DNA of 63,821 bases, filler included, from Chrysochromulina tobinii (Eukaryota), in assembly GCA_001275005.1 (NCBI GenBank). It is 6 parts of 6 records of this genome, joined end to end, with 100 filler letters (N's around TTAATTAATTAA, not from the genome) between each part and the next. Parts side by side here need not be neighbours in the genome. Positions count along the whole stretch, not along the records: positions 1 to 9,698 come from JWZX01000559.1; positions 9,799 to 17,987 come from JWZX01000561.1; positions 18,088 to 29,279 come from JWZX01000562.1; positions 29,380 to 49,367 come from JWZX01000563.1; 2 more parts are not named here. The stretch is one strand, 5' to 3'. Under the pieces are notes generated by a model. That model saw only the letters and a program-made list of their open reading frames with translations, was not told the DNA's origin and ran no database searches. Shown here in pieces: positions 1 through 63,821 of this stretch (position 1 is the first letter of the stretch; the number at the start of each line of letters is the position of its first letter). The translations under genes were made by a program, and so were the position numbers.

Positions 1-1
1 A

Positions 2-3000
2 CTTGGCGCGCTTGACGGCGACGGGCTTGTGGCGCAGCCAGAGCGGCAGCGCCTCGGGCCGCAGCGACGACAGCGCATCCGCGGTGAAAACGTTGCCGTA
101 GCCGCCGCTGCCGATGAGCCGCTGCTCTCCAAAGCCGTCCGTCGCCGCCGCAAGCTCGGCGAGCGTGAGGGCGACAGCTGCAGGCGGCACCGAGGGTGCC
201 TCCGGGGCCTCCGATGCCCGCGCCGCTTCTGCGGATGCTGAGCCTGTGGCAGGCGGCGACTGTGTGACCTCGTGCAGCGACAGCTTCGACAGGCTGGCTT
301 GCATCTTCATCTCCGCCGCGTGCTTGCGACGCAGCTTCTGGCTCTCCTGCTTGCGCTTCTTGTGCAAGCGCTCGCGCATCGCCCTCGCCTCCGCCAACAC
401 ACCCTCGCTCGCGAGTGCGTGGTGCTCCTCGATCGCCCCGACCAGGCCCTCGTACTGCGCGGCCGCCATGGCCACTCGCAGCGCCTCGTCGGCGGTGGCA
501 GAAGTAGCAGGAGGACACACGCCGTCCTCGTCGCCAGCCGCCGCCGACACCTCGTCGTCCGCCTCGGCGCTGCCACTCGCGGCCGCTGACGCACTCGCTA
601 CCGGCGCTCTCGCCTCGCTCGCCCCTGGCTGCTTGGCTTTGGCTTTCTTGCTCGCTTTCTTCGTGTGCGCCTGCTGCTTGTGCGCAGCCTCCGCCTCCTC
701 CTCAGCCAGCAGAGCCGCAGCGGCAAGCTCGGCTGCCCGCTCGGCTGCCGCACGCTCCGCACGCTCCGCACGCTCCGCACTCGACACTGGAGCGACCGCA
801 GCGATCGTCGCAGGTGCGCGGCCCCTGCTGCGCAGAAATCTTGCGATGACGGTGTGGCCTTGGGCCTCTGCGACATCGAGGGCTGTGCCCGCAGCGACTC
901 GCAAGTCGGTGCGTGCGCCAGCATGCACGAGCAGCTTGACTATGTCGTCGTGGCCTTTCTTGCAGGCGGTGTGCAGAGGCGTGGCGCCCTTGCGGTCTGA
1001 CTGGTTGACGGCGGCGTGGGCGGCGAGCAGCAGCCGCACGCAGCCGCCGTGCCCTTTGATGCATGCGATGAGCAGAGGCGTGCTGCCGTTGCTGGTTGCC
1101 TGGTCGACGACGGCGTGGGCGGCGAGCAGCAGCTGCACGCAGTCGCCTTCGCCTTTGTTGCAGGCGGCGATCAGAGGCGTGGTACCGTTGCGGTCTGCCT
1201 GGTTGACGGCGGCGTGGGCGGCGAGCAGCAGCTGCACGCAGCCGCCGTCGCCTTTGTTGCAAGCGATGAGCAGAGGCGTCATGCCGTTGCTGGTTGCCTG
1301 GTCGACGGCGGCGTGGGCGGCGAGCAGCAGCCGCACGCAGTCGCCGTCGCCTTTGATGCAGGCGTTGATCAGAGCCGTGAGGCCGTTGCGGTCCGCCTGG
1401 TCGATGACGGCGTGGGCGGCGAGCAGCAGCTGCACGCAGTCGCCGTCGCCTTTGTCGCAGGCGGCCATCAGAGGCGTGGTGCCTTTGCTATCCGCCTGGT
1501 CGACGGCAGCGTGGGCGCCGAGCAGCAGCCGCACGCAGTCGCCGTCGCCTTTGATGCAGGCGGCGTGCAGAGGCGTGGCGCCGTTGCTGGCTGCCTGGTC
1601 GACGGCGGCGTGGGCGGCGAGCAGCAGCTGCACGCAGCCGCCATCGCCTTTGCTGCAGGCGTAGATCAGAGGCGTGGCGCCATCACTGGCTGCGTGGTCG
1701 ACGGCGGCGTGGGCGCCGAGCAGCAGCTGCACGCAGCCGCCGTCGCATTTGTCGCAGGCAGCGAACAGAGGCGTGACGCCTTTGATGTTTGCCTGGTCGA
1801 CGGCGGCGTGGGCGGCGAGCAGCAGCCGCACGCAGTCGCCGTGCCCTTTGTCGCAGGCAGCGTAGAGAGGCGTGGTGCCGCTGCTGTCTGCCTGGTCGAT
1901 GACGGCGTGGGCGGCGAGCAGCAGCCGCGCGCAGTCGCCGTCGCCTTTGATGCAGGCGTAGATCAGAGGCGTGGCGCCGCTGATGTCTGCCTGGTCGACG
2001 GCGGCGTGGGCGGCGAGCAGCAGCCGCACGCAGCCGCCGTCGTATTTGTTGCAGGCGACGATCAGAGGCGTGAGGCCGTTGCTATCTGCCTGGTGGACGG
2101 CGGCGTGGGCAGCGAGCAGCAGCTGCACGCAGCTGTCATCGCCTTTGAGGCAGGCGGCGAGCAGAGGCGTGGTGCCGTCACAGGCTGCCTGGTCGACGGC
2201 GGCGTGGGCGGCGAGCAGCAGCCGCACGCAGCCGCCGTGGCCTTTGTCGCAGGCGGCGATCAGAGGCGTGCGGCCGTTGCTGCCTGCCTGGTCGATGACG
2301 GCGTGGGCGGCGAGCAGCAGCTGCACGCAGTCGCCGTCGCCTTTGATGCAGGCGGCCATCAGAGGCGTGGTGCCGTTGCTGTCTGCCTGGTCGACGGCGG
2401 CGTGGGCGGCGAGCACGAGCTGCACGCAGTCGCCGTCGCCTTTGATGCAGGCGGCGAGCAGAGGCGTGACGCCGTTGCTGGCGGCCTGGTCGACGGCGGC
2501 GTGGGCGGCGAGAAGCAGCCGCACGCAGATGCTGTCGCCTTTGATGCAGGCGGCGTGCAGAGGTGTGCCGCCGTCGCTGTCTGCCTGGTCGACGGCAGCG
2601 TGGGCGCCGAGCAGCAGCCGCACGCAGTCGCCGTCGCCTTTGATGCAGGCGGCGTGCAGAGGCGTGACGCCGTCGCTGTCGGCCTGGTCGACGGCGGCGT
2701 GGGCGGCGAGCAGCAGCTGCACGCAGTCGCCGTGGCCTTTTTCGCAGGCGGCGAACAGAGGCGTGCCGCCTTCGCGGTCTGCCTGGTCGACGGCGGCGTG
2801 GGCGGCGAGCAGCAGCTGCACACAGTCGCCGTGGCCTTTGTCGCAGGCGGCGATCAGAGGCGTGGTACCGTCTCTGTCTGCCTGGTCGACGTTGGCATGG
2901 GCGGCGAGCAGCAGCCTTGTGCACTTAGGGTGACCTGTCTCACATGCACTTAGCAGGCAACGGCCGAGGTGGGCCGCTCCTTCGACGCTGTCGATGAAGC

Positions 3001-3073
3001 CCACGGCCGTGGCCTCGTCGCCGCAATGGAGCGCGACGACCATCGCGTGGGCCGTCTCGATGCTGCCACTCAT
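2..3073 (-). CDS. Ankyrin-repeat (20 TPL-type repeats plus caps) protein fused to an IRAK/Pelle/RLK-like Ser/Thr kinase; 3'-partial, runs off the window start
   Basis: Not in the ORF track because it has no stop in the window. ATG at 3073 reads MSGSIETAHAMVVALHCGDEATAVGF..., then 99-nt repeats DQADxxGxTPLxxACxKGxGDCVQLLLAAHAAV, an Ala/Lys-rich linker, then LTLAELAAATDGFGEQRLIGSGGYGNVF...KPVAVKRAK (Gly-rich loop and VAVK lysine) at about 170-2. Confidence 0.9.
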   Translation of the reverse strand, partial: MSGSIETAHAMVVALHCGDEATAVGFIDSVEGAAHLGRCLLSACETGHPKCTRLLLAAHANVDQADRDGTTPLIAACDKGHGDCVQLLLAAHAAVDQADREGGTPLFAACEKGHGDCVQLLLAAHAAVDQADSDGVTPLHAACIKGDGDCVRLLLGAHAAVDQADSDGGTPLHAACIKGDSICVRLLLAAHAAVDQAASNGVTPLLAACIKGDGDCVQLVLAAHAAVDQADSNGTTPLMAACIKGDGDCVQLLLAAHAVIDQAGSNGRTPLIAACDKGHGGCVRLLLAAHAAVDQAACDGTTPLLAACLKGDDSCVQLLLAAHAAVHQADSNGLTPLIVACNKYDGGCVRLLLAAHAAVDQADISGATPLIYACIKGDGDCARLLLAAHAVIDQADSSGTTPLYAACDKGHGDCVRLLLAAHAAVDQANIKGVTPLFAACDKCDGGCVQLLLGAHAAVDHAASDGATPLIYACSKGDGGCVQLLLAAHAAVDQAASNGATPLHAACIKGDGDCVRLLLGAHAAVDQADSKGTTPLMAACDKGDGDCVQLLLAAHAVIDQADRNGLTALINACIKGDGDCVRLLLAAHAAVDQATSNGMTPLLIACNKGDGGCVQLLLAAHAAVNQADRNGTTPLIAACNKGEGDCVQLLLAAHAVVDQATSNGSTPLLIACIKGHGGCVRLLLAAHAAVNQSDRKGATPLHTACKKGHDDIVKLLVHAGARTDLRVAAGTALDVAEAQGHTVIARFLRSRGRAPATIAAVAPVSSAERAERAERAAAERAAELAAAALLAEEEAEAAHKQQAHTKKASKKAKAKQPGASEARAPVASASAAASGSAEADDEVSAAAGDEDGVCPPATSATADEALRVAMAAAQYEGLVGAIEEHHALASEGVLAEARAMRERLHKKRKQESQKLRRKHAAEMKMQASLSKLSLHEVTQSPPATGSASAEAARASEAPEAPSVPPAAVALTLAELAAATDGFGEQRLIGSGGYGNVFTADALSSLRPEALPLWLRHKPVAVKRAK
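930..2915 (-). repeat. Coding tandem array of 20 x 99-nt ankyrin repeats
   Basis: AGAGGCGTG (reverse complement of the TPL codons) or a close variant recurs every 99 nt from about 976 to about 2857. Confidence 0.95.
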
Positions 3074-3237
3074 GACGGAGTTTAGGTTCTTAGAATGGAA
3101 AAACTCCGAGAGAACTCGGCGAGAGAAGAAAAAAGTCTCTTTAGGTACCGAAGTTTGATGTCTGTTCTCCTATGTACCTGTGCACTGAAAGAACACTTTT
3201 ACGATTTTCGCGGCTCGGCGCTTCCGATCGAGTGCCG

Positions 3238-6200
3238 ATGCGGGCCGCCTCGGTTCTCACCATGCTCCTGATCCAGCACGCACACGGAGCTGCCGTGACG
3301 ACGCCGCGAGTCCGTCGCGTTCCCACCTTGACCCGTGCAGAGGTCGCTCCGCCGCTCACCTCGAAGCGTGCGCCCGAGATCGTGCTCGCGACACTCGACG
3401 GAGGGCAGTTCAATAGCACCGCCTCGCTGAGCCGACCGGTGCTCTTCAACGTGTACGATCCAACGTCCGGCTTCAGCACGTGCCTCTGGCAGTGCAACCA
3501 GTCCATCGACGAGCTCATCAAACGCGCGGGGCCCAAGGGCTCGCCACTCGGGACTGCGCCGAGCTCCAACTTGGTCTTCTTGTCTTACGACGCAGCGGCC
3601 ACCGACGACGTGGCGGCGCTCTCGGCGCTCATCAACGGCCGGCTCGACGCTCTCAACGTCACCGATCCGGCCATGCGTGCCGAGTGGGCTGCCCGGCTAT
3701 TCTTCGCGACCGCGCCGGCGACGGACGCGGCACCGCTCGCTGCGACACTCTCGGCTTGGCCGACGACGACCGACGAGATCGTCCTCTCCAACGGCACGCT
3801 CAACACGACGCTTCCGCGGCTCGACCCACGCTACGATTGGATTGGCTGGGCGTTCGACCCGTCGCAGCTCGGCGGGCCGCTCCCGCTTGCCTACCTGGGC
3901 GATGGGTGTGTCGATCGGGCGCTCAACACGACGCTGCCGAACCTGGCGGGCCTAGTCGCTCTGGTCTTCAACGAGACGTCGTATGGTGCGGGGCACACGC
4001 GACCAGATGCATGCTGATTGCATGCTGATTGCATGCTGATTGCATGCTGATTGCGTCCCTCATCAGGTGCGGGGCACACGACGTGCTCGTACTTTAGGAT
4101 GGTGGAGACGGCCATGGCGACCAACGCGTCCGCCCTCATCGTCGTCGCCTCGCCCGGCCTGCCACCCATCGACATGAACTGTGAAGGTGCGGCACAGTGC
4201 AACAACGTCAACGTCGGCTTGCCTGCGACGATGGTCAGTGCTACTGCCGGTCAGACGTTGTACGACGCGATCAACGCGACGGCGGCGACGGGGTCGGCCG
4301 CCTATGTCACCTTCACGACCGCGGTCTCGCGCGGCAGGAACGCGGGCATCTCGGCCGCCGGAGATTGGATCCAGATTTGGGGAGGGTCGGGGGCAGGCGC
4401 GTCCAGCCCGGCCCTCGACCTCGCTGCTGATTGCATTCCGATTGCATTCCGATTGCATGCTGATTGCATGCTGATTGCATGCTGATTGCATGCTGATTGC
4501 ATGCTGATTGCATGCTGATTGAATGCTGATTGCCTCCCTCATCAGGTGCGACTAGCCCGGCTGGCGGTGTGGACGGCAACCCAGGTGACCCCAGCTGCCT
4601 TCTGTACCCGCGGATGAGTTTCATTGCCTGGGCGGGGCGCTTTGAGATCTATCGGCAAGCGCTCGCCGCCAATGTGGCCGCGCGCCCGGCAGGCTCGATG
4701 TCTCTCACGCTCTTTCGGAACGAAAGCATTCGCCCCTTATTAGGCGACTGCTATGCGTCTCCGCCGTGGGGATGCGGACCGAGCGTACAGCTGCAGGTGC
4801 CGCCGCTGCCCCATCAAGGGAGCCTGCAGCTCGACCTCGCGCTCGGATGCGCGGGCGACACCGACGTGACGTGTGAGCAGTGGGACTACGTGGTGCAGCT
4901 GCGCGCCTGCTGCCTGCCTTCCGGCCTGAGCGCCATCCTGAGCGCTGCTAGTGCGGCTGGCGTCGAAGGTCCGCAGTGCGACGCACAGAGCGGCAGCGAG
5001 ATTGGGCGATGGATCACCTCGTTCTCACGCGGTGTCGGGCGCTGGCACACGGACGTGACGGCGCTCGCACCGGTGCTCACCGGCCGCTGGTGCAACTTCA
5101 CCATGTACACGGTGCCGTGGGAGGGTAACCAGGGATTGATACCGTGGATTGCGACTCTCTCGCTCGTGGTGCTGACGGTGCCGGCTGCGCCGCCGCCGCC
5201 GCCGATGCCGCCAATGCCGCCGATGCTCGCCCTGCCGATACTCGCCCCCGCCACCAGCGCCACCGCCGCCACCGCCCCCGCCACCATCGCCACCGCCCCC
5301 ACCGCCACCATCGCCACCGCTCCCATCGCCTCTACCGCCGTCTTTTCCCCCATCCCCACCGCCACGTCCCTCGCCTCCACGTCCACAGCCGGTGCGACTC
5401 AGGGCACGCCCGTCGTGTATCAGCCGTGGGGCGCCGTGAGCTCAAATCTGGGCGGCATCGAGAGTGTGTTCCAATGGATCTTCTTCAACCAGTCCTACAA
5501 CGCACTCTTCCCGCCCTTTGCCTTCTCCGTGCCCAACGGTAGCAAGGTGCTGCTCATGGCGACGATCACTGGGCATGGGAACGATAACAATGGCTGCGGC
5601 GAGTTCTGCGCGACAGAACATCGCTTCTCGGTCAACGCGCAGCCGGCGCACGTCAAGCGCCAGCTGCTGCCCATCACGGACCCGCAGCTGGGTTGTGCCG
5701 ACGAGGTCGACACGGGCGTGACGCCGAATGAGTACGGCACGTGGCTCTACGGTCGCAACGGCTGGTGCAACGGACGGGAGGTGGTGCCGTGGGTCATCGA
5801 CCTGAGCGACGACATAGGGCTCACAGGTGAGGCGGCGTTGATTGCCCCTGATGGCCTGCCTTGCATGCAAGTGCTCACCACAGCGCTGGGCTCACAGGTG
5901 AGGCGGTCATCACCTACGAGGGCCTCTGGTGCCCCAATGCCAGCTCCTGTGTGCAGCCGAACCCGGGCCCTCCGGACGAGTGGTCACAGGTACGTTGATT
6001 GCCCCTGATGACCTGCCTTGCATGCAAGTGCTCACCACAGCGCTGGCCCTCCGAACGAGTGGTCACAGGCTATGCCGGTCATGATGCTCAGCGTCTACTT
6101 GATCGTGACGCCGCCGGCGGCTCCACCCGCGCCTTCCTCGCCCGCGCTGCCGCTCGCCGTCATCCTCTCGGCGAGCCTCGGTGGTGCTCTTGGGCTTGCT

Positions 6201-6419
6201 CTGCTCACCGCCCTGCTGGCCCTCTACTGGCACCGCACGCGGCGCGCCAAAAAGGCGAGCGCCGCGGGGCCCCGCGAGGCACTGCTACCGGTGGAGGCGC
6301 TTCTGACGGCGCCGGTCGTCGAGGATTATCAGCTTGCCGAGGACGGCCCCGGCGGCCGTGGCTTCCCGGGCCGCAAGGTGTCGCTCGAGCGATTGAGCAG
6401 CTTTGATGAGGTGGACTGA
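3238..6419 (+). CDS. Membrane-anchored PA-domain + peptide-N-glycosidase F-like protein; exons 3238-3985, 4067-4396, 4546-5826, 5898-5989, 6069-6419
   Basis: Signal-peptide-like MRAASVLTMLLIQHAHG. PA-like CSYFRMVETAMATNASALIVV...LPATMVS. PNGase F-like motifs CEQWDY, EIGRWITSFSR, ITGHGNDNNGCGEFC and PNEYGTWLYGRNGWCNG. C-terminal hydrophobic helix. Four introns join the ORF pieces in frame. Confidence 0.85.
3986..4066 (+). other. GT-AG intron (81 nt) with target-site duplication and (CTGATTGCATG)n filler
   Basis: GGTGCGGGGCACACG at 3985-3999 and 4066-4080; ends CTGATTGCGTCCCTCATCAG; splicing gives SYGAGHTTCSYF. Confidence 0.9.
4397..4545 (+). other. GC-AG intron (149 nt) with degenerate target-site duplication and (CTGATTGCATG)n filler
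   Basis: Intron start GCGCGTCCAGCCCGGC versus next exon GTGCGACTAGCCCGGC; ends CTGATTGCCTCCCTCATCAG; splicing gives WGGSGAGATSPAGG. Confidence 0.8.
5827..5897 (+). other. GT-AG intron (71 nt): 52-nt core between 19-nt direct repeats
   Basis: GGGCTCACAGGTGAGGCGG at 5817-5835 and 5888-5906; splicing gives IGLTGEAVITYEG. Confidence 0.9.
5990..6068 (+). other. GT-AG intron (79 nt): the same 52-nt core between 25-nt direct repeats
   Basis: GGCCCTCCGRACGAGTGGTCACAGG at 5966-5990 and 6045-6069; splicing gives PPDEWSQAMPVMML. Confidence 0.9.
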
Positions 6420-6924
6420 CAAGTTTCGAGGGAGCTTGATCTACACGAGATGTGTGCGCAAGTGTGTGGCGTCGGCGACGTGGTGTGTGCGCCGAGTTTT
6501 ACTTGTGTGAAACTCGTCTCGTGAGACGTGAACACACGACGACGACTCCACATACGGCATATGTACACCTCCACACAGAGACCCTGGTGCAGACTCACAC
6601 CCGACCCTGCGATGCCTAATGAAAGTGGTCGTCGTGCGTGTGCCGTGTCCGGGAGTCGTCGTGTCAGACAGGGACACATAGTTAACGTCCTGCAGACAGA
6701 AACCCTGTAGGGGACCCTTCGGTATTGATATTTCGTCATGTCTTTCTGAAACAAAAGACGACAAAAGACAGGTCCAGAATGTGGTAGGATCGTAGGAACA
6801 TCAAAGGCCCATCAAAGGTTAGGACCCATCAAAGTAGGTTAGGACCCTTAACCCATGGAGCACGGTGCCCTGGCTGCGCATCACTGACACTGTCCTACTT
6901 AGTTTCCTTGTATACTACGGCTGA

Positions 6925-7262
6925 CCACGCGAAACAAGACTCAAGACTCAAGACTAAAGACTCGAGGGGGGTGTCTTGAGTCATCAAACCAGCGAGTCTC
7001 GAGTCTCGAGTCTTGTGGTATATAGTTAGTCACGTAGTCACGAAACAAGACTCACTCGTGACTGAGTCCCGAGTCCTACCCGAGTCCTGAATCCTCTGGT
7101 ATGATTGACATCTTCTGTGTGAGTTCAGTCCCGACTCCCAAGTTCTTGTATCTTGAACTTTCAACAAGGACTTTCAACTTATGTACTCTTGAGTCCTAAC
7201 ACACCGGTACTGTAAGTCTTTCATCCTGAGTCTTTAATCTTGTGTCTTGTGATGAGTTCAGT
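6925..7262. repeat. AT-richer patch dense in GACTC/GAGTC words in both orientations; possible transposon subterminal repeats
   Basis: AAGACTCAAGACTCAAGACT, GAGTCTCGAGTCTCGAGTCT, two copies of CGAAACAAGACTCA and many GAGTCC/GAGTCT. Confidence 0.45.
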
Positions 7263-7434
7263 CACGACGGGCATTCACAATAACCTTCACAAGTTGAGAA
7301 AGGCATTCACGTTTTCCTTCGTGTTCACGCCTAACAATCATGCCGCCCTTCGGCAATACGGCAAAGTTTGCCGAGTGTGGGGGTCTGCTTCCTCTTGCTT
7401 GCTTGCTGCACCCCTCGAGGGTTTGAGGGTGTGA

Positions 7435-7512
7435 AAGCGACTGTGACGTGTGCGAGGTGTTGCCCTTCACGCTTTGAGTTTGGTCTGTGCGTGTTGGTGT
7501 GTAGTGAATGAA
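7435..7512 (-). repeat. Dispersed repeat, copy 1 (copy 2 at 53205-53291, + strand)
   Basis: 26-nt exact core CGTGAAGGGCAACACCTCGCACACGT plus similar flanks, shared with another contig. Confidence 0.75.
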
Positions 7513-7960
7513 ATCAACATGTGAAATCCAGCCCCTCTTTTCTCATTGTGAATGGGGGCTTCCACGCCGAGCGTGAGTGGGGGCGCCCGCGCCGGGCCGG
7601 TGAGCGCCTCCCACGCACGCCTTTTCGGGGCTTGTGGGTGTGTGTCTGGCCGAGTGGGTGTGTGTGCTGACGAGCAAACATCTCGTCTTCCCACAGCTCG
7701 CGGAAGCAGAAGTGCGTCCACAGCCATGGTAAGTGTCCTGTGGGGTGCTTCACTTCCGTGTGGTGGTTACAAAAAGTTGGGAAACCTCAGGGGGGGGCGT
7801 TGCCCCCCAGGGAGGGGGGGTGGCCTCCCCCGGAGGGGGGGGCCACTTAGGCCACGTGTTTAGGGGCCAGGTGTGTGTGTCTGCCTGAAACGAACGAACG
7901 AAGCCCGCGCCGGGCCGCCCCGAGGAAGGGGAAGGGGAGGAGAGTGTGAAATCCCTCGCG

Positions 7961-9698
7961 ATGGACGCGAGTGGCAGCGCGCGCGCCGAGGCCGTCGACG
8001 CGATGTTCGACGCGCTCCGTCGCGGTGACGAGGCCAAGGCCGTGGGCTTCATCGACAGGGTGACAGGAGCGGCCCACCTCGGCCTTTGCCTGCTTCGTGC
8101 ATGTGAGACTGGTCACCCTACGTGCACGAGGCTGCTGATCGCTGCCCACGCCGCCGTCGACCATGCAGACAGCAACGGCCTCACGCCTCTGCTCGCCGCC
8201 TGCATCAAAGGCGACGGCGGCTGCGTGCAGCTGCTGCTCGCCGCCCACGCCGCCGTCGACCAGGCAGACAGCAACGGCAAGACGCCTCTGATCGCCGCCT
8301 GCCTCAAAGGCGACGGCGACTGCACGCAGCTGCTGCTCGCCGCCCACGCTGTCGTCGACCAGGCAGACAGCAACGGCATCACGCCTCTGATCTTCGCATG
8401 CATCAAAGGCCGCGGCGTCTGCGTGCAGCTGCTGCTCGCCGCCCACGCCGCCGTCGACAAGGCAGGCAGCAACGGCCTCACGCCTCTGATGCAAGCCTGC
8501 TATGTAGGCCACGGCGACTGCGTGCAGCTGCTGCTCGCCGCCCACGCCGCCGTCGACCAGGCAACCAGCGACGGAGCCACGCCTCTGATCTACGCATGCA
8601 TCGAAGGCCGCAGGGACTGCGCGCAGCTGCTGCTCACCGCCCACGCCACCGTCGACCAGGCAGACCGCGACGGCGGCACGCCTCTGATCTACGCCTGTAT
8701 TTATGACCACGGCGACTGCGTGCGGCTGCTGCTCGCCGCCCACGCCGCCGTCGACCAGGCAGGCCGCAACGGCCGCACGCCTCTGAACCACGCCAGCCAT
8801 ATAGGCCACGGCGACATAGTCAAGCTGCTCGTGCATGCAGGCGCACGCACCGACTTGCGATGCGGTGCGGGCACAGCCCTCGATGTCGCAGAGGCCCGAG
8901 GCCACACCGCCATCGCAAGATTCCTGCGCAGCAGGGGCCGCGCACCTGCGACGATCGCTGCGGTCGCTCCGGTGTCGAGTGCGGAGCATGCGGCAGCCGA
9001 GCGGGCAGCCGAGCTTGCCGCTGCGGCTCTGCTGGCTGAGGAGGAGGCCGAGGCTGCGCACACGAAGAAAGCCAAAGCCAAGCAGGCAGGGGCGAGCGAG
9101 GCGAGAGCGTCGGTAGCGAGTGCGTCAGCGGCCGCGAGTGGCAGCGCCGAGGCGGTCGACGCGATGGTCGACGCGCTCCGTCGCGGCGACGAGGCCAAGG
9201 CCGTGGGCTTCATCGACAGGGTGACAGGAGCGGCCCACCTCGGCCTTTGCCTGATTCGTGCATGTGAGACTGGTCACCCTACGTGCACGAGGCTGCTGAT
9301 CGCTGCCCACGCCGCCGTCGACCATGCAGACAGCGACGGCGGCACGCCTCTGATCTACGCATGCATCAAAGGCCGCGGGGCCTGCGCGCAGCTGCTGCTC
9401 GCCGCCCACGCCGCCGTCGACCAGGCAGACCGCGACGGCGGCACACCTCTGCACGCCGCCTGCATCAAAGGCGACGGCGACATAGTCAAGCTGCTCGTGC
9501 ATGCTGGCGCACGCACCGACTTGCGATTCGCTGCGGGCACAGCCCTCGATCTCGCAGAGGCCCACGGCCACACCGTCATCGCAACATTCCTGCGCAGCAG
9601 GGGCCGCGCGCCTGCGACGATCGCTGCGGTCGCTCCGGTGTCGAGTGCGGAGCGTGCGGCAGCCGAGCGGGCAGCCGAGCTTGCCGCTGCGGCTCTGC
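7961..9698 (+). CDS. Ankyrin-repeat protein, paralogue of 2-3073, with an internally duplicated cassette (7 + 2 TPL repeats); 3'-partial at the gap
   Basis: ORF 7946..9754 with ATG at 7961. Same N-cap (GDEAKAVGFID...AAHLGLC), repeats and C-cap (GTALDVAEARGHT) as the minus-strand gene; the cassette restarts at about 9135. Confidence 0.9.
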
Positions 9699-9798
9699 NN
9701 NNNNNNNNNNNNNNNNNNNNNNNNNNNNNNNNNNNNNNNNNNTTAATTAATTAANNNNNNNNNNNNNNNNNNNNNNNNNNNNNNNNNNNNNNNNNNNN
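9699..9798. other. Artificial contig spacer (also at 17988-18087, 29280-29379, 49368-49467, 55465-55564)
   Basis: Identical 44N + TTAATTAATTAA + 44N each time; the 12-mer has stops in all six frames. Confidence 0.97.
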
Positions 9799-9839
9799 TA
9801 GGGTTAGGGGTCAAAAGAGGAGAATGAGAGAAGAAATGA

Positions 9840-10023
9840 CCCTAACCCTAACCCTAACCCTAACCCTAACCCTAACCCTAACCCTACCCTAACCCTAACC
9901 CTAACCCTAAGAACCCTAACCCTAACCCTAAGAACCCTAACCCTAACCCTAAGAACCCGAACCCGAACCCGAACCCCGAACCCGAACCCCGAACCCGAAC
10001 CCGAACCCGAACCCGAACCCTAA
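9840..10023 (+). repeat. Telomere-type (CCCTAA)n tract degrading into CCCTAAGAA and CCCGAA variants
   Basis: Read directly; lies about 40 nt from a contig start. Confidence 0.9.
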
Positions 10024-10277
10024 GTGCAAATTCCAAATATGCAACTTTTTTCCAAAGTGTAAAGACTTCCCGCTATGACTAACCTTTCAAAACGTACCAA
10101 AATGCGTTATGTACAAATGCATTTGCGTAGACGTACAAATACTGTCCAAATGCGTTACGTTCGGTGTCGTCGTGCTCGTGTCGTAAGGTCAACGGCTGAG
10201 ATATCTTCAGACAGTGGGCTTACTCTTGACCAAATGCGTAGACGTACTTAAAGAAATTGAAAAGAACCGCGTCGCGA

Positions 10278-13200
10278 TCACCCTTCTTGGTGAACGCGAC
10301 CGGCTGTTCGCAGTGCGTGGATAAACGAGACAAGCACCCAGCGGAAGTTGGCCGCTGCGCACACGGTTTGAAAGCCCAGAGCGTCCGTGCTAGCAGGCAG
10401 CATCTGCCGCCGGAGGGACTTGCGGATATTGATCACACTCTGACGGTCGGGCTCATGTTGGCAAAATGCCGTTTCGAGCTTATCATCGGTCTGCAGCAGC
10501 CACCCGGGCGTCGTGTGAGAGCTCACAGCAGGGTCGCTTGAGTTTACGATGCGCTGGGTAAAAGCTGAGGCGCTGAAGCCGTGCAGGCACCACATGGACT
10601 CGAAGTAAGTGCATCGATGGTCGAGCATGGGCGCATCGGGCAGCACGACGGTTTTAATGCGGAAGTGGGTGTTGGCGAAGCGAGCCCACCAGACATTCTG
10701 TTCCGCCTTGCGGCCCTCCTCCCAGTCGATGCTCGTCCAATCCCAGAGCACAAGATCCTCATCAAAAGCTTCATTATCCCTATCCAGCACTGCGACCAGC
10801 TTTTCGAGCCGATGGCGCTCCTTGTCTGGATGCTTCTCTTCGGCCCATCGGTAGTCTAGGCAGTAGAGCTGCACGTTGCTCGGCGGAGCGCCCACGTGTA
10901 GCGCTTTGGCCGGGGCGTGCTTTCGCTTTGGCACAACAAGCTGCTCCTTGTACCATCGACGCAGGAAGCCGACCCGCACCCAGGCAATATTCAGCCTGCT
11001 GCACGTTTCATTGAAGCCGGCGACGTCCCATCGCGGGTCGCGTTCCTCCTCAGGCTTTTTAATGAGCGTGTGGCGAGACGCTCGGGTGGATGGCTTGGAA
11101 GCCGCACAGCCCATCAGCAATGGACCGCGGTACCGCTTGGAAGAGATGAAATTGGAAGATAAGTCCAGCCAGTGCAATGTTCTGCCAGAGAGCGCCTCGG
11201 CGAGAGCCTTGCCGCCCTCATCCCCCAGCCCGTTGCTGTTGAGGCTCAGCTGTGTCAGCGTCGTGTTTGTCCGGAGCGCCATGGCGAGCGAGCGGCCGCC
11301 GGCATCGCCCAGCTTGTTACCGTTGAGGCTCAGCTGCGTCAGCGTCGTGTTCGTCTTGAGCACCTCGCCGATCTCCTTGCCGCTCTCCTCGCCGAGCTCA
11401 TTGCTACCCAAGTCGAGCAGCTCCGCCTCAACAGCAACGGGCTGGGCGATGCGGGCGGCTGCGCGCTCGCGGTGGCGCTCCAGACGAACACAACGCTGGC
11501 GCAGCTCGACTTGGGTGGCAACGAGCTCGGCGCGGAGAGCGGCAAGGCGATGGTCGAGGCGCTCAAGACGAACACGACGCTTCGTACGGTTGCGTTGGAC
11601 GGCGATGTTCTCTCGATCGCGGAGATCACCACAGCGGCAAGAATTACGCTTTCGGAGAAGCGCTTGGGCGATGCGTCGGGGATCGTGATCGCGCACCTAG
11701 TCACACGTCACCGGTCTTTGACGCGGCTTGACTTGAACAGCAACAAGCTGGGCGACGCGTGTGGCTGCGCGCTTGCCGAAGCGCTCAAGACGAGCACGAC
11801 CCTGACGCAGCTCGACTTGGGTGGCAACGAGCTCGGCGCGGAGAGCGGCAAGGCGATGGTCGAGGTGCTTGAGACGATCACGACCCTGACGCAGCTCGAC
11901 TTGGGCGACAACGAGCTCGGCGCGGAGAGCGGCAAGGCGATGGTCGAGGCGCTCAAGACGAACACGGCGTTGACGCAGCTCGACTTGGGCGGCAACGAGC
12001 TCGGAGCGGAGTGCGGCAAGGCGATGGCCGAGGTGCTCAAGACAAACAGGACGCTGAGGCATCTGAGCCTCAACGGCGCCAAGATGGGCGATGCGGGCGG
12101 CTGCGCGCTCGTGGTGGCGCTCCAGACCAACACGACGCTGGCGCAGCGTTAGAGTCGGGTTGAACTCGATGCACTTGGCAATCACAATTGCTGATGCATC
12201 TTCCAGGCTCTTCCAGGAGTAGTCCAGGAAATGAACTGGAACAGTGCCCTTCAGCTGCTCAATGTTAAGCTCAAACCCATCGATGTTCATCTTTTTAAGC
12301 ATTGTCATTAACTGCAGGTCAGACCCAATCAGGATGGCGTCGGCGGGTTGGAGGCTCTGGCCCGAGAGGTTGGCCTCCGTCTGGTCGCGCGTCATGCCCG
12401 AGAGCATGATGCAGTTCTCCGTGCCGATCTTGGCGAGCATCGTGGCCGACTTAATGTCGAGATTGTTCTTGAGCAGGCTGCAGTGTTTCAGCTCTGTGTT
12501 CTTCATCATGGCCGCCAGCACGATCCACACCGTCTTGGGGTCGCCGCCGAGCTTCTGCGAGAGGTCGAGCGTGTTGCCCGTCACCCCGGCCGTGCACAGC
12601 AGCCCACGGCCAAAGGCGTCGCCCATCTCGCTGCCGAACGTGACCACGTTGGCCCATAACGCCGGCCATTGCCACGGCGGCGGCGACCCCTCGGGGAGGC
12701 GGTACTTTCCCGAGCAGATGGCGCGCGCTGCAAAGTACTCTTGGAAGGAGTGGTGCGCCGACTGCATCTGGATCGGCTCGACCTGCAGCAGGCTGAGAAT
12801 AGGGAGCCTATCCTGCCCCACGCGCTCGCGAACCTGCGCGACCGCCGCCTGCTTCTCGTCGCGCAGCGCCTTGACCGCACTGCGCAGGGCAGGAAGGCGC
12901 CTCGCGTCCGCTCTCGCCATCTGCGCCCGGCAAGCAGCTTCATCCAGCCCGGACGATGCGAGCTGCTCGGGGTTCAGGTACCCTGTTGTGGTGCCGTCCG
13001 CCAACTTGACCTTGTATGGCTGGCTGTCCTTGTAGTCCTGGACAATCTCGCCGCGTTGGCCCTTCCGCTCGCCCTCCAGCAGCTCCACGTAGTGGCCCAC
13101 CTCCGCCCGGCCCTTGAACGTCTGGAAAGGGTTCGCCACCTTCGCATCCAGGTCGGCGAGCGCGCTCGCCGGCGCAAAGGCGCCCAGCGCCGCGCGGAGG

Positions 13201-16200
13201 AGCTGCACGTCGGTGATCACGCGCGTCTGCGCCACGTGCGCCTCGAAGAACACGGCTTCCAGCAGCATGCGCCTTTCTGCCGTCCCGCCGCCGCCGCGCG
13301 CGAGCATCACGTCCGATGCGATCGCGTACAGCTCGGCGACCGTCTTCGGCATGCCCAGCCCTTTGCGGATCTCGAAGACCGACGCGACCATCGAGAGCAT
13401 CAGCGGGTTGGCCGTGACGCGATGCAGCGTCGTCGGCGCGTCGGGGTCCGTGCTCGTTGGCATGCGCTCGACAAAGGTCATCAGCTGCTTCACGTCCCCC
13501 TCATTCCCCAGTCGCTGCAGCAGCGCCTGCTCTTGCTGCGCCTCGGTCAGCGGCGCCAGGTTCAGCAAGCGGAATCCGGAAAAACGCGCCTCGTCGACGC
13601 CCGCCGGCCGCGAGGTGCAGAGCATCACGTGGCCCTGCGGTGCCAGCACCTCAACAATATGCTGCTCAATCTCGGCGCGCTTGGCTCCGGCCTCGTTGAG
13701 CCCGTCGAGGAGGAGCAGCGCTCGCCGCGCCGTCATCGCCTGGCGCAGCATGCGGTACACCTCGGGCCTCTCAGTGAGGCAGAGGTACGCGTCGATCCAG
13801 TTCCAGTGCGACGCGAACGCGTCTGGTGTATCGCGCAGCCTCGCCTGGAGCAGCTGCACCTTGATCACGATGGGCACCAGCTCGGCGCGATCGAGCGCCA
13901 GGACCACCGCCTGGCTGATGAGCGTCGTCTTGCCCGCTGCGGGCGGCGCGGTGAGCAGCGCGGCTCCCGGGGCAGTGATCGCCTCGCCGAAGCTTCGTGA
14001 AGCGTGTAGCGAGTGCAGCCAATCGCTCAGGCCGCGCACGTCGTGCACGCCAGCCAGATCAGCATCTCCCATCACTTCGATGGCCACGCACTGCTGCAGC
14101 GCATCCAACGGATTGCCGGAGAGCGCATCGAAGATCTGCGAGTGCTGCGTGCGCAGCTCCCGCGTCCACCACCCGCTAAGCGCCTCGTAGGCGGCGTGCG
14201 GCAGCTCGCGCGGCGCGTGGTTCCACGGGTGCAGCGTGAGCGTGGCTGGTGACTCGCCGCTGCCCTCCAAGAAGGTGAGGCCATGGCAGAGGCCGTCGGC
14301 GCCCGCCGTTGCCACGTTGGCATCGCGCCACCCGGCGGCCGTACGCACGGTGAGCGGCTGGCCGGCGGCGTAGCGCCGGGCGCCGAGCGCGCCGCTGGAG
14401 AGCAGCGCCGTAGTGACCATGGCCTCGGGCAGCAGCCTCTCGACCGCCGCACGCACCTTGCCGAGCGCGGCTTGGAGCTGCGTCAGATCGCCGTCACCAA
14501 AGAGCGCCGCCGCTGCGTCTACGCACGACCACACAGCGCCGCCCGCCTCGCGCGCCACGTGCGCGATCGTTTGGCACCGCGCTGCGCCGTCGGCAATCGC
14601 GCGCGCTCGCTCGCCGACGGCGAGCAGCGCCGATTCCGACTCCATCCGCCGAGCATCGTCCGCCAGGCGGCGTGCAGGCTCGACGAGGTTGTGGAGCGCA
14701 CGCGCATCGCCGATAAACGCGGCGTCCCAGCCGGCAGCGGGCGGCCGCCACGGCAGCACCGCCTGGCTGCATCGGTCGTAGGCGAGCTCGAACTCATCGC
14801 CGCCCGTGACGGCGGCAGCGACACGCCCCCCGGTCGCATCGACGACGCCAAAGCGCGGCCCGTCGCCCGCGCCGCTGCCCTGCGAAGAGAGCAGGAGCAG
14901 CGGCTGTCCCTCGGCAAGGCGCAGCGGCGACGCGGCAGGCGCATCGACCTGCGGCAGCGGCTCCGCCGGCGCGGCCGTCGCGCTGTGCGACGCCATCTGA
15001 AGCGCCCCGAGCGTCTTTGTCAGCGCGCCGACGGTGTTGTGCACGTACTCCTTATAGAGGCTGATGACCTTGTGCTTTTCGCCCTTGCTCGTGAACTTAG
15101 ACTTGTTGATCCGCTCAATGTCAGCGGCTACGTCGAGCTCGATCGCCGTAACCTCAACCGCTGTCGCGTCCGCGTCGCTGCTCAGCGCGAAGACCTTGGG
15201 CTGCAGCTGATCGAGGGGCTTCCGGAGCGCGGGGTAGGCCGTCAACCGCTTTATGAGGTCTCGGCTCAACGAGTCTTCCAAGCAGCACCTGCGCGGGAGA
15301 GTGCGGCAGGCGCGTGAGGGTTATGAAAGGGGATCCAATCACATCTGCAGAATAGGACGGGCAGCACTCACCATCCACGAGAAAAGTACGGCGTCTCATT
15401 GTAGAGCGTGTCGAGCCCCTCGCATAGGCCGGGCCATGAACCCGCGTTCTTGGCCGCGACGGCAGACTCGTGCGAGGCAAAGCGCACAATGGGGGGGCTG
15501 TGGCTGAGGTCGCAGCTCTCAATAGTTCCGAACCCGATGAGCGCCGCGCGTACCGCGCTCTCGTCGACGTTTGCGCTCAACATGAACAAGCAGACAACGC
15601 CATCGAACTCGGCTGGCCGGGGTGGGATCTCCTCGATCTGGAGCACGGTCGTTGCGAGGATCGACGCAAACAGCAGATTCAACGCCCCCCCCTTGAGTGC
15701 CATCGAAAAGAACTCATCCTGCTCCGGGGTCCTTGGTCTCTGATACAGCGATCCAAAGTCCCAGAACAAGGCTTCAATTCGAATTGCCATCCCCTTCAGA
15801 GCGCGTCGAAGCGACGCGGATGCGCGAGCCGTCCGGATCTGGATCGCCTGGACTGAGCCAGCCGTAGGTAAGCGCGCCGATGCTCCGATCTCCACGCTCG
15901 ACGAGCGCTGCGGCCTCTTGAGGGTTCAGCAGTGGCGACGGCGAGACCCCGCTCTTTTCAATCTCCTCGAGCGCCTGCCGATTCGGCATCTTGAAGTTGG
16001 CTGGCTGCATCAGTAGCCACTTGACGCATAGCAACCGAACCGCTCCTCTCAGAAGGACTAGTATGATGATTTTGTCGAGCTCTGTGAGCGCCTGACGCAG
16101 CTTTGGCGGCAGCGGTGTACCTGGAGCTGCCTCCGGCACGTCAAGGCCGAGACTCACGAGCTTCCTCTTGTGTTGTTCGCCCACATCGTCGAGAAACACC

Positions 16201-16994
16201 GACCGCTCCTGCGCCGATGCACCTTCGTAGGCAGCCTTGATGTCCGCGTCTGGGCTCTCGTCGGTCAAAGCAGAGGCACCCGCACCCATGCCTCCTCGGA
16301 TGCGCAAAATCCCTGCCAATCGCTCCCCTGCCGCCAGCTCAATCACGTCAACAATGGAGATGCCGATCTCGACGTTCGTCGGCTCGGCCACCGCCCCTGC
16401 CGACGCCACCTCTGCCGACGCCGCCTCTGCCGACGCAGCCTCTGCCGATGCCGCCGCTCCCTCCGTCGCCGCTCCGGCCGCCGGCAGCACAACCTCTGTC
16501 TTCTTCCGCCTACAGTTGGCAGCCTTGGCGATGAGCTTGGGGATCTTGGTGCACGAGATGATGAAGATATGCACGGCGGAGGTAGTCATGAAGATCCAGA
16601 GGCGAGGATGAGTGAGGAACCAATGCAGAACTATGAGGATAGAGAGCGCGCCGTCCTTGTCGCGATTGAACGCATGGAAGGCCACGAGCTCCTCGATGAA
16701 TTGAATGGCCGGGTCGATGAAATACCCCACGGTGGCACGCGGCTTCGCCCACTGGCTTTGCTTCAGGGCACCCATCATGCCATCGAGAGAGCAGTTGCGA
16801 GAGATAAGCCCCATCGCAGCCTCACGCGTCCACATGAAATCGGCGGGGAAAGCGCCGCCGCCGCTGCTTGCCGTGGCTGCTGCTGCAGCAAGCGACGAGT
16901 TGTGGCGCTGCGGGGCTGAAAAACGGGCCTGAGAGGCATTTTTGCCGACCCCCCCGATGTCGAGGAGCGGATCGAGTCGAGTTGAGAGCGTCAT
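10278..16994 (-). CDS. NLR-like protein: HET-like + NACHT NTPase + ribonuclease-inhibitor-type LRR + second HET-like domain; disrupted as assembled (frameshift near 15812, LRR inversion 11418-12146); intron 15289-15371
   Basis: HET-like: ALTYGWLSPGDPDPDG...LFWDFGSLYQ...TTVLQ...PYFSRGW|CCLE. NACHT: TAPPAAGKTTL, LLLLDGLNE, CTSRP, ANPLML, HHSFQEYFAA. 28-aa LRRs TLTQLDLGGNELGAESGKAMVEALKTNT. C-terminal CLDYRW..HPD..VLWDWTSI..YFESMWCL. The start codon is tentative. Confidence 0.8.
11418..12146 (+). other. Inverted 729-nt (243-codon) LRR cassette belonging to the minus-strand NLR-like gene
   Basis: LRRs read on + only between these coordinates. The minus-strand reading breaks off at ...EFNPTLT (12147) and resumes at LDLGSNELG (11417). 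Confidence 0.9.
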
Positions 16995-18087
16995 GAGCGC
17001 GAGGAGTGTTCTAGTCGCCGTTCCGTGAGTTAAGTTCCTGTGAGTTGGAACACTCACGTGACATGGAGAATGGCCTTCCCCCGTGTCTCAGTGTGTATGT
17101 GTGTAGGTACGCGAAGCGTTACTGTGGGGAAACGTGAGGGGTAGGCGTTCGCTGGATTTGCGAGTCTCCGACGCGTGTCGCGTGGCTTGCTTGTGCCCGC
17201 CTGTGTGAGCGTGGCCTGCGGTGTTACCCGCAAGCAGTGTAAGCTGATTGAGAGACTAATCTGTCCTCGAACTTGGAACGTGGTGACGTCTGTGAAAAAA
17301 GATTCTAAAGTGAAAGGTAAGTACGTGTTTTTTTCTGTTTTTGCTGTTTATGCGGAAAAAATGGCGGCGAGGAAGCCTAATCCGGCCACCAATGGCCTCG
17401 GCTCGGATGGGGTCGACGGGTTGCAGCGCTGGGGCGACGTGCCGCCGACCGCGGTGGAAGCCGATCTGTCTGAAGTGTTCCTTCTCGAAGACATGGTCAC
17501 TTCGGCCTTCGTGATGAATGAGGAGCTTCATATCCTCTCGTGGTAGGGCGACGTGACGACGCTCAAGGTGGACGCGGTGGTGACTTGCAATAACGATGGC
17601 ATGAACGAGCGCGCGGGTGTTTCGGGCCAGCTCTTCGTTGCCGCTGGCCCGCAGCTCGACGAGAAAGCCACAGCCGAGAAGGCGGCGGCAAACAAGGCAG
17701 CAGACGCGAAAGCCGCTGCCGAAAAGGCCGCAGCAGCGGCGGCGGCGGAGGCGGCGCTTCGTCGTCATATGCTGTGCGTGCTTCCGTCGAGATGGCGGCG
17801 GCGGAGGCAAAGGCGGTGGCCGAGAAGGGGGCGGCGGAGGCCAAGGCGGCGGCCGAGAAGGCGGCGGCCGAAGCCTCAGTCGCGGCCAAGAAGGCAGCAA
17901 AGAAAACCGCGAACGGCGAACCGCGCGCGCGGGCCCCGCGGGCGCGCGCGCGCCCCGGGCAAGCGCCCCAGGGCGCCAGGAGGGCGCNNNNNNNNNNNNN
18001 NNNNNNNNNNNNNNNNNNNNNNNNNNNNNNNTTAATTAATTAANNNNNNNNNNNNNNNNNNNNNNNNNNNNNNNNNNNNNNNNNNNN

Positions 18088-20100
18088 CCCCCCGCGCCTT
18101 CTCCGCACATGCCCTCCGACGGCAGTCCCCCCGTCGATGGCATCTCGTCGACTCTCCCAAATATGGGTGGCAGCGACTCCACGGGCTCGTCTTGGCTCAC
18201 GTGGACCCAGGTGCTCAAGGCGACGCTCGTCTTGATTGCGATCTGATTGCGATCTGATTGCGATCTGATTGCGACTGGATTGCGATCTGAGCGCGTCTGA
18301 TTGCGTCAGAGTGCGTCCCTCTCCCCTCTTGATTGCATGCATCATCAGCCTGAGGGCGTCCCTCTCCCCTCTTGATTGCGCCCCTCCTCATCTTTGATTG
18401 CGTCCCTCATCACCTCTGATTGCGCCCCTCATCACGTGTGCATGCGTCCCTCATCACCTCTGATTGCGTCCCTCATCACGTGTGCATGCGTCCCTCCACA
18501 GAGTCGCGTCCAGCTGGGGCAGCACGCTGTCCCGGCATGGATGCTCACCCTCGGCGGCTTCGTGCTGCTCCTCATCGCGCTGTGCGTGCTTCTCGTGTGC
18601 TGCGGCTCGCCCAAGCGACGCAAGCTCACCATCCTAATGTGGTCACACCCGAATCCGGCCATGGGGCCCTTGTACATGCCCGACGAGATGCGCTGGGAGT
18701 TTGCCTTGGACATCGGGCTCGAGGCCCCCCCCTCGTTCTGCCGGGGCCTCGCGCTCCTCTGCTGCAGCAGCTGCAGCTGCAGCTGCTGCTGCTGCTGCTG
18801 CTTCCGAGGCGCGTGCGCGGTAGGGCGGCGCGCCGAGTCGGGCGTGGCCAGAGGCTCTCACGCCGGTAGAGGCGCCAAGATGGGCACTCGAGGCGCCAAG
18901 ATGGGCACTCGACGAGCGGCCGATAACGGCGGCGGCGGCAGTGGCGGCGGCAGTGGCGGTGGCAGTGGCGGTGGCAACTGTAGGGCCGGCACCGGCCGTG
19001 TCGCCCGCGACGGCGCCCGCGGAGGCGGCCGCGACGGTCGACCATGCGCGTCGCAGATCGTCGACTCGGCCGCCATCACCCTCACCGTCACCACCGCCGC
19101 CGTCTGCTCAGCACAGTCCACAGCGGCACAGGACACAGGCTACGACGCGCGCGGGCGCTTCAATCCACTTCGCCCGTCGAGGCTGCTCGTGCATTCAAAC
19201 CCAGCCATCCGTTGGTTCTATCAGCCGCCCGACGCGCCCTGCCTTCCGACGCGCGCGGCATGCCCACCACGGCGCGCGCCGTGCCCTCCGACGCGCGCGC
19301 CGCCCGAGGCCTATCACGCCGTCGACGCCGCCATTCGCCGTGCCGCCGCCCCTGGTGCCACGTGGTACCAGGACAAGGACGTCACCTGGTGCCACGGTTG
19401 CGACAAGGACGTGCCTTCAGTGGCGGCCGCGGCCGTGACTTTCGGACGTTCCAAGGACGTGACTTTCGGACGTTACAAGGACGTGACTTCTGTGGCGGCC
19501 GCGGCCGCCTCGTGCACGCACGCGCGCAAGTCGAGCAGACGACCTGGGACGAGTAGGTCCGCGTCGTCCCGGGCGCCGAAGCGTCACCCGTCGCCCGTCG
19601 CCCTTGAGGGTGAGATTGAGGGGGAGATTGTGGGGGAGATCTCGCTGCACGCGGGCGCCGTGGCGGGCGCTCCAACGCGGCGAAGCGCGTCGGGCGCGCG
19701 CCGTGCCCACCACGGCGCGCACCGTGCCCACCCCGGCGCGCACCCGGCACCTCGGGACACGACAGCGAGGCGGCCTGTGGAACGAAGCCCGACCTGTGGG
19801 GAACGAAGCCCGACCTGTGGGAACACGGCCTGTGGGGAACGAAGCCCGACCAAGCCGCCTGCCCTCGTTCGCATCCACCAGGAGCAGCAGGCCGCTGCTC
19901 AGCGCCGCTGTGAGGCCAACGCCGCCGCCGCTGTCTCCGCTGCCCGGGACGGCGTCTGCTCGGATCCAAACGGCCACGTGGTCCTCGCCCGGGACGGCGT
20001 CTGCTCGGAGCCCAGCCGCGGAGCTCACGACGACGATCTCCACAGGGGAGATCGAGCCGATCTCAGCAGGGGAGATCGAGCCGCCGCCGCCGTCTCCTCT

Positions 20101-20134
<34 letters not shown>

Positions 20135-22776
20135 GCCCGCAGGGGTACGGCGCGGGCGGAAGCGTGCCGCCGCGGCACGACGAGTCGGATGGGTTTCGTC
20201 ACGACCAGTCGGATGGGTTTCGTCACGACGAGTCGAATGGGTTTCGTCACGACGAGTCGAATGGGATTCGTCACGACGAGTCGGGAGCGGCGGTTGGATG
20301 GGGTTCGTCAGCCGTTCTCGAGACGCTCGAGGGCTCCGACTCTCCCAAATATGGGTCGAATGGCTTCGTCAAGAACGGTCGTTCCACTGGTCGTCACGCG
20401 ACGTTCCATCCGCCACCGCCCCTTGCGCCTCTACCGCACTTCACCGCTCCTCAGCACCTTGGCGCCGCCGGCGACGGCGGCGGCGGCGGCGGCGGCAGCA
20501 TGATCGGTGGCGGGAGCGAAGGCAGCTCCCGCGAGCGCCGTCCTGGTCACCACCATCACCACCATCACCACCATCGGCACCACGAACACCGCGAGTCACG
20601 TCTCACACGTGAGGAGAAGGAGGCGCTCGCCTCCCTCCAGTGGACCCTCCACCGCGCCGCCTCGGGTTTCGTCATGGCGGAGCTCGAGCGCAATCTCGGC
20701 CATAATCTCGGCCATAATCTCGGCCATAATCTCGGCACGTCGGCCTCGATTCCCTTCTCTGGAGTCGACCTCGATGACGGCCGCTCGTCGCCACGTCATC
20801 GCTTCGATGATGACGGCCGCCATCGCTTCGATGGTGATGGCCGTTCGTCGCCGCGCTCCGAGAGCGCCTTCTCGTGCGCCTTCTCGGAAGGTTCCGCCTC
20901 CGCCTACTCGTACACCGGACGCTCCTTTACGGGCACCGACTCGTCGTACTCTCGCGCTGGCCTCATCAGCTCACCGCACGGCTCCGTCTCCGCGTACTCC
21001 GAGTCGCAGCGCTCGAACACGACGAACACGACGGCCACCACGGTGAGGGAGGCCCTCGCCTCCCTGAGTGCCTCCCTGAGTGCCTCTCTGATCACCTCTC
21101 TGAGTGCATGCTGATTGCCTCCCTCATCAGGCTCGCCTCCCTGATCACCTCCCTGAGTGCATGCTGATTGCCTCCCTCATCAGGTGAGGGAGGCCCTCGC
21201 CTCGCTCCGGCAGCTCGCCCAGCAACTCCCTCCCGGATTCGCCGAGTTCGGACTCATCGAGCAGCCGTTACGTCGCTCCGCCGCCGTCCCCGGCGTGAGC
21301 GGTGGCGCCACCCCCACCGGCGTCTCCGGCGTGAGCGGTGGCGCCACCCCCATCGGCGTGGGCGGCGGCGCCACCTTAGGCGGCACGCCATCGGGCGTCT
21401 CGCGCGGCGCGTCCCCTGCCCTCTCATTCACGCCGAGCCTCAGTGGGTCCGCCTCCCCCCCCGTCCTCATGCCCAGTACGGCGCGACGGTTCGACGCATC
21501 GCCGCCCTCAGAGGGCGCCGTCGCGGGCGCCGCCGCGGGCGCCGCCGCGAGCGCCACCGCATCCCCCTTCGCGTCGGGAACGGGCGCCGTCCCGGGCGCC
21601 GCGCCTCCGAGGGGCTCCCCCGAAGGCGCCGTCGTGGGCACTGGCGCCGCCCCGGGCGCCGCGCCTCCGAGGGGCTCCCCCGAAGGCGCCGTCGTGGGCA
21701 CTGGCGCCGTCCCGGGCGCCGCGCCTCCGAGGGGCTCCCCCGAAGGCGCCGTCGTGGGCGCGGGTGCCGTCGCGGGCGTCGTACCGGGCGCCGCTGCCCT
21801 CGCGCCGACGCCGAGCCCGGGCGCCGTGAAGGACGAGGCCGACGGTGCTCAACACGGCGCTCTGAGCGCGCGATACCACTCACCACCGGTGCTGCCCAAG
21901 ACGGCGCTGCCCAAGACGGCGCCGCATGGCGTCGACGGCGGTTACGGCGGCAGCGGCGGCAGCGGCGGCGGCGGTGGCTTCGGCGGCTTCGGCGGCAGCG
22001 GCGTCGATGGGGAGGCGACCGCCGCTGACGCCGCCGCGGGCGCCACCGCGGGCATCGCCGCGGGCATTGCCGGCGAGTCTGCCAGTAGGTCGGCTGGCTC
22101 GCAGTGCAGCGCTCGGTACAGCGCTCGGTGCAAGATGGCCCGAGCAGCGGCGGCTGCGAAGCTCTCCGAAGAAGCCGCCGCCGAGCTGGGCGCGAGCGCC
22201 GCACCGAGCGCCGGCGCCCCTACCTCTACACGGCCCGTGACCGAGGTACGCTCGCGCCCGCCACGCGGCCCTGCGGCACAGGTCGCGGCTGTCCAGTCCG
22301 CAGAGCTCGATGCGGCGCAGATCCTCTCGACCTTTCCCGCGCTCGCCGGCGCGGCTGCCGAGTTGGGCGTCGAGATGGGCGTCGCACCGCCGATGTTCAG
22401 CACGAAGCACAGCGCCCACAACAGCGCCCACAACAGCGCCCACAACAGCGCCCACAACAGCGCCCACAAGTCGGCGAGCGCCGAGCGGCTGCGGACCAGG
22501 CAAGCGCTCACAACAGCGCCCGCTCCAGGGGGCGAGATTCAGGGCGAGATTCAGGGCGAGATCCGCCGAGCGCTGTTTCCGGACCAGTCCTCTTACGCGG
22601 ACAAGGCCTCTTATGCGGACAAGTCCTCTTATGCGGACAAGTCCTCTCGCGAGGGGACCAAGGTGGAGCCAGCACTGGATCCAGATGCAGATGGCCTTTC
22701 GCCGAGCATCGGCCGCTCGCCGGCATGGGACACGCCGTGCACGCAGCAGGAACAGGACATCGAGCTGGAGGTGTGA
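18088..22776 (+). CDS. Hypothetical low-complexity single-pass membrane protein, 5'-partial; introns 18211 (or GC at 18220)-18501 and 21043-21183
   Basis: ORFs 18376..21114 and 21157..22776 are joined by a duplication-flanked intron. Hydrophobic WMLTLGGFVLLLIALCVLLVCC; many short in-frame tandem repeats. Confidence 0.6.
18211..18501 (+). other. Intron filled with CTGATTGCG(AT) and CGTCCCTCATCAC repeats
   Basis: CAG|GTGCTC...CCCTCCACAG|AGT joins WLTWTQ to SRVQLG in phase 0; the donor could instead be GC at 18220. Confidence 0.7.
21043..21183 (+). other. GT-AG intron (141 nt) with 20-nt target-site duplication and two tandem acceptor modules
   Basis: GTGAGGGAGGCCCTCGCCTC starts both the intron and the next exon; CTGATTGCCTCCCTCATCAG ends at 21130 and at 21183. 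Confidence 0.85.
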
Positions 22777-23460
22777 AGGACATCGAGCTGGAGGTGTGAA
22801 AGACGCGCGATGTTGCAGAGGCGGGGCAGTGAGAGCTGGTGGCCCCTTTCGTCCAGCGCCATCCTCATTCAGCCGGTACATGTTCATCGCATGTACACGG
22901 GGAGGTAAGCGAGAACTTTTCGTTTATCCGTTCCGTGCGCGCGTCGTGTACAGCGATCCAGCGATGCAACATGGGTACATGCATCGTTGGCAGTTATGAG
23001 ATGAGGTCCACGTTTTTTACAACTTATGATCTTACTACCGAGTACTACTTGCTACTGCCTCGATGCTAATTGTACCGCCCCGAGCGTTCGCCCGCGCGGC
23101 CGCGCGCCCGCCCCCGTTCTCGATCCGCACCGGCCGGGCCCGCCCCCCGCGCCCGGTCTGCATCCGCTCGGATGTAAAGTGTTCACGGCCGGGAGGAACA
23201 CCCTCTCACCGCACACTGACACCTCGCGCGGGTTCGCGGTGCGGTTGCGACCCGACGTCGGGTAGTAGGCGCGCATAAGGCGCGCACTACCAAAGTGCAC
23301 CTTCGAGACGTCTGTGGGCGGGATGGCGGCGGGCGCGCCCGGCGGGCGGCGGCGAGCCCGGCTCGCCGTCCACAAACGCGGTCGCCCCGCGACCCGATCA
23401 TCATTCGCATGGACTTTTTAGCGCCAAGCTTTCGTGCTGCTCGTCTGTTCGCGCACGGGC

Positions 23461-24222
23461 TCAGCGGCCAAACGAGAAGCTCGGCCCCGGGCGGCCGAAG
23501 ACGCCGCTCGCCGGCGGTCCGACTGCACGGACGCCACGGCTAGCTGGTCCAGCCTGCTGCTGCTGCTGCTGCTCGTACTGCAGCGCGCGCTGGAGAGAGT
23601 CGCTCAGCTGCTTCTGGCTGCGCAGCTTCTTCGAGGCCTCGAGCAGCGCGCGCTGGTGGTCTGACTCCTTGCGCTGCCGGTCGAGCTCCGCCTTGCCGAG
23701 CGCGTCACGCAGGCCCTTGAGCTTCTTCTCGTACTCGCCAGCGATGGCCTCGTGGTCGCGCGCCTGCTGCTGCGCGCGGCGCACCGCCGCGCGCTGCTCG
23801 TCGAGTGACGCGTGGAGCTCGGCGAGCTCGGCGCGCGCATCGCTGAGTGCCGTGAGCTGCTGCAACGCAGCCATGAGCTCGCCCTCCTTGAGCGCGAGGC
23901 GCTGCTCAAGCTCGATCATCGCCTCGCGCTGGCCACCGGCCTCGCCGGGAGCGCATGCGGCCTTCGCGCCCATGCCATCGTCTTCGACGTCGCACCGCAG
24001 TGCTGCCGCTCCCGCGTACTGCTCGATGGCCTCCGTGAGGGCTGCGATGATTTCTTGCGAGCGTGTCTCGGAGCGGCGAGCCTCGGCGAGCGCGGCCTGG
24101 TCGTACTGCAAAGCCTGTGCGTGCGCCTTGGCCTCGTGCTTGAGCTTCTCGTGCTCGGCCTTGAGGCGCTCGTTGGCGAGCAGCTGCTGCTGGAAGGAGA
24201 GGATGAGGCCCTGCCCTGACAT
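23461..24222 (-). CDS. Hypothetical coiled-coil protein
   Basis: 253-aa ORF, E/Q/A/L-rich heptad-like sequence, divergent from the SLC35A gene. Confidence 0.6.
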   Translation of the reverse strand: MSGQGLILSFQQQLLANERLKAEHEKLKHEAKAHAQALQYDQAALAEARRSETRSQEIIAALTEAIEQYAGAAALRCDVEDDGMGAKAACAPGEAGGQREAMIELEQRLALKEGELMAALQQLTALSDARAELAELHASLDEQRAAVRRAQQQARDHEAIAGEYEKKLKGLRDALGKAELDRQRKESDHQRALLEASKKLRSQKQLSDSLQRALQYEQQQQQQAGPASRGVRAVGPPASGVFGRPGPSFSFGR

Positions 24223-24379
24223 CGATCGGCCGCTCCGCGTCGAGCGCGCGCGCGCGGGGACGAGCGCCGATCTGCGTGCTTGCTTTCTTGTTGAGACGCA
24301 AGTTCAGGAGGACGTCCACAAACGGATGTCAGAAATTATCAACTTTCTAACGGTCCCGCGAAGCCGGCCGAGTTACGCC

Positions 24380-25680
24380 ATGGCGCGCAGCAGCGACGCG
24401 GAGAAGGCGCCTCTGATTGACGACGAGGACCTGGAGGCGCAGCCGGCTGGCAGGACGCTGCCGGAGCCCTCGCTCCTGCCACGCGTGTCGCGCCAGACGT
24501 GCATTTACATTGGCGTGTGCGCGCTGCTAGCGCTGCAAAACTCCTCCTACACGCTGCTGCGGAGGTATGGCCACGGCGTGCTCAAGGAGGCGGCGTCGTC
24601 GCAGTCCATCCTTGCCGTCGGCGAGATTATGAAGGCAGGGTTCTGCATGTACATGGTCCTGCGCTCCCGGCCGAGCCGCGAGTCCAGGGAGACGGGCGAG
24701 GACGAGACGCGCGGGGAGCCACCGACAAGCATCGGCGACGTTGCCAAGCGGCTGGCGTTCACGTCGGCGCCGATGGCCGTGCCCGCGTTCATCTTCCTCG
24801 CCATGAACCTGCTCTCCTTCGTCTCCCTTCATCGCATCTCCGCCTCCGCCTTCACACTCATCCAGCAGTCGAAGCTGATCGCGACGGCGGTGCTCTCGCG
24901 CGTGGTGCTCGGAAAGGAATTGAGCCAAGCGCGCTGGCGAGCGCTGTTCACGCTGTTGTGCGCGGTGCTCATCATCTGCTTCGAGACGCGGCCCTCCGCG
25001 AGGGAAGCCCAGAAGTGCACCGAGAGCCCCAGCAGCGGCGGCGGCGGAGTGGCCGCCTCCGCCCACGGTCGCGAGCTAGCGGCCAGCAGCAGCGGCGCCG
25101 CCGCCGCAGAGCAAGCGAGCGCGACGCTCCGCGCGGCAGAGTACGTGGTGGGGGTGAGCGCCGTCTCACTCGAGGCGATCCTGAGCGGCTTCTCCAATGT
25201 CTACTTTGAGCGTGTCCTCAAGTCCACCTCGCTCTCGCTCTGGGAACGCAACGTGCAGCTCGCCGGGTACTCGCTGTGCATCTACGTAAGCTGGACCCTT
25301 GAGGGCCTCTCGATGGACCCTTGATGGACCCTATTTTGATGGCCTCTTGATGGCCTCTTGATGGCCTCTTGATGGCCTCGGATGACCTCTGATTGCGCCT
25401 CCCTCATCAGGTGCCAATGGCCTTGATGGACCACGGCAGCCTTCTGTATGGCTGGTCGGGGCTCACGTGGGTCGTGGCCTTCTTGGGCGCGCTCGGGGGG
25501 ATCCTGATTGGTCTCGTCATCAGCTACATGGACTCGATCACTAAGAACCTCGCGCTCTCGGTCGCCATCATCCTCACAGCCTGCGTCGACTACCTGTGCT
25601 TCGACGGCCCGATGACGCTCAACATCATCGCCGCCGCAGCCGTCATCATTACCTCCATCCTCCAGTACAGTTCCGGCTAG
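24380..25680 (+). CDS. Nucleotide-sugar transporter, SLC35A (CMP-sialic acid/UDP-galactose) family; intron 25286-25410
   Basis: Motifs GEIMKAG, MAVPAFIFLAMNLL, FTLIQQSKLIATAVLS, LSGFSNVYFERVLK, SLWERNVQL, GGILIGLVISYMDSITKN. Confidence 0.92.
25286..25410 (+). other. GT-AG intron (125 nt) with (TGATGGCCTCT)n filler and the shared 3' module
   Basis: TAC|GTAAGC...CTGATTGCGCCTCCCTCATCAG|GTG; splicing gives CIYVPMALM. Confidence 0.9.
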
Positions 25681-26208
25681 AGCGCGAAAGAGACTTGTCT
25701 CTCGATGGCCGAGCTGCGCGCAGCTGCAACAGCTGGAGCAGCAGCATGCGGCAGCAGCAGCTAGCGTGGCAGACGGGAACCTCGGCGACGCGCTGCGTCC
25801 AACTTTAGTCCGACTTTCGGCGTTTCGCCCCACTCCCTATCCACCCCATACAAATTGTCTCGCAGCAATGCAGCATGTTGAGCTCTGAGCTGACTTAACT
25901 GCACAGCTCTGACGAACAACGCGAGGCAGCGGCGAATCAGTCTTTCGCGCGCCCACGCCGTACGCAGCATACTGTTCCTAAAATCAAATGACGATACAAT
26001 TGTATTGCCAATTGGGCAATTGCAGTTGGCATAACGCGTAAAGCGGCAAATCTCCCGTCCGTCAACAGCTCAACAACAGCCAATTCACAGCCAATGTTTA
26101 AAAGTCGACACCCAAGACACCGGACCGGCGTACATACGGATGCGGTTGACACTAGCACGGAGACCCTGGTCCCCCTATTATTCACAGTGGTCTCGCTCGC
26201 TATTTGCT

Positions 26209-29200
26209 ATGGACGACGACCCCGACGTCGTGGTGACCGATGCGGACATGGAAGACCCCGAATTGCTCGCCGAACTCTACGCTCTTACCGGCGGCCCGCC
26301 GCCGGCAAAGCCCAAGCCTCCTGCCGACCTTGCAGCACAGCGCGCAAACCTGCAAGACCGCATCGCCGCCAAGAAGAAGGAGGCGATCGCCTTGAAAGGT
26401 GACAAGGCTGCGTGCGTAGCTGCCATTCAAGAGTACAAGGCCATGGAGGCGGAGCTTGCCAAACTGCCACTTCCGCAGCAGCCCGTTGCTCCTCCGCCGG
26501 CCAATGCCAAAGGTCCCCCAACGGACGCAGATATCGACTCGGTCGACGTGACCGAAGAAGACATGAATGACCCGATTCTGCTCGCCGAGCTCGCCGGGCT
26601 CGGCCCGCCATCTGCCGCCTTAGAGGAGCTCACGACTCATCGATCCGCAGCGGCGGTGCCCACCCGCATCAATTCCGGTGATGCCCCTAAGTCTGAAGCA
26701 GTGAAAGACGCCCCAACTAGTCATCGCGGTCAGCATGGAGAATCTGCGATGGAGGAGCCCCGGCCAGCCAAGCTGTCCGACGACGAGCTGCTCGCGCGGT
26801 ACCCGGAAGAGGCCTCGATGATCGTCGTCTGCGGCGTGCCTCGGGAAGAGATCCTCGCGGGCCTACGCTCCCGCGCCTCGTTTGAACCGGACGATTCGTC
26901 AATTTCGTCAATTGCGACGGAGCCGGCGCACCGCTCGCAACAGGTGCCCACCGCAGCCATTCGCTCGACACGGCGCCCATCTGATGAGGGCGACGACCTC
27001 GCGCGCCTGATGGACGTCATGTCCGTCGACGGCGCCAAGCCCACCGCTGGCGCCGCGCCCAAGCCCCCGTCACAGCCGAGCGCCGTACCGAGCGCTGACT
27101 CCGATGAGACGAATGAAGAGATGAATGCGCTCCTCGCCGCCATGAGCACGGGGGCGCCCACGAGGTCGCGCGCGCCGAAGACGGGCGTCCAGGACGACGC
27201 GGCGTTCTCGCGGCTGGTGGCGTCCATGGACGCAAAGGCGAGCACCCCGCCCGCGCGCGACGCGGCTCATCTTCATGCGAATCTCGATCCGGAGATGGAG
27301 CAGCTGGTTGCATGCATGACCACGCCGTCGGGCATGACCACGCCGGCCGAGGCCGCCGCCGACAGCTGCACAGGTGATGATGAGCTCGAGAAATTGAAGG
27401 CAAGCATGGATGTGGACGACCCGCCACCGCCGCCAACGCCCGCCACCGCCGCTGCCGCCGTCGTGAGCGATCGCGCTGCCGCCACAGCCGCTGCGGCCGA
27501 CCTGCCAGCAAAGGTGGCGGTGGCAGCGGCGGCGGCTAGTCAGAAGCAGGCAGAGGAGGCGGCTGCAGCTGCGGCGGCCTCGGCCGACCTGCCAGCAAGA
27601 GTGGCGGCGCTCCGGGCAGAGGCTGCCCAACTCGTCCGACTGTCCAAGGAGTCAGGCGATGACACACTTAAGGCTCAGGCGGCGGCTAAGCTGCGGGAGA
27701 GCAAGCTTTTACAGGCGCAGATCGATCAACAAGGCGCCGGCGCAGGAGCAGGCGCTGTTGTGGGCGCTGGCTCGTCGACGGTGGCGGCTGCCCGACGTGG
27801 CGCCGAGCTGAGCACGCCACCCGGCACGGGCGCCGAGCTGAGCACGCCAACCGGCACGGGCGCCGAGCTGAGCACGCCACCCGGCACGGGCGCCGAGCTG
27901 AGCACGCCACCCGGCACGTACATCTCGCCGTCAGCGCCCGTGCCGGAGCACGCGCGCATGCTCGCGCATGGCACGCTGCACCTCTTCCTGAGCCACGCGA
28001 GGGACCTCAAGTCGGTGGACAGCAACGGCTTCTCGGACCCATACGTCAAGATCTCGCTCGCTGGCAAGGAGGAGGTCAAGTCCAAGGTCATCTACAAGAA
28101 TCTCAACCCACGATGGAGCGAGGTCTTCACGTTCACGGGTGTGCTCAAGGATCTGATCGCCGAGCCGCTGAGCCTGCGTTGTAAGGACAAGGACACGTTC
28201 ACGTCCGGCAAGCTGGGTGAAGCGAGCGTCGACTTGGGCGGCTTGGCGCGCACGCGCATGGTCGAGTTGCAGGCGCAGCTCTCGACCCAGGGCACCGTCT
28301 ACCTGCGCGCCTTTTGGCAAGCCGATGGCGACTCGACGCCGCCCGCCGACTTTACCGCCGACGTGCCGGCGATCATCGCAGCTGCGGCGGCTGCGGCCGA
28401 CCTGCCAGCAAGAGTGGCGGCGCTCCGGTCGGAGGCTGCCCAACTCGTCCGACTGTCCAAGGAGACAGGCGATGACACACTTAAGGCTCAGGCGGCGGCT
28501 AAGCTGCGGGAGAGCAAGCTTTTACAGGCGCAGATCGATCAACAAGGCGCCGGCGCAGGCGCAGGCTCGTCGACGGTGGCGGCTGCCCCGACAGCTCCCC
28601 GCGCGGCGCCCATCGCGGCTCCCCGCGCGGCGCCTGCTGCGGCCCCCGCTGCGGGAGCGGCTGCGGGCTCGGCCGCCGTGCCTTACCCGCATCTGCGCGC
28701 AGATGAGCTCGAGCTGACCTTGATGAGTGCCGCCATCGAGGACCGCTCGGCGCGCGAGATGTACTGTCGCTTCGACTGGGCGGAAAACCAGATCGGCGCC
28801 AATCCAACCACGGTCAAGACGGCATTAGTCAAGGGGGCGGGGTCGTACGAGTGGAAGGCCACCTTTAAGTTCAAGCTGCGCTCCGGCCTCTCCCAGAAGC
28901 ACTTTGAACGGAGCGGAGGCCAGCTGGAGCTCGTCGCGCTGAGCAAGAGCGGCTGGGGTCCCTGGGCTGAAGAGGTGGAGACCAAGGTCGCTGTGGGCGA
29001 TTTCCGGCTGAAGCCTCCAAAAGGGGACAACCAGCTGCTCAGTACGGCGCTGTGGAAGAGGGGGGTGACGCTCACGCGGCCGGGCGACGTGGCCGAGTTT
29101 GGCTCCTTCGCCATCCAAATGAAACTTCGCCAGCCTTTCACAGAGGGGGGCGACGTGGCGAGCGCGGCGCCCAACCCGCGCTCGGCGGCACCAACGGTCG

Positions 29201-29279
29201 CTGGGGCGGGAGCTGCCGCTGCAGCCGCCTTGGGGGGGGCGGGACGAATTCCGCGGCACCGGCAAAGCAAGTCGTCCAC
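26209..29279 (+). CDS. C2-domain protein with DM14-like helical repeats (CC2D1/Lgd-like); 3'-partial at the gap
   Basis: C2: GTLHLFLSHARDLKSVDSNGFSDPYVKI...SKVIYKNLNPRWSEVF. Acidic DPELLAEL motifs. DM14-like LQDRIAAKKKEAIALKGDKAACVAAIQEYKAMEAEL. Confidence 0.7.
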
Positions 29280-29955
29280 NNNNNNNNNNNNNNNNNNNNN
29301 NNNNNNNNNNNNNNNNNNNNNNNTTAATTAATTAANNNNNNNNNNNNNNNNNNNNNNNNNNNNNNNNNNNNNNNNNNNNAGGACGGTCCGGGACGAGCCA
29401 GCATGGGCCGGGACAGGCGCCATTCGGATTTTTGGTTAGTGTCGCTAACCCCACTTTCTCTCTGACAGTGTGTTCTTATTTATACGGACACATGAGAGAG
29501 GGTGCGGAGGCGCAGGATTCCTCATTAACATTATTATTTTGTCCTTAAAAATACACCGCGAATCCACATTCGTTTCGTCAAATTCCTCTGCTTTGCGAGC
29601 TTTGTGTGTGCTCGAAATCGTAAATGCCTAATCATTGTTTCGAGCCCTTTAATCGTAAATCGATGACCTGGTTCAGCCGAAATCTGGAGCGCGTCCGCCG
29701 GCGCACATTCGTATCGTCCAATTCTCTTCAATTCCTAGTTTATAGGATACCTATTTGGTCCCTGGTTGCAGAGAGAGGTGTCAGAGGTTTCACGATTCTT
29801 ATGTACAGACACGGCGGCGCTCGCACACTCACACGGGGTTCGATGAAACCGTCTACCCGCACGAGCCGTCCAATCGTCCGAGCCGCCAAGAAATGTACGG
29901 AGCTGGCGCCGGGCCAACCACGATCCAGTCCTAGTTTCTGGTAAGCACGATAGTC

Positions 29956-31188
29956 ATGGTGCAGGAGGGTGCTGGTATGCAAGTCGTCTCGTATACCGAG
30001 GCCCGTGTGCGGGAGTTGCTGCGACAATGTGCGCCTCCTCTCGATGCAGTGATTGAGCAGGCCAAACAAGACCTTGCCCAGGAGGAGGCCAGCGAGGCCC
30101 GTGCGAAGCTGGCACTCCTGAAACGGCGCAAGCTCAAGGGTCTTGGAGCGGTCGTCATGGTCCTCAATAGAACAGGACCACTCGGTGGCGACGGCGGAAG
30201 AGCCGCAGAGTCCGGCTCGTCCGAAAGCGATAGCCAGGGCAACGTGCGCGAACGGAAGACCTCGACGGAGGGCAAGGCTGATGGCACCTTTGCGTTTGCG
30301 GTGAAAACGTTCATGGGCGGCCGGGCGGATGGGAGCCGCGCGTTCCCTCACAAGCACGGCGACAACAATATCTTGCGGGCGCTCGGTGAACGAGTTACCA
30401 AGAAGAACATCCAACACCTGTTGCGCGATGCGCAGCTGCGCAAGTTCGACGACGACGTTGAGCGCATGGAGAATTGCGAGAAAACTCTCAACAACAACTT
30501 GCTCACGCAGGCCGACGGCGAAAAGCTCAAGTTTGGACGCCTCGACACAGCGTGGGACCACAGGCTGCAATACGCGGCGAAGATGTATAAGCGCGGGCAG
30601 ATTGCGACGTGGAATTGGCGCAAGGGCCACTACGTCCTGTGCGAGGGCATCCTGCACGAATTTACGGACTCGTCGCTCATTGCACCCTTGCTCGGAGCGT
30701 GGCCTGTCCTAGGCGCTACGCTGCGCCAATCGGTTGTGAGCAAGACAATCTTTGATAGAGGCATGGAAGACAAGCCGTTCAAGTACTGCTTTGAACTGAC
30801 TGTCCATGAGTTCTTCGTCTCCGACTCGATCCTTGCCACCATCGAGTTCGCGTGCGACTCGGCCGAGGAACTCTCGCGATGGATGATGGCCATCGAGAGC
30901 GCCTCGCTCGCGGTCTCGAAGGACTTCAAGCAGACACACGATCGGGAAGCCCAGACTGGGTCGCACACTTGGCAAGAGTCGCGCGCACACGAGCAGCATT
31001 CCCCGAATAAGACACCGCGTAGCGGCAGGGGGACAAAAGTGAAGCGTCGACTTGCAGGCAGCCAGCTCGTTATTTCGCCGCTACAGGACACGCGCGTAGC
31101 CCCCCGCAGAGACGATCGACCGCTGGGACGGAGCGTCTCGAGGGGATCGGATACAAAAGTTTCTCGCCGACGGATCCAGCAGTTGTAG
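29956..31188 (+). CDS. PH-domain-containing protein
   Basis: KMYKRGQIATWNWRKGHYVL...KYCFEL...EFACDSAEELSRWMMAIESA matches the PH-domain pattern. Confidence 0.75.
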   Translation: MVQEGAGMQVVSYTEARVRELLRQCAPPLDAVIEQAKQDLAQEEASEARAKLALLKRRKLKGLGAVVMVLNRTGPLGGDGGRAAESGSSESDSQGNVRERKTSTEGKADGTFAFAVKTFMGGRADGSRAFPHKHGDNNILRALGERVTKKNIQHLLRDAQLRKFDDDVERMENCEKTLNNNLLTQADGEKLKFGRLDTAWDHRLQYAAKMYKRGQIATWNWRKGHYVLCEGILHEFTDSSLIAPLLGAWPVLGATLRQSVVSKTIFDRGMEDKPFKYCFELTVHEFFVSDSILATIEFACDSAEELSRWMMAIESASLAVSKDFKQTHDREAQTGSHTWQESRAHEQHSPNKTPRSGRGTKVKRRLAGSQLVISPLQDTRVAPRRDDRPLGRSVSRGSDTKVSRRRIQQL

Positions 31189-31822
31189 CTGGGCGTGGAC
31201 GGCACGATGCAGAACGATTCAAGATACTGGACAAGGTGAAAGCGGACACAAGGATTCGGATTTTCCAAGAAACCGCGACTCTACATATGTACACATTAAT
31301 GTTATCAATACTATTCCCAAAGCGGATATGATAACCTTCTTGTTGTTATCACACGCCTAGCCCCGTCGAGACTTCCGCCCGTACCTTGTACGCCGGCACT
31401 CGGTGTCGGGTGTGTGCACCGATGTACACATTCTCGATACACATTCACACCTTGAATTCACACCATGTGGCGGTATGGAAGGGCGACATGCCCATGGTGA
31501 GCTTGAAGCTCATGGCGGGTGGGGCGAGAAGTACGGTTGTTGTGTCCTGCCTGACGGCCGCAGCCGCGCGATGGTGGGGGAGAGGCGGGGAGAGCGCCCC
31601 GCCCGTGGTCTAAGTAAAAAGAGACCCGGCCACCGTGTTTTTGAACCGTCACTTGTGCGAGTCTCTCTTCCTCCCCTAGCTCGAAGACCTTTTCGTTTCC
31701 CCACACGAGATGCCGCGAGCTGCGCCCCTTGATGAGGGATGTAATTGCGCCTGCCACCTTCTCGCACCCTCAGTCTTGGTTGTACCTCCAGGGTTGGGCA
31801 CCCGTGTGGTGTCGAAGCGTCG

Positions 31823-32650
31823 ATGCTGTTTGCCGCCGTCTTAAGCCTGCTCCTGCATCCGACCGGCTCGCTGCTGCTACGCCCAACCGCAGCCCCTGCA
31901 GCTCTGCGGACTCGCTGTGCCGTGCCCGTCGCGATCGATTTCGCCGCCGACAGCGTGGCCAGCCCGCTACCCTGCGCCCCCGAAAAGTGCGAGACGGCGT
32001 GCGACAAGGACGCGCCACCGCGCATGGCGAGAGTGCCGAAGGCGATCACGTCGCAGCCGTTGGCGAGATCGCCCGATGCTGCACCTGCAATCGAGCGCGT
32101 TGCGGGTCCACGCACGGCGTCTTTGCCGCCGCCCGATGACCTCGCGGATGAGGTGATGCTGCGGATCGTGATGCAGGAGATGACGGACACGGAGGTGAAC
32201 GCGCTCGCTTGGAAGTACTTGGGCTACCATTTCCAGGAGGCGACCGGCACGTGGGACACAAGCGCCGTCTTCCCGAACTGGCGGCAAAAGTTCCCACAGC
32301 CACCCGACCTCGTCGGCGTCACGAGAAAGTACGAGCGCGAGATCGACGAGCCGGTGCTTCGCGCGGTGCAGTCGCTGCAGCAGTCGGTCGCCAAGGAGCA
32401 CAAGAACAACCTGCGCGCCTTCCTCAAGCCGCTCGGCTGGAATGGGTACAAGATGGACGGGCTCACGCCCAATATGACGCGCCGCGCCCAGGTTGCCAAC
32501 TGGCTGCTCTACTACCGCGAGGCGCTGCACGGCGTGCCCGTGGAGGAGCTGCGCCGCAGGCGCGAGGTGCGAGCAGCGGAGGAGGCGGCACGGAAGGCCG
32601 CTGGCGAGGTGATGGCCCCGACAGGCACTGCGGCGCAGAGTGTCATTTGA
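31823..32650 (+). CDS. DUF1823-family protein with probable bipartite plastid-targeting presequence
   Basis: VNALAWKYLGY...WRQKFPQPPD...SVAKEHKNNL...LGWNGYKMDGLTPNMTRRAQVANWLL; N-terminus MLFAAVLSLLLHPTGSLLLRP. Confidence 0.8.
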   Translation: MLFAAVLSLLLHPTGSLLLRPTAAPAALRTRCAVPVAIDFAADSVASPLPCAPEKCETACDKDAPPRMARVPKAITSQPLARSPDAAPAIERVAGPRTASLPPPDDLADEVMLRIVMQEMTDTEVNALAWKYLGYHFQEATGTWDTSAVFPNWRQKFPQPPDLVGVTRKYEREIDEPVLRAVQSLQQSVAKEHKNNLRAFLKPLGWNGYKMDGLTPNMTRRAQVANWLLYYREALHGVPVEELRRRREVRAAEEAARKAAGEVMAPTGTAAQSVI

Positions 32651-32998
32651 CTTTTGAGGGAAAAGGATCGCATGTTCGATGTTGACCATGAGAGCATGAG
32701 TGGGTGGTGAAGAAGACCGCTAACGCTCACCGAAGCATGCAGCCCACGCTTCCCAACATCACCGTGAGAGCCCCGGCCCTCCCAGAGTGTGTACGCGCAG
32801 CAATCGCCGGCGCGCGACCTACATGGTGCACATGACGCTGCCCCACTGATGGGGAAAGTCGATCTTCATTCTGAGTTTCAAACTTATGAAAGTACCGGTC
32901 GAGTTCCGGGCAATGGCGTGGACGTGCTTGCAGACTCTGAGGTGAAACCAGACTGCAACTAAGCAGAACGTGAGCGCGAGCGCGCAGCCGCTGTGCGT

Positions 32999-35900
32999 AT
33001 GTCGTCACCGACACGGGCGCGAGGCAACTCGCAATTGGGCGCCATTCTGCGCAAGAACCTGTTGCTCAAGCGCCGTGCGCCGAAAACGACGTGCGCTGAG
33101 GTCCTATCGCCGCCCCTCTTCCTATCCATCTTGGTGCTCGGCTACTTCCTCTCGGAGACCGAGGTATACGGCGTGGGTATCTATGCTTCGACAGAGGTCA
33201 ACGTGGCCAGTCTCATCTCCACGCTCGGCCCACTCGTCAGCGGAAGTGCGCGGGTCGCTGTGCCCACGGTGGCAGGGGTGGCTGGCACCCAAAGCGAATG
33301 TGAGGTGACGAGCTTAAACACCAACTTGACACAGTGCGGGATCGAAAATACCGAGAACGTTGACCTGTTTGGCCTGCGCGGCTCGCTCACGTCCATCATA
33401 AACGGGCCGCTGCCCGTGCTCAACATTGACACATTCCTCTCAATAGGGCTTAGCGTGCGCAACGCGCTCGGCTCGAAGAACCTAAAGCGCCTCAACGAAG
33501 CTGAGGAGTACTTGCAGCTCTTTGGCAACATCCTCACTCCGGGGAACATCCACATCTCGCCCGATACCAACCGCACACGCGACTTTGTCGCACGATCGCG
33601 CGCGGCTCACCCGACACTGAACTCGATCGACATGATCCTCCATCCCGATGAGCGGACGGCACTGCAAACTATTTCCGAGGGCACGTCAGGGCAGCGCACG
33701 TGGGCGCTGCTCGCGTTCCTCGAGCTCGACCCAGCCAACCTGAGCGTCTCCATCCGGCTCAACTACACCACCGTACCAAATACGAACCGTCTCAACAACT
33801 GGGTCGCCCGAGGGCTCGACACCGACTATCAGCAGTACATTACTTCAGGCTTCCTGACGCTGCAAGCGCTCGTGGACGAGTACGCCTTCGATGTGGCAGC
33901 GCGGGAGGGCTACGCGATTCCCTACGCGCCGCCCACCTCGTACGCCTTCGCCGCGCCCATGCCCACCGCCGCGTACAGCCAGAACGAATTCTATCTCGCG
34001 GTGAGCTTCATGCTCTCTCTGGTGCTGACCATGTGCCAGCTCTTCCCCGTGGCGCTGCTCACGAAGGCAGTCGTGGTCGAAAAGGAGCAGCGACTCAAGC
34101 AGACGATGCGCATCATGGGGCTGCGCGACCCGATTTTGTACGCCTCATGGTGGATCACCGCCTTTTCTCAGTTCTTGATCATCGCCCTCCTGTCGACATT
34201 CGTCATCAAGCTTTTCGTCGTTAAGACGTCCTTCGTGATCGTCTTCGTCTTCGTCGGCTTCTTCTGCCTGGGCGCGATCTCGTTTGCCTTCCTGCTCTCC
34301 GTATTCTTCTCGAATGCCGTCCTCTCAGCCGTCGTCGGGCCGATCGCCTTCTTCGGCTGCCTCCTCCCCCGCTACCTGTTCTTCGGCTCCAACCGTTACG
34401 AGCGCACAACTGCGAAGTTATGGGCCTCACTCTCGCTGCCGACGGCCTTCGCCTTTGGCGCGGACATCCTCGCCGAGTACGAGCTGGCCGAGATCGGCAT
34501 CAATCGCAGCAACTGGGCGCAGGATGACTACAGCTTCCTAACCTCGCTCGGTATGATGCTCGTCGACACATTCCTCTACATGGTGCTCGGCTTATACCTT
34601 GAACGCGTGCTGCCCTCGCGCTACGGCACTCGCGAGCACCCGCTCTTCTTCGTGCGCCCGTCGTGGTGGGCGTGCGCCACGCCCGGCCCGTCGCGGCTGC
34701 GCGCGCCACTGCCGACCTCCCCCGCCTTCGAGCCGCCATCTGAGGCTCTCCGCAACTCGGACTCGATTGAGATCGTCGGGCTGGGCAAGGTGTATGGGGA
34801 TTGGACCTCACTCAAAAAGGTCGCCGTCTCGGGACTCGACCTCTCGTTCTACTCGGGCCAAATCACGTGCTTGCTCGGCCACAACGGCGCGGGCAAGACC
34901 ACCACCCTCTCAGTGCTCACCGGGCTGTACCCGCCCACCACGGGGGACTGCTACGTCTTCGGCTACTCGATCACGCGAGCGCGCGCCGTTGTGTACAACA
35001 TGCTGGGCATCTGCCCCCAGCACGACGTGCTCTGGCCTGTTCTGACGGTGCAAGAGCACCTCGAGCTGTATGCGACCCTCAAGGGAGTGCCCTCGAAGCA
35101 CGCACGCGTCGCCGCACGTGCGATGGCTGCCGAGGTGGGTATCCCTGAGAAGGCACATGTGCGCGCGCATGCCCTGAGCGGCGGGATGAAGCGAAAGCTC
35201 TCTGTTGGCTGTGCACTCATCGGCGGCTCGAAGGCAGTGCTGCTCGATGAGCCTTCGTCAGGCATGGATCCCTCCTCGCGCCGTTCAATGTGGGAGTTGC
35301 TCAAGCGCTCCAAGCCCGGGCGAGTGCTCGTGCTCACTACCCATTACATGGACGAGGCGGACCTTCTCGCTGATCGTATTGCCGTCATGAACCTGGGCAA
35401 GCTGCAGTGCTGTGGCTCGTCGCTCTTTCTCAAGTCGCGCTTTGGCCTTGGGTACACCCTCTCGATGGTGGTCGCCGATGGCAAGGCGTCCGACGCGATC
35501 ACGCGAGCCGTGCACGCGACGCTCCGCCGGCACGTGCCCGAGGCGCAAGTGCTCTCGGCCGCGGGCGACGAGCTCTCGTTCCGTCTGCCCTTTTCGGACT
35601 CTCCGCGCTTCGCCGCCTTGCTGGCTGAGCTCGAGCGATCTCGCGCGGCGCTCGGGATCGGCTCTTACGGCATGTCGGTCACTTCGATGGAGGAGGTCTT
35701 CCTTCGGCTCGCGCAGGGCGACGAGGCTCTTGCAATGGTGTCGGCCAGGAAGGCCATGACGACGACGACGACGGACACGTACACGATGTTAAAGCAGGAC
35801 CTGGACGCACTCGAGGTCCCGCCCGTGCTCGGTACGGCGATCAGGGGAGCCGCTAAAAGCCCCGAGGGCAAGTACTGGCGCAAGTTGCGGAGCTACAAGA

Positions 35901-38900
35901 CGCACGTGGTGCTGCTGCGCCGCTGGCGACGCTCGAAGAGCTTCAGGCCAACGGTCAGGCGGCTGCAAGGTACCGCCTTCCCTGGCCCGGACGACGAAAT
36001 GGCGCGGATGCTTCCCGAAGGCGTCGAGTTCACTTCGGTGGAGAAGCTCACCGTCGGGAGCGAAACGTCCACGCCGCCTCCCTCGCCCCCGTCGCATGTG
36101 GTGGCGCCGCAGCCGGCCGAGATTGATATCTCGCCCCCCCCGAAGGGCGGGATTGATATCTCGCCCCCCCCCGAAGGGCGCACAGAGCCGCCGCGCCCGC
36201 CCCTCGAGTTCCAGCCTCAATCTGCTCAGCCATTTGAGAGGTTCGCCGAAGGGATCGTCGACGCGCCAAGCCATCCAGAACGCCGACGGGCCCACAGGCC
36301 TTGTGACAGACGACGAGCTGCACGCAGCCCCGTCAGTGCCTCCGATGCGCAAGCAGCTCTTCGTGATGCTGCTCAAGCGGTGGACCTGCCTCAAGCGCAA
36401 CAAGAAGGGCTTCTTCACGCAGCAGATCCTTCCTGTGGGGCTCGTCGCCGTGATCTTGCTCATCCTCACTTTGGAAGACCCGCGCGTCGGCCCGCCACTC
36501 CGCATGCATGCATCCATCTACCGGCGCACGCGCTGGGGGGGCGAGCAGCCGGAGCCGCCCACGCTCCACGTGGCCAACCGCGCGCGCGACACTGAGCTCT
36601 TTCGGCACTACTCGACGTACTCCCTCGACTGGCAAGAAATTGGCGCGGCCGATTCGTACAACCTGAGCCAGTACCTGCTCGATACGTACAACGATCACCA
36701 GAGTCGCGCCACTCGCCTCGGCGGCGCGTTCGCGGGCGATATGGTCCACTTCAACTTGTACTTTGGAGGCGGCGGGTTGGAGGGCGTGCTCCTGGGCAAC
36801 GGCAACTCGTCGGCCGTAGATCCTGAGGACCTCGCTGCCCTTTCGGGCGGCGTCGCGGTCGCGTTGCTCACGTGCTCGCGCTGGCAGCCGGGCGGTGTCG
36901 GTTTGGTCGGTTGGACCCCGGGCATCGTCGCGCAAGCGCTCCTTCCCAGCCTCAACCTGAGCGCCTCCACTGAAGCACTCGTGATGTCGCTCGTGCGGGG
37001 CGCCAACGGCACCCTCGCTGGCCTCAACGTGTCAGCCTCGGGGCTCGCTGGCCTGGCGGCGGGTGCGCTTGCAGGCTCCATCTACCTGTCCAATAGCAGC
37101 GTATCGAATAGCAGCAGTGGCTTCAACAGCAGCGTCGTCGTGGGCACGGCTCCGACCAATCTGATCACCAATCTGATCACGGACGCGCTCGCTACGGTGA
37201 TCGGCCCCGCTGTCAGCGCCGGCCTCGCCCTCGGCGCTGCGGTCGTCAACAACGCCTCGGTCGCTGCCGTCGGTGCGGGCGTCGGGACTGGGCCAGCGGG
37301 AGATCTGATCTGCGCGGGGCTCGGCCAGGTCAGTGTGCTTGACGCCGAACTGAGCGCTGCAGGCGTCCCTGTCGCCGCCCGCGCCGACGGCTTTGCGACC
37401 GCGAATCCAGCCGACTCCCTCGGCAGCGCACTGGTCAATGGGCAGCCTTTGCGTGAGGCGGCGCTTGAGCTGCTCGAGGACAGCGCTGGGCGCGCCGCGA
37501 CTGTGGGGGTCGGCTTCATCTTCGACTCGATCACGTACGACCCGTGGCTGCCGCAGCTGCGCGCCGCGCTCAACCCCATCACGCCCCTACTAGTCGCTCT
37601 CTCATGCAGCACCTACCCGTGCTCGCTAGTTCGGCCAGCCAACGAGCAGGCGCTCACACTCGCACTGCGCGCGGCGCTCGTGGTGGTGGGCGGCTGGACT
37701 TCAGCCGAGGCAAGTAGCCTGATCACCGTGGATCGCATACGACGCTCGCTCCCGTACATCCGCGTCTTCAACAACCTCGTCACAGAGCTCGAGGGGGTTC
37801 GTCGGGGCAACGAGGTGCGACTGCACTCGATCGAGAACTTCCCGCTCCCCCTCGCCGACCTCGCCGAGCTTGTCGCGCTGATCGCCGACGTCAACCCGAC
37901 GGGCCCGTTCACGGCGCTCCGCCCCGTCCTCGACGGCTGGGCTGCCGACGGCGCTCCCCTCACCATCCCGACCACCGCAGAGGCCGCGGCCGGCGTGGCG
38001 GCCGACGCGGCGGGCCAGAACTCCACATTAGGCGACCGTGAACAGCTCAACCTGCGCCAGCTCACGCTTCGACTCGGGATGGTCTGGCTTGGCCCTGCGA
38101 GCCTCAAGGTCAACCACTTGGAGCTGACCGCCGTTGGCACCTTTCAGGCTTCTTCCTCGCTATCCTCGCCGCCGTCGCCACCGCCGCCGCCGCCGCCCGG
38201 CCCAATGCGCCTGACCATCGGCCACCTGGAGCTCTCGGACAGCGTGATCGCCTATGTGAATCTGAGCTATGCGGACACTCGCACCTCGGGCTCCGCCGCG
38301 GGCTTCACGTACGACGCGCGTGTCGTGCCGAGCATCTACACGGCACCCTGGCTCAATGTCTCTCTTCCAGTGCAGCTCACGGTGCTGCACAACACCTCGT
38401 CGGCGCACGCGATGGCCGTCTTCCTCGGCGAGGCGAGCCAGTCGGCGTGGTACGAGGCACACGCAGCGATGCACCCGCCGCCACCGCCGCATTTGGGTGT
38501 GGTTGGCGACGCCCGTGCGCCGATCGGCCCAGTCAAGTACGAGGTCTTCAATGCGCCGCTGCCGCTCACGCGCCGCGCAGCCCTTGAGGTATGGCGGACC
38601 CTGATTGCGACTGATTGCGACTGATTGCGACTGATTGCGACTGATTGCGACTGATTGCGACTGATTGCGACTGATCTGATTGCGACTGATTGCGACTGAT
38701 TGCACCTCCGTCCGCCCTTGAAGTACGGCGGACCCTGGCCTTGCTCTCAAGCCAGTGCATGCGAGCGCTCACCGCGGCGCCCTCTCCCCACAGGTACGGC
38801 TGATCCTGGCCTTGCTCTCGTCGATCTTCATGCTCGTGCCCTTTTGTTACATCCCGGCATCGGCGGCCGTCTTCGTCGTGATGGAGCGCATCTCCAAGTC

Positions 38901-41160
38901 GAAGCACCTGCAGCTCGTCTCCGGCGCGAACCCCCGGCTCTACTGGCTCGCGACGTTCATGTGGGATCTTCTCGTGTACCTGCTCGTGGTCTCGCTGTGC
39001 ATGGTCGTCTTCCGGGTGTTCAACGAGCCCTCGCTCATTGGAACGTTTCAGCAGGGCGCCGCCATCTTCTGCGTGCTCATGCTGTACGGCATCGCGGTGC
39101 TGCCGCTCGTCTACTGCTACTCGTTCCTCTTCGACTCACCCACGACGGCGCAGATCTCGATCATCATCTTCAATTTCGTCGCCGCTTTTGCGATGGTCAT
39201 CGCTCACCAGATCATGAAGGAGCTCCCGAACACGCAAGCCGCTGACGCGGCGCTCGTCTGGCTCTACCGCTTCCTGCCCGGCTACAATTTTGGTGAGGCC
39301 GTCATCAACCTGACCACTAACTACTATCAGGGCCTGCTGCTCGGCAGCGCCGACCCTCCCTTCTCCTGGAAGGTGATCGGCCGACCCCTCCTCCTCATGT
39401 CCTTCGAGGCCGTGGGCTACTTTCTGCTGCTCCTGCGCATCGAGGCTTCCGCGCAGACATACGCCAAGCTTGAGCCGTGCCTCGCGCTGCTCTGCGGCGT
39501 GCGCGAGCCTTCTATCGACCTCTCGCGCCGCTCGCGCTTCGCCATTTACGCGGCGCTCATCTTGATCGTAGTCGTGCTTTCCAGCAATATCACACAACCG
39601 GGTGGAGGGCTGCTTCTCGCCGCGATCGTGCTGAGCACCGCAGCCGGAGTGCTCTGGTATGAGCGCCGGCTGCGGCGCACCGGGGGCACGGCCGAAGCGC
39701 ACGCCTCCGCGGAGCTCACCAAGCGCGAGGGCGGCACAGCCTTCGATGAAGAGAGTGACGTGGCAGCTGAGCGGGCGCGAGTCGCCGAGCTCGTCAAGTC
39801 GCACGACGAGCACTCTCGGAGGCTCACGGGCGTCGAGGAGGCCGTCCTCATCTCGGGCCTGCGAAAGGTGTTCCCCGGCCGTGGTCTGGCGGCGCCGAAA
39901 GTGGCCGTCGTCGACCTCTCGCTGGGCATCCATCCGACAGAATGCTTCGGCTTCCTTGGCGTCAACGGCGCGGGCAAGACGACGACTCTCTCGATCCTCA
40001 CGGGCGACTATCTGCCTTCTCGCGGCGGCGCGTGGCTGGGAGGCTACCACGTGGTCCATGGCATCCGACGCGTGCGCGAGCGCATGGGGTACTGTCCGCA
40101 GAGCGATCCGCTGCTCGAGCTCATGACGGCGCGAGAGACTCTCACCATGTTCGCGCGCCTTAAGAACTTGCCCGAGGATCGCATCCCATCGCTCGTGCAG
40201 CAGCTGCTGCACAAGGTGACACTCACGCCGTACGCCGACCGCGTGTGTGGCACCTACTCTGGCGGTAACAAGCGCAAGCTCTCGCTCGCCATTGCCCTCG
40301 TAGGCTCACCCGCCGTGGTCTTCCTCGACGAGCCGTCGAGTGGGATGGATCCTGTCTCACGACGCCACATGTGGGACATCATCATGCGAGAGCGCAAGCA
40401 GCGCTCGATTGTGCTGACCACCCACTCTATGGAAGAGTGCGAAGCGCTCTGCACGCGCATCGGCATCATGACGGCTGGACGGCTACAGTGCCTCGGCGGC
40501 CAGCAGCACCTCAAGTCCAAGTATGGGGGCGGGTACACGCTCGAAATGCGTGTGGCCGATGCAAAGGCGGAGGCGCTGCCCGCACGCATGGCGCGCCTCT
40601 TCCCGGGAGCTCGGCTCGACCAGTCGCACGCCGGCAAGCTCACGTACGAGCTGCCCAAGTTCGAGGCGACGGGCGGCAAGAGCCTCGCTGAGGTCTTCGA
40701 GACCATGGAACGACACAAGGATGCACTAGGGATCCTGGACTACTCTGCCTCCCAGCCCTCTCTCGAGTCCATCTTCCTCGCCATCGCTGATAAGGACATC
40801 AATCGGAAGCCCCGCGAGGACATCAATCGCGAGGATGATGTCGCCCGCGCCACCAACGTGCCTGCACGGAAGGACAGCGTGCCGCCATCACTCGAGCTCC
40901 ACGCGATGCCGCAGCGCGCGGCCGCCGTCGGCAAGCAGGAGGACTCGTCTGAGACCGAACGCTCGGGGTACGACTGGATGCGCTCGCCCGCCACCAGCAG
41001 CCGCACCCATCCCGACTCGCCTTCGGTGGCCGCCCCCACCGAGGGTGAGCCATCGTATCGGCTCGCGTACGGCGGCTTGGAAATCCAAGGACCCCCCCTG
41101 TCCATCAGATTTGGTGCGGCGCCCGCGCCCGCCGCGGTGCAACCCGACTCATCGACATGA
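32999..41160 (+). CDS. ABCA: Full-size ABC transporter, subfamily A; apparent +1 homopolymer frameshift at 36164-36172, intron 38589-38793
   Basis: QLGAILRKNLLLKRR; VVEKEQRLKQTMRIMGL; NBD1 LLGHNGAGKTT / LSGGMKRKL / LDEPSSGMDP / TTHYMDEAD; NBD2 GVNGAGKTT / YSGGNKRKLS / TTHSMEECEALC. Confidence 0.95.
38589..38793 (+). other. GT-AG intron (205 nt) with nested duplications and (CTGATTGCGA)n filler
   Basis: Splicing gives AALEVRLILALLSS; a degenerate copy of the spliced junction lies at 38714-38748; ends TGCATGCGAGCGCTCACCGCGGCGCCCTCTCCCCACAG. Confidence 0.9.
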
Positions 41161-42045
41161 AGGGAAAGGGACAAGATGTTAGTTGTCGAGTTACAGCTTT
41201 GAGCTTAGTGCTTACGCACCACCCACCACGGCTGTACCGTATAGCGGTGGTGATAACGGTGGCGACGCGAACCTACTACGAAATAAAACCGAACGCGTGG
41301 CGTGGCGGTGTGGTTGCTCTGGTACGGCGAACGTGGACTGGGGACTACGGATTAACTACGGACGTACGGAGCTCGGAGGTGCGGACTGCCGGGTGGCCAG
41401 TGCGGCCTGGTGCGCGCGCCCGCGCGCGTACCCGTAGCCGTACGGACTACGGTACACCGCGTCACCGCCGCGGGTCCCCGCGCCCCCGCGTGTAGTTGCC
41501 GCGGGTCGACCGTATGCGGTTCGTAGTGGAACCGAACAGGCAACAGCGTGCCGGCAGTTCGGCGGATGAGTTCGGCAGTATCCGGTTCGAGATGTCGGCA
41601 CCGCCGCGCGCCGGACGCCGGACGTCGTCGCGCGCGATAACGATATAACCCAAACCCCCCCGTGTAACCGCCGACATCATCGATCATGCAATCGCCGTCC
41701 TGCCCGAAACGCGCACACACATACGTAGTACCAGACGCACGCAGATGAGCTCAAGCTTGGCACAAATGCCGCTTGCGTTTAGCATGCGTGCGGGGCAGAG
41801 CGGCAGAGACACCTTCACGTCGGCCATGGCCCATGCCCATGAGTGTGCACGATCGACGGCCATCTTGCTCACCCTCCCTCCTTATCCTTCGAATATTTCC
41901 CCTCCTCACCCCCCTCTCCGTGGGGGCGCACGCGCCGTTTCGAGCCGTGAGGCCGGCCTATGTGCACTGGCAGCCCATCATGCAGCCCGGGCCTGCTCCA
42001 GCGTTGTGGCATGCATGCAGTCGGCGTGCTCAAGACGGCGTGTGC

Positions 42046-43833
42046 TCAGAGGGCGACGTCGGAGGAGTAGGTGCCCGCAGTCAGCTTCTTGGGCTCACCC
42101 GACGCATTGGTAATCTTGACGGAGCCCTCGATGACCACGCCGTCCTCCATCTCGATGTTCGCGCCCTCAACGGTGAGCTTCTTGCACTTGATCAGGGAGG
42201 GCGGCGCGCCGGGGACGAGTTTCTTCAGCTGGTCGACGAACTTGTATGCGTCGTCGAGCTTGATCGTCGGCGGCACGCCCTTGCACTCCTCCCTGAGCAC
42301 CATGCGCAGGTCGGTGGTGACCTCATACGCGTCCGACATGAGCGCGAGCATGTCGGCTGTCGTCTTGACCGGTGCGAAGCGCGTGCGCGGGATAAGGATC
42401 GCGGCCGCCGTCGGGAAGGCTGAGATGGCCGAACCCATCGCCGTCTCGAGCTGCAGCACCTTGGTGGACGCCTTGTCGCGCGGGTCGACCGTCTTGCCGT
42501 TCTTGATGACCGGCAGAGGGAGCGCGCCGTCGAATTTGGTGAACGCCGCCTTAAGTTCCTCGAGGTTGACCCACAGGTTGTTCGTGTTGAAGAACTTGTA
42601 CTTGCCCACGTTTTGGAACTCCTTTTCGTCCGCGTCGGGGCACTGCGCAGCCTCGCGCAGCAGCAGGCCACCGCCCTTGGCCTTGGCCAGGTGGCCGCCC
42701 TTCTTATCCGCGTCGGTGCGCTCGGCGCACTCCATCGCAAAGGGCGAGCCGGACGCTGCGAACCAGGTGAGGAGCTTGAGATCCATCGTAGCGCCTAGGT
42801 TGTCCGAGTTGGAGACGAACATATACTTGTATCCCTTGGCGAGCAGCGCATCGAGCGTGCCCGTGCCCACCATCGCCGGGTACAGGTCGCCGTGGCCGGG
42901 CGGGCACCACTCGCACTCTGGCTTTGCGGGCCACGAGGCGGGCGTCAGGTCGTCCTTGGTGATCTTGGGCGCCTTGTTCTGCTGGAACTCGAGGGGCAGA
43001 CCCTCGGACTGGAGCGTCGGGTACTTGGCCAGGTACTCGAGCGTGTCCGCCGAGGTGGCGAACGAGTTCATGAGCATGAACGCGAGCGGCTTCTTGTACA
43101 CGTCGCGCATCTGCTCGACTTGGAGGGCAATGAAGTCTAGGAAGGTCTTGCCCTGCTTCAGATCAAGTAGCGATTTGGCCTTCTCAAGGCCCATGCCCGT
43201 GCCCAGACCGCCGTTGAGCTTCACCATGACGCAGCTCTCGAGCAGCGCGGGGTTCTCGGCGGTGAGCGCCGCGTAGTCAGGAAGGCTATCCACCGGCTCG
43301 ATGCTCGACTCAGGGATCATAAGGTCGGCGCCCGACGTGAGCACCTTGAAGTTGTACTTGAAGGCGTTTTGGGCGGCGCTGTTCATGCCGTCGGCCGTCA
43401 TCTTCTGCTCATACGAGGGCCAGAGCGCTGTGAACTTCTCGTTCTCGGGGGTTTCCATCTTCGAAGCTTTGAGGAGGTAGTTGGCGATGAAGGTGAAGGG
43501 ATCAGCGGGACGCTCCTTGAGTGTCGCAGCAACGACCTGCGGTAGGGTTTAGGAGGGCGCGCGTGAAGGTCGAGGCATCGCGTGGCGGTGGCAGTCGGCG
43601 CCGTGACCGGAGCTGGCCGCAAGGGAGGCACCCTCTCACCTCAGCGATCTTCTTCTCGAGATCGAAACGCTGCAGATATGCGATGTTCGACTCAGCCTGC
43701 AGAGCGCGACGGAAGAGGGCGGTGAGCGGAGAAAAGCGATGCCGGCAGCAGCAGTAGGGCGCTAAGTCTGGCGTCTATCGGCTGAAGTGAGCCAACGGTC
43801 CGCGACAGCGCATCGGGCGTCAAGTCGTACCAT
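42046..43833 (-). CDS. UGP: UTP-glucose-1-phosphate uridylyltransferase with N-terminal RIIa/Dpy-30-like extension; exons 43833-43831, 43696-43640, 43536-42046
   Basis: KLNGGLGTGMGLEKAKS, LMNSF, WCPPGHGDLY, VSNSDNLGA, FFNTNNLW, QLETAMG, RFAPVK. Upstream GT-AG introns add MAESNIAYLQRFDLEKKIAEVVAATLKERPADPFTFIANYLLKASK in frame. Confidence 0.95.
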
Positions 43834-44033
43834 GCACGCTGCGAAGATAGAAAAAAGATCAAAAAGATTCCTGAAAAGTCTGGGATCCTCGGAGATTTCG
43901 CTACAGGAAACTTCTATGTTCACTTTGTTAAATGTACATGGTTCGGGAGCGCACGCCTTGACGCCCTCTGCTCGAAGACCCTCTGTGAAGCCTCACGACA
44001 CGTGACGAAACTTGAAATAACTTGAAAACCAAC
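43834..44033. promoter_or_regulatory. Probable bidirectional promoter between the UGPase and EF-hand genes
   Basis: 200-nt AT-richer interval between two divergent ATGs (43833 on -, 44034 on +). Confidence 0.55.
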
Positions 44034-44911
44034 ATGCCCGGCGTGCCCACCTCGGAAGAGGTGACGGCCTACCTTGCCGCGCACAAGCTCGAACCTGTAA
44101 TCGAGGATGCCGTAAACGACGCCGTGCTGAAGCAGGTCAAGGTGAGATGGCCACAAGCGCAGCGGCCACGCAGGCCAGCCTCGTGAAACATTCCTGCTCC
44201 GCACGGAGAGTACCGATTCTTCGCTTTGACGCCCTATCGCCGTCGCTCTGCCTCTCTCTCGCGCGCAGAACCCGTTCTGGCACATTGCACAGATCCTTCT
44301 CAAGAAGAGCGAGGAGGTGGGCGAGGCCAAGAGTGGCACTCGGGTCTCCCTCGACGGCGCCGTGAAGGAGAGTCCCGTGAAGAGGCCTGCGTTCGCGCCC
44401 GAGGCGGTCGTCATCGGCGGCGGCCGTGGACAGGAGATTGACGAGGCAGGGCTGACGCACACCTTCACCAAGAGCGAGGGCACGCTTACCGACGTCCTGC
44501 AGGCGAAGCTCAAGTCGTTTTTCGACAAGATGGATTTGGACAGCAACGGCGAGGTTTCCAAGGAGGAGGCTGAAAAGTTCTGGGGCAAGAACTTTGCCAA
44601 ATTGAATGCGCAGTCGATGTTCAACGGTGTGTCTCGCGCGCGACCCACGCTGCCTCTGCCCGCGTCGCGTCGCGCCGCCCATCAGAGCGCGCGCCGCGCT
44701 CTCCATCTGAGCTCTCGCAACGACGCCTCTGCACCCCGGCTTCGCAGAGGTCGACGAGGACGGAAACGGCACCATCACGTGGGTCGAGTTCCTCGACTTT
44801 TGGAAGAATGTGGCCGCCAATGGGTACTCGCAGGAGGACCTCGAGGAGGAGGTGCAGATGATGATGGAGGGCGGCTCTTGGGTCGACTTTGACGACGGCC
44901 GTACGACGTAA
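44034..44911 (+). CDS. Two-EF-hand calcium-binding protein with N-terminal RIIa/Dpy-30-like domain; exons 44034-44141, 44269-44626, 44748-44911
   Basis: MPGVPTSEEVTAYLAAHKLEPVIEDAVNDAVLKQVK|NPFWHIAQILL; EF loops DLDSNGEVSKEE and DEDGNGTITWVE; canonical GT-AG introns keep the frame. Confidence 0.85.
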
Positions 44912-45484
44912 GGCGCTCTCGAGGCAGCCGGCCATGCACACCCTCTCTTGAGGCAGTGAGCTTGAGGCGGGGTACATGTAAGTGCAGGGGTACGAACACG
45001 CGGACAACGTGCCACGTGGGCGCGCACCAAGGTCGCCTCGCGTCTGTGGCGTTGTTTGGGGTGCAGTGAGGTACAGCGGGGAGCGGTTTCCTCAACAGTG
45101 GGGGAGCAACCAGCAAGCTGCGCACACCACACGACTCGGTCAACTCAAGTTAGCCCGGGTGTGGGGTCCGTGCACAGCTGCAGGACGCCCACGCCCCATA
45201 GACCGGCCGCTCCGGCGCGGCGCAAGAACGTGTCTTCATACTTCCAAGAAGCTTAAGCTATAAGCAAACACGCCTCTCCGACGATTTCCACACAGCTGGG
45301 CCGTTCGAAATGACGTCTGAGAGAATGAGACTTAAGTTGAGACCTCGACGGCGTCCTCTGAGAGACTCCCCGGTGCGTCCGGACTCCGCTCGAAAGTGAT
45401 CCGGTGACTCGATTGTCTGCAGAGTCGCAACGAACGCAGGAGTACTCGCACGCCCAAACAGCTGGGCGCCAGTGTCACCGATGC

Positions 45485-46657
45485 TCAGCGTTGTCCGGCA
45501 CGGGGGGGCGTAGTCTCCAACGGCACTGCCGATAGCGGCAGGGTCGTCGCGCTGTGATGGAGCGGCATGCTCTGCGACGTCGTGGGCGGCGGCGGCGGCG
45601 GCGGCGGCAGCGCCAGCGGAGAAAAGTCGAGAGGAATTCCTTCGAATTGCGAGTTGAGTAGGCTCGAGTTCAGCTGCCGGCTGGGCGTGGCGAAGCTCGA
45701 GGAGAGCAGCTGTGAGTCGCGCCGGCGCGCCAGCCAACGCTGTGCGAGCCACGCGGGGCATCCCAGCAGCACCGCCACCACGAGTGAGATCACAGCGATT
45801 TCATCAAGCGGGTGAACGCCGGTCGTGGCGAGCATTAGGCTGCCTGCAACTAGCATGCAAAGGACCAGCCGGTGCAGGGTGGCCGTGTCGAGCGCGCGGT
45901 TATACTTGTTGCCCAGCGCAAGGCCCGCAAGTGCCGCCGCCACCACCGCCACATGCGACGCCACGTCCGCCGAGGTCGCGATCACGAGCGCGCGGACCGC
46001 CAGCAGGTAAGTCAAACGCGCAATCGAGAGCAGGCATTGAAAGACGGAGGATGTGCTGCGCCATGTCTGCTTGCTCAGGCTGCGGCCGCTCCAGCGCACG
46101 TAGAGCATGAGTGGCGGGCCGGCGACACCGGTGAGGCCGCCGAGCCCGCCCGCGCCACAGAAGCATCCGACGGCACATAGCAAGGCTCGCCGGTCGTGCA
46201 CCAAGTCGGGCACCGTGCCGACTGGTGGCTCCACCGGCGGCCATGATGGGTGACCACGATGCATGCGATGCTGAGAGACGCCGCTTTCGATCGCCAGTAG
46301 CAGCAGCAGCAGCCCAAGACCTCGCGTCACCCAGACGAGCGCAGTCTCATTCAGCAGAAACAGCACCTGAGTGAAAGGAAGGAAGGAGACACCAAAGCAG
46401 ACGATGCCCAGCGCCAGCAGTCCGACGTTGAGTCCGCGAAAGAAAAGCGCTGCTTGCACCACACCCACGACCGCCTCGGGCAGCGCCAGAGCTAGCACGG
46501 CACTCTTGGAAGTGCCGTCGACGAGACCCAAGAGCGAGAGAAGATGAATCGCAACGTTGAAGGTGATGCCGGCTCCAAATGTCGTCAAGCCGAAGAGGAG
46601 TTCAGCGATGAATGCGGTCACCGCGAGACCAGAGGTGAGCGCCGCGGCACTCGACAT
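45485..46657 (-). CDS. TauE/SafE (TSUP) family membrane transporter
   Basis: Polytopic hydrophobic ORF with two half-repeats, GLTTFGAGI and GGLGGLTGVAGPPLMLY. Confidence 0.75.
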   Translation of the reverse strand: MSSAAALTSGLAVTAFIAELLFGLTTFGAGITFNVAIHLLSLLGLVDGTSKSAVLALALPEAVVGVVQAALFFRGLNVGLLALGIVCFGVSFLPFTQVLFLLNETALVWVTRGLGLLLLLLAIESGVSQHRMHRGHPSWPPVEPPVGTVPDLVHDRRALLCAVGCFCGAGGLGGLTGVAGPPLMLYVRWSGRSLSKQTWRSTSSVFQCLLSIARLTYLLAVRALVIATSADVASHVAVVAAALAGLALGNKYNRALDTATLHRLVLCMLVAGSLMLATTGVHPLDEIAVISLVVAVLLGCPAWLAQRWLARRRDSQLLSSSFATPSRQLNSSLLNSQFEGIPLDFSPLALPPPPPPPPTTSQSMPLHHSATTLPLSAVPLETTPPRAGQR

Positions 46658-46831
46658 GATGTGTTATAGAATCATGATGAGCGAAAAGGTCAGCTAAGCA
46701 AAATAAGGTCAGCTAACCGTTCGTGGGGATGGCGCCTCGGCGCGGATGGTGCGTTGGACATGCGAGAATCATGAAGAGCCGAACCGTTCCACGAGCGCCA
46801 CGATACGGGCCCGATCGTCAAGCGTCAAGCG

Positions 46832-48078
46832 TCAAGCCCCTCCGCTCACGTCGACGACCACGCGGCCCGCCGTCTCACCCTTTAGGATGCGCGGTGCGTA
46901 GCTGATGACGTGCTCGAGCCCGATCGTCTCGGCGGTGACCAGCGCGAGAGCCTGCGGCGAGAGCGACTCAGCGAGCAACTCCCAAACAATGCGCCGCTCG
47001 CGCTGCCACTCGACCCAGCGCTCCCTTTCCATCGGGTACCCTTCCAAGTCCCATGGCAGGGTCGAATCGACGCCAAGCAGGCGCACGCCGCGGAGGATGA
47101 AGGGGTAGACTGTGGAGAGCAGCTCACCTGATGAGGGAGGCAATCGAGATGCACTCAGAGATGAAGGGGTAGACTGTGGAGAGCTGGAAGGAGACTGTAA
47201 AGGAGGATGAAGGGGTAGACTGTGGAGAGCAGCTCACCTCCCGAGGCAACGCCCGTGCTCGCGATGGCGCCTCGGTAGGCCGTCTGCGCGATGGCCGCGG
47301 CGAGCGTGCTGCCGCCCACCGCGTCGATCACACCCGCCCACCGCTGCTTTGAGAGCGGTTTCGTGTCCGGTTCTAGCCGGCCGATCACTTCCGCCGCGCC
47401 GAGGGCGCGCAAGTGGGTCTCGAGCGCAGCCTGTCGGCCCGTCGAGGCGATGACCTCGAAGCCACGCGCGGCGAGCAGTGCGATGGCCACCTGGCCCAGC
47501 CCGCCCGCGGCGCCCGTCACAAGCACCGGCCCGTGGCTAGGCTTCACCTCGCCAGCGCACTCGAGGTGGTGAACGCACATAGCTGCTGTGACGCCGGCGG
47601 TGCCGATGGCCATGGTCTCTGCGAGCTCGAAACGGCCCATTGGAGGTGCGATGAGCCACTCGGCTCGGCACGTTGCACGCTCCGAGTAGCCGCCGTCAAA
47701 GTGCTGCCCCGCCTTGTTGCCTGTCAGCACCACACGGTCGCCCGCCTTCCACAATGTCGACGAGGAGTGCACCACGTGCCCGGCATAGTCGATGCCTGCG
47801 ACGATCGGCCACTGCGGCACGACGCCCTTTTGGCCGAGCAGGATCATGCCGTCCTTGAAATTGAGGTCCGAGTGCGTCACGGCCACCTCGACGTCTGCCT
47901 TCGGGTCCTGGCGGGGAAGATCGCGGACAGAGTCAAAGTTGAGGAGCTGCGCGGTCGGCCCGTCGCCCGCCTCTTTGGCCGACCGTGCAACCACGGCGCG
48001 GAAGTGGCGATGGGCCGACGTGCGGCCGAGGCCGTGGATCAGCGGCCGCTGTCGGCGCACCACTAATCGGCGCAACAT
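46832..48078 (-). CDS. acuI: Acrylyl-CoA reductase AcuI/YhdH-type MDR oxidoreductase with mitochondrial-like presequence; intron 47128-47237
   Basis: SDLNFKDG, GIDYAG, GGYSE, MAIGTAGVTAAMCV, VLVTGAAGGLG, WAGVIDAVGGSTLA, TVYPFILRGVRLLGVDS, GRVVVDV; Arg-rich N-terminus MLRRLVVRRQR. Confidence 0.9.
47128..47237 (-). other. GT-AG intron (110 nt) with a 38-nt perfect target-site duplication
   Basis: 47092-47129 is identical to 47202-47239; the minus-strand end is GATTGCCTCCCTCATCAG. Confidence 0.92.
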
Positions 48079-48446
48079 GGAACCCGGGAGCCGTCCACAG
48101 GCTCTGGTGTGAAACGGCTGTGAGCAGGAGCTTGCGATGAGAAGGCACCAACTCACAGTTGAAAAGGTCGTGCCAGCAATTCTTTATCCTTTCCCCTTGA
48201 CGCCCGCGCGGTCGTTTGTTGATGTTTGAGTGCCAGAGAACTTGTGCCCCACCACTTCGGGAGCGGGACAGCGGGTGGGCTCGCGGAGCACCGGTTGCTC
48301 TAACTCTCACCGCTTTAGCTCCTGAGTTTCCAAGAGATTTGGTTGCAGTTCTCCTCTGTGTCTCGTGTCACCTGTTAACAAGAAAGCCCACACTTGTCCG
48401 GAGTGTGATGAGACTGCATGATTGAGACGCCGTCGAAGAGATCGCC

Positions 48447-49238
48447 ATGTGTACAACCGTCCACCGGGTCCACGAGTCTTCGCGAATGCCATGGGACTTC
48501 ATGGAAAAGAATTATATCCATATACCTCGGACTGGTGGCACAAGCGTCGAACACCTTGTGCCAGCGAATCATACCGTGCGGTGGCACGCGCGGGGCTGTT
48601 GCGAGCACGGTTTTGTGGAAAGGTGCTGCAACCACGGATCGCCGTGGCACCTGCCACTTGACGTGTTAGCTGCCATCCTCCCGGAAGTTCGCCAAAGCTA
48701 TGGAAGCACGCCGACATGGTGTGTCGTGAGACATCCCGATGATAGATGGAAATCATCGCAGGCATTCATAGCGCACTCTCGAAAGAGGTGGCCTGACAGC
48801 GCGGCCTTTCCGAAAAGTCGGCCACCACGCACCCCGATCCAGCTTCGAGCGCTGTTTGCGAAAAGTCGGTTTGCGGCCGAGTGGGATGAAGAGCTCGTGC
48901 ATCTGCAGCCCCAGAGCTGGATGGTTTGGGATGCGCACGGACAGCCGCAATGCTCGTGCGCCGTGGCGTTTGAGAATCTCGGCAGCTTGCTCGCCTCTCA
49001 CACCCGCTCACACAATGTGATGGCCGCTGGCGGCTACGAGCACGTTGGGCCCTCCGTGACGAGTGCGGCCTGCAACGGCAACTGCACCGACTCCACCATC
49101 GCGCACCAAAACCTCTACTTTCTGGACCTTTCTTTATGGAAAGCTGCGACGAGCGCTGGCGACAGGGGGTGCTACCGTCCCCAGCCGCAGAATTTGACCT
49201 CGTCTGTGCTCTCTCGACCTCGAAATCGTGTGAAGTAG
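48447..49238 (+). CDS. Sulfotransferase family 2-like protein
   Basis: YIHIPRTGGTSVE (5'-PSB-like), CVVRHPDDRWKS (3'-PB-like), HLQPQ, VAFENL. Confidence 0.7.
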   Translation: MCTTVHRVHESSRMPWDFMEKNYIHIPRTGGTSVEHLVPANHTVRWHARGCCEHGFVERCCNHGSPWHLPLDVLAAILPEVRQSYGSTPTWCVVRHPDDRWKSSQAFIAHSRKRWPDSAAFPKSRPPRTPIQLRALFAKSRFAAEWDEELVHLQPQSWMVWDAHGQPQCSCAVAFENLGSLLASHTRSHNVMAAGGYEHVGPSVTSAACNGNCTDSTIAHQNLYFLDLSLWKAATSAGDRGCYRPQPQNLTSSVLSRPRNRVK

Positions 49239-49687
49239 AGATCAACAAAGATAAACGGGCCGGTGGTCGGAGTTCTTTTAATAGCGCCGAGTTGGGACGA
49301 GTCGGTGAGGACGATCTGCCTTGGTCTCAGTTCGATTCAACCTAAATCGGGTCACACAATTCTAGGTNNNNNNNNNNNNNNNNNNNNNNNNNNNNNNNNN
49401 NNNNNNNNNNNTTAATTAATTAANNNNNNNNNNNNNNNNNNNNNNNNNNNNNNNNNNNNNNNNNNNNGCGCGTCTGAATGCATGCAAAAAACAATGAAAT
49501 GCATATGTATGCACACGCATGCATACGAATGCACATGAATGCGTATGTTAAAAAACAACACCACTTTCGTTAAAAAACAACACTCCACCCATTAATTCGC
49601 GAGGGCGCGAGCGCGCCGCGTCACCAGTACCGGGCGAGGGCTGCGCGCCCGCGACGGCGCCCAGCGCAATAGATATCCGACGCGTCG

Positions 49688-52370
49688 TGATGGCTCACCG
49701 AGGGGGCTGCCGAGAGGCGGCCAGCGCCTCGCTCGCGCGCAACGCGAGCCGACCGCCCGCTACGAGCGAATCAGAGGCTGAATGCCAGTGATGGCTCATC
49801 AACCTGATCACGATTGCATCATGATTACGTCATGATTGCTCGCCGAGGGGGCTGCCGAGAGGCGGTCAGCGCCTCGCTCGCGCGCCATGCGCGCCGACCG
49901 CCCGCTACGAACGCATCAGAGGCTGAGTGCCAGCGATTGCTCATCAACTCGATCATGATTGCATCACGATTACATCCGGATTGCTCACCGAGGGACTGCC
50001 GAGAGGCGGCCTGCGCCTCGCTCGCCCGCTGTGAGCGCATACTGCCCGCTAACCAGCGAATCAGAGGCTGAGTGCCTTTTATGGCTCATCAATAGCTCAC
50101 CAACCTGATGTCATGATTGCATCATGATCACGTCATGATGGCTCACCGAGGGGGCTGCCGAGGGGCAACCAGCGCCTCTCTCACGTATCTCTCACGCGCA
50201 ACGCGAGCCGACCGCCCGCTACGAGTGAATCAGAGGCTGAGTGCTAGTGATGGCTCATCAACCTGAACATGACTGCATCACGGTTACGGCGTGATTGCTC
50301 ACCGAGAGGCGGCCAGCGCTTGATCACGCGATACGTATGCCGCCCGCCCGCTAGGCTGAGTGCCAGTGATTGCTCATCAACTCGATCATGATTGCATCAC
50401 GATTACATCGTGATTGCTCACCGAGGAGGCTGCCGAGAGGCGGCCAGCGCTTCACTCGCGCGCCACGCGCGCCGACCGACTTCTCACAAGCGAACCAGAG
50501 GCTGAGTGCCAGCGATTGCTCATCAACCTGATCATGATGGCATCATGATTACATCGTGATTGCCCACCGAGGGCCTCCGAAGGGCTGCCAAGAGGCGGCC
50601 CGCGCCTCGCTCGCTAGCCACGCGCGCCGACCGCCCCCTAACGAGCGCTTCGGAGGCTGAGTGCCAGTGGTGGTTCATCAGCCCGATCATGATGGCACCA
50701 TGATTACATCGTGGTTGCTCACCGAAGGGCCGCCGAGAGGCGGCCCGCACATGATCACGCGCCACGAGCGCCGCCCGCCCGCTACGAATGCATCAGAGGC
50801 TGAGCGCCGTTGATGGCTCATAAAACCGGATTATGATGGCATCATGATTACGTCTCGATTTCTCACCGAGGGGGCTGCCGAGAGGCGGCCTGCGCCTCGC
50901 TCGCTCGCTGTCAGCTACTGTAGCTGTCAGCATACTGCTAGCATACTGCCCGCTAACGAGCAACTCGGGGGGCAGGGTTCCAATGAAGGCTCATCAACCT
51001 GATCATGATGGCACCATGATCACATCGCGATTTCTCACCGCGAAGGGCTGTGCCGAGACGAGCACCAAGCCTCGCTCACGCGACACCACAAGCGCCGTCC
51101 GCCTGCTTTCCTGATAACGATCGCATCGGAGGCTGAGGGCCAGTGATGGCTCATCAACCTGATCATGATTCCGTCACGATCACCTCGTGATTGCTCACCG
51201 AAGGGGGCGCCAGTGATGGCTCATCGGCCTGATCATGAATTCATGATGGCATCATGGTCACGTCATGATTGCTCGCCGAGGGGGCCGCCGAGAGGCGGCC
51301 AGCACCTCGCTCGCTCCATCGCCACGCGCTCCGGCCGCCATCTACGAGCGCATCAGAGGCTGAGTGCCCCTGATGGCTCATCAACCTGATCGTGATGGCA
51401 TCATGATTACGCCTCGATCGCTCACCGAGGGGGCTCGCGAGAGGCGGAACGCGCCTCGCTCGCTCGCTCGCTCGCAGTGTACTCGCAGTGAGCGCGCACG
51501 CTAACGAGCGCATAAGAGGCTGAGTGCCAGTGATGGCTCATCAACCTGATCGTGATTGCATCATGATTACGTCATGATTGCTCACCGAGGGACTGCCGTA
51601 GGACTGCCGAGAGGCGGCCAGCGCCTCGCTCGCGCGCTACGCGCGCCGACCGCCAGCTACGAGCGCATAAGAGGCTGAGTGCCCCTGATGGCTCACCAAC
51701 CTGATCGTGATTGCATCATGATTGCATCATGATTACATCGTGAGTGCTCACCGAGGGGTCTGGCGAGAGGCGGCTTGCGCTTCGCTCGCGCGCCACGCGC
51801 GACGACCGCCAGCTACGAGCGCATCAGAGGCTGAGTGCCCCTGATGCCTAATCAACCTGATCGTGATTACCTCGTGATTGCTCTTTGCTCACTGAAGGGG
51901 CCGCCGAGAGGCGGCCCGCGCTTCGCTCGCGCGCCACGCGCGCCGCCCGCCGGTCACGAGCGCATAAGAGGTTGAGGGCCAGTGATGGCTCATCAACCTG
52001 TAATCATGATTGCATCATGATTACATCATGATCACCTCGTGAGTACCTCGTGAGTGCTCACCAAGAGGGCTGCCGAGAGGCGCCCCCCCACGCTTCGCTC
52101 GCGGGCACGCGCCGCGCGCCGACCGCCAGTTAACAACTGCAACACCGGCTGAACGCTTGTGATGTGGCACCTCATCATCCTAATCATGATTGCATCATGA
52201 TTGCTCATCGAGAGGGGCTGCCGAGAGGCGGCCCACGCTTCACTCGCGCGAGGCACGCGCGCCTACCCCCCCCCTTACGAGCGAATCAGAGGCTGCGTGC
52301 CCCCGATGACTCATCAAACCGATCATGATTGCATTATGATTACACCGTGATTGCTCACCGAGGGGGCTGT
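49688..52370 (+). repeat. Satellite: about 18-19 diverged copies of a ~145-nt unit
   Basis: Unit GCTCACCGAGGGGGCTGCCGAGAGGCGGCCAGCGCCTCGCTCGCGCGCCACGCG...CAGAGGCTGAGTGCCAGTGATGGCTCATCAACCTGATCATGATTGCATCATGATTAC recurs at about 49694, 49839, 49984 and onwards. Confidence 0.92.
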
Positions 52371-53204
52371 CCGCTGTCAAAAGGCGGACCACGCTGGCTG
52401 ATCGCTACGTGGGTCGAGATGGTGCGAAGATGGTTCGAAGATGGTGCCCCCCGCACGGGAGGCGGTGGAGCGCAACGTAGGCGCGTGGATCCGCGAGGTC
52501 CGCGCCCACGTCATGCAGTCCAGGGCCGCTCAGAGCCACAACTGTTGAGCGGAGGGAGAGAGCGCGCGCGCGCCGCATACGCATGCAATCGGCGGGTGGC
52601 GTCGTGGCCTTCCGGACTCGACGGTCTGAGTCTGGCGGCCCACGCGCCCATATCCTGCCAGAGCGTCCCTGGACGGAGATAGGACTTAGCGCAAATAGCG
52701 TGATGCTCCCGGTCCCAGACACGGGACCTCACTACCCAATGGTCTGCACTCCCGAGAGGAAGTGCTAACCCGACGGGCATCTAAATGACCGATCCCCCTG
52801 TCTAGTACGTACCGTACCACCGCTGTGTCCCCGCGTGTGACACAGCAGCAGAGCGGCACGCGAAGGCGCGACGAAACCCTACCCGTGTGTGCTTATACAA
52901 CTTTCGCACGCACAGACGCGTTGTGTGAAAAACAATACAGGACTTCGAATGAGACACACGCAGGCGGAGAGCTGAGAAACAGCCTACAAAGAGAAAGAGC
53001 GGCGATATCCATGTATGATGTCGGGAGGGAGCGCGCCCGCCGACGTGGGCGGTGAACCCCCAGATGGGCGAGCCAAGGGGCAACGAGTAGAAACATCGTC
53101 GCCGCCCCCTGAAGAAACGCTGGCTCCGTCCGTCCTCGCGCATGCCAACGACCCGGCATAGAGCCGGATTCGAGGCAGGGACCCACTCAAGCTCTCCCCT
53201 CAAG

Positions 53205-53291
53205 TTCATTCACAACACACCAACACGTACAAACTACAAAGCAACTCAAATACGTGAAGGGCAACACCTCGCACACGTGACACACTCGCTT
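53205..53291 (+). repeat. Dispersed repeat, copy 2 (copy 1 at 7435-7512, - strand)
   Basis: 26-nt exact match between 53253-53278 and the reverse complement of 7446-7471, with similar flanks. Confidence 0.75.
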
Positions 53292-53826
53292 CATTCTCAT
53301 GCTCGCGACGTGCAACGCGTACCGCGCTCACACAGACACGGTTCAGAGTCGCCATACCCCGGGTCAACCCCGGGTCTGAACCCGTGCAACCACCTCGCCT
53401 GGCTGGCGTGTGGACCGTGGCGGACACACAAACACAACACATACGACCATGTCGCCTGGCAGGCGAGTGGGCAGTGGGACCACCTCGCCCGTCTGGTGGT
53501 TGGACGACGGCGCAACACATGGTATGGAATGGTATGGTATATGGCATGGCATGTGGGGGGCGGAGGCACCTGAGGGTCTCGGCACGGAGGAGGCGAGGGC
53601 GGGGCGAAATGTGGTATGGCAAGGGGCTTAAAGCCTCCTCCTCGGCTGAGGAGAGGTCGTCGTCGAGCTGGGGGCGCCGGGGCGGGGGCGGCGGGGGCGG
53701 GGGTGGCGGCGAAGGCGGCGAAGGCGGCGGAGGCCGCTGATGAGGAGAGGGGGAGCGTCGCCACAAGCGATGGACAGCAGCAGCGAGCCCCCGTCGCACG
53801 GCGAATCCAAGAGCCAGATCCGTACT

Positions 53827-53955
53827 TTGACCCAAAGGGGTAGGGAGAGGTATTCTTTCTGGAATCACACACTATCCCCACCACCTCGTGATTTTGAACT
53901 CAGTGATTGACCCAAAGGGGTAGGGAGAGGTATTCTTTCTGGATTCACACACTAT
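53827..53955 (+). repeat. 49-nt direct repeat, two copies 80 nt apart
   Basis: TTGACCCAAAGGGGTAGGGAGAGGTATTCTTTCTGGAWTCACACACTAT at 53827-53875 and 53907-53955. Confidence 0.9.
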
Positions 53956-55050
53956 ATCCTACGGAGATTGCGTACCGGTAGAACTAGTGACGAAACCCAC
54001 TGGTTGCCTAATAAAGAGATGACGAAACCCTGCGAGGTCAGTGACGAAACTTCGACGAACCCTTTCCCGCACTTTCAGTGTCAGACACTCCAGTGTGACC
54101 CTTCGACTCTCAAACCTCGGCCCGCGCGGGGGGTCGGGTCCGGTCGCCTAGGGTCCGCTTAGGGGTTGACCTCGGAGGTCGGGGTCGGGGTCGGAGGGGG
54201 GGTGTTCCCGTAAATTTCCAACGAGAGTCGTAGAATGTCAAGATGAGTGACGTTATTGTCAATTGTCCATTGTGCCACCACAAGCACAGCCAAAGTGGGT
54301 AAGCAATTGCCATGGATGCTACTTGCTTTTGTGTGAATTGTGCTATTTCAATCTCCGGCTATCAGCCGCACATCTGGCGCACGTGTAGTCGAACTCTAAG
54401 ATCTCGTGGCGATCTGAGCCCGATCTCGCCTGTGGCTTTTGAACTCAGTGGTAGATCATCGCGGGAGCAAGGCGTAACAAGGCGGTCGCGGGTGTGGCCC
54501 ATGATGCCTGGTATAGAGAAGAGCAGGGGGAACGGAGTTGGTTCACACTCTCAGGCGGACGCAAACACCTCCTGCGCGGCCCCTCTCAGAGAGAAGGGTG
54601 GTGTGGTACGTCTGCGTAATTAACTATGAATCTCAACTAATCGGGCGCCGTACACGCCCGCGACGTGTAACAGATCGAAAAAAGATCACGCGCGACAGAT
54701 ATTGATCTGGCGCGCATTGAGCCCCTCGAGCCGCGTCGTCACGGGCGCATCTCGAAGAGGCTCTGGCGCATGAGCCTCTCGAGCCGCGTTACGTCGACAC
54801 GCACGGCAGCGTCGCGTCCCGGCTCCTTGCGTGCAAAGTCGTTCGGACCCCAGACCTAATAGTATTTGGTCGAATCAGATGCGGACGACAGTCCCGAGCC
54901 TTTTATGCCACATATTCGCAAGCATCTGCAGCGGCAGGAGGAGGTGCAGCAGCAGCAGCAATCCACCAGCTCCTCAGCCAATGAAATGCACCTCCCGGAA
55001 GAGGTGGAGACGGAGGATGAATATGCCGTACAAACACTTGAGGAGTCGCC

Positions 55051-55203
55051 GTGCGAAGATAGAGCGCCGACACGCGCCCGTTGAACCCGTTCCACAGAGA
55101 TCGCTGTCGGGTGACTATCAACGTGGCTCTTTCTGCGCACGAGGACTATGGTGGTGGCCACCTGCTTGGCGTATTTGACGGCCACATCCATCGAATGGAT
55201 CGC
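55051..55203 (+). pseudogene. 2OG-Fe(II) oxygenase (prolyl-hydroxylase-like) fragment with an in-frame stop
   Basis: VRR*SADTRPLNPFHRDRCRVTINVALSAHEDYGGGHLL; TAG at 55060-55062 where Tyr is expected; HxD and GGxL motifs present. Confidence 0.5.
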
Positions 55204-55769
55204 TTGTATGCGTCGATAGCTTCCCACTGTGATCGGCTCATCGAGTGCGCCAACGTGTACTCTGCCTTGGCAAGCTCCTCCTCTTTGGCCTTGCGCTCCT
55301 TGCGCACGTCGGCGTCGCGCCGCCACGACGATCGCGAGCTCGGAGGGCGAGGTCATCTTGTTGCTAGACACTCAAGGGTCTCTCCACAGTCCGGACGAAA
55401 CGCGCCGTTTTGGACCCCGCATGCAATTGGGGGAATGGGGGGGGGAGGGGGGGGGGGGGGGGGGNNNNNNNNNNNNNNNNNNNNNNNNNNNNNNNNNNNN
55501 NNNNNNNNTTAATTAATTAANNNNNNNNNNNNNNNNNNNNNNNNNNNNNNNNNNNNNNNNNNNNTAACGGCAACGGCCGGCCTCCCACCACCTCTCTCAG
55601 GAGGTTATAATAATGCTAAACTTACGATATGACTTCACCAACCATCAATAAGGATTCGAGCCGAAATGACCTCACTTTTACCCTACCCGGAACCCGCCCA
55701 CGGGCGAACGACGCGACGCCGCCGCCGTGCCCGCGAAGGGGCCACCTCGACTCCGGGTCCGGCAGTAGT

Positions 55770-56937
55770 TCATGGTAGATGGTTCGCAACCACCCGCACC
55801 CGCTTTGCCTCTTGAGGCGGCTCGGGATCAACCACCTCGCTCTCGCCATTCGCCTCGGCACTTGCACTCGCAGACTCTGCCTCGAACCGTACCGCATAGC
55901 CTTGGAAATGCGACGGCTGGGCGACAATGAGCATGTTCTCGGGCGAGACGATCTCGTCCACGTAGGTCTGCAGCCGCACGCTATAGCCATGCTGCGCGAG
56001 GTAACGCAGGCGGCCCGTGTCGAGCAGCCGTTTGCACATGCGGCCGAGCTGCCGGCGCGTGGGCGCGTCGATCCGTCCGTCGAGTAACGCGCCGAGCTGG
56101 GCAGCCTCCGGGTCGGCATTCTCGTGCTCGCCGAGCAGCGGCGCGTCGTGTTGGGCATTGGGTGCGCCGTGCTGGGCATCCGCCGCGGCGTTTGGGGCGA
56201 TGGGCGCGTCGTGTTGGGCATTGGGTGCGCCGTGCTGGGCATCCGCCGCGGCGTTTGGGGCGATGGGCGCGTCGTGTTGGGCATTGGGTGCGCCGTGCTG
56301 GGCATCCGCCGCGGCGTTTGGGGCGATGGGCGCGTTGTACGGGGCGTTGGCCGCGTCGTCCCGGGCATTGAGGCCACCGCCGCCACGGTCGCCAGAGCCG
56401 GCGCCGCCCCCAGCCGCGCCGCTCGTCGCCCAGCTCGAGATGACAGTCAGTAATTGGAAGTCCTCAGCGGAGATGCCGAGCTCCTCAAAAAAAGGCCGAT
56501 TGCAGTACGTGCCCCAGGAGCACTTGTGGTGGCAGCACGTGGCGATCACCACGCCGGAGAGCGCTGGATTTTCACGGGCCGGCACCGTCGCAGCGCTCAC
56601 GATGCTGTGCAGCGCAAAGTCGGTCGCGCAGCCGCATAAGTGCTTTGCGATGCCCACCACGGCGCACACCGGCGCCTCCGCCTCCACTTTCCCGACCACT
56701 GCGGCGTCAAGTCGATGGGCGTCCAGTGGAGGAAGCTCAAGGTCTCGCAACCATCGACGCCCATCGACGCCCATCGAAGCCGAAGCTCCTCGCGTGGCGT
56801 CGTTCTGATGACATAGAGTGGCGTCCTCGTCGTTGGATGAGATGGGACATAGAGTGGCGTCCTCGTCGTTGGACGAGAGGGCCATCGGAACCTCCGCGGC
56901 GCGTGGCTGCGGTGGCTGCGGTGGCTGCGGTGGCTGC

Positions 56938-56976
<39 letters not shown>

Positions 56977-57815
56977 GGCGTCGGCGTCGGCGTCGGCGTC
57001 GTCGTCGTCGTCGGCGGCGGCCATAGCTCCGGCACACCCCGCATCCAAAAGTGGCGCAGGTCCAGCTTGTAGCGCACAATTCGCACGCCTCTGTCCCTCA
57101 TTGACGAATCTGCAGAGTTCTGCGGCTTGGCCCAGTCGACCAGCACGTACGTGGCGCGCGGCTGGGCCTCGCTCAGCGCCTGCGAGAGGCCCGCTTTGCC
57201 GGCCCCCAGCTCCACGTACGCGCACTCCTCCGAGGCGCTGAGCGTGCGGATCACGTGCAGCATGGCAGCGTGCTGCGTGCCGTGCTTGGCTTTCTTTCGG
57301 CCGCATCCCTCTTCCGCCACATCGAGCACGGGCGGTGCGGGCGCCGCTCGAGCAGCATGAATTGCGTGCATAGATTTCACGCGCTCGAGCAAGGCGTGCA
57401 CTCGCTCCGTGGGCACGTCGCCAAGCGCAAGCGCAGCTGGCTGCGATGCGTCGGCGGTGCCACCAAGATTGCAATCACGGCGGAAGCACGGCAGTGTAGC
57501 CTCCACTTGCGCTTCCTTCGCCTTGGGGCAAATCTTCAGGTGGCGCTGCAGATCCTTAGCATAGATTGTGTGCGACGGGTCGATCGGACAAGGGATTCTT
57601 TCCCTGACGATGGTTGACCCTTTGGCCGGATCAACGGCAGCCCTAACATGGTGCCCGCAGTATTCGTGGCCCTCGACTCGCACAAAGTGGCAGTAACGGC
57701 GCTTGAGAGGCAGGTACTGTGCGCAGTGATGCGGCTCTGCCGGCGCGGGCGGCGCGGCTGTAGCAGCACGCGCCTCAGCCGTGCGGCGCAGCTCGCTGCG
57801 GTGCGACGGCAGCAT
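55770..57815 (-). CDS. TRM13: tRNA:m4X 2'-O-methyltransferase TRM13
   Basis: CCCH finger (KRRYC...YCGHH), RIPCPIDPSHTIY...HLKICP, YVELGAGKAGLS, AKHLCGCATD, IATCCHH, SPENMLIV. Contains poly-Q and 3 x 63-nt insertions. The start is tentative. Confidence 0.92.
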
Positions 57816-57895
57816 CGCTCCACCGACCGGCCGCGGCGCGGCGGTCGCCCAAGCACACGAGACACCCACCGTGCTTCGTCAAGTCTGATGTACGA

Positions 57896-57945
57896 AGTCA
57901 AGTCAAGTCAAGTCAAGTCAAGTCAAACCAAGTCAAGTCAAGTCA
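57896..57945 (+). repeat. (AGTCA)n microsatellite
   Basis: Read directly. Confidence 0.9.
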
Positions 57946-57994
57946 GGTGTGTCTCATGACACAGCGAGATATTCACAGCCACGTGGCATCTATT

Positions 57995-58960
57995 CTAGCC
58001 AGTGTCCTGCATACCCAACGTCTGCACACGTGCACGGATCGGTCGCACCGTGCTGGAGGCACCATCATGGGTGCTGTGCGACGCCGCTGCCTCGTCCCAT
58101 GCAGCATCCTTCTCAACACAGAGCAGCATCGTGCGCTTCTCGGCATTCTCAAATGGGCGCTGCACGACAGTCGCCGCGTGCAAGGACGTGAGCGCGCCCA
58201 GAAAGTGCTTGTGGGCCACGAGAGCGATGGACTTTTCAGGCTGGGTTGATAACCATTCGAGCGCCGCGCTCGCGCGCCTTGCCAGTACTGTGGAGCCGAC
58301 CTCGGGCTCTCGGCGCTCTGCACCCTCAGCGAACATGATGTCTGCCTCGCTCACGCCCGAAAAGTCGATGCGTACGCTCTCGTTGCCGCCTAGCCGCGAG
58401 TACTCGGCCTCAAGCTCCGATCGGCTCATGCGGGAGTCACACATGAACGGCCCGACGCGCTCGCGGAGCAGATCGCTCGCGACGAGGCGAGGCGTCAACA
58501 TGGTCGCCTCCGGAGAGTCGAGTGGGAACGCGGCTGCGATGCCTTCCAGCTGCGGCAGACCCAGCAGCGCCGTTGAGATTGTGCGGCGCATTGGGGAGAA
58601 GGCGACCATGTCGACCGCAAAGCCGGGCTCGCGGCGCAGCTCCGCCCGCAACGCGTACGCCTGCTCTCGGCCCTTGGCCGTCAGAAGCGGGTCGTGGTAG
58701 CGCCGGCCCGAGACGCGCTCGAGCAGCACCCATGCAATGCCATACTCGTCACGCAGCCTCACGTGCTCGGGGTCCTTAAGGTGCATTTGTGAGCGCTCCA
58801 CGGCCAGCTCGTCGGCATTGTGGTGTCCCTCGGCGTGGCGTATGACATGCAGCGTCTTGATGCGCGTACACGAAGCAGGCAGCTCGGCGTCGCGCTCGTG
58901 CAGCGTGATACGCGAGATTGTCGAGCCGATGAGCAAGAGCGCCCCGACCAGCATCGTCAT
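57995..58960 (-). CDS. Histidine phosphatase / phosphoglycerate-mutase-like protein with N-terminal signal
   Basis: HVIRHAEGHHN, DPLLTAKGREQA, SPMRRTIST, IALVAHKHFL. Confidence 0.88.
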   Translation of the reverse strand: MTMLVGALLLIGSTISRITLHERDAELPASCTRIKTLHVIRHAEGHHNADELAVERSQMHLKDPEHVRLRDEYGIAWVLLERVSGRRYHDPLLTAKGREQAYALRAELRREPGFAVDMVAFSPMRRTISTALLGLPQLEGIAAAFPLDSPEATMLTPRLVASDLLRERVGPFMCDSRMSRSELEAEYSRLGGNESVRIDFSGVSEADIMFAEGAERREPEVGSTVLARRASAALEWLSTQPEKSIALVAHKHFLGALTSLHAATVVQRPFENAEKRTMLLCVEKDAAWDEAAASHSTHDGASSTVRPIRARVQTLGMQDTG

Positions 58961-59018
58961 CGTGTTTCACAGAGGGCGTGAGGTGTGGAGAACGGAGTGT
59001 CGATTTTACGGTACTAAT

Positions 59019-60101
59019 CTACACATGTTCAATGTCATGTGGCACTTGTGGGCGTCCCTCTGTGGCACGCTCTCCTGCCTGGTCCTGAATCTCGATCGCG
59101 AGCGTCGCATCTTCCAAATGGCCCAAGTCCTCAGAGCCCGTATTCGCTGTCATGACGGGCGTCCTGCTGAGCGTCGCGCCCTCGGAGTTTGACCGAGAGA
59201 GTGGCCTGAGCTCGTGCACGAGTAACGTTGCGAGCAGCAGTGCGCCGCCCATTAGAGTCCACTGTGACGGTTCGTCGCCAAGCGCAAGAAAGACCCAAAG
59301 GGGGCCGAGGACGGTCTCTACCAGCATCAGGATCCCAAATTCGGCGGCGGTGATGTACTTGGGCGCGAGGTTGAAGCCAAGGTACGCTATGGAGATGCAT
59401 GCCGCCATGGCCACCGCCGTTGGGAGCAAGCTGCCCGGCTCCCGTGGGATGATCGACGGCGAGCAAAAGGGCGCGGTAACGAGCGTCACCGTGCCGGAGG
59501 CGATAATCTGAACGACCTGTGCTGGCAGCTGGTTGTGCTTGCGCCGATAGTACCTCATGGCGTTCATGGCGGATGCGAGGCTCAGGCCCGTCACAAAGGC
59601 AAGGGCGTCCCCGGCGAGACGGTACGGCTGCTGCTCCCTGGAAGTGCGACCATCGACGCCGAGGACACGTGGCACAAAGATGAGCGCGATGGAGGCGGTG
59701 GCGCCTGCGAGGGCGAGCCTAGTGCGCAAGGGTAGCACGTCGTCGAGGAACCACCATCCGATCACCCCCGCCCACAGGGGATTGAGTGAGATGATGAGTA
59801 GCGCCTCGGCGGAGCCTGTCATCATCAAGGAGAGTGGAAAGCCAAGAGAGGTCACAGAGGAGATGGAGCCGATAAAGAGAAGCGGTCGGATGTGGTCTCT
59901 CGTGAGTCTCAGCAGCCGCCGGACGTCTCGATGGCCCACTGAGGTAATCACGCAGCACAGCGCACAGATGAATGCGGAGCGCCAGAACGTTACGACCGCG
60001 ACCGACTCGTTTGCACCCGCAAGGCGACACAGCAGCGCGTCCGGAGTCATGAGGAAGACCGCGGCGCCTCCGATGAGGAAGCCGCGGGTGCGATCGGTCA
60101 T
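59019..60101 (-). CDS. EamA/DMT superfamily transporter
   Basis: About 10 TM helices; TFWRS, LNPLWAGVIGWWFLDD, APKYITAAEFGILMLVETVLGPLWVFLALGDEPS. Confidence 0.88.
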   Translation of the reverse strand: MTDRTRGFLIGGAAVFLMTPDALLCRLAGANESVAVVTFWRSAFICALCCVITSVGHRDVRRLLRLTRDHIRPLLFIGSISSVTSLGFPLSLMMTGSAEALLIISLNPLWAGVIGWWFLDDVLPLRTRLALAGATASIALIFVPRVLGVDGRTSREQQPYRLAGDALAFVTGLSLASAMNAMRYYRRKHNQLPAQVVQIIASGTVTLVTAPFCSPSIIPREPGSLLPTAVAMAACISIAYLGFNLAPKYITAAEFGILMLVETVLGPLWVFLALGDEPSQWTLMGGALLLATLLVHELRPLSRSNSEGATLSRTPVMTANTGSEDLGHLEDATLAIEIQDQAGERATEGRPQVPHDIEHV

Positions 60102-61147
60102 CTCATGCCACTCGGCCCGAGAGCGCTCCTGTCGAGTACACACCACCCCTCTCCTCATAAGTGAAGAGACAGACAAGCGAAGCGGCACGAGTGCCCGAGC
60201 GCCATCAGAGGAGCGGATGTAGTTCCGACGCGCGAGCGAGGGGTGCCAGGGTTCCGGACGCGGAGTCCGCAAGTTTCGTTAACGGTCACGCACCAAAATT
60301 GACGAAGTCATAGCCCACAGGGGTTTGCGGCCTTTTCGCCGGATCTTTGCGGCTCTTCGTTCAAGGCACGACAGCGATTCAAACACGCTTCCATTGCGGG
60401 GTCCCCTAACGTCCATGATGCCGAGAACAGCTTGGGCACAAGGTAGCGCACAACTGAACTCAGGGTTCTCCCTCTCATCTGCGCCTCTGCGGACTGGCGA
60501 CTGCGGTTAACGCTGGTCTGCGCGAGCCGCGAGCCGGTCTTTCAGAGCGCACGGTACCGTCCTACCGTCCGCACAGGCACGCTCCCTCCCCCACCTCTAT
60601 CTATAGGCCGATCTAGGTCGGGCGTGAAGGTCGCACTAGACTCTAGAGCAGGTCTAGCCTGGAGTCTAGCTTTAAGCATGTCTTGATTAAATTTATAAAT
60701 ATAAATTCATTAATCAGCACACACTCGACACTGTCGCTAACGCGTGTGTAGCGTCACTGTAGCAGGCCACACTAGTGGCCGGCAGCCCCTGCCCCCTTTC
60801 CGGCTGGAGCCCAGCACACTCTGCGGTCGAACTGCCGGCCTACGGACCCCGCAGTGCACGGCCCCCAGGACCCCAGCTGAACGATTCTAAAGGGATAGCG
60901 CAGAACTGCATGCTGTCACCGAGAGCGTGAATGGATACCGCGTGTCACTCTATGCTGACCTTTTCCGCAAAGCAGCCGTGCCGGCTCTGCAGGACCTCCT
61001 TTGCCCCATCGATGAAGACGCAACTGCTTCAGCACCCACCTGCAAGAATGTATGGGTCGAACGAGAGGGTGTCAGGTGGCCCGCCACTGTTGCCGGCGGC
61101 GGCGGCCGGGCAGTAGGGCCGGGAGGCGTTCGATCCATGCTCCATGG

Positions 61148-62101
61148 TCACATACCTAGAGACGGGTCGTATGTCGATTCAGGCCCATCGTGCGACTTGG
61201 TGGTCAACATAGCGTACGCCTCCTTACTGATGCGGCCTATGCGCGACCTTATGCTGCGGGGACGCTCGTCGTGCTCATCGTCGTTAATGGCGCCGGCGGT
61301 TGGGAGGAGGTCGGGCGAATGCTTGGCCGACTGGCCCAATGGCGCCGGCGGCGGGGGCACTGGCTCGGGCTCCGATGACATAAGTTTCCAGTCGATCTCG
61401 CGAATCACGCAGACGTCTACGCCAGGCGCGCTGCTGGCATCTATGCCTGCAGGTGTGATGGCAACCGTAGGTGTGATGGCAACCGTTTTGATGACGCCGG
61501 TCGCGGTGACAAATTTACCGTCGACGTCGTCGGGCCACCTCTCCATCCCATGGACGTAGTAGACGACGCCGCTGTTGAGCACGACTGTCGCGCCCATCGG
61601 GGCGGTGCGAGCAACACCGCTCAGAGCCATCCGTGGCTCGGAAGCCAGCGTCGACTCGGCAGCAGCGATCGCCTTCTTGAGCTCCGCCGCCCTTTCGTAA
61701 TCTCCGACCGCCACGGCCGCGGCCAGCTCTTTCTTCAGCTCTTCTATCGCCTCGACTTCTGTCGCCTTATCCTCTATTGCAGTGATCGCCTTCTTGAGCT
61801 CCGCCGCCCTTTCGTAGTCTTCGACCGCCACGGCCGCGGCCAGCTCTTGCTTCAGCTCTTCTGTCGCCGCGACTTCTGCTGCCGACAGGCTTTCCTCTAT
61901 TGCTGACTCTGTGGCAGCGATCACTTTCTTAAGCTGCGCGGCTGCTTCGTAGTCTCCGACCGCCACAGCCGCGACCAGCTCTTTCTTCAGCTCTTCTGTC
62001 TGCTGCCGCCGAAAACCAGGTTTAACCTTAATGTCTGCTGCCGCCGCCAGGTTTACATTCGCCAGGCCGATCGCCGCCTCGTCTGCGGCCTCGTGGAGCA
62101 T
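61148..62101 (-). CDS. Hypothetical protein with three UVR (UvrB/UvrC) motifs
   Basis: EELKxELxAAVAVxDYExAAxLKKxI occurs three times. Confidence 0.7.
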   Translation of the reverse strand: MLHEAADEAAIGLANVNLAAAADIKVKPGFRRQQTEELKKELVAAVAVGDYEAAAQLKKVIAATESAIEESLSAAEVAATEELKQELAAAVAVEDYERAAELKKAITAIEDKATEVEAIEELKKELAAAVAVGDYERAAELKKAIAAAESTLASEPRMALSGVARTAPMGATVVLNSGVVYYVHGMERWPDDVDGKFVTATGVIKTVAITPTVAITPAGIDASSAPGVDVCVIREIDWKLMSSEPEPVPPPPAPLGQSAKHSPDLLPTAGAINDDEHDERPRSIRSRIGRISKEAYAMLTTKSHDGPESTYDPSLGM

Positions 62102-63821
62102 ATCTGAGAGCAAGGATTTCCTATCTGAAAAGATCCTTGACGAAACAGTCCACGCGCAATGAAAAAAAGACCAAAAGAGACTGCGGTCAAATGTTCATCG
62201 GCCATTTTTGCGGAGCCCCGCGCCCCGGGGGCTCCGCACTTTTACTCCGCTGAGCACTACGTCAGGAATTCCATGGCTGGTCGCGGGGTTTCGCTGGAGC
62301 CTGCATACAATACTGTACACCATGTACGCCCGTGGTACTTGGTCAAGTGCGAGGCGGGGAGGGCGCTTCCGCCTGCTGACCGCCTGGCTGCGTTTGTTCC
62401 GTTTGAGAAGCATTTGAGGCGTCTGAGCGACGCGCGGAGCGCGGAGCGAGGAAGATTCATGATCGAAGATATCAGTGGTTCAGACGTTCAGTGCTCGACA
62501 CCGTCGTCACGCCTCACGCGACGGACTATGTGCAGAGATTGTAGTTAAATCTGTGTCTAGATCAAGAGTGTTTCCTAAGTGTTTCCATGACCATGTCCAT
62601 GTCAAGTTCCATGTGTTTCATGTCACATTGACGACGGTATAGGCTCTACATTGTATAGGCGTATGTTGTTCACGACGTGCTCATATAACGCGGGCCTTAA
62701 CAACAAGGCTTAACAACGGATCAGCTTTGATCGGCTATGGCGGATGAAGGAAACGCGGGTCCCCACCGGCACCGCCCTCGACCCCTGGGCCTATACTTGT
62801 TTCAAGACTTGTATGTTTGGCTTAGCCAAGAAGCGCAAAGTGCCCGGGTAGTCGACGGCCTCTTGGGAGGTGACGGGGGTGCTCTATAGAGGGGGGGTAA
62901 TCAAGTTGCCCCGCGCGCGTAGCGCGCGGGTTTTCAGCCCGCCGCAGGCGCGAAAATTTTGGCGATATTGACTGTAAATCACTACATTTAGGCCCTGAAA
63001 TTGATGCCACTCACACACTATTGACTGCGACGTACATGTATGACAGTATGAGTACCGACAACTTTGATGGCACACTAGCCACAATGACAAAAGCAATAGT
63101 CTCGCTCCCTTATCCGCCTGCTCTCTCGACTGCATGGCCGGGATCCATAGCGAACTCGAGCCTGAAGTGAAGATATCCTTATCCGAAAGCTGGATTGTAG
63201 CCTCACACCACCCTGCGGAGCACACGAGAGTCAGCAACGAGCACAAGCTGAGTCGTCATCTGCGTGGAGAGAGTCGAGGCTCACAAGACGGGCATTACAC
63301 TGTTTGCAGCTGACTGCTGGTCGATTGCTGCTCATCACTGTGCTTGGCCCACTGCTTCCAGCGGTTGGTGGCCGCCGCCTTTGCTGCATGTTCCTCTAGC
63401 AATTCTTTCGCTTTTGCTGCAGCCTTTGCTGCGGCTGCTGCGGCGCGACCACCCTTCTCCTGCCAGTAGGCAGGCCAGCCTTGCTGCGGTCACCGCCATG
63501 GCCACCCTTGCGGATGTATGTCCTCACCATTGAGACGTAGAGAGGGGCGGCAGCCAAGATGCTGGGTCGCACCGGAAGCGAAGGTGTGCGCGGGATGTTT
63601 CGTGAACAAAGTTGGAAATGCTGTTTGCGGGCTTCGCTTTGCCGACGCAAACCGAATTTCCGCGGTTCGGGGGTCTACGTTCCGAGATCTGTCGATTGGC
63701 ACCCTGCATTATGGTGCATTATCTCGCTAATAACGCAGGAAAGAGTGACTACTTGAGTAGTGGTGAGTAACCTTAGACGTCGCACGCGGAGTGCGCAAAG
63801 GGTGTTCTAGACAGACAACCC

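Follow-up and report, generated by a model that had tools for sequence, protein, structure and literature searches.

Haptophytes are major primary producers of the ocean and their blooms are controlled by giant viruses, and to our knowledge almost nothing is known of how these algae sense infection. The stretch of Chrysochromulina tobinii DNA analysed here at its full length of 63,821 nucleotides (hereafter, the window) carries close to its first letter a long tandem array of ankyrin repeats. The question raised by this locus is whether such an array could belong to a rapidly diversifying recognition receptor, as was originally predicted from the DNA itself, and if so, what kind of protein would be carrying it.

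The ankyrin array and its variable codons

The array is encoded by an open reading frame on the minus strand (positions 2-3073), with 1024 codons counted from the ATG at 3073; its 3' end lies beyond the left edge of the window, and the gene is therefore partial. The predicted protein begins with 32 residues (2978-3073, without a hydrophobic leader, as judged by eye), followed on the same strand by an N-terminal capping ankyrin unit, AAHLGRCLLSACETGHPKCTRLLLAAHANVDQA (2879-2977), by 19 near-identical ankyrin units of 99 nucleotides (units 0-18, 998-2878, delimited by Tandem Repeats Finder, a 36-mer search and the codon table), by a last internal repeat with a divergent helix 2 (unit 19, …GHDDIVKLLVHAGARTDLR, 899-997) and by a C-terminal capping ankyrin unit (800-898; the caps and unit 19 were taken from the unit table). 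Then come a linker of about 220 residues, rich in Ala, Glu, Lys and Ser, in which a Pfam scan found no domain (134-799), and the start of a protein kinase domain, with its glycine loop (GSGGYG) and its beta-3 lysine (VAVK), the remainder of which is beyond the window (2-133). The N-cap and the 20 ankyrin units, each of exactly 99 nucleotides, form an uninterrupted array at 899-2977, and the frame stays intact, with no indel, across 22 units. The span first proposed, 930-2915, did point to a genuine array, but its limits have to be moved to 2977 (start of the N-cap) and 800 (end of the C-cap), on the minus strand.

Tandem Repeats Finder reports 19.9 copies of a 99-nucleotide period at 944-2916, with 85% matches and 0% indels. 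A scaffold 36-mer occurs 20 times on the minus strand between 998 and 2914, at an exact spacing of 99 nucleotides (7 copies are exact, and 20 of 20 are recovered with at most three mismatches); it recurs nine times in a second paralogue (8132-9427), and it matched in none of 100 shuffled sequences. Pfam recognises Ank_2 (PF12796, E 4.8e-251, in 21 stretches) and PF00023 (E 1.7e-111) in the reading frame, above the gathering scores, and the unit and codon tables display the ankyrin signature, namely a 33-residue period with G4, T6-P7-L8, A11, G15 and L22-24. The divergent form of unit 19 is kept as the last unit in paralogues.

The central observation behind the original prediction, i.e. that 20 units share a near-identical scaffold and differ at the same few codons, is confirmed by the repeat finder, the 36-mer and the per-codon entropy, and the eight peptides quoted as examples were all found (in units 0, 1, 2, 6, 9, 11, 16 and 19). 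Codons 1, 2, 3, 5, 9, 10 and 13 are hypervariable and codons 16, 18 and 21 semi-variable; over units 0-18, amino-acid entropy is 1.5-2.7 bits at the seven hypervariable codons and 0-0.8 at the 23 scaffold codons. Mean DNA identity between units is 62% for variable codons and 94% for scaffold codons, and whole units 0-18 are on average less alike in amino acids (73.8% identical, range 58-94%) than in nucleotides (86%). Position 9, normally the conserved His of the TPLH motif of ankyrin repeats, is hypervariable both in the window array and family-wide; among 176 distinct family units, entropy is greatest at positions 5, 13, 9, 3, 14, 10, 2 and 1.

The array had also been described as DARPin-like. 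The DARPin libraries of Binz and colleagues (dating from 2003) reportedly vary six positions, 2, 3, 5, 13, 14 and 33. The description is apt for 2, 3, 5 and 13, but position 14 is an invariant Lys in the window array (it is variable family-wide), position 33 is conserved, and 1, 9 and 10 come in addition. The likeness to DARPins, as their design is presented in the available part of PMC8683736, lies in a capped stack of near-consensus 33-residue units with variation at few surface positions; unlike DARPins, the window array is natural and has two conserved Cys per unit (positions 12 and 19).

Substitution patterns of the units and their possible exchange among paralogues

The per-codon comparison suggested together with the original prediction came out in its favour, since variation is distributed unevenly. 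In the window array (19 units), pN is 0.42 and pS 0.19 at variable codons, giving a dN/dS of 2.8 (5.3 against whole-unit dS) versus 0.49 (0.40) at scaffold codons, values that are probably inflated because a GC3 of 0.88 in the array suggests constrained or biased synonymous sites. Variation at fixed codons is moreover shared: the same sites recur in eight of eight arrays (72 units), in all of which the ratio of variable-site dN to unit dS lies between 1.8 and 5.3. Minimum event counts in the window array are 32 nonsynonymous to 5 synonymous at the seven variable codons versus 14 to 13 at the 23 scaffold codons (Fisher p = 0.004), a test that is significant in only three of the eight arrays. 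A binomial test with each site's own synonymous count is underpowered (site 5 alone is significant in the window array), so that individual sites were instead evaluated by parsimony counts in a Poisson test against the global synonymous rate, with Bonferroni correction. In this test sites 3, 5, 9, 10 and 13 stand above neutrality in the window array alone, and sites 1, 2, 3, 5, 9, 10, 13, 18 and 29 in the pooled 72 units, while ten scaffold sites fall below it, with the caveat that trees from recombining units of 99 nucleotides are unreliable and that the units are not independent of each other. In the pairs of units with the closest scaffolds, most of the differences fall on variable codons. 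Between units 2 and 13, 1 of 78 scaffold nucleotides and 3 of 21 variable ones are changed; between units 12 and 16, the figures are 3 of 78 and 11 of 21.

The window gene belongs to a multigene family of haptophytes, seen in Chrysochromulina and Emiliania. We found 34 homologues with the linker, 24 of which have ankyrin units, 3-12 per protein, compared with 20 in the window gene. The linker of the latter is 92-96% identical in nucleotides to that of five paralogues and 80% to that of a sixth, and dS in the linker is 0.05-0.17 against five paralogues. Such low values indicate a young family, so that recent amplification accounts for the "near-invariant scaffold" without any special conservation. 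At locus L008, linker dS reaches 0.46, yet scaffold pS is only 0.14. Units of different arrays are about as distant in their scaffolds (0.07-0.14) as units of one array (0.05-0.18), nearest neighbours from the same array are in excess in four arrays, and a four-gamete test finds every one of the four combinations at 103 of the 171 informative site pairs, i.e. the units are mosaic.

A second paralogue is present on the plus strand (7946-9698), with an N-cap, seven units (8168-8860), a C-cap and a shortened linker; an N-terminus restarts in frame at about 9152 and opens a second module with two units (9329-9526), which the end of the contig cuts at 9698. Loci from different samples were identical within each of the two pairs compared (L004/L009 and L005/L006). 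One locus, L007, appeared at first sight to supply the missing 3' part of the window gene: it overlaps positions 1-139 with two mismatches, and the first 46 residues of its translation are identical to the end of the window reading frame, after which it runs into the kinase. We rejected it because its protein is P0006, whose linker and three-unit array differ from those of the window gene, and L007 thus belongs to another paralogue. Another protein, P0008, seems by eye to share its array with P0011 and its C-terminal half with P0003; short-read chimeras being equally likely, it was not used as evidence of recombination. Finally, an "immune gene cluster" with the NACHT-like/LRR gene at 10281-15320 was dismissed, since the window consists of contigs joined by N44-TTAATTAATTAA-N44 linkers and this adjacency is artificial.

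Kinase and C-terminal domain of the homologues

The window gene itself is cut after about the first 40 residues of the kinase, and it is in homologues that the order sensor, kinase, HEPN-like domain can be seen. These share the same N-terminus, followed by the ankyrin array, the linker, the kinase and a C-terminal four-helix domain; Sel1 repeats replace the ankyrin repeats in some relatives, e.g. P0086. HRDFKPEN is present in 30 of the 34 homologues and the C-terminal motif in 31, and full-length homologues match Pfam Pkinase. Catalytic motifs are well kept among the 34 (GxGxxG in 32, VAVK in 29, HRDxKxxN in 32, D[T/F]G in 31, and GY[LI]DP in 30). Among solved structures, the kinase has its best relatives in SYMRK (5e-24), PBL2, RIPK, BIK1, FERONIA, BRI1, BAK1, IRAK1 (4e-19) and IRAK4; the best 60 are of the RLK/Pelle/IRAK and CaMK types, and the kinases of Ire1 and RNase L are absent from these 60. 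Judged by closest relatives and catalytic motifs rather than by a phylogeny, the kinase of the homologues is thus of RLK/Pelle/IRAK type. Pfam gave no match to NACHT or NB-ARC in the window reading frame, nor, at E <= 10, in three full-length homologues.

A profile search with the C-terminal domain retrieved 143 representatives. Among 36 domain matches scanned with Pfam, 22 carry a kinase match, and the domain lies behind the kinase in 22 of 22. Within the domain, five residues (L, R, W, N and H) hardly vary. Its motif takes two forms in the 131 motif-bearing proteins among 176 examined, R-N-x3-H without an Arg beside the His (84 proteins) and [A/S/G]-N-x2-R-H (47), so that the Arg is retained in 131 of 131. 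This conserved Arg/Asn/His set resembles the R..GN...H-like motif of DUF4145-type HEPN domains, and the HEPN motif Rx4-6H is present in the homologues. The commonest weak Pfam match is PF13643 (DUF4145), seen at E <= 1 in 13 of 34 members (best E 0.0014), the next family being matched in 2 of 34; its gathering score is just missed (23.0 bits in P0117, the best case, for a cut-off of 23.1), the matches of the domain to other Pfam families are likewise below theirs, and in three full-length homologues Pfam proposes nothing for this domain even at E <= 10, including no KEN-type family. The available part of PMC3710099 places DUF4145 in the HEPN superfamily.

The AlphaFold model of the domain has a pLDDT of 89. 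A structure search other than Foldseek has at its top 2hsb (Z 9.0, rmsd 3.0 over 98 residues) and 5yep (8.5), further HEPN matches being a Cas nuclease (8.1), HepS (8.0), HEPN toxins (7.9 and 7.1), AbiA (7.5) and Csm6 (7.0); about a dozen HEPN proteins are in the top 20, though the tool itself notes that helical bundles can attain Z values in this range, 9 or less, by chance. There is no RNase L or Ire1 chain among the structure matches listed. Foldseek, with two models of the domain, gave no match at E <= 0.001 (all structural matches have E > 0.1), look-alikes in the ESM Atlas (best score 0.89) point to no informative family, and the sequence profile of the domain retrieves from the PDB just designed or coiled-coil chance matches (E 0.03-0.5). 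We read the C-terminal domain as a likely RNase of predicted HEPN type.

A candidate recognition receptor and its alternatives

We think that the odds are slightly better than even (a probability of roughly 0.55) that the window array serves an intracellular receptor as its arm for ligand recognition; in the relatives of this protein, a kinase of RLK/Pelle/IRAK type and a predicted HEPN RNase follow. The variable residues would line the concave groove of the stack, at the hairpin tip (1, 2, 3 and 5) and on helix 1 (9, 10 and 13, whose spacing of i, i+1 and i+4 places them on one face of the helix), a location suggested by how the units register with consensus ankyrin repeats and by the helical spacing. 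They may form a long binding surface specific to each paralogue. New specificities would come from point substitutions favoured by diversifying selection, and from units that are duplicated, deleted or exchanged, inside one paralogue or among several, by unequal crossover or gene conversion. Binding of a ligand would gather receptor molecules and activate the kinase, and the C-terminal HEPN-like domains would assemble into an active RNase dimer; the receptor would signal by phosphorylation, cleave RNA, or both, in the manner of RNase L and Ire1. This supposes that the unseen 3' part of the window gene has the architecture of the family. The ligands could be non-self proteins, for instance from the giant viruses that infect haptophytes; an antiviral target is a conjecture on our part. 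A viral origin of the family was considered and set aside: in scans of viral contigs by pattern search, whose sensitivity is limited, the family alignment gave one weak kinase match (26% over 85 residues) and the C-terminal domain no match.

Could the pattern of variation be produced without any receptor? A recent neutral amplification, in which surface positions are simply unconstrained and dN/dS exceeds 1 as an artefact of synonymous change depressed at GC-rich third positions (by codon bias or biased gene conversion), would involve neither diversifying selection nor recognition. The high GC3 and the low linker dS (for five of six paralogues) are what it would predict, the binomial result limited to site 5 and the five of eight arrays without a significant event-count test speak for it as well, and the variable positions are known to vary in ankyrin repeats generally. 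We nevertheless consider it improbable, because in raw divergence positions 1 and 2 of the variable codons (0.458) outpace fourfold third positions in the scaffold (0.107) by a factor of 4.3, more than even a three-fold correction of the neutral rate would absorb. Sites 5 and 13 lie 6-9 fold over the neutral expectation, and the hypervariability of the TPLH His and the recurrence of the same sites in every array likewise argue against neutrality. With the neutral rate multiplied arithmetically by three, only site 5 in the window array and sites 5 and 13 in the pooled units would remain clearly above neutrality. One may also suspect the assembly, in the sense that mis-assembled reads of many paralogous arrays gave the 20 units their present number and order, and possibly created some of the mosaic units too. 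The window is indeed a concatenation of contigs, and the neighbouring paralogue breaks at a contig end within family sequence. In eight public runs, all made of short contigs, the array comes in pieces of 30-150 nucleotides with no record spanning it, the few joints are each seen in a single contig with short sides, and word depth in bins of the array exceeds the depth of the flank by a factor of up to about 100, which means that many copies share its words. Such an error appears very unlikely to us in view of the intact frame over 22 units with an exact 99-nucleotide period and no indel, of the exact unit-specific pieces of 80-150 nucleotides in DNA runs of three studies and in RNA runs, and of the same design, with 5-13 units, in paralogues assembled elsewhere.

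A different objection concerns function. The array might be the adaptor or autoinhibitory part of an ordinary stress or developmental kinase, with paralogues binding different host partners and a C-terminal bundle that would be regulatory or dimerising and not a nuclease. Housekeeping fusions of ankyrin repeats and kinases do exist, and the evidence for HEPN is all below threshold or of moderate Z; still, this explanation seems rather unlikely, since the R/N/H motif is nearly invariant and its Arg relocates instead of vanishing in all 131 motif-bearing proteins, the top structural matches are dominated by HEPN proteins, the family has undergone a lineage-specific expansion with swapping of sensors (Sel1 for ankyrin in P0086), and the site-specific excess of amino-acid changes is typical of conflict genes. 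We keep the reading of the array as the recognition arm of a receptor. The idea of a rapidly diversifying recognition receptor gains from the site-specific excess, the different unit numbers of paralogues, the mosaic units and the kinase and HEPN-like domain of homologues. A NOD domain is absent, and the window gene is for that reason not an NLR.

The analogy with fungal NLRs drawn in the original prediction nevertheless deserves attention. Both there (Podospora NWD/HET-E/D; Dyrka et al. 2014, available part of PMC4986451) and here, tandem repeats that form superstructures are similar at the DNA level, few codons per unit are positively selected (with the GC3 bias as a caveat for the haptophyte array), repeats appear to be pooled or exchanged among paralogues, and the number of units varies by gene. 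The fungal highly conserved repeats are, however, defined in the available part of PMC4986451 by at least 85% amino-acid identity over at least 100 amino acids, and with 74% the window units remain under this limit and do not qualify. The haptophyte family also differs from fungal NLRs in its host, an alga and not a fungus, and in having no NACHT/NB-ARC domain, its outputs being a kinase and an HEPN-like domain.

With RNase L, the homologues share the order of an N-terminal ankyrin sensor, a kinase fold and a C-terminal domain probably of the HEPN superfamily, which by analogy suggests an RNase activated through ligand-driven dimerisation. They also differ from it. Their kinase, whose catalytic motifs are intact, is of RLK/Pelle/IRAK type, unlike the pseudokinase of RNase L and the kinase of Ire1; among the matches listed, their C-terminal domain comes closer to HEPN domains of DUF4145 type than to the KEN domain of RNase L and Ire1; and between array and kinase there is a linker of about 220 residues. 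The window gene, moreover, has 20 hypervariable repeats in the place of the 9 conserved, 2-5A-binding ones of RNase L. The family is thus analogous to RNase L in its order and to fungal NLRs in the evolution of its repeats, and is a member of neither. Its C-terminal domain recalls bacterial DUF4145-type HEPN domains (restriction and abortive infection; available part of PMC3710099), which are small, helical, with conserved Arg, Asn and His, and occur in fusions with diverse sensors or effectors, Sel1 repeats among them; unlike these, the haptophyte domain is eukaryotic, always follows a kinase and stays below the Pfam cut-off. In the available part of the same source, DUF4145 is listed as "Bacteria > Archaea, dsDNA viruses", with no kinase fusion listed, and the available text has neither "haptophyte" nor "Emiliania". 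With plant RLK/RLCK and animal IRAK kinases, finally, the family has in common the best sequence matches and the GY[LI]DP motif of the activation segment, but it has no extracellular or death domain, has DTG for DFG in the activation loop, and is fused to an ankyrin array and an HEPN-like domain.

A bolder proposal, which we put forward tentatively and hold to be doubtful in its full extent, is that these proteins constitute a class of innate-immune receptors proper to haptophytes, combining an NLR-style hypervariable ankyrin or Sel1 array with an IRAK/RLK-type kinase and a DUF4145-type HEPN RNase. Such a class would be the convergent counterpart to RNase L; its members would bind giant-virus proteins directly and then stop translation or kill the infected cell, and unequal crossover between dozens of young paralogues would keep renewing their specificities. 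Our search of the literature found no description of a haptophyte ankyrin-kinase-HEPN family. If the proposal is true, algal antiviral immunity would gain concrete candidates (proteins in which a rapidly diversifying repeat sensor is coupled with a kinase of immune type and with a likely RNase), a second, independent instance of the "ankyrin, kinase, HEPN" logic would stand beside RNase L, and receptor evolution by repeat shuffling, so far mainly a matter of fungal NLRs, would extend to another eukaryotic supergroup.

The 5' flank (3079-3192) is covered in three DNA runs and in none of five RNA runs, uncovered bins carrying no meaning. As to the locus itself, exact locus-specific contigs are found in RNA runs of four studies, e.g. 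at 2916-3066, 918-1036, 1007-1140 and 1311-1430.

The ankyrin array and its variable codons

The gene is carried by the minus strand as a partial open reading frame (2..3073), which begins with an ATG at 3073 and runs to the window edge without a stop. Read in a 33-codon register, it opens with 32 residues ahead of an N-capping ankyrin unit (2977-2879). This cap leads into 19 near-identical units (2878-998) and a twentieth whose second helix is divergent (997-899), and the stack is closed by a C-cap (898-800); a linker of ~220 residues rich in Ala, Glu, Lys and Ser and the start of a protein kinase with its glycine loop and beta-3 lysine (133-2) follow. Tandem Repeats Finder describes the same array at 944-2916 (period 99 nt, 19.9 copies, 85% matches, no indels), and Pfam matches Ank_2 to 21 stretches of the frame (E 4.8e-251). 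The original prediction of 20 units with a shared scaffold at 930..2915 is therefore correct in substance, with two amendments: the array is encoded on the minus strand and extends slightly beyond these coordinates. The eight peptides that it quoted are all found in the array, and its 36-mer has 20 matches there at exact 99-nt spacing (7 of them exact, all with at most three mismatches), nine more in the second ankyrin gene (7946-9698, plus strand), and none in shuffled sequence.

Consensus ankyrin repeats have Ala at position 12 and Ile or Leu at position 19. In the window (899-2878) each unit has two cysteines, C12 and C19, both in 19/19 units, or ~40 Cys in the array, which may serve core packing, redox chemistry or metal binding.

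The variation between the 19 near-identical units is concentrated at codons 1, 2, 3, 5, 9, 10 and 13, where amino-acid entropy is 1.5-2.7 bits. Codons 16, 18 and 21 are intermediate (about 1.0-1.4 bits), and all others lie at 0-0.8 bits. Between units, mean DNA identity is 86% overall, rising to 94% for the scaffold and falling to 62% for the variable codons; at the amino-acid level the units are less alike (74%) than at the nucleotide level. At the seven variable codons pN is 0.42 and pS 0.19, giving a dN/dS of 2.8 (5.3 when dN is divided by the dS of the whole unit); for the 23 scaffold codons the values are 0.046, 0.091, 0.49 and 0.40, respectively. Tree-free minimum counts give 32:5 non-synonymous to synonymous events at variable codons vs 14:13 in the scaffold (Fisher p = 0.004). 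Units with the closest scaffolds differ chiefly at the variable codons: units 2 and 13 at 1/78 scaffold and 3/21 variable nucleotides, units 12 and 16 at 3/78 and 11/21.

Per site, non-synonymous changes were counted by parsimony on a FastTree tree and compared with the array-wide synonymous rate (Poisson, Bonferroni x33), the trees being approximate because units recombine. Sites 3, 5, 9, 10 and 13 exceed this rate when the window's array is taken by itself, and site 5 is the sole significant one when each site's own synonymous changes serve as reference. GC3 of the array is 0.88, which probably holds down synonymous change and so inflates dN/dS. Raw divergence is 0.458 at first and second positions of variable codons vs 0.107 at fourfold third positions, a 4.3-fold excess that would, for the variable codons overall, outlast a three-fold correction; individually, only site 5 would stay clear in the window array, and only sites 5 and 13 in pooled units. 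The per-codon tests thus agree with the prediction that variation sits at a few fixed codons with dN/dS above 1, this ratio being probably inflated by the GC3 of 0.88.

There is also a hint that the gene is transcribed. All sequencing runs were read as Logan contigs, and exact locus-specific pieces occur in RNA libraries of four studies (2916-3066 and 918-1036 in run X14; 1007-1140 in X16; 1930-2013 in X11; 1311-1430, 2890-3008 and 2979-3058 in X13). Cover of the 5' flank (3079-3192) is present in 0/5 RNA runs and in 3/3 DNA runs.

Paralogues and the evolution of the repeats

A query made of C-cap, linker and kinase start matched 34 proteins, one of them named for Chrysochromulina tobinii; two Emiliania huxleyi proteins are among the more distant relatives. 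These names point to a haptophyte as the source of the gene, probably Chrysochromulina or something close to it. Full-length members have in common the N-terminus, the linker, the kinase and, at the C-terminus, a conserved stretch of ~120 residues; between N-terminus and linker they carry the same ankyrin units in varying number. Ankyrin units are found in 24/34 homologues, 3-12 in each, and the 20 units of the window gene are the highest number among 36 sequences examined. Metagenome contigs yielded 15 family loci; the window gene is absent among them, the best nucleotide identity being 88-92%.

The ratio of dN at the seven variable codons to the dS of the unit is 1.8-5.3 in every one of the eight arrays compared (two in the window, six from metagenome contigs), the event-count Fisher test giving p < 0.05 in only 3/8. 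When 72 distinct units are pooled, sites 1, 2, 3, 5, 9, 10, 13, 18 and 29 lie above neutrality and ten scaffold sites below, and among 176 distinct units protein-level entropy is highest at positions 5, 13, 9, 3, 14, 10, 2 and 1.

The linker of the window gene stands at a dS of 0.05-0.17 from those of five paralogues (0.46 for the locus L008), and scaffold pS between units from different arrays is 0.06-0.14; judged from these distances, the ankyrin-kinase family is young. The "near-invariant scaffold" therefore largely reflects recent amplification and not extraordinary conservation. Scaffold distances are about equal within arrays (0.05-0.18) and between them (0.07-0.16); own-array nearest neighbours exceed the size-based expectation in four arrays, the window's included, and L008 is clearly closer to the window gene in its repeats than in its linker. 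All four gametes occur at 103/171 informative site pairs of the window's array, scaffold pairs included, a result that recurrent mutation could also have produced. Taken together, these patterns fit local duplication of units combined with the swapping of whole or part units within and between paralogues.

The second paralogue (7946-9698, plus strand) has seven units closed by a C-cap and, behind a shortened linker, restarts in frame at about 9152 with an N-terminus near-identical to the gene's own start (7991 onward) and a 2-unit module, after which it is cut by the contig end at 9698. The two modules join at a shared 'SGSA..AEAVDAM' stretch, and this tandem arrangement points either to a chimera made in assembly or to non-allelic recombination among family members.

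A kinase followed by a HEPN-like domain

The kinase and the C-terminal region were read from homologues, as they lie outside the window. Kinase motifs are intact in most of them (GxGxxG 32/34, VAVK 29/34, HRDxKxxN 32/34, D[T/F]G 31/34, GY[LI]DP 30/34), and among solved proteins the kinase best matches the RLK/RLCK kinases of plants and the IRAK kinases of animals, including SYMRK (5e-24), PBL2, RIPK, BIK1, FERONIA, BRI1, BAK1, IRAK1 (4e-19) and IRAK4.

The C-terminal region has no Pfam match in full-length homologues. Its profile retrieved 143 cluster representatives out of 1.84 billion proteins; 36 were scanned, and the domain stands behind the kinase in 22/22 kinase-bearing hits. N-terminal sensors among these relatives are ankyrin repeats or, in the relative P0086, twelve Sel1 repeats ahead of kinase and HEPN-like C-terminus, so that sensor modules are swapped in the wider family. 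PF13643 (DUF4145), which the HEPN superfamily includes according to a passage of the HEPN survey (PMC3710099), lies below threshold in 4/36 scanned hits (best 23.0 bits, cut-off 23.1) and is likewise a sub-threshold match in 13/34 domain-sized members (runner-up family, 2/34).

In the alignment, L, R, W, N and H of the motif 'LR[IV]W-R-N-x3-H' are nearly invariant. It occurs in 131/176 proteins examined: 84 have R-N-x3-H and never Arg before His, and in the other 47 the motif Arg is replaced by A, S or G and Arg always directly precedes His. Paralogues thus have W-R-N-A-A-S-H (L007:1018-1377) or W-A-N-A-A-R-H (L001:8734-9093), two mutually exclusive forms whose complementary Arg placements suggest that this residue is functionally required.

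AlphaFold models the region (34 sequences) as a helical bundle with pLDDT 89. Foldseek found no structural match at E <= 0.001, and its few high-probability rows, all above that value, are HEPN proteins (2hsb, a Cas nuclease, HepT toxins, Cas13b). An independent structure search placed 2hsb at the top (Z 9.0, 98 residues, 3.0 A), followed by the HEPN toxin 5yep (8.5), a Cas nuclease (8.1), YutE (8.1), HepS (8.0) and an AMPylated HEPN toxin (7.9), and lower down by AbiA (7.5), another HEPN toxin (7.1), Csm6 (7.0) and the sacsin HEPN domain (6.3); Z values of this size can arise by chance between helical bundles. The motif, the weak and consistent Pfam signal and the enrichment in HEPN folds are partly independent lines, and on their basis we think that the domain belongs to HEPN, with a probability of roughly 0.8, and is a putative RNase.

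A possible mechanism, known systems and neighbouring features

The window gene has a capped 20-repeat array with a site-specific excess of amino-acid change, in a family whose sensor repeats are followed by the kinase and then the HEPN-like domain. Variable residues 1, 2, 3 and 5 at the hairpin tip, together with 9, 10 and 13, which share one face of helix 1, would make up the lining of the concave groove, a very long surface for recognition that would differ from paralogue to paralogue. Ligand binding might cluster the receptors and activate the kinase, and the clustered HEPN-like domains could become an active dimeric RNase; the ligands may be non-self, possibly viral. The proposed signalling logic parallels that of RNase L and Ire1, but here the kinase belongs to the RLK/IRAK group and no KEN domain was detected. 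Repeat evolution is like that of fungal NLRs, whereas no NOD domain is present here and the repeat identity of the window array is under the 85% given for highly conserved repeats in a passage of PMC4986451. Membership in either system fails for these reasons. The relevant passages of the HEPN survey (PMC3710099) place DUF4145 in prokaryotes and viruses, and name KEN as the only domain fused to a kinase. The literature searched holds no account of an ankyrin-kinase-HEPN family in haptophytes, and we rate the family as a variant of two already-known kinds, repeat-shuffling immune-type receptors and kinase-HEPN effectors.

Five identical spacers, N44-TTAATTAATTAA-N44 (a six-frame stop linker), lie at 9699-9798, 17988-18087, 29280-29379, 49368-49467 and 55465-55564. 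The window thus joins at least six contigs, so that gene order across spacers is artificial and neighbours past 9698 are not true ones. Between the two ankyrin genes stands a gene with N- and C-terminal domains of Peptide-N-glycosidase F (3145-6005, plus strand; E 2e-7 and 1e-21), whose interruptions are probable introns with 11-nt tandem repeats; recurrent 10-11-nt repeats of the TGATTGCA/CTGATTGCGA type, lying between coding ORF pieces (4008-4054, 4425-4533, 18233-18305, 38601-38703), probably mark introns. The second contig piece opens with telomere-like (CCCTAA)n decaying to CCCGAA (9839-10023), and its start is possibly a chromosome end. About 0.3-5 kb from this repeat lies an NLR-like gene (10281-15320, minus strand): one ORF contains PPAAGKTT, which resembles Walker A, the motif LLLLDGLNE and a weak match to NACHT under the cut-off (E 7.6e-4), and RNI-type LRR_6 repeats of 84-nt period come after these. 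Units of 141-156 nt, 70-83% identical and present in about 8 + 5 copies, form a satellite-like array in a lower-GC stretch (49683-52044), and another contig piece carries, as ordinary neighbours, pieces of an ABCA-type transporter (32963-41157, plus strand; ABC2_membrane_3, ABC_tran, ABCA1 R1 domain).

Follow-up and report, generated by a model that had tools for sequence, protein, structure and literature searches.

The window, by which we mean the whole analysed stretch of 63,821 nt from Chrysochromulina tobinii, holds five genes in which nine introns carry shared sequence modules, all of them at the positions that an earlier note had given. These nine are among 13 introns read in the window. 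Two layouts are found: in type A a copy of the adjacent exon provides the donor, and in type B it provides the acceptor. The introns, and one site at which the window has none, are as follows.

i1, 3986-4066, + strand: type A intron of 81 nt, GT-AG; donor formed by an exon duplication of 15 nt; interior of 11-nt units; acceptor module CCCTCATCAG
i2, 4397-4545, + strand: type A intron of 149 nt, GC-AG; duplication decayed to 16/19; units of 11 nt, about ten in number
i3, 5827-5897, + strand: intron of 71 nt with the type B module; 19-nt duplication (5817-5835 / 5888-5906) forming both splice sites
i4, 5990-6068, + strand: intron of 79 nt, type B, donor within the module; 25-nt duplication (5966-5990 / 6045-6069) forming the acceptor; polymorphic
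i5, 18211-18501, + strand: predicted intron of 291 nt; several stacked modules; no significant end duplication
i6, 21043-21183, + strand: predicted intron of 141 nt, type A; perfect 21-nt duplication; 12-nt units
i7, 25286-25410, + strand: intron of 125 nt, an older member, within a gene for a nucleotide-sugar transporter; decayed exon copy; CCCTCATCAG module
i8, 38589-38793, + strand: predicted intron of 205 nt in an ABCA gene; two nested events; 10-nt units; CTCCCCACAG acceptor
i9, 47128-47237, - strand: type A intron of 110 nt, within an acrylyl-CoA reductase-like gene; duplication of 38 nt (47092-47129 / 47202-47239)
Empty site, 5486..5491, + strand: no intron in the window; apparently filled in 2 of 14 listed records, judging from the read-through peptide

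Removal of the introns opens long frames, of 925 aa (i1-i4), 1393 aa (i5 and i6), 391 aa (i7), 1720 aa (i8) and 378 aa (i9). The claim of nine introns in five genes with shared modules is confirmed. The CCCTCATCAG module is terminal in i1, i2, i6, i7 and i9, which agrees with the note's count of five. Tandem-unit interiors, which the note took to be the usual state, are present in i1, i2, i5, i6, i7 and i8 (units of 10-12 nt) and absent from i3, i4 and i9; at least five unit types occur, and some are mixed within one intron. In i6 a 53-nt internal repeat gives two acceptor modules. The duplication noted at i8 does exist, as a copy of the exon junction at 38714-38748 (32/35 matching), but it is internal and was left by a second event.

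Duplication length was counted as the match over both splice sites together, and gave 15/15 for i1, 16/19 for i2, 19/19 for i3, 24/25 for i4, 21/21 for i6 and 38/38 for i9; in i7, where no exon copy had been counted before, a decayed copy of the downstream exon was found (16/18). Copies of 15-38 nt of adjacent exon accompany 7/9 module introns, the number given in the note, versus 0/4 ordinary introns (UGPase, two EF-hand and NLR), where only 1-4 nt are duplicated (Fisher p = 0.021). Compared with 1000 random coding stretches, the scores of i1, i4, i6, i7, i8 and i9 exceeded all, and those of i3 (39/1000), the decayed i2 (120/1000) and i5 (91/1000) did not; for i3 this is due to the fact that the test scores each half apart. 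Near-perfect copies are found in polymorphic introns, and the fixed i2, i7 and intron b of the unlinked gene L001 are decayed, which forms a gradient of age.

It had been claimed that the duplication supplies the donor; this holds for type A and fails for i4. In type A introns the 3' end is fixed, and it is the 5' end that varies. For type B, two of three copies start exactly at the donor, directly after CAG, with tails CGCT(GG), and all three targets end in CACAG, as does the module itself, compared with none of four ordinary acceptors. The same type B module is flanked by duplications of 19, 25 and 29 nt. No terminal inverted repeats were found, the best inverted match being 5-7 nt as in control introns, and inverted matches of 10-12 nt came solely from internal palindromes; none of the 13 introns read has a poly(A) or simple-repeat 3' tail. 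The fixed short duplication (3-9 nt) of MITE-type introners is not matched by the variable 15-40 nt seen here. Long variable duplications, lack of terminal inverted repeats and sense orientation, by which the note set these introns apart from known introners that are DNA transposons, were all supported.

Splicing of several of these introns was seen. RNA contigs skip i1 (X14 and X16), i2 (X14) and i3 (X14, X15 and X18). A contig of X14 that lacks i3 continues into i4 as far as 6033, hence i4 may be poorly spliced, and the RNA check that the note called for gave a mixed answer there. Moreover, i7 is spliced out in KOO44202.1 and in a C. parva model, and i9 in KOO44200.1; annotated or full-length proteins span i7, i9 and all four introns of L001. 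Splicing of i5, i6 and i8 is predicted, and exact look-up of the ORFs adjoining i6 and i8 found no match in the collection. In the runs X20 and X21, almost no query words were found.

Among listed records that reach the sites, i1 is present in 10/10, i2 in 15/15 and i3 is retained in 13/13 genomic read-throughs. The i2 read-through varies from 105 to 133 aa among its 15 listed records, partly through start choice and partly through unit number; copy number is therefore explained by slippage after insertion. Of 13 listed records at i4, 11 read into the intron and 2 read past it, and the site is empty in L003 (where i3 is kept), P0292 and P0294. At 5486..5491, P0287 and P0288 (2/14 listed records reaching the site) diverge into a peptide of the CTGATTGC-type module, which suggests that this site is filled in some strains. 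Read-through ORFs show three allelic states of i9, namely absent, 64 nt and 110 nt; a sister lineage with 96% identity lacks it in its 377-aa ORFs, which stand on contigs of up to 29-31 kb, and so does P0132 in the same lineage. Introns a and c of L001 are each missing from five records that retain the next intron. Empty sites hold a single copy of the duplicated sequence.

The introns are recently gained or still segregating: five sites (i4, i9, L001 a, L001 c and the site at 5490) segregate in natural populations, and since four are empty elsewhere and the fifth is filled elsewhere, gain or loss is ongoing. Within the species, empty alleles cannot be polarised: three haplotypes, compared among themselves only, have 10, 6 and 2 changes private to each. 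Between lineages, where the note had asked for such a comparison, the absence of i9, L001 a and L001 c from the sister favours gain over loss.

Modules are shared between genes. A 60-nt stretch of i4 is identical (60/60) to intron c of L001, which has its own 29-nt duplication; the shared acceptor module is spread over five genes, and the nearest module neighbours come mostly from other genes (10-11/14). In RNA contigs of X14 the summed depth is ∼400-1500 at module positions versus ∼35 on exons, so many other loci carry modules. A metagenome scan with a 45-nt type B pattern found 7 loci, at two genes only. Scans of viruses found 0, 0 and 9 loci, all nine of them chance matches with neither duplication nor acceptor. 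A prokaryote genome scan gave one module, at the extreme end of a MAG contig, which is probably a chimeric end, and a pattern search of the same genome gave nothing more. The satellite at 49683-52380 was rejected as module source: of seven modules only i5 (0/200 shuffles) and i1 (9/200) align to it above chance, because of a shared heptamer.

In favour of a link to RNA, all nine introns lie within genes in sense orientation, and the 14.2 kb of non-genic DNA contains not one (p = 0.011 when AGGT sites are counted; p = 0.09 by length alone, for nine cases and hand-drawn gene spans).

Taken together, the module introns are real and young. They combine a small set of shared modules with a copy of 15-40 nt of host exon, and they likely arose through copying of part of an existing intron, 30-70 nt long and probably in RNA form, into a staggered break of a transcribed gene, an origin to which we give an even chance. 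Support for copying is that modules recur in unrelated genes, each with its own duplication of variable length, and that splicing restores the frame. In such a process, copying would be primed by a nicked DNA end that is paired, over a few bases, to an RNA containing an intron, the second junction would be closed through short homology, and the duplication would be the product of filling the staggered gap. For type A the copied piece would be the 3' end of an intron, with branch words and acceptor, and the duplicated (A)G|GT would become the donor; for type B it would begin at the donor, and the duplicated ...CACAG would become the acceptor. Only cleanly splicing events would survive in exons, where slippage may later expand the units, repeat hits may fall at the same sites and the duplication may decay; recombination between the two duplication copies would remove the intron exactly. 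What speaks against this model is that register matches at the left junction are weak, with ∼5, 3 and 2 nt in three of six cases and none in the other three; a match of 8 for i6 is inflated by its internal repeat. The copying may be the work of a retroelement's reverse transcriptase in trans, or else of a repair polymerase. The search proposed in the note for a template RNA and a reverse transcriptase gave, within the window, no Rfam match and no reverse transcriptase by Pfam on 23 spare ORFs. Target-primed copying, as the note suggested, stands as the leading route and is unproven.

The same scars might be made by DNA repair, in the form of polymerase-theta end joining or of microhomology-mediated template switching. 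A broken or stalled end would switch by microhomology to the DNA of another intron, copy 30-70 nt there and then return upstream, leaving duplication and filler from which spliceable products are selected. The nested events in i6 and i8 and the scrambled local filler of the long i9 allele fit with this, as does a non-genic 49-nt duplication at 53827, in whose 31-nt filler, likewise locally scrambled, 14 nt recur in DNA 545 bp away and 12 nt in the satellite; the accessible text of PMC3296678 includes, among its mechanisms, gain of introns through repair that leaves direct repeats on the flanks. But random templates should give many non-intron scars in non-genic DNA, where about two duplication-plus-filler candidates (6930 and 53827) were seen in a scan outside repeat arrays, and identical donor-exact copies in unlinked genes are left unexplained. 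Templating from the same gene was not supported (p = 0.18-0.38). We regard repair from DNA as rather improbable. Plain tandem duplication with a module added later was rejected, since most of the duplications have a length that three does not divide, and empty sites are single-copy, as was whole-intron copying without duplication (fungal ILE or reverse splicing), given that duplications are long and that the copies are partial.

Non-autonomous HUH elements, Replitron- or Helitron-like, are unlikely carriers of the modules, even of type B. The two donor-exact type B copies do follow CAG and have a short variable tail, and the accessible part of PMC10288648 describes Replitron-1 insertion after RG with a fuzzy right end from the parent's flank and variable duplications, and one Replitron locus in C. 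tobinii. Such duplications are reported there solely for C. reinhardtii, a DNA element is expected outside genes too, type A has no fixed left end, and hairpin ends were not seen: type B folds no better than shuffles (192/200 fold as well, z = +1.6) and contains only a 12-nt palindrome, the CACAG on its left side being part of the target. It is very unlikely that the introns are old, with minisatellites spread by gene conversion and empty alleles produced by repeat recombination, even though direct repeats favour exact deletion, an intron stands at the i7 position in a 92%-identical sister lineage, and the sister's intron at L001 d, which uses the same donor, contains more of the exon copy and different filler, so that intron remodelling does happen. 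Perfect 21-40-nt copies could not last long without selection, ordinary introns have no duplication, i9, L001 a and L001 c are missing from the sister, and the window strain lacks an intron found in others. The telomerase-like copying of one small template RNA, one of two routes proposed in the note, would account for the 10-12-nt units of six introns and for one fixed acceptor end; it is highly improbable, as there are at least five unit types, mixed arrays and a copy number in i2 that changes between alleles, and the youngest module, type B, is non-repetitive. For a Penelope-like partner, the accessible text of PMC8557442 has no passage on haptophytes or duplications.

Where new introns come from is a long-standing question, whose current answer relies on transposons detected by end-to-end similarity. 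Two large published introner screens covered C. tobinii and listed no family (0 introner families for its entry in PMC12130899). Screen rules ask for similarity close to both ends, within ten intronic bases, and remove low-complexity families, and such filters would reject the layout described here. With module introns in 9/13, five segregating sites and a score of zero in two screens, a class of ongoing intron gain may therefore be undercounted, and this freshwater alga would offer a route to new introns that neither screen lists for it. Moreover, the long duplication dates each event and permits exact loss, which allows rates of gain and loss to be measured in an alga that is in culture and has its genome in public databases. 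More tentatively, and with less confidence than in the copying itself, we propose that introns beget introns free of transposons: pieces of intron RNA would prime into staggered breaks at splice-site-like sequences of transcribed genes, each new intron being the next template, and this would be the main intron source in freshwater Chrysochromulina and perhaps that of 10-11-bp intron repeats in other haptophytes. Such a self-propagating process would have gone unnoticed because introner screens filter out its products.

In unit size and intronic location, and in belonging to a haptophyte, there is a likeness with Emiliania huxleyi, whose introns, by the work of Read et al. 2013, are reportedly enriched in 10-11-bp tandem repeats that are not known to have been tied to exon duplications or intron gain. 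Intron gains through double-strand-break repair in Daphnia reportedly have one-off filler. The C. tobinii introns resemble these gains, tandem duplication and 'intron transposition', as treated in the accessible text of PMC3296678, in having direct repeats and an existing intron as source; reverse-splicing models involve whole introns and no duplication, unlike C. tobinii, where the filler is often a partial intron and occurs in families. The accessible parts of PMC2784329 and PMC3152781 hold nothing about intron repeats.

With target-primed non-LTR retroposons, type A shares a duplication of variable length and a 5' end that varies while the 3' end is fixed. Among classified introner families ∼5% are non-LTR and ∼72% unclassified, and a five-member E. 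huxleyi family is annotated '10bp terminal direct repeats', as far as the accessible part of PMC12130899 goes; compared with non-LTR-derived introners (PMC12130899), no tail and no homology to known retroelements was seen in C. tobinii. Type B alone resembles Replitron-1 and Replitron-N1 of Chlamydomonas reinhardtii in orientation-specific insertion after RG, fuzzy right end and variable duplication; those elements are 0.9-3.6 kb long, with terminal direct repeats, a hairpin and no intron making reported in the accessible text (PMC10288648), whereas the modules here are 30-70 nt with no stable hairpin seen. As in introners with one duplication-derived splice site (Micromonas, Aureococcus, Polarella classes 4-6, 8, 10 and 14, and a marine Chrysochromulina MAG family), multi-copy introns stand in unrelated genes, one splice site is carried and one co-opted, the mRNA is unchanged and the genic bias is strong (PMC9860276, bioRxiv 10.1101/2020.10.14.339549). 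Those introners have duplications of 3-9 nt, fixed per class (PMC9860276, bioRxiv 10.1101/2020.10.14.339549), whereas in C. tobinii they are 15-40 nt and variable within one module, and unlike them (PMC9860276) the present introns have a minisatellite interior, one locus-specific end and no terminal inverted repeats. With similar introns at unrelated loci, splicing (predicted for i5, i6 and i8, mixed for i4) and empty orthologous sites, the C. tobinii introns are introners in the broad sense.

An intron-generating process is real and active in Chrysochromulina tobinii, and our genome-wide statements are based on the 64 kb window, one further, unlinked gene (L001, with introns a to d), four RNA runs and protein clusters. 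We observed shared modules, i.e. sequences common to introns of unrelated genes, together with long duplications of variable length and empty sites. Taking the introns out restores the reading frame, and slippage and further hits at the same sites came later. All nine introns of the earlier note (i1–i9) were located in the window, which consists of six pieces connected by N linkers, and their removal opens long frames; the spliced products of i9 and i7 agree in length and junction sequence with C. tobinii KOO44200.1 (378 aa) and KOO44202.1 (391 aa), respectively.

Module introns and their copies of adjacent exon sequence
3986-4066, plus strand: i1, exon copy 15/15 nt
4397-4545, plus strand: i2, exon copy 16/19 nt
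5827-5897, plus strand: i3, exon copy 19/19 nt
5990-6068, plus strand: i4, exon copy 24/25 nt
18211-18501, plus strand: i5, no significant exon copy
21043-21183, plus strand: i6, exon copy 21/21 nt
25286-25410, plus strand: i7, decayed exon copy
38589-38793, plus strand: i8, exon copy 32/35 nt, inside the intron
47128-47237, minus strand: i9, exon copy 38/38 nt
L001 b, outside the window: no significant exon copy

The seven exon duplications proposed earlier were recovered and are not equally common beside ordinary introns: a copy of the adjacent exon was present in 7/9 module introns versus 0/4 ordinary introns of the window (p = 0.021), in which duplication spans only 1–4 nt, and in 10/13 when the four L001 introns were added (p = 0.015). 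Inverted matches near the intron ends were 5–7 nt, the same as in controls and in line with the claimed lack of terminal inverted repeats, internal palindromes of 10–12 nt excepted. All four ordinary introns (15289-15371, 43537-43639, 44142-44268 and 44627-44747) end in CGCAG, and the module introns end in ATCAG (five) or CACAG (four).

Two layouts can be distinguished. In type A (i1, i2, i6, i9, the first event of i8, L001 a and L001 d), a copy of the downstream exon at the intron start is followed by 0–10 units of 10–12 nt and then by a fixed acceptor end, and the (A)G|GT or G|GC of the duplicated exon is the donor. In type B (i3, i4 and L001 c), a non-repetitive module of 52–55 nt precedes a copy of the upstream exon, and the CACAG of this copy serves as acceptor; 60 nt are identical between i4 and L001 c, which lie in unrelated genes with different duplications (25 vs 29 nt).

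Splicing was examined over 3200-6500 in contigs of four RNA runs from three studies. Contigs skip i1 (X14, X16), i2 (X14) and i3 (X14, X15, X18), and since every listed genomic read-through that extends to the respective intron contains it (10/10, 15/15 and 13/13, respectively), the skips most probably reflect splicing. The picture for i4 is mixed: a 79-nt jump in an X18 contig is either splicing or an empty allele, and an X14 contig with i3 skipped continues into i4, which speaks against i4 being spliced efficiently. The long proteins P0328 and P0334 each span the four L001 introns, with junctions as predicted; splicing of i5, i6 and i8 is predicted only. The product of the i1–i4 host gene (3172-6419) is predicted to be anchored in the membrane and contains peptide-N-glycosidase F domains, and i4 retention would remove the anchor. 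The i5/i6 host gene (18088-22800) is a 1393-aa low-complexity frame rich in perfect 12–60-nt tandem duplications, which suggests that such duplications arise readily in this genome. An ABCA frame shift (ORFs 32993-36595 and 36096-38624) coincides with a 30/31-nt tandem duplication with unequal C runs at 36121-36180, which reflects either a slip in the assembly or an intron that went unrecognised.

Gene calls on metagenome contigs, which we take to be blind to splicing, run into introns and hence report alleles; at most 15 members were listed per cluster, beginning with those that have names, and a single strain may account for several of them. Among related records, introns proved present in some and absent in others. 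One record of the i1–i4 host gene (L003) lacks i4 exactly, with a single copy of the duplicated sequence, while being 96.8% identical, keeping i3 and running ∼1 kb past the stop; another (L007) has i4. Of 13 records reaching this site (15 of 28 listed), 11 read into the intron and 2 past it. For i9 (15 of 40 listed) there were six short alleles, five long alleles, three contiguous records and one annotated as spliced; the contiguous ones comprise two from a sister lineage with 96% identity (on contigs of up to 28,980 and 30,840 bp) and one from the same lineage (8,957 bp). When a 46-nt local repeat is taken out of i9 as it stands in the window, the peptide of the short allele results exactly. 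L001 a is read into by 13/15 listed records. In another cluster, two records from the same lineage and three from the sister lineage lack it but keep the next intron. L001 c is missing from five records that keep the next intron and present in one. At 5490, intron-free in the strain here, 2/14 records break off into a module-like peptide. Within the species, these alleles do not distinguish gain from exact loss; for i9, L001 a and L001 c gain is favoured, because the sister lineage lacks them and the copies are perfect. The process is also old, since i7 is also present in the sister lineage (9/10 listed records reach it and read in). At L001 d (about 1775-1850), sister-lineage records apparently have the same donor, an exon copy of ∼40 nt and other filler, apparently through parallel gain or remodelling.

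The nearest neighbours of modules are mostly found in other genes, modules within one gene are no more alike than expected by chance (p = 0.18–0.38), and many contigs from other loci were drawn to module positions in all four RNA runs. As had been claimed for orientation, i1–i9 are all sense and genic (9/9), with none in the 14,188 bases outside genes (46,495 bases fall within genes, whose spans were drawn by hand; satellite counted apart, with two weak word pairs inside it). The probability of this placement by chance is 0.09 if sequence length is used and 0.011 if AGGT sites are used; neither figure allows for exon insertions lost to selection, which would be many. The 145-bp satellite (49683-52380) has TGATTGC, CTGAGTGCC and GCTCACC in common with the modules, and its alignments exceed chance only for i5 and weakly for i1. 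A telomere-type CCCTAA array with variants opens the second piece (9799-10023). A type A acceptor module at the extreme end of a bacterial MAG contig (L008, 1530-1561) is probably a chimeric join.

Insertion may begin with a staggered break at the target, copying would then be primed by short junction homology, and the break would be filled in. We give even chances to an RNA template for this copying, favoured because placement is genic and sense-only, the type A acceptor end is fixed and the type B start is donor-exact. Type B targets end in CACAG (3/3; ordinary acceptors, 0/4), which fits homology with the junction of the parent intron. Against an RNA template, we found no tail and, in the window, no enzyme, left-junction homology is weak (3/6 cases), and scrambled filler occurs both at 53827 and in the long allele of i9. 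This filler resembles the product of DNA repair, which we consider a possible but rather unlikely source of the introns; of the filler at 53827, 14 nt recur at 54437 and 12 nt in the satellite. The site itself (53827-53955) is a non-genic 49-nt direct duplication with 31-nt filler, of the same layout without an intron module.

Compared with RNA-templated copying, an HUH element is doubtful: Replitron-1, in the portion of PMC10288648 available, resembles type B in its target, its fuzzy end and the variable length of its duplication, but a search for a stable hairpin in type B gave none. Remodelling of old introns appears less probable still, and telomerase-like copying, the earlier suggestion for the repeated units, very improbable.

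No description of this layout was found in the literature searched; subscription papers (among them those on the E. huxleyi genome, Daphnia and the C. parva genome) may bear on novelty. The comparison, made with partial texts, also took in PMC11282704, PMC4028052 and PMC3296678; the accessible part of the C. tobin genome paper (PMC4580454) mentions introns once and lacks this layout. In the sections available, PMC12130899 gives zero introner families for C. tobinii, and PMC9860276 has the species in its genome list only, with a pipeline that requires similarity near both ends and discards low-complexity families. By the same partial sources, introner duplications are 3–9 bp (PMC9860276), with 4 bp in a marine Chrysochromulina family (PMC9860276), or 3–8 nt per class (bioRxiv 10.1101/2020.10.14.339549). 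The process works like an introner, yet fails MITE-type tests.

Follow-up and report, generated by a model that had tools for sequence, protein, structure and literature searches.

Introners and other described sources of new introns

The origin of new spliceosomal introns is an old open question, and the best current answer to it is given by introners, most of which, as far as they have been classified, are DNA transposons that leave short target duplications of fixed length. Introners of the MITE type are known from Micromonas, Aureococcus, Symbiodinium and Polarella, and for the introner-like elements of fungi the reverse splicing of excised introns has been proposed.

Here, a stretch of 63,821 nt (filler included) joined from six parts of the Chrysochromulina tobinii assembly GCA_001275005.1, referred to as the window, was analysed, in which one gene carries two copies of a short element, the first within a spliced intron and the second within a predicted one, each between its own direct repeat (Table 1). 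Introners have been described from a Chrysochromulina sp. (TARA MAG, family 5; Gozashti et al. 2022, PNAS, PMC9860276), with an example element of 70 nt and a duplication of 4 bp. In the published description of that family, the elements are short, lack terminal inverted repeats, bring their own 5' splice site and take the 3' site from the duplication, which is also the layout of copy 2 and of the loci grouped with it below (class A). However, compared by description, the duplication of 4 bp stands against variable repeats of 12-46 nt in the family of the window, which also shows truncated ends and junction microhomology, and whose same core is found in two further layouts (classes B and C), unlike family 5 as described.

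The introner-like elements of Polarella glacialis (classes 13 and 14; bioRxiv 10.1101/2020.10.14.339549) are described as DNA elements with short fixed duplications, and their AGGH duplication can provide all four nucleotides of the splice sites, much like in copy 1, where AG/GT (the slash marks the exon junction throughout) lies within the repeat. According to that description, one class can form introns in more than one register. Copy 1 differs in its repeat, which has 19 nt and belongs to a family in which repeat length depends on the locus. The neointrons of Daphnia pulex, in turn, have been attributed to the repair of staggered double-strand breaks and segregate as presence/absence alleles in populations (PMC4202315). 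As in them, the new intron carries at its opposite end a copy of the end of the adjacent exon, but the repeats in Daphnia measure 4-12 bp, and the recurrence of one insert at many loci (at least 114 here) is not part of what that source describes for the neointrons. Literature searches on haptophyte and Chrysochromulina introns, on introner microhomology and on intron gain by target-primed reverse transcription (TPRT) turned up no such family, although the supplements and datasets of the introner papers may list one.

Two element copies in a PNGase F-like gene

Table 1. Features of the two element copies, their host gene and a third family member in the window
Feature	Position	Strand	Description
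Host gene	3172..6419	+	PNGase F-like protein with a hydrophobic stretch at the C-terminus; from Pfam, spliced model and RNA joints
Host gene exons	to 3985, 4067-4396, 4546-5826, 5898-5989, 6069-6419	+	Spliced model open for 964 aa
Copy 1 target, upstream	5817..5835	+	19 nt, GGGCTCACAGGTGAGGCGG; exon end 5826 (..TCACAG); donor GTGAGG at 5827 inside the repeat
Intron 1	5827..5897	+	71 nt, GT..AG; both splice sites from the duplicated target; spliced (RNA contigs)
Element copy 1	5836..5887	+	52 nt, first bases CGTTGATT; without the family's initial three bases GTA; core at 5858-5878
Predicted branch-point motif, copy 1 core	5874..5878	+	CTCAC; putative branch point A5877, 20 nt before the intron end
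Copy 1 target, downstream	5888..5906	+	19 nt; acceptor AG 5896-5897; exon restarts at 5898
Copy 2 target, upstream, exonic	5966..5989	+	24 nt, GGCCCTCCGRACGAGTGGTCACAG
Element copy 2	5990..6044	+	55 nt, GTACGTTGATTGCCCC...CACAGCGCT; own donor; core at 6015-6035
Intron 2, predicted	5990..6068	+	79 nt, GT..AG; missing as a block from L079 and L091
Predicted branch-point motif, copy 2 core	6031..6035	+	CTCAC; putative branch point A6034, 34 nt before the intron end
Copy 2 target, downstream, intronic	6045..6068	+	24 nt; supplies acceptor AG 6067-6068
Third, diverged family member	38723..38793	+	71-nt intron-like unit; read by eye

A repeat search returns a 54-nt pair at 5836-5889 and 5993-6046 (98% identical, with G/A at 5854/6011 as the sole difference), in which the 52-nt copies at 5836-5887 and 5993-6044 differ at one base and start 157 nt apart. 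A degenerate version of the 52-mer finds only these two places within the window and has no match in 100 dinucleotide shuffles. The repeat around copy 1 is exact, and that around copy 2 has one mismatch (A at 6053, G at 5974) and reaches 25 nt when the next G is included. This bears out the first-pass annotation of this DNA, which had described the same 52-nt element as present twice with one mismatch, between different direct repeats of 19 and 25 nt that each contain TCACAG/G. At the 5' end the copies part ways, copy 1 being preceded by GCGG where copy 2 has GTA, and over 60 nt copy 2 matches the element of another locus (L012/L099/L125) at 100% identity. The repeat search finds no terminal inverted repeats at the element ends, only an internal palindrome (CTTGCATGCAAG); folding of both introns and of the element, on both strands, gives no RNA structure signal (z-scores from -0.03 to 1.07), and Rfam assigns no family at E <=1 to the element within 5600-6300, where its only match is a chance-level snoRNA outside the element (E 0.96).

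The protein of the host gene matches PF09113 (1e-21) and PF09112 (2e-7). The 71-nt intron around copy 1 is spliced, since RNA contigs of two RNA runs of one study join 5816 to 5888, skipping exactly 71 nt (X14, depth 52.9, shorter side 146 nt; X15, depth 20.6, shorter side 68 nt), and this joint is absent in the DNA run X13. Its removal preserves the 964-aa frame. RNA contigs also bridge two further introns of this gene that lie between repeats, from 3984 to 4066 (X14, X16) and from 4398 to 4548 (X14); retention of either intron brings in a premature stop. Removal of the 79-nt intron of copy 2 from RNA is predicted: one X14 contig reads the exon from 5888 into intron 2, up to 6033, and the joint from 5989 to 6069 is not listed in X14-X19, the downstream exon being without RNA-contig cover in X14, X17 and X18. 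The candidate branch points of both cores come from reading the sequence against the yUnAy consensus.

The first-pass annotation had proposed a search for empty alleles, and these have been found for copy 2. Two environmental DNA contigs from other populations (L079 and L091), with ~98% identity to window positions 5300-6500, retain copy 1 but lack exactly 79 nt, i.e., copy 2 plus one repeat, and their empty site reads ...GTGGTCACAG followed directly by GCTATGCC, in short CACAG/GCTATG. Therefore, GTA is part of the element. The annotation had correctly noted CAGGTA upstream against CAGGCTA downstream, but its reading, in which the loss of one C turned a GC donor into GT, is refuted by the empty site, and GTACGTTGATTGCC begins the element at many loci. 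Likewise, its statement that the duplicated target supplies both splice sites holds for copy 1 and fails for copy 2, which has its own donor (GTACG) and takes only the AG acceptor from the target. The presence/absence at copy 2 is likely a recent intron gain, a polarity favoured by parsimony and by the complete identity of copy 2 to the L012 element; in principle, a precise loss between the 24-nt repeats could also have produced the empty allele.

A dispersed family with locus-specific repeats

The 21-nt core GCCTTGCATGCAAGTGCTCAC occurs in at least 131 metagenome stretches, with at least 147 instances at no fewer than 114 distinct loci, as counted by exact 21-mer matches (diverged copies, or copies truncated within the core, fall outside the count) and drawn from several related populations. 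In the DNA run X13, the summed contig depth is 35,000-140,000 over the element and ~103-130 over its flanks, a sum that is not a copy number. The family shares GCCTTGCATGCAAGTGCTCAC-CACRGCGC, with a consensus start of GTACGTTGATTGCC. The diverged member at 38723..38793 joins three pieces: a 26-nt copy of the start of its downstream exon (38723-38748, with 2 mismatches to 38794-38819), the core variant GTGCATGCGAGCGCTCACCGCGGCGCC, and CTCTCCCCACAG. Viral contigs hold no match to the core, and as to a longer parent element in the window, the only matches are of 11-13 nt, to a 145-156-nt satellite at 49683-52200.

Among the matches listed, 63 of 84 judged single-core loci have direct repeats of 12-46 nt around the element that are specific to the locus (best gapless repeat score of 12 or more), and 21 have none that reaches this score; a control that paired left flanks with right flanks from other loci (the 84 permuted twice) gave only 8 such values. 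The longest exact flank repeat in the same matches has a median of 14 nt, versus 7 nt in the mismatched-flank control, and shorter repeats of 6-11 nt were read by eye at further loci. The period modulo 3 is 20/21/22 at the 63 loci (matches listed), and the element boundaries vary continuously, from 0 to 36 nt to the left of the core and from 0 to 44 nt to the right. The proposal of a discrete multi-copy sequence that forms introns together with a duplicated target thus stands, on the strength of the 131 or more stretches and the locus-specific repeats.

Could the second copy in the window have arisen by a purely local tandem duplication or gene conversion, with no mobility at all? The distance of 157 nt and the 98% identity of the copies would suit such an event, but it is refuted by the core at no fewer than 114 distinct loci, by the L012 element, which matches copy 2 in full over 60 nt, and by the empty allele, which drops only copy 2 and its own repeat; the flank repeats and 5' ends of the two copies also differ. 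The first-pass annotation had named a 52-mer confined to this place as the case against itself, and that case is excluded by the many loci of the core. Two other models were also compared with the family. Intron birth by tandem duplication of an AGGT-bearing exon segment (the Rogers model) was rejected, as a foreign insert of 52-55 nt lies between the repeats and recurs elsewhere, and full-length insertion with no duplication, as in fungal introner-like elements, does not describe a family with duplications at 63 of 84 loci (matches listed).

The element is found in three layouts, each of which restores the old exon junction. In class A, which includes copy 2, the element brings the donor GTACG at its start and a repeat ending in AG is the acceptor; in class B, the pyrimidine tract and CACAG at its end belong to the element, and a repeat starting with GT is the donor; and in class C, which includes copy 1, both splice sites lie within the repeat. 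The 63 loci (again among the matches listed) divide into 23 of class A, 15 of class B, 11 of class C and 14 with no GT/GC..AG in register. The 23 class A copies begin precisely on the donor G, and the 15 of class B finish precisely on the acceptor G. Longer repeats go with shorter inserts in class A (r = -0.65), where the intron measures 77.4 +/- 6.0 nt. At the 49 spliceable loci, the restored junction has C (32) or A (13) at -3, A at -2 (42), G at -1 (45), G at +1 (42) and T at +2 (28), with mixed bases from -4 to -6. The target preference is MAG/G(T), and the longer TCACAGG that had been suggested from the two copies in the window does not hold at these loci. Since excision of the insert restores open frames on both strands (54 versus 44 of 63), a codon-model classifier (right for 68 of 70 held-out chunks) was used to assign the strand, and it places 40 of the 45 spliceable open-frame loci in coding sense.

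Proposed templated copying and its alternatives

Both junctions of the element show microhomology. At the right one it averages 2.76 nt, versus 0.47 nt in the control, and reaches 3 nt or more in 57% of cases, versus 4.6% (n=21); at the left one, taken at the core edge, the mean is 3.3 nt versus 0.71 nt, and 7 of 10 cases reach at least 3 nt, versus 6.7%. Templated copy-and-paste fits the variable repeats, the variable ends and the microhomology. We see even chances that new copies are templated by an existing one, probably by its RNA, with microhomology priming the synthesis into a nicked or broken exon and no transposase taking part; a transposase is disfavoured because repeat length and element ends vary and the junctions carry microhomology. 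Variable repeat length, truncated ends and microhomology at both junctions would then be the footprint of target-primed templated synthesis, the core would supply the branch point (CTCAC), and selection would retain only those insertions with GT and AG in register and with a spacing suited to the spliceosome. The 14 of 63 loci with no splice sites in register and the 21 of 84 whose flank repeats score below 12 (matches listed) count against this explanation.

Regarding the template, we lean towards RNA. A more specific and tentative version holds that the excised spliceosomal introns are themselves the mobile agent, their RNA being reverse-transcribed into nicked exons by an enzyme of the host or of a LINE. 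The 3' tail of the intron RNA would possibly be trimmed, priming would take place through a few complementary bases, and the target duplication would complete whichever splice site the truncated copy misses. The closest known parallel to such target-primed synthesis is offered by tailless retropseudogenes and 5'-truncated LINE-mediated retrocopies, with variable duplications, internal RNA priming through a few complementary bases and no poly-A. Here, by contrast, an excised spliceosomal intron would be the template and another intron the outcome. What is expected of non-LTR or SINE-like TPRT is found in part: variable duplication, 5' truncation and a microhomologous priming junction are present, and a small-RNA-derived head and a constant 3' tail, A-rich or LINE-derived, are not. 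No A-rich or other constant 3' tail was seen, the 3' ends being variable across loci, and none of the 22 ORFs of the window encodes a reverse transcriptase, LINE or transposase.

A DNA template appears rather unlikely to us, though it accounts for much of the same evidence. As in templated insertions by polymerase-theta or MMBIR, a 3' end that is broken or stalled within the exon would switch through microhomology onto a different intron locus, or onto a nearby copy, copy part of it and return upstream of its departure point, so that 12-46 nt are duplicated, with selection for the spliceable products. The microhomology at both junction types and the variable repeat lengths and element ends agree with this, as does L111, where two extra bases (AG) precede GTACG as if copied from past an intron end, in the exon of a donor locus. 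So do the tandem [element + repeat] arrays (e.g., L042, L097) and the several contigs with 2-4 copies within 1-6 kb; in the window the two copies, 157 nt apart, differ at 1 of 18 signature positions, a closeness reached by only 4% of random pairs. However, pairs of copies from one contig do not resemble each other significantly more than random pairs do (p ~0.14, 20 pairs), and copy 1 cannot be the source of copy 2 (GCGG against GTA). Break repair, moreover, is not known as a usual source of hundreds of near-identical ~55-nt copies at unlinked loci, and the exact starts of the 23 class A copies and the exact ends of the 15 class B copies would each need selection. With a DNA donor locus, selection together with CAG/GT microhomology could bring about these exact ends at GT and AG.

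The exact ends are also what reverse splicing would predict, in which an excised intron enters another mRNA at a protosplice site and is then reverse-transcribed and recombined into the gene; the termini of class A and B elements are intron termini, the restored junction is MAG/GT and the coding-sense bias agrees. Nevertheless, reverse splicing inserts the whole intron with no duplication, whereas here the majority of copies lack part of one end and 63 of 84 loci have duplications of 12-46 nt (matches listed), which leaves this route barely probable and marginally behind a classical non-autonomous DNA transposon (a MITE-type introner), itself very unlikely. A transposase-moved element that recruits splice sites from its target-site duplication would explain the many copies at intron positions, the flank duplications and that recruitment, and the published Chrysochromulina sp. 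family 5 is described as carrying its 5' splice site and co-opting the 3' one (PMC9860276). Still, the repeats here have no fixed length at 12-46 nt, against 3-9 bp for the introner duplications given in that source (PMC9860276), and neither the fixed short duplication nor the terminal inverted repeats and fixed ends of a TIR DNA transposon are found, the element ends being unfixed and the junctions microhomologous.

The family of the window shows what is expected of introners, with near-identical copies at intron positions of unrelated genes, removal from RNA (copy 1) and presence/absence (copy 2). It is of the introner kind, with a distinct footprint of long variable duplications, truncated ends, microhomology at both junctions and three interchangeable routes from one core to the splice sites. 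For such an insertion it provides a natural pair of filled and empty alleles and RNA evidence of clean splicing. In practice, gene-finding and alignment programs are misled by introns of ~70-80 nt that sit between exon copies, since the splice could be placed anywhere within the repeat. The mechanism, i.e., an RNA or a DNA template, and an insertion bias or selection for protosplice sites, is directly testable in a culturable organism. Should the excised introns be the mobile agent, introns would breed introns without any element-encoded protein.

Two copies of one element in a PNGase F-like gene

A repeat search of the window bore out what the first-pass annotation had described, a duplicated 52-nt string lying between two different direct repeats (see table). 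The match shared by copies 1 and 2 extends to 54 nt with one base different and, allowing up to three mismatches, the string has no further match in the 63.8-kb window and none in 100 shuffles. The source is a GC-rich eukaryote (window GC content 55-72%), with 10-11-nt tandem repeats inside many of the window introns. The host gene product is PNGase F-like (PF09113, 1e-21; PF09112, 2e-7), and removal of introns 1 and 2, which contain copies 1 and 2, and of the gene's two second-family introns leaves a single open frame of 964 codons with its end at 6419, while keeping either intron 1 or intron 2 gives a premature stop.

Positions, along the window, of the element copies and of other repeated features
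Feature	Position	Remark
Element copy 1	5836-5887	52-nt string
Element copy 2	5993-6044	52-nt string
Repeat GGGCTCACAGGTGAGGCGG around copy 1	5817-5835 and 5888-5906	exact
Repeat GGCCCTCCGRACGAGTGGTCACAG around copy 2	5966-5989 and 6045-6068	one mismatch
Intron 1	5827-5897	
Intron 2	5990-6068	
Second intron family	3986-4066	host gene; RNA joint
Second intron family	4397-4545	host gene; RNA joint
Second intron family	21043-21183	
Motif GTA(T/C)GGCGGACCCTG, three times in 38580-38819	38589, 38723, 38794	
Satellite, sub-repeats ATCATGATTGC	49683-52200	unit 145-156 nt
13-mer TGCCCCTGATGGC shared by satellite and copy 1	51365 and 51680	in satellite
Interstitial telomere-like (CCCTAA)n array	9839-10023	~185 nt; CCCGAA variants at end
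99-nt ankyrin-repeat arrays	944-2916 and 8131-9495	mutual reverse complements
N runs	55465-55564	assembly gap

In contigs assembled from RNA, 5816 is joined to 5888, with 71 nt skipped between GT and AG and a positional ambiguity of 19 nt, which is the length of the repeat. The joint is present in the RNA runs X14 (depth 52.9, shorter side 146 nt; recovered again at 96% likeness) and X15 (depth 20.6, shorter side 68 nt), both from a single study, and absent from the DNA run X13, which covers the locus; therefore, intron 1 is spliced. Two more repeat-flanked introns of the gene are joined in RNA, one of 81 nt (X14 and X16, representing two studies) and one of 149 nt (X14). Among the RNA joints listed there is none for intron 2, whose splicing is a prediction, and an X14 contig spans 5888-6033, from the exon into this intron.

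Contigs L079 and L091, from two other metagenome records and with ~98% identity to window 5300-6500, carry copy 1 with a gap of exactly 79 nt further on, where the site of copy 2 reads ...CCGGACGAGTGGTCACAG|GCTATGCC. Such a site represents the locus before the insertion (or after a deletion); by comparison with it, the element is defined as GTACG...GCGCT together with a duplication of 24 nt, which refutes the earlier proposal that one C had been lost from a CAGGCTA target. The 79-nt difference could also stem from a precise loss between the repeats, gain of copy 2 being the parsimonious reading. Another locus in the metagenomes, L012/L099/L125, has an element that matches copy 2 without any difference over 60 nt.

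A dispersed family and its splice-site layouts

Scanning metagenomes with the 21-nt core common to the family (GCCTTGCATGCAAGTGCTCAC) found it in at least 131 stretches and, among the matches listed, 147 core instances correspond to 114 distinct loci, 108 of them with at least 100 nt on each side and 84 of these without a second core close by. Among these matches, 63 of the 84 loci have a best gapless repeat between left and right flanks that scores at least 12, with lengths of 12-46 nt. In a control where each left flank was compared with the right flank of a different locus, just 8 values got to 12, so each duplication is specific to its locus and does not belong to the element. By eye, several of the 21 low-scoring loci have 6-11-nt repeats at predicted splice sites. 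Clustering merged copy 2 into copy 1, so copy 2 stands outside the 63 loci and was assigned to its class by hand.

There are three layouts by which element and repeat supply the splice sites. In class A (23 loci) the donor is the element start, GTACGTTGATTGCC... (GCACG in 4), and the acceptor is the AG ending the repeated exon end; in class B (15 loci) the GT opening the repeated exon start is the donor and the element end, ...CCTTCCCCACAG, the acceptor; in class C (11 loci) both lie within the repeat. In 14 of the 63 loci, GT/GC..AG is not in register. As the intron equals the insert plus one repeat copy in all three classes, the old junction is restored, and it reads C/A-A-G|G-T, a general protosplice site in place of the TCACAGG preference initially suggested. 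The view that the duplicated target provides both splice sites holds for copy 1 (class C, with the element's first GTA missing) and fails for copy 2 (class A, with its own donor); overall, the first reading was partly right, and the feature is real. Intron lengths are spread evenly modulo 3 (20/21/22), and 40 of the 45 spliceable loci having an open frame are in coding sense according to a codon-model strand classifier (68 of 70 held-out chunks right).

Several single contigs contain 2-4 core copies inside ~1-6 kb (L006-L009, L072-L074, L113-L115, L046-L047, L061-L062 and L118-L119), and the family appears to be clustered in certain genes, as with the window's two copies. Tandem [element + flank repeat] arrays with a period of 63-88 nt (L042, L097, L016, L003, L118) look as if a whole new intron had been re-duplicated via its repeats.

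Other repeats in the window

Members of the second intron family have TGATTGC(C/G)TCCCTCATCAG at their end, are filled with 11-nt repeats of the TGCATGCTGAT type and show the same footprint, their 5' end being an exact copy (15 nt and 20-21 nt; GTGCGGGGCACACG.., GTGAGGGAGGCCCTCGCCTC) of the downstream exon start; in the 149-nt member the repeat is diverged and the donor is GC. For the 7-mer TGATTGC, the window has 56 matches on the + strand and 2 on the - strand, and these concentrate in the satellite and in the introns of genes on the + strand. At 38580-38819, an insert of ten CTGATTGCGA units and a diverged core-family insert stand in series before one exon start, as if two insertions had hit this site one after the other. 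The ankyrin-repeat arrays flank the PNGase-like gene and may represent an inverted pair of ankyrin genes.

Possible origin of the copies and relation to introners

A transposase with fixed ends would not account for the pattern, given that the repeats cover a wide range of lengths, that the boundary of the element falls 0-36 nt to the left and 0-44 nt to the right of the core, and that terminal inverted repeats are absent. Both junctions show microhomology to what would have come next in the element: on the right, the mean is 2.76 nt vs 0.47 in the control, with 57% vs 4.6% reaching 3 nt (n=21); on the left, at the core edge, it is 3.3 nt vs 0.71, with 7/10 vs 6.7% reaching 3 nt. In class A, where introns measure 77.4 +/- 6.0 nt, repeat and insert lengths are anticorrelated (r = -0.65), which we read as selection on how far the acceptor lies from the predicted branch point, the CTCAC of the core. 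Variable repeats, variable ends, microhomology and spacing fit a copy-and-paste process that is templated, primed by microhomology and located at a nicked or broken site, after which selection for clean splicing would act on the insertions.

As for the template, it may be RNA, with a reverse transcriptase copying the transcript of the intron. We lean towards this because many copies have the donor G as their precise start or the acceptor G as their precise end, and because one small sequence has spread to such a large number of unlinked sites. Most of these facts could also be explained by DNA-templated repair, and one locus (L111) has two bases from outside the intron, just ahead of its start, which is in line with such repair; no candidate enzyme was seen among 22 window ORFs. 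That these introns spread through their own excised RNA is, on balance, a tentative proposal, to which we give somewhat less than even chances.

Introners are an established kind of intron source, whose duplications measure 3-9 bp in the cases described by Gozashti et al. 2022 (PMC9860276), including a Chrysochromulina sp. family with its own 5' site and a 3' site co-opted from a 4-bp duplication. The sources named by Gozashti et al. 2025 (PMC12130899) are TIR, LTR, non-LTR, helitron and crypton elements, plus unknown mechanisms, and Daphnia neointrons are described as having exon-end repeats of 4-12 bp from staggered breaks (PMC4202315). A literature search of main texts found no family described as combining truncated ends and microhomology at the junctions with duplications that are both long and variable. 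The site of copy 2 offers an informative pair of filled and empty alleles for a family of the introner kind.

What the first reader, a model, noticed from the sequence alone, without database searches (positions are those of the whole stretch)
11418..12146. Precisely inverted LRR cassette inside an NLR-like gene; flipping restores frame and repeat register
Seen: re-inverting 11418-12146 (729 nt, 243 codons) gives ...EFNPTLT|QLRLNSNGLG...QTNTTLAQ|LDLGSNELG... with no base gained or lost. Both restored breakpoints fall in the same LRR word CGCAGCTC, at the pseudo-palindrome GCWGC, and the present junctions are the interrupted palindromes GAGCAGCTC and CGCAGCG. As assembled, the NACHT ORF runs into antisense LRR and stops at 11697. 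Inference: either a reversible switch or repeat-shuffling intermediate that diversifies the sensor (LRR exon shuffling is proposed for brown-algal immune-like genes), a one-off inactivating inversion, or an amplification/assembly chimera.
Basis: partly seen in the sequence, partly recalled or inferred. Interest (0 to 1): 0.85.

Follow-up and report, generated by a model that had tools for sequence, protein, structure and literature searches.

The report
Clean inversion breaks algal NLR-like gene
A 729-base piece of the repeat-coding part of one immune-receptor-like gene of a Chrysochromulina-type alga lies backwards in every assembly examined, and this likely just disables one copy of a large gene family rather than working as a switch.

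Summary
Window 11418-12146 carries RI-type LRR units on the + strand, inside a minus-strand NACHT-LRR gene. Turning it back in a script gives one 1667-aa frame, collinear with paralogues across both joints. The ends can be placed 1 nt either way. At the widest, 11417-12147, the piece is bounded by the same LRR word GCAGC, 726 nt apart.

It is not an assembly artefact. Two other assemblies (L001, L002) have the same layout. Unitig-derived contigs bridge the right joint in 4 of 4 DNA runs laid and the left joint in 1 of 4, at single-copy depth. No strand-changing contig was seen.

No support for a switch. Only one orientation was found. There are no terminal inverted repeats beyond the 5-nt quasi-palindrome and no recombinase family among 19 large ORFs. 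No second case turned up in 14 paralogue loci with LRR arrays or in 211 other family proteins.

Best reading is a single, recent, microhomology-level inversion that truncates one member of a large haptophyte NLR-like family. Raw reads could not be counted, so a rare opposite orientation is not excluded. Interest is modest.

The parts
15372..16289 (-). Exon 1 of the gene: starts MGAGASAL..., about 306 aa. N-terminal domain with no Pfam match. In the window only, an extra G at 15813 shifts the frame.
   Evidence: L002 has one continuous ORF here. The ATG at 16289 was checked. tblastn of P0011 changes frame at about 15812 in the window. The extra G is absent from L001, L002 and L010. Pfam gives 0 families.
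15289..15371 (-). 83-nt GT..AG intron, phase 2, between exon 1 and the NACHT exon.
   Evidence: GTGAGT...GCGCAG boundaries. Joining gives ...SRGW|CCLEDSL, matching P0011 ...SRGWCCCEDSL.
12147..15288 (-). Main exon, upstream part: STAND/NACHT-like NTPase (Walker A ...AAGKTTL...) and a pre-LRR region ending ...IEFNPTLT.
   Evidence: Pfam NACHT E 8.6e-4, 19.6 bits, below the cut-off of 26.7. Relatives P0010 (27.9 bits) and P0022 (29.0 bits) pass at the homologous place. 239 relatives found.
11418..12146 (+). The inverted cassette: about 8.7 LRR units, including one irregular module (LRTVALDGDVLSIAE...), coded on the strand opposite to the gene. Equivalent placements are 11417-12147 and 11419-12145.
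   Evidence: LRR_6 E 2.6e-26 on +. Repeats. Re-inversion restores the ORF. Identical in L001 and L002.
11417..11421 (.). Left joint: GCAGC, centre of the interrupted palindrome GAGCAGCTC.
   Evidence: Bridged by a 133-nt contig of run X5 (11338-11470, 0 mismatches, depth 30.2).
12143..12147 (.). Right joint: GCAGC, within the interrupted palindrome CGCAGCG.
   Evidence: Bridged by contigs of X1, X2 and X3 (11975-12421) and X5 (11975-12355, 0 mismatches, depth 46.5).
11697..11699 (-). TAG that ends the as-assembled ORF. It is the antisense of a CTA Leu codon of the cassette.
11166..11417 (-). Last three LRR units, still in the gene's own orientation (LDLGSNELGEESG ... SGRTLHWLDLSSN).
   Evidence: LRR_6 E 3.9e-13 on the - strand. 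The motif scan finds LRR hits at 11417, 11333 and 11249 on the - strand. Aligns with the C-terminal LRRs of P0020.
10278..11090 (-). Downstream reading frame starting MGCAASKP..., probably the first exon of the next gene in tandem. It has the same kind of N-terminal domain as exon 1.
   Evidence: Translation. The motif likeness to exon 1 was read by eye and not tested.

Best explanation
A 729-731-bp segment of the LRR-coding exon of one NACHT-LRR (NLR-like) gene is inverted in the DNA of this Chrysochromulina-type haptophyte. The inversion was most likely a single event and likely leaves the gene encoding a truncated, LRR-less product. Shown: the segment is reversed, cleanly (no base gained or lost against the 84-nt register), and bounded by the same pentamer GCAGC in two in-phase LRR units. 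The same layout occurs in the window, in two other assemblies and in short-read contigs at single-copy depth. Re-inversion gives a frame collinear with paralogues. Inferred: two breaks, or two replication template switches, at the quasi-palindrome GCWGC were rejoined with the piece flipped. GCWGC equals its own reverse complement except for the middle base, so the ends share 2+2 nt of inverted microhomology. Because the flip is codon-aligned in a gene whose codons mostly end in G or C, the antisense codons mostly start with G or C. The frame therefore runs on by itself for 149 codons, until a CTA codon reads as TAG. The predicted product is the N-terminal domain plus NACHT plus a meaningless 149-aa tail, with only three LRR units stranded downstream out of reach. 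That amounts to a dead or deregulated copy in a family of many paralogues.
For: Strand switch of LRR_6 inside one gene. One 1667-aa ORF after in-script re-inversion. The re-inverted product is collinear with paralogues across both joints, with the irregular module in the same place (P0020 63%/334 aa, P0027 58%/434 aa). L002 (99.97% over 7.5 kb) and L001 (98.3%; 0 differences between 9833 and about 13200) are collinear with the window through the cassette. The window is a separate assembly from these: an extra G at 15813 and a divergence at 17294. The predicted protein P0001 carries the identical antisense tail. Contigs of 4 of 4 DNA runs laid bridge the right joint and 1 of 4 the left joint, at depth 30-49 against 40-48 in the flank. 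No strand-changing joint is listed. Two sequence variants of the locus exist: L001 and L010 share 66 differences and a 15-nt insertion against the window and L002. The variant whose LRR part is assembled (L001) has the same inversion, so it is inherited. No other inverted array among the 14 other loci that show an array, of 26 loci scanned (10 loci showed no array in the fetched stretch). 1 of 212 family proteins, this gene's own product P0001, has an antisense-LRR segment. Terminal inverted homology is only GCWGC. Weak hint: a lake RNA contig of run X16 (4 mismatches in 141 nt) matches 12146-12286 and stops matching exactly at the breakpoint, with 10 further letters that do not fit. This is what a relative without the inversion would give.
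Against: Only contigs, not raw reads, could be laid, and contigs drop rare variants. A minority of the opposite orientation is therefore not excluded. The left joint is listed in only 1 of the 4 runs (many pieces were not shown). The runs, L001 and L002 are all labelled 'mixed culture metagenome' and may be sister samples of one culture, so the independence is of library and assembler, not of biology. The cassette and the three stranded LRR units have no stop or frameshift in their own sense. This fits a recent event but would also fit a maintained element. Both breakpoints in the same phase of an 84-nt unit has roughly a 1-4% chance for random breaks, which hints at a sequence-dependent process. 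No uninverted orthologue was found in any database, so the ancestral state is inferred from paralogues only. Loss of function is predicted, not measured. No RNA of the culture was available.
Confidence: 0.75

Rival explanations
1. Programmed or recurrent flipping: the cassette is an invertible element (an on/off switch), or a step in in-register LRR shuffling that diversifies the sensor. Now that LRR units face each other, homologous recombination between them could flip sub-segments again.
For: The flip is exact, codon-aligned and bounded by the same quasi-palindromic word in phase. The cassette keeps an intact sense frame. The present state holds inverted LRR arms of 75-89% complementarity that could in principle recombine (for example 84-nt arms 11341-11424/11498-11581 at 89%).
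Against: Only one orientation in three assemblies and in the contigs of 4 runs, at full single-copy depth and with no strand-change joints. Terminal inverted repeats are 5 nt with a mismatch. No recombinase, transposase or integrase family among 19 large ORFs of the window. No second case in the 14 other loci that show an array, of 26 scanned, nor in 211 other family proteins. Seven of 10 GCWGC sites in the array are the same word, so the in-phase ends need no special machinery.
Confidence: 0.07
2. Assembly, scaffolding or amplification chimera: the inversion does not exist in the cells.
For: LRR tandem repeats are hard to assemble. The window has N runs and at least one probable local error (the extra G at 15813).
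Against: Both joints lie in k=31-derived contigs of separate runs, at the depth of the single-copy flank. Two other assemblies give the identical layout. The junction palindromes (9 and 7 nt) are far shorter than any assembler's word length, so a graph cannot turn strand there without real reads. Random chimeras would not recur at one site at full depth in several libraries.
Confidence: 0.03
3. A real, one-off inversion whose product is used. Options: an LRR-less NACHT protein with altered (for example constitutive) activity; a transcript that skips the cassette and keeps three LRRs (729 nt is 243 codons, so skipping is in frame); or a separate LRR-only product from the + strand ORF 11172-12152.
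For: Introns with GT..AG exist in this gene. The + strand ORF of 326 aa is open. A lake RNA-library contig of run X13 covers 11597-11824 with 1 mismatch. Both sequence variants of the locus keep the region 9833-13200 identical.
Against: The long antisense frame follows trivially from a codon-aligned flip in a gene whose codons mostly end in G or C. No splice evidence and no RNA from the culture. An RNA library can hold DNA. The family has many intact paralogues, so loss of one is cheap.
Confidence: 0.12

Closest known systems
Microhomology or quasi-palindrome-mediated inversions (end joining after two breaks, or replication template switching of the FoSTeS/MMBIR type); named from my own knowledge, no paper read here
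   Same: Breakpoints lie in a short self-complementary word (GCWGC). There are 2+2 nt of inverted microhomology, no long inverted repeats, and no bases lost or added.
   Different: Both ends lie in the same phase of a tandem coding repeat, so the product stays codon-aligned. The mechanism is inferred from the scar alone.
Birth-and-death and structural disruption of NLR paralogues in expanded immune-receptor families (plants, animals; general knowledge)
   Same: A large, fast-evolving NACHT-LRR family: 239 relatives, and LRR depth up to about 30 times single copy. One member is broken in its LRR part.
   Different: The lesion is an exact intragenic inversion rather than a deletion, frameshift or TE insertion. 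The host is a haptophyte alga. A full-text search for 'intragenic inversion' together with 'leucine-rich repeat' found 0 papers.
Site-specific invertible DNA switches and shufflons of bacteria (Hin/Gin, fim, Rci shufflon; general knowledge)
   Same: A coding segment is flipped exactly, in frame, and bounded by short inverted sequence.
   Different: No recombinase and no 12-30-bp terminal inverted repeats. Only one orientation is seen. This is a eukaryotic nuclear gene.
LRR cassette rearrangement: lamprey VLR assembly, and the LRR exon shuffling proposed for Ectocarpus ROCO/NB-ARC genes (PMC3341825, abstract and passages read; PMC11378527, listing only)
   Same: LRR units of a candidate immune receptor are the rearranged modules.
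   Different: Those systems copy or shuffle separate cassettes or exons. Here the LRRs form one uninterrupted exon, nothing is copied in, no donor cassettes flank the gene, and no diversity among copies of this locus is seen.

Membership tests
NLR-like protein (STAND NTPase of NACHT type with C-terminal LRR) | NACHT domain (Pfam PF05729) above the curated cut-off | tested here: inconclusive
   The window protein scores 19.6 bits (E 8.6e-4) against a cut-off of 26.7. Relatives P0010 (82% identical) and P0022 score 27.9 and 29.0 bits at the homologous place; P0011 and P0020 score 21. phmmer against PDB sequences gives 0 hits at E<=1.
NLR-like protein (STAND NTPase of NACHT type with C-terminal LRR) | P-loop (Walker A GK[T/S]) and a Walker B acidic motif | tested here: met
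   Read directly in the translation...APPAAGKTTLIS... and ...ALLLLDGLNEAG.... The naming of the motifs is from general knowledge.
NLR-like protein (STAND NTPase of NACHT type with C-terminal LRR) | C-terminal ribonuclease-inhibitor-type LRR array in the same reading direction | tested here: not met
   LRR_6 is strong (E 2.6e-26 and 3.9e-13), but 243 of about 330 LRR codons lie on the opposite strand. The feature is met only after re-inversion, and it is met in paralogues.
Site-specific invertible switch / shufflon | Terminal inverted repeats of recombinase-site length at both ends | tested here: not met
   Only GCAGC at each end, a 5-nt quasi-palindrome. The next bases do not match in inverted sense.
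Site-specific invertible switch / shufflon | Both orientations present in a population | tested here: inconclusive
   Only the inverted form in three assemblies and in the contigs of 4 DNA runs, with no strand-change joints. Raw reads were not available, so a rare form cannot be excluded.
Site-specific invertible switch / shufflon | Recombinase gene nearby | tested here: not met
   Pfam scan of 19 ORFs of 300 aa or more across the 64-kb window finds ankyrin, ABCA, C2, PH, TRM13, transporters and others, but no recombinase, integrase or transposase family. Four large ORFs had no family at all.
Assembly or amplification chimera | Junction unsupported outside the one assembly | tested here: not met
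   Junction-bridging contigs at single-copy depth in separate runs, and the same layout in L001 and L002.
LRR exon/cassette shuffling (Ectocarpus-type, VLR-type) | LRR units as separate exons or flanking donor cassettes | tested here: not met
   The re-inverted array is one open frame without introns. No other RI-type LRR motif occurs elsewhere in the 64-kb window.

The most novel reading that the evidence does not exclude
Haptophyte NLR-like genes flip blocks of LRR units in register at the GCWGC word built into every repeat. Once a block is flipped, the facing LRR units recombine and re-sort. This would be a eukaryotic, shufflon-like way to vary or silence a pathogen sensor, caught here in mid-step.
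Probability: 0.05. Interest if true: 0.85.

Novelty: new member of a known kind. Interest (0 to 1): 0.3.

Why it matters
The finding is a clean, well-documented example of how a tandem-repeat sensor domain can be broken by an exact, codon-aligned inversion at a tiny quasi-palindrome. It also shows that gene callers then report a plausible-looking 1194-1196-aa 'protein' whose last 149 residues are antisense LRR (P0001 is in public databases in that form). It flags a large NACHT-LRR family in Chrysochromulina-type haptophytes as a place where structural variation could be surveyed. If flips at GCWGC proved recurrent, that would be a new route of receptor variation. On present evidence this is one dead or truncated paralogue, of modest interest.

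Tried and rejected
- Own genome: none is held, so no genome-wide scan for other flipped LRR arrays was possible. The scan was limited to 26 metagenome loci and 212 proteins.
- Search for an uninverted orthologue. The NACHT-region search (lengths 574-1829 aa) gave only P0001, which is inverted, above 90% identity. The pre-LRR 101-aa query, longer proteins, again gave only P0001 at 100%. The cassette query, lengths 133-426 aa, gave a best hit of 67% (candidates were capped, so this is weak).
- RNA runs X11, X12, X13 and X16 (lake and freshwater metatranscriptomes, contigs): no contig bridges either joint. Most pieces are short matches to parts shared by paralogues, so they say nothing on orientation or expression. 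The X16 piece that stops at 12146 is only a hint; its 10 loose letters were not shown.
- Depth as a measure of the share of cells: contigs give one figure each, so no fraction could be derived.
- Terminal inverted repeats or a longer palindrome centred on the breakpoints in the restored sequence: none beyond GCWGC (and reading).
- N-terminal domain: Pfam none; ESM Atlas no usable hit.
- PDB sequence search with the NACHT region: 0 hits.
- Earlier notes of this scan: nothing for this place.
- Literature. 'Chrysochromulina' with 'NACHT' gave 7 papers, none on this family's structure; passages of one, PMC12489294, were read. 'intragenic inversion' with 'leucine-rich repeat' gave 0 papers. Two broader searches returned only generic NLR papers.
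- One search printed nothing because of my own script error and was redone.

Full report
**1. What is in the sequence**

The window is eukaryotic. It has 63.6% G+C and genes for ABCA transporters, C2 and PH domains, TRM13, a nucleotide-sugar transporter and ankyrin proteins. The named relatives of the gene in question are all from Chrysochromulina: C. tobinii 'Ctob_' proteins and C. parva 'Chrysochromulina_OHIO' models, at 56-84% identity. The published C. tobin genome has 63.4% G+C, about one intron per gene, and is thought haploid (PMC4580454, passages read). I therefore treat the source as a Chrysochromulina-type haptophyte. The species is not known.

The gene runs on the minus strand.
- Exon 1 (16289->15372) starts MGAGASAL and codes about 306 aa with no Pfam match.
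- An 83-nt GT..AG intron follows (15371->15289).
- The main exon then codes a NACHT-like NTPase and the LRRs.

As assembled, the frame passes ...IEFNPTLT at 12147. It then reads 149 codons of antisense LRR and ends at TAG 11697-11699. Between 11418 and 12146 the + strand codes RI-type LRRs (Pfam LRR_6, E 2.6e-26). From 11417 leftwards the minus strand codes three more units (E 3.9e-13).

Reverse-complementing 11418-12146 in a script gives a single 1667-aa frame with the 28-residue register kept at both joints. Positions 11417/12147 and 11418/12146 are complementary pairs, so the ends can be placed 1 nt either way. In the widest form the piece is 11417-12147 and both ends are GCAGC, 726 nt apart (306 + 5 x 84), in the same LRR word CGCAGCTC.

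**2. Is the re-inverted form the ancestral one?**

Yes, as far as paralogues can show.
- P0020 aligns with the re-inverted product from the first joint through the second to the terminal ...SGRxxHWLDLSxN, at 63% over 334 aa.
- P0027 aligns at 58% over 434 aa.
- The irregular module (LRTVALDGDVLSIAE...RLGDASG.VIAHL) sits in the same place near the start of the array in these paralogues.

No uninverted orthologue (above 90% identity) was found in three protein searches.

**3. Is it real?**

- A metagenome scan returned 26 loci.
- L002 is 99.97% identical to the window over 7.5 kb.
- L001 is 98.3% identical over 7.5 kb.
- Both are collinear with the window through the cassette. L001 has no difference at all between 9833 and about 13200.
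- The window is a separate assembly from these. It has an extra G at 15813, and it diverges from all three related contigs beyond 17294.
- The public protein P0001 (1196 aa) carries the identical antisense tail.

Contigs of public runs, built from 31-letter words, were laid on the window.
- The right joint is bridged in 4 of 4 runs laid: X1, X2 and X3 at 11975-12421, and X5 at 11975-12355 with 0 mismatches and depth 46.5.
- The left joint is listed as bridged in 1 of 4 runs: X5, 11338-11470, 0 mismatches, depth 30.2.
- The single-copy flank (10000-11351) has depth 40.7-48.
- No strand-changing joint is listed, and no loose end at either breakpoint is among those shown.

The junction palindromes are 9 and 7 nt, far below any assembler's word length, so the joints must be in the reads. 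An assembly or amplification chimera is therefore very unlikely.

Caveat: all these records are labelled 'mixed culture metagenome' and may be sister samples. The independence is of library and assembler only.

**4. One event or a process?**

- Only the inverted form was seen.
- Contigs drop rare variants and raw reads were not on offer, so a small share of the other orientation cannot be excluded.
- Of the 26 loci, 14 others carry LRR arrays (three or more motif hits) after the NACHT part, all in the gene's own direction. Ten show no array in the stretch fetched. Only L001 and L002, which are this locus, show the switch. Several of the 14 are the same paralogue from different samples.
- A screen of 212 family proteins against antisense translations of paralogue LRR DNA found 1 hit, P0001 itself.
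- No recombinase family appears among 19 large ORFs of the window.
- The restored array holds 10 GCWGC sites, 7 of them the same 'T-Q-L' word. Once a break or template switch uses such a site, in-phase ends have roughly even odds. For random breaks the chance of the same phase is a few per cent. This hints at a sequence-dependent mechanism, but one needing no more than microhomology.

L001 and L010 come from two further assemblies. They share 66 differences and a 15-nt insertion against the window and L002, in patches that look like exchange with paralogues. The variant with an assembled LRR part (L001) has the same inversion. The inversion is thus inherited across two versions of the locus, not a fleeting state.

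**5. Consequence**

The 149-codon antisense run needs no selection. The flip is codon-aligned, and most sense codons end in G or C. Most antisense codons therefore begin with G or C and cannot be stops. The first CTA codon gives the TAG.

The predicted product lacks a working LRR domain. Loss or deregulation of this copy is inferred, not measured. Lake RNA libraries hold near-identical pieces of the cassette (X13, 11597-11824, 1 mismatch) but no joint. One X16 contig (4 mismatches in 141 nt) stops matching exactly at 12146, with 10 letters left over. A relative without the inversion would give that result, but it is a weak hint.

**6. Comparison and verdict**

The scar looks like a microhomology or quasi-palindrome inversion (general knowledge). 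The setting is the usual turnover of an expanded NLR-like family.
- It fails the tests for a site-specific switch: terminal repeats, recombinase and two orientations.
- It fails the tests for LRR exon or cassette shuffling as proposed for Ectocarpus (PMC3341825, abstract and passages), because the array is one exon with no donor cassettes.
- NACHT membership is borderline for this protein by Pfam, but it is met in close relatives.

Odds:
- Real, one-off, recent, disabling inversion: 0.75.
- Used neo-allele: 0.12.
- Switch or diversifier: 0.07.
- Artefact: 0.03.

Interest is modest (0.3). It would be high only if flips at GCWGC proved recurrent.

Noticed in passing
window 15813: The window has one extra G relative to L001, L002 and L010. 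This shifts the frame of exon 1 of the same gene (tblastn of P0011 changes frame here). Either a local error of the window's assembly or a second lesion of this copy.
   Followed up: partly
window 17294/17295: All three related contigs (L001, L002, L010) stop matching the window at exactly this point. Nearly 4 kb of L002 and of L010, and 840 nt of L001, upstream have no match anywhere in the window. A structural difference or a chimeric join in one of the assemblies.
   Followed up: partly
window 15372-16289 (-) and 10278-11090 (-): Exon 1 of the gene and the next reading frame downstream both start MG..AS. Both share a domain with motifs like ...YGWLSPGDPDPDG...ALFWDFGSLYQ / ...LDYRWAEEKHPDK...LVLWDWTSIDWEE. 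No Pfam or Atlas match. By recall it resembles the motifs of the fungal HET domain; this was not tested. The two look like tandem genes with the same N-terminal module.
   Followed up: partly
L001 and L010 against window 13250-16250: A second version of the locus: 66 shared differences plus a 15-nt insertion, in patches. In one patch it is closer to paralogues (98.2-98.4%) than to the window. This looks like gene conversion among family members, or another strain.
   Followed up: partly
window 9699-9798, 17988-18087, 29280-29379, 49368-49467, 55465-55564: Five places each with two runs of 44 N separated by 12 bases. A regular pattern that looks like masking or scaffolding, not biology.
   Followed up: no
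P0010 (paralogue, residues 1257-1475): A relative 82% identical in the NACHT part carries a match to the dynein microtubule-binding stalk (PF12777, E 3.8e-22) inserted within its LRR region. An odd domain combination.
   Followed up: no
window 11331-11572 and 12299-12661: Summed contig depth reaches 900-1460 against about 45 for single-copy flank in four runs. Some LRR and pre-LRR stretches are therefore shared at 95% or more by roughly 20-30 copies: a very large, recently homogenised family.
   Followed up: partly
window 2-3073 (-) and 7946-9698 (+): Two long ankyrin-repeat genes (Ank_2 E 4.8e-251 and 9.7e-76) with highly regular repeats flank the region. Some LRR-family relatives in the databases carry ankyrin repeats fused to the same pre-LRR module (for example P0124-P0126).
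   Followed up: no

What the first reader, a model, noticed from the sequence alone, without database searches (positions are those of the whole stretch)
12147..16994. Fungal-style HET effector + NACHT + animal-style RI-type LRR architecture in an alga
Seen: a HET-like domain (with a possible RRM-like insert, VCLFMLSANVDESAVRAAL...IVRFASHESA), helical linker, NACHT with an SH3/KOW-like insert (VGHYVELLEGERKGQRGEIVQDYKDSQPYKVKLADG), then LRRs. Known: HET is a TIR-related cell-death effector of fungal NLRs, which lack LRRs, while NACHT-LRR is typical of animals. Inference: an independently assembled NLR with integrated domains.
Basis: partly seen in the sequence, partly recalled or inferred. Interest (0 to 1): 0.7.

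Follow-up and report, generated by a model that had tools for sequence, protein, structure and literature searches.

The report
Algal HET-NACHT-LRR receptor, sensor flipped
A freshwater alga has a large family of likely immune receptors that join a fungal-like, probably cell-killing domain to an animal-like repeat sensor, and in this copy most of the sensor lies backwards in the DNA, so it is likely disabled.

Summary
The architecture is real. This is a Chrysochromulina tobinii gene encoding a HET/TIR-like domain with an RRM inserted inside it, a NACHT with a KOW-like insert, and RI-type LRRs. It belongs to an expanded haptophyte family; 17 of 120 homologues hold all three parts in one model.

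RRM fold: Z 10.6. TIR fold: weak, best Z 5.3, but 14 of 50 rows are TIR/SEFIR, and the putative catalytic Glu is kept. Pfam HET never matched.

The finding does not mention three things:
(1) The frame break at 15813 is an assembly error.
(2) A 731-bp LRR block (11417-12147) is inverted, in register, in other assemblies too. An un-inverted relative appears in one lake RNA contig.
(3) Beyond it lies a second, tandem HET-like unit whose second half is deleted.

This copy is likely a disabled allele. HET homologues in haptophytes and NACHT-LRR in choanoflagellates are in print; ten searches found no paper on the combination. The scan earlier noted a haptophyte NACHT-LRR on other DNA. Verdict: new variant of a known kind.

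The parts
16308..16994 (-). Exon 1 leader from the first ATG (16994). Holds a hydrophobic stretch (by eye, not computed) and an Ala/Glu-rich linker; other paralogues carry a different leader.
   Evidence: open and conserved in paralogue L009
16272..16307 (-). Ubiquitin-like di-glycine motif directly followed by Met (16289) and an N-myristoylation-like Gly-x-x-x-Ser motif; possible cleavage and lipid anchor, or an alternative start (inferred).
   Evidence: 35 of 120 HET-exon proteins carry the motif, and all 35 continue with (Met)-Gly-x-x-x-Ser, in two unlike sequence lineages
15000..16112 (-). HET/TIR-like effector domain (HET1). Core starts about 15884; putative catalytic Glu codon 15278-15276, just after the intron.
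15813..15813 (.). One extra base that breaks the frame; assembly error of the window.
   Evidence: absent in L001, L002 and in all contigs laid across it in X1, X2, X4, X11 (table 4)
15404..15619 (-). RRM-fold insert inside HET1, between the third strand and the helix bearing the Glu.
   Evidence: VIA Z 10.6, rmsd 2.2, 72 aligned; Pfam RRM_1 E 0.021
15289..15371 (-). 83-nt GT-AG intron.
   Evidence: read; same join in NCBI model P0121; 3 RNA contigs of paralogues in X11 end here with exon-2-like loose letters (table 7)
14031..14999 (-). Helical linker with two short, possibly beta-barrel segments (unassigned).
   Evidence: no informative Pfam match
12620..14030 (-). NACHT module. Walker A 13949-13923; Walker B 13718-13692 with its second Asp changed to Asn (13697) in this allele.
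   Evidence: PF05729 E 7.6e-4, under the cut-off; several relatives pass it; 108 of 120 homologues carry the usual Walker B motif with this Asp
12960..13121 (-). KOW/SH3-like core of an insert of about 100 residues before the winged-helix motif.
   Evidence: Pfam KOW E 0.11; Spt5 KOW E 0.017; spacing 111-120 aa in 14 of 98 and 200 or more in 74 of 98 homologues
12148..12619 (-). First, degenerate LRRs, in frame with NACHT.
11417..12147 (+). Inverted block of RI-type LRRs (243 codons, no stop in the coding direction). On the gene's strand it reads as a 150-residue antisense tail ending at the stop 11699-11697.
   Evidence: LRR_6 E 3.4e-26 on plus; both junctions in L001, L002; 12147 junction bridged in X1-X4
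11145..11416 (-). Last three to four LRRs, cut off by the inversion.
10299..11114 (-). Second HET-like unit: Met at 11114 with another myristoylation-like motif, first repeat complete but without the Glu, second repeat reduced to its first strand and helix.
   Evidence: Atlas 0.93 to clusters, the best auto-named heterokaryon-incompatibility domain; 61% to P0255 aa 18-275; HET1 profile hits P0255, P0256 twice each
10220..10324 (-). Out-of-frame remnant of the end of the second repeat; about 230 residues are missing before it.
   Evidence: 70% to P0255 aa 508-540 in another frame
9810..10023 (.). Telomere-like hexamer repeat tract just downstream; a satellite follows in L002.

Best explanation
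This is a Chrysochromulina NLR-like gene (HET/TIR-like domain with an RRM insert, NACHT, RI-type LRRs) whose intact relatives likely act as intracellular immune receptors, and this copy is likely disabled because most of its LRR block is inverted. Shown: the domain order, the inserts, the family expansion, the inversion and the deletion. Inferred for intact members: the LRRs hold the NACHT off until a cue (virus or other non-self) arrives; nucleotide exchange then drives oligomerisation, which clusters the HET/TIR-like domains, and these cleave NAD+ with the conserved Glu to kill the cell or make a signal. A lipid anchor on the Gly after the di-glycine motif would hold the receptor at a membrane. 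Inferred for this copy: the ancestor read through about 14 LRRs into a tandem HET-like unit (first repeat without Glu, second with). A one-off template switch between 5-bp quasi-palindromes at the same position of two repeats flipped 731 bp and cut off the tail; before or after this, the tail lost about 230 residues. The present product would be about 1,740 residues with a few degenerate LRRs and an antisense tail.
For: Fold: confident models (pLDDT 93.8 and 93.1). The no-RRM relative P0249 ranks the TIR SpbK first (Z 5.3, rmsd 3.0, 96 aligned), with 14 TIR/SEFIR and 7 deoxyribosyltransferase rows of 50. Trp-x-x-x-Glu in 24 of 26 contexts. Family: 172 homologues with E<=0.001 among 7,989 scored; 17 of 120 with HET core, NBD and LRRs in one model, 38 more with the HET tail; 8 copies at 90-97% nucleotide identity, some perhaps mosaic; swapped ends such as ankyrin+SPRY, PH, Fic/Hint, methyltransferase, SAM. 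Inversion real: L002 differs from the window at 2 of 7,496 positions and L001 is identical from 13225 down; the 12147 junction is bridged in 4 of 4 DNA runs. Derived: antisense LRRs in 1 of 120 homologues and 2 of 20 loci, both this locus; one X11 RNA contig shows the un-inverted joint 11421/12147 and another bridges LRR and HET2. Decay: Walker B Asn and three changes in a HET helix motif kept in 126 of 132 contexts; frameshifting deletion in HET2. Context: TIR, LRR and NACHT genes are up in virus-resistant G. huxleyi (PMC12489294, passages).
Against: Pfam HET never matched. Foldseek found nothing for the no-RRM model, and Z 5.3 is below the 7-8 that the tool calls typical for models without a clear match. 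The fold was tested on two relatives (P0011, P0249), not on the window's own sequence. No enzyme activity is established for any HET domain in the review passages read (PMC10197012). Private changes in this copy give dN/dS 0.46 against 0.11-0.53 in seven other copies, Fisher p 0.34, so overall relaxation is not shown; the Glu and Walker A are kept. No RNA contig covers the inverted junction in X11-X14, so expression of this allele is unknown. The un-inverted RNA contig is single, depth 5.8, about 89% alike, and RNA libraries can hold DNA. All DNA support comes from mixed-culture data that may be one strain.
Confidence: 0.62

Rival explanations
1. The copy still works in shortened form, as a sensor-less helper or a receptor with few LRRs, either with the antisense tail or with the inverted block spliced out.
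For: Both exons are open in L002; the Glu and Walker A are kept; dN/dS is not different from other copies. The NCBI model P0121 predicts a splice shortly before the block.
Against: Walker B Asn and the HET helix changes occur only in this allele; the downstream unit is frameshifted; no RNA contig covers the junction.
Confidence: 0.2
2. The HET-like domain is a non-catalytic adaptor that recruits other HET-like proteins, as first proposed for fungal HET (PMC4986451).
For: Low Z to TIR enzymes; an RRM sits next to the Glu helix; the first repeat of HET2 lacks the Glu; many stand-alone and HET-MORN partners exist.
Against: The Glu is kept in 24 of 26 contexts across distant relatives; TIRs of other protists are active enzymes (10.64898/2026.04.20.719644, passages).
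Confidence: 0.2
3. The block is a reversible DNA switch that turns the sensor on and off.
For: Both breakpoints sit at the same repeat position, no bases are lost, flipping back gives one open frame to 10281, and an un-inverted form exists in X11.
Against: No flipped-back joint in 0 of 4 DNA runs (contigs drop rare variants). Only 5 bp of imperfect symmetry at the ends and no matching long inverted repeats. 60 of 256 breakpoint pairs also give an open frame, so that test is weak. The X11 form is a different allele. The tail is decaying.
Confidence: 0.04
4. The inversion is an assembly artefact of the repeat array.
For: The window has one proven assembly error (15813), and assemblies of these paralogues are mosaic: 91 of 94 codon differences of L001 occur in other copies.
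Against: The same junctions stand in L001 and L002, in proteins P0001 and P0122-P0124, and in single-copy-depth contigs of 4 of 4 DNA runs, one with no mismatch over 381 nt.
Confidence: 0.02

Closest known systems
Fungal HET-NACHT-WD40 receptors (Podospora HET-E, HET-D, HET-R; PMC4986451)
   Same: HET/TIR-like N-terminal domain on a NACHT; paralogue family with highly similar repeats, mosaic copies and swapped ends.
   Different: Sensor is RI-type LRR (that paper found no LRR in fungal NLRs); no PF06985 match; RRM inside the effector; insert in the NACHT; host is a unicellular alga.
Animal NLRs (NOD2, NLRP3) and choanoflagellate NACHT-LRR proteins (PMC6040629)
   Same: NACHT followed by 28-residue RI-type LRRs.
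   Different: No CARD or PYD; the NACHT region has no sequence match to any solved animal NLR (0 at E<=10; all 60 rows shown match by LRR).
Plant TIR-NB-LRR receptors and animal TeTIR-NACHT proteins (10.64898/2026.09.21.753143, passages)
   Same: TIR-like domain with a Glu placed before a STAND ATPase; likely the same oligomerise-then-cleave logic.
   Different: NACHT rather than NB-ARC (plants); a HET-like rather than canonical TIR or TeTIR domain; activity untested.
Ctob_015662, Ctob_001341, Ctob_009044 (C. tobinii) and E. huxleyi A0A7S3T6I3
   Same: This gene's own partial model and close relatives.
   Different: Annotated only as hypothetical, NACHT-domain or uncharacterised; the HET-like domain, RRM insert and inversion are not named.

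Membership tests
NACHT-type NLR (STAND) | NACHT P-loop domain with Walker A/B and winged-helix motif | tested here: met
   PF05729 E 7.6e-4 (under cut-off) here, above cut-off in relatives such as P0046, P0024, P0062; motifs counted
NACHT-type NLR (STAND) | N-terminal effector domain in the same protein | tested here: met
   exon 1 open in L002, intron supported; 29 of 120 homologues have the HET core before the NBD
NACHT-type NLR (STAND) | Intact C-terminal repeat sensor in the same frame | tested here: not met
   in this copy the main LRR block is inverted; met in paralogues
NACHT-type NLR (STAND) | Ligand-triggered oligomerisation | not testable with these tools
   needs biochemistry
HET domain (PF06985) | Match to the Pfam HET profile | tested here: not met
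   no hit in 5, 30 and 13 proteins scanned; not filed as a member
HET domain (PF06985) | Three conserved blocks on TIR strand A to helix C, ending Trp-x-x-x-Glu | tested here: inconclusive
   blocks seen in order, Glu in 24 of 26, Atlas auto-label HET at 0.93 for the C-terminal unit but only 0.82, unnamed, for HET1; the fungal consensus is recalled and no fungal sequence was aligned
TIR superfamily | Flavodoxin-like TIR fold | tested here: inconclusive
   relative P0249: best row TIR SpbK Z 5.3, 14 of 50 rows TIR/SEFIR; Foldseek no match
TIR superfamily | Glu-dependent NAD+ cleavage | not testable with these tools
   Glu present; activity needs assay
RRM | RRM fold | tested here: met
   Z 10.6, rmsd 2.2, 72 aligned; all 50 rows span the insert
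RRM | Aromatic RNA-binding residues of RNP1 | tested here: inconclusive
   by eye the third strand lacks them (consensus recalled), so RNA binding is doubtful
KOW/SH3-like | KOW motif and barrel fold | tested here: inconclusive
   Pfam KOW E 0.11, Spt5 E 0.017; not folded
Site-specific invertible switch | Inverted recombination sites flanking the segment | tested here: not met
   only 5 bp, 4 of 5 matching
Site-specific invertible switch | Both orientations in one population | tested here: inconclusive
   0 of 4 DNA runs show the other joint, but these are contigs, which drop rare variants
Site-specific invertible switch | Dedicated recombinase | not tested
   no whole genome held

The most novel reading that the evidence does not exclude
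Haptophytes run an undescribed NLR class in which a HET-type NADase carries its own RRM beside the active site, is released from a variable leader by cleavage after a ubiquitin-like di-glycine motif and anchored by myristoylation, and in some alleles has effector domains at both ends (HET-NACHT-LRR-HET-HET). This would give a single-celled system for assigning HET enzymology and algal antiviral cell death.
Probability: 0.25. Interest if true: 0.8.

Novelty: new variant of a known kind. Interest (0 to 1): 0.5.

Why it matters
How unicellular algae sense and die from infection is largely open, and the enzymatic activity of HET domains is named as unresolved (PMC10197012). An expanded, fast-recombining HET-NACHT-LRR family in a culturable haptophyte gives testable receptor candidates and shows another pairing of a TIR-like effector with NACHT and LRR. 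This copy itself is mainly a natural loss-of-sensor allele; intact paralogues (L003, L009, L017; Ctob_001341) are the better objects.

Tried and rejected
No whole genome was held, so copy number and a recombinase search were not possible. Viral contigs: 7 pattern matches, none confirmed; no viral fold match. Foldseek and VIA on the model with the RRM returned only RRMs and did not test the host domain. Pfam, NCBIfam and PADLOC named no HET or TIR family. The search of 50%-identity representatives was busy six times, then queued with P0255 and unfinished, so the link to fungal HET by transitive search and the range in dinoflagellates remain open. RNA runs X12-X14 have no contig over the 12147 junction: no evidence either way. 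Rejected: the frame break as a sign of a pseudogene (assembly error); L001, P0123 and P0124 as independent alleles (likely mosaics); the open frame after flipping as proof of anything (60 of 256 pairs open); faster decay of the 5' half (p 0.34). Leader hydropathy and a chance rate for the motif after the di-glycine were not computed. Earlier-finding look-ups by place and by sequence gave nothing. Urbach and Ausubel 2017 was not held.

Full report
Setting. The window is a string of contigs joined by N-linkers; the finding lies on one of 8,189 bases, 9799-17987. The NCBI model Ctob_015662 of Chrysochromulina tobinii sits on a contig of that length and matches the window's translation by eye. No whole genome was held.

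Gene structure. Three minus-strand frames carry the gene. The break between the first two is one extra base at 15813. L002, a contig of 49.8 kb from another assembly, differs from the window at 2 of 7,496 positions, one being that base; L001 lacks it too, and so do all contigs laid across it in four runs. It is an assembly error: exon 1 is open from 16994 in L002. An 83-nt intron (15371-15289, read) splits the effector just before its Glu. The NCBI model uses the same join, and three RNA contigs of paralogues stop there with exon-2-like loose ends.

The effector. Pfam HET did not match in 5, 30 or 13 proteins. A model of the domain from the 87% identical paralogue P0011 is confident (pLDDT 93.8), but its fold searches returned only RRMs: the insert is an RRM fold (Z 10.6, rmsd 2.2, 72 aligned). 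It is present in 47 of 54 aligned rows, including E. huxleyi; of the 7 without it only P0249 spans both flanks. I therefore folded P0249, which lacks it naturally (pLDDT 93.1). VIA ranked the TIR SpbK first (Z 5.3, rmsd 3.0, 96 aligned); 14 of 50 rows are TIR or SEFIR and 7 are nucleoside deoxyribosyltransferases. The Z is below the level the tool calls meaningful and Foldseek found nothing, so the evidence is the make-up of the list plus the motif: Trp-x-x-x-Glu in 24 of 26 contexts. I call it HET/TIR-like, not a PF06985 member. By eye the RRM lacks the usual aromatic residues of RNP1 (consensus recalled), so RNA binding is doubtful.

NACHT and LRR. PF05729 scores E 7.6e-4 here and passes the cut-off in several relatives. 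The spacing before the winged-helix motif is 111-120 residues in 14 of 98 homologues and 200 or more in 74; the insert's core resembles KOW weakly. The NACHT region matched no solved structure by sequence. The LRRs are RI-type, but such repeats are not animal-specific: the best rows include flagellar proteins and GALA.

The inversion. The block 11417-12147 codes LRRs on the plus strand, 243 codons without a stop. Both ends fall at the same place in the repeat, inside a 5-bp quasi-palindrome, and no bases are lost. L001 and L002 hold both junctions; the 12147 junction is bridged at single-copy depth (42-47) in 4 of 4 DNA runs; 4 of the 5 members of the protein cluster read the antisense tail. 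It is confined to this locus: 1 of 120 homologues and 2 of 20 loci (the other 18 are about seven paralogues in repeated assemblies, three of them partial). One RNA contig of lake run X11 shows the un-inverted joint (depth 5.8, about 89% alike on the LRR side). None of the four DNA runs shows it. All DNA support may come from one strain.

The lost tail. After the block the frame resumes: three to four LRRs, a Met at 11114, and a second HET-like unit. Its only two relatives among 760 longer candidates, P0255 and P0256, are tandem repeats of the HET1 profile. The window matches P0255 over residues 18-275 and, in another frame, 508-540, so about 230 residues of the second repeat, the one with the Glu, are deleted. 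An X11 contig with 12 differences in 321 nt bridges the LRR end and this unit, which favours a fusion; a separate gene starting at 11114 is not excluded.

Is the 5' half decaying? Only this allele has Asn for the second Walker B Asp (108 of 120 homologues carry the usual motif with this Asp) and three changes in a HET helix motif kept in 126 of 132 contexts. But private changes give dN/dS 0.46 (30 N, 22 S) against 83 N, 86 S in seven other copies, p 0.34. Loss of function is likely, not shown.

Family. 172 homologues were found among 7,989 candidates scored and 126 for the effector alone, named ones all haptophyte. Of 120, 17 hold HET core, NBD and two or more LRRs in one model, and 38 more start at the intron and hold the HET tail. 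The same NACHT occurs with ankyrin+SPRY, PH, Fic/Hint, dynein-stalk, methyltransferase or SAM domains, and the effector with MORN repeats. In 35 of 120 HET-exon proteins a ubiquitin-like di-glycine motif is followed at once by a myristoylation-like motif, in two unlike versions; many are near-identical copies, no chance rate was computed, and cleavage is an inference.

Literature. PMC4986451 (passages and section 16): HET is TIR-related, has homologues in Haptophyceae, and fungal NLRs lack LRRs. PMC2939053 (passages): no NACHT-LRR in 49 fungi. PMC6040629 (passages): NACHT+LRR in choanoflagellates. PMC12489294 (passages): TIR, LRR and NACHT genes up in virus-resistant G. huxleyi. PMC10197012 (passages): HET enzymatic activity still to be established. 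10.64898/2026.04.20.719644 and 10.64898/2026.09.21.753143 (passages): active protist TIRs; TeTIR-NACHT. PMC6332867 and PMC5869587 (passages): nothing on the di-glycine motif. Ten searches listed no paper on HET-NACHT-LRR in algae. I read no supplements, and Richter and Levin 2019 and Urbach and Ausubel 2017 were not seen; these may list such architectures.

Verdict. Observation confirmed; interpretation partly supported. New variant of a known kind at family level; this copy is likely a disabled allele. Interest 0.5.

Noticed in passing
window 16272-16307; L003, L008, L017 exon 1: Ubiquitin-like di-glycine motif directly followed by a myristoylation-like motif in 35 of 120 HET-exon proteins; a similar run occurs in the HET-MORN protein P0238, and P0118, P0243, P0251 start with Met-Gly.
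   Followed up: partly
L009, L010, L016 (LRR region): The same paralogue has 10, 8 and 14 LRR motifs in different assemblies: repeat-number variation or assembly collapse.
   Followed up: no
window 17295-17987: The window's contig stops matching L001 and L002 at 17294; both have other sequence upstream, so the window may be misjoined there.
   Followed up: no
window 9810-10023; L009 15489-15566: Telomere-like repeat tracts lie downstream of two copies, followed by a satellite in L002; possibly subtelomeric sites.
   Followed up: no
P0101, P0108: Other family members also carry a HET-like domain after the LRRs, here of the HET1 type.
   Followed up: partly
L003, L005, L008, L017 exon 1: These paralogues begin with a KOW/Tudor-like segment (by eye) in place of the hydrophobic leader.
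   Followed up: no
window 9699-9798, 17988-18087, 29280-29379, 49368-49467, 55465-55564: Five 100-base N-linkers: the window is six unrelated contigs, so neighbours across them mean nothing.
   Followed up: yes
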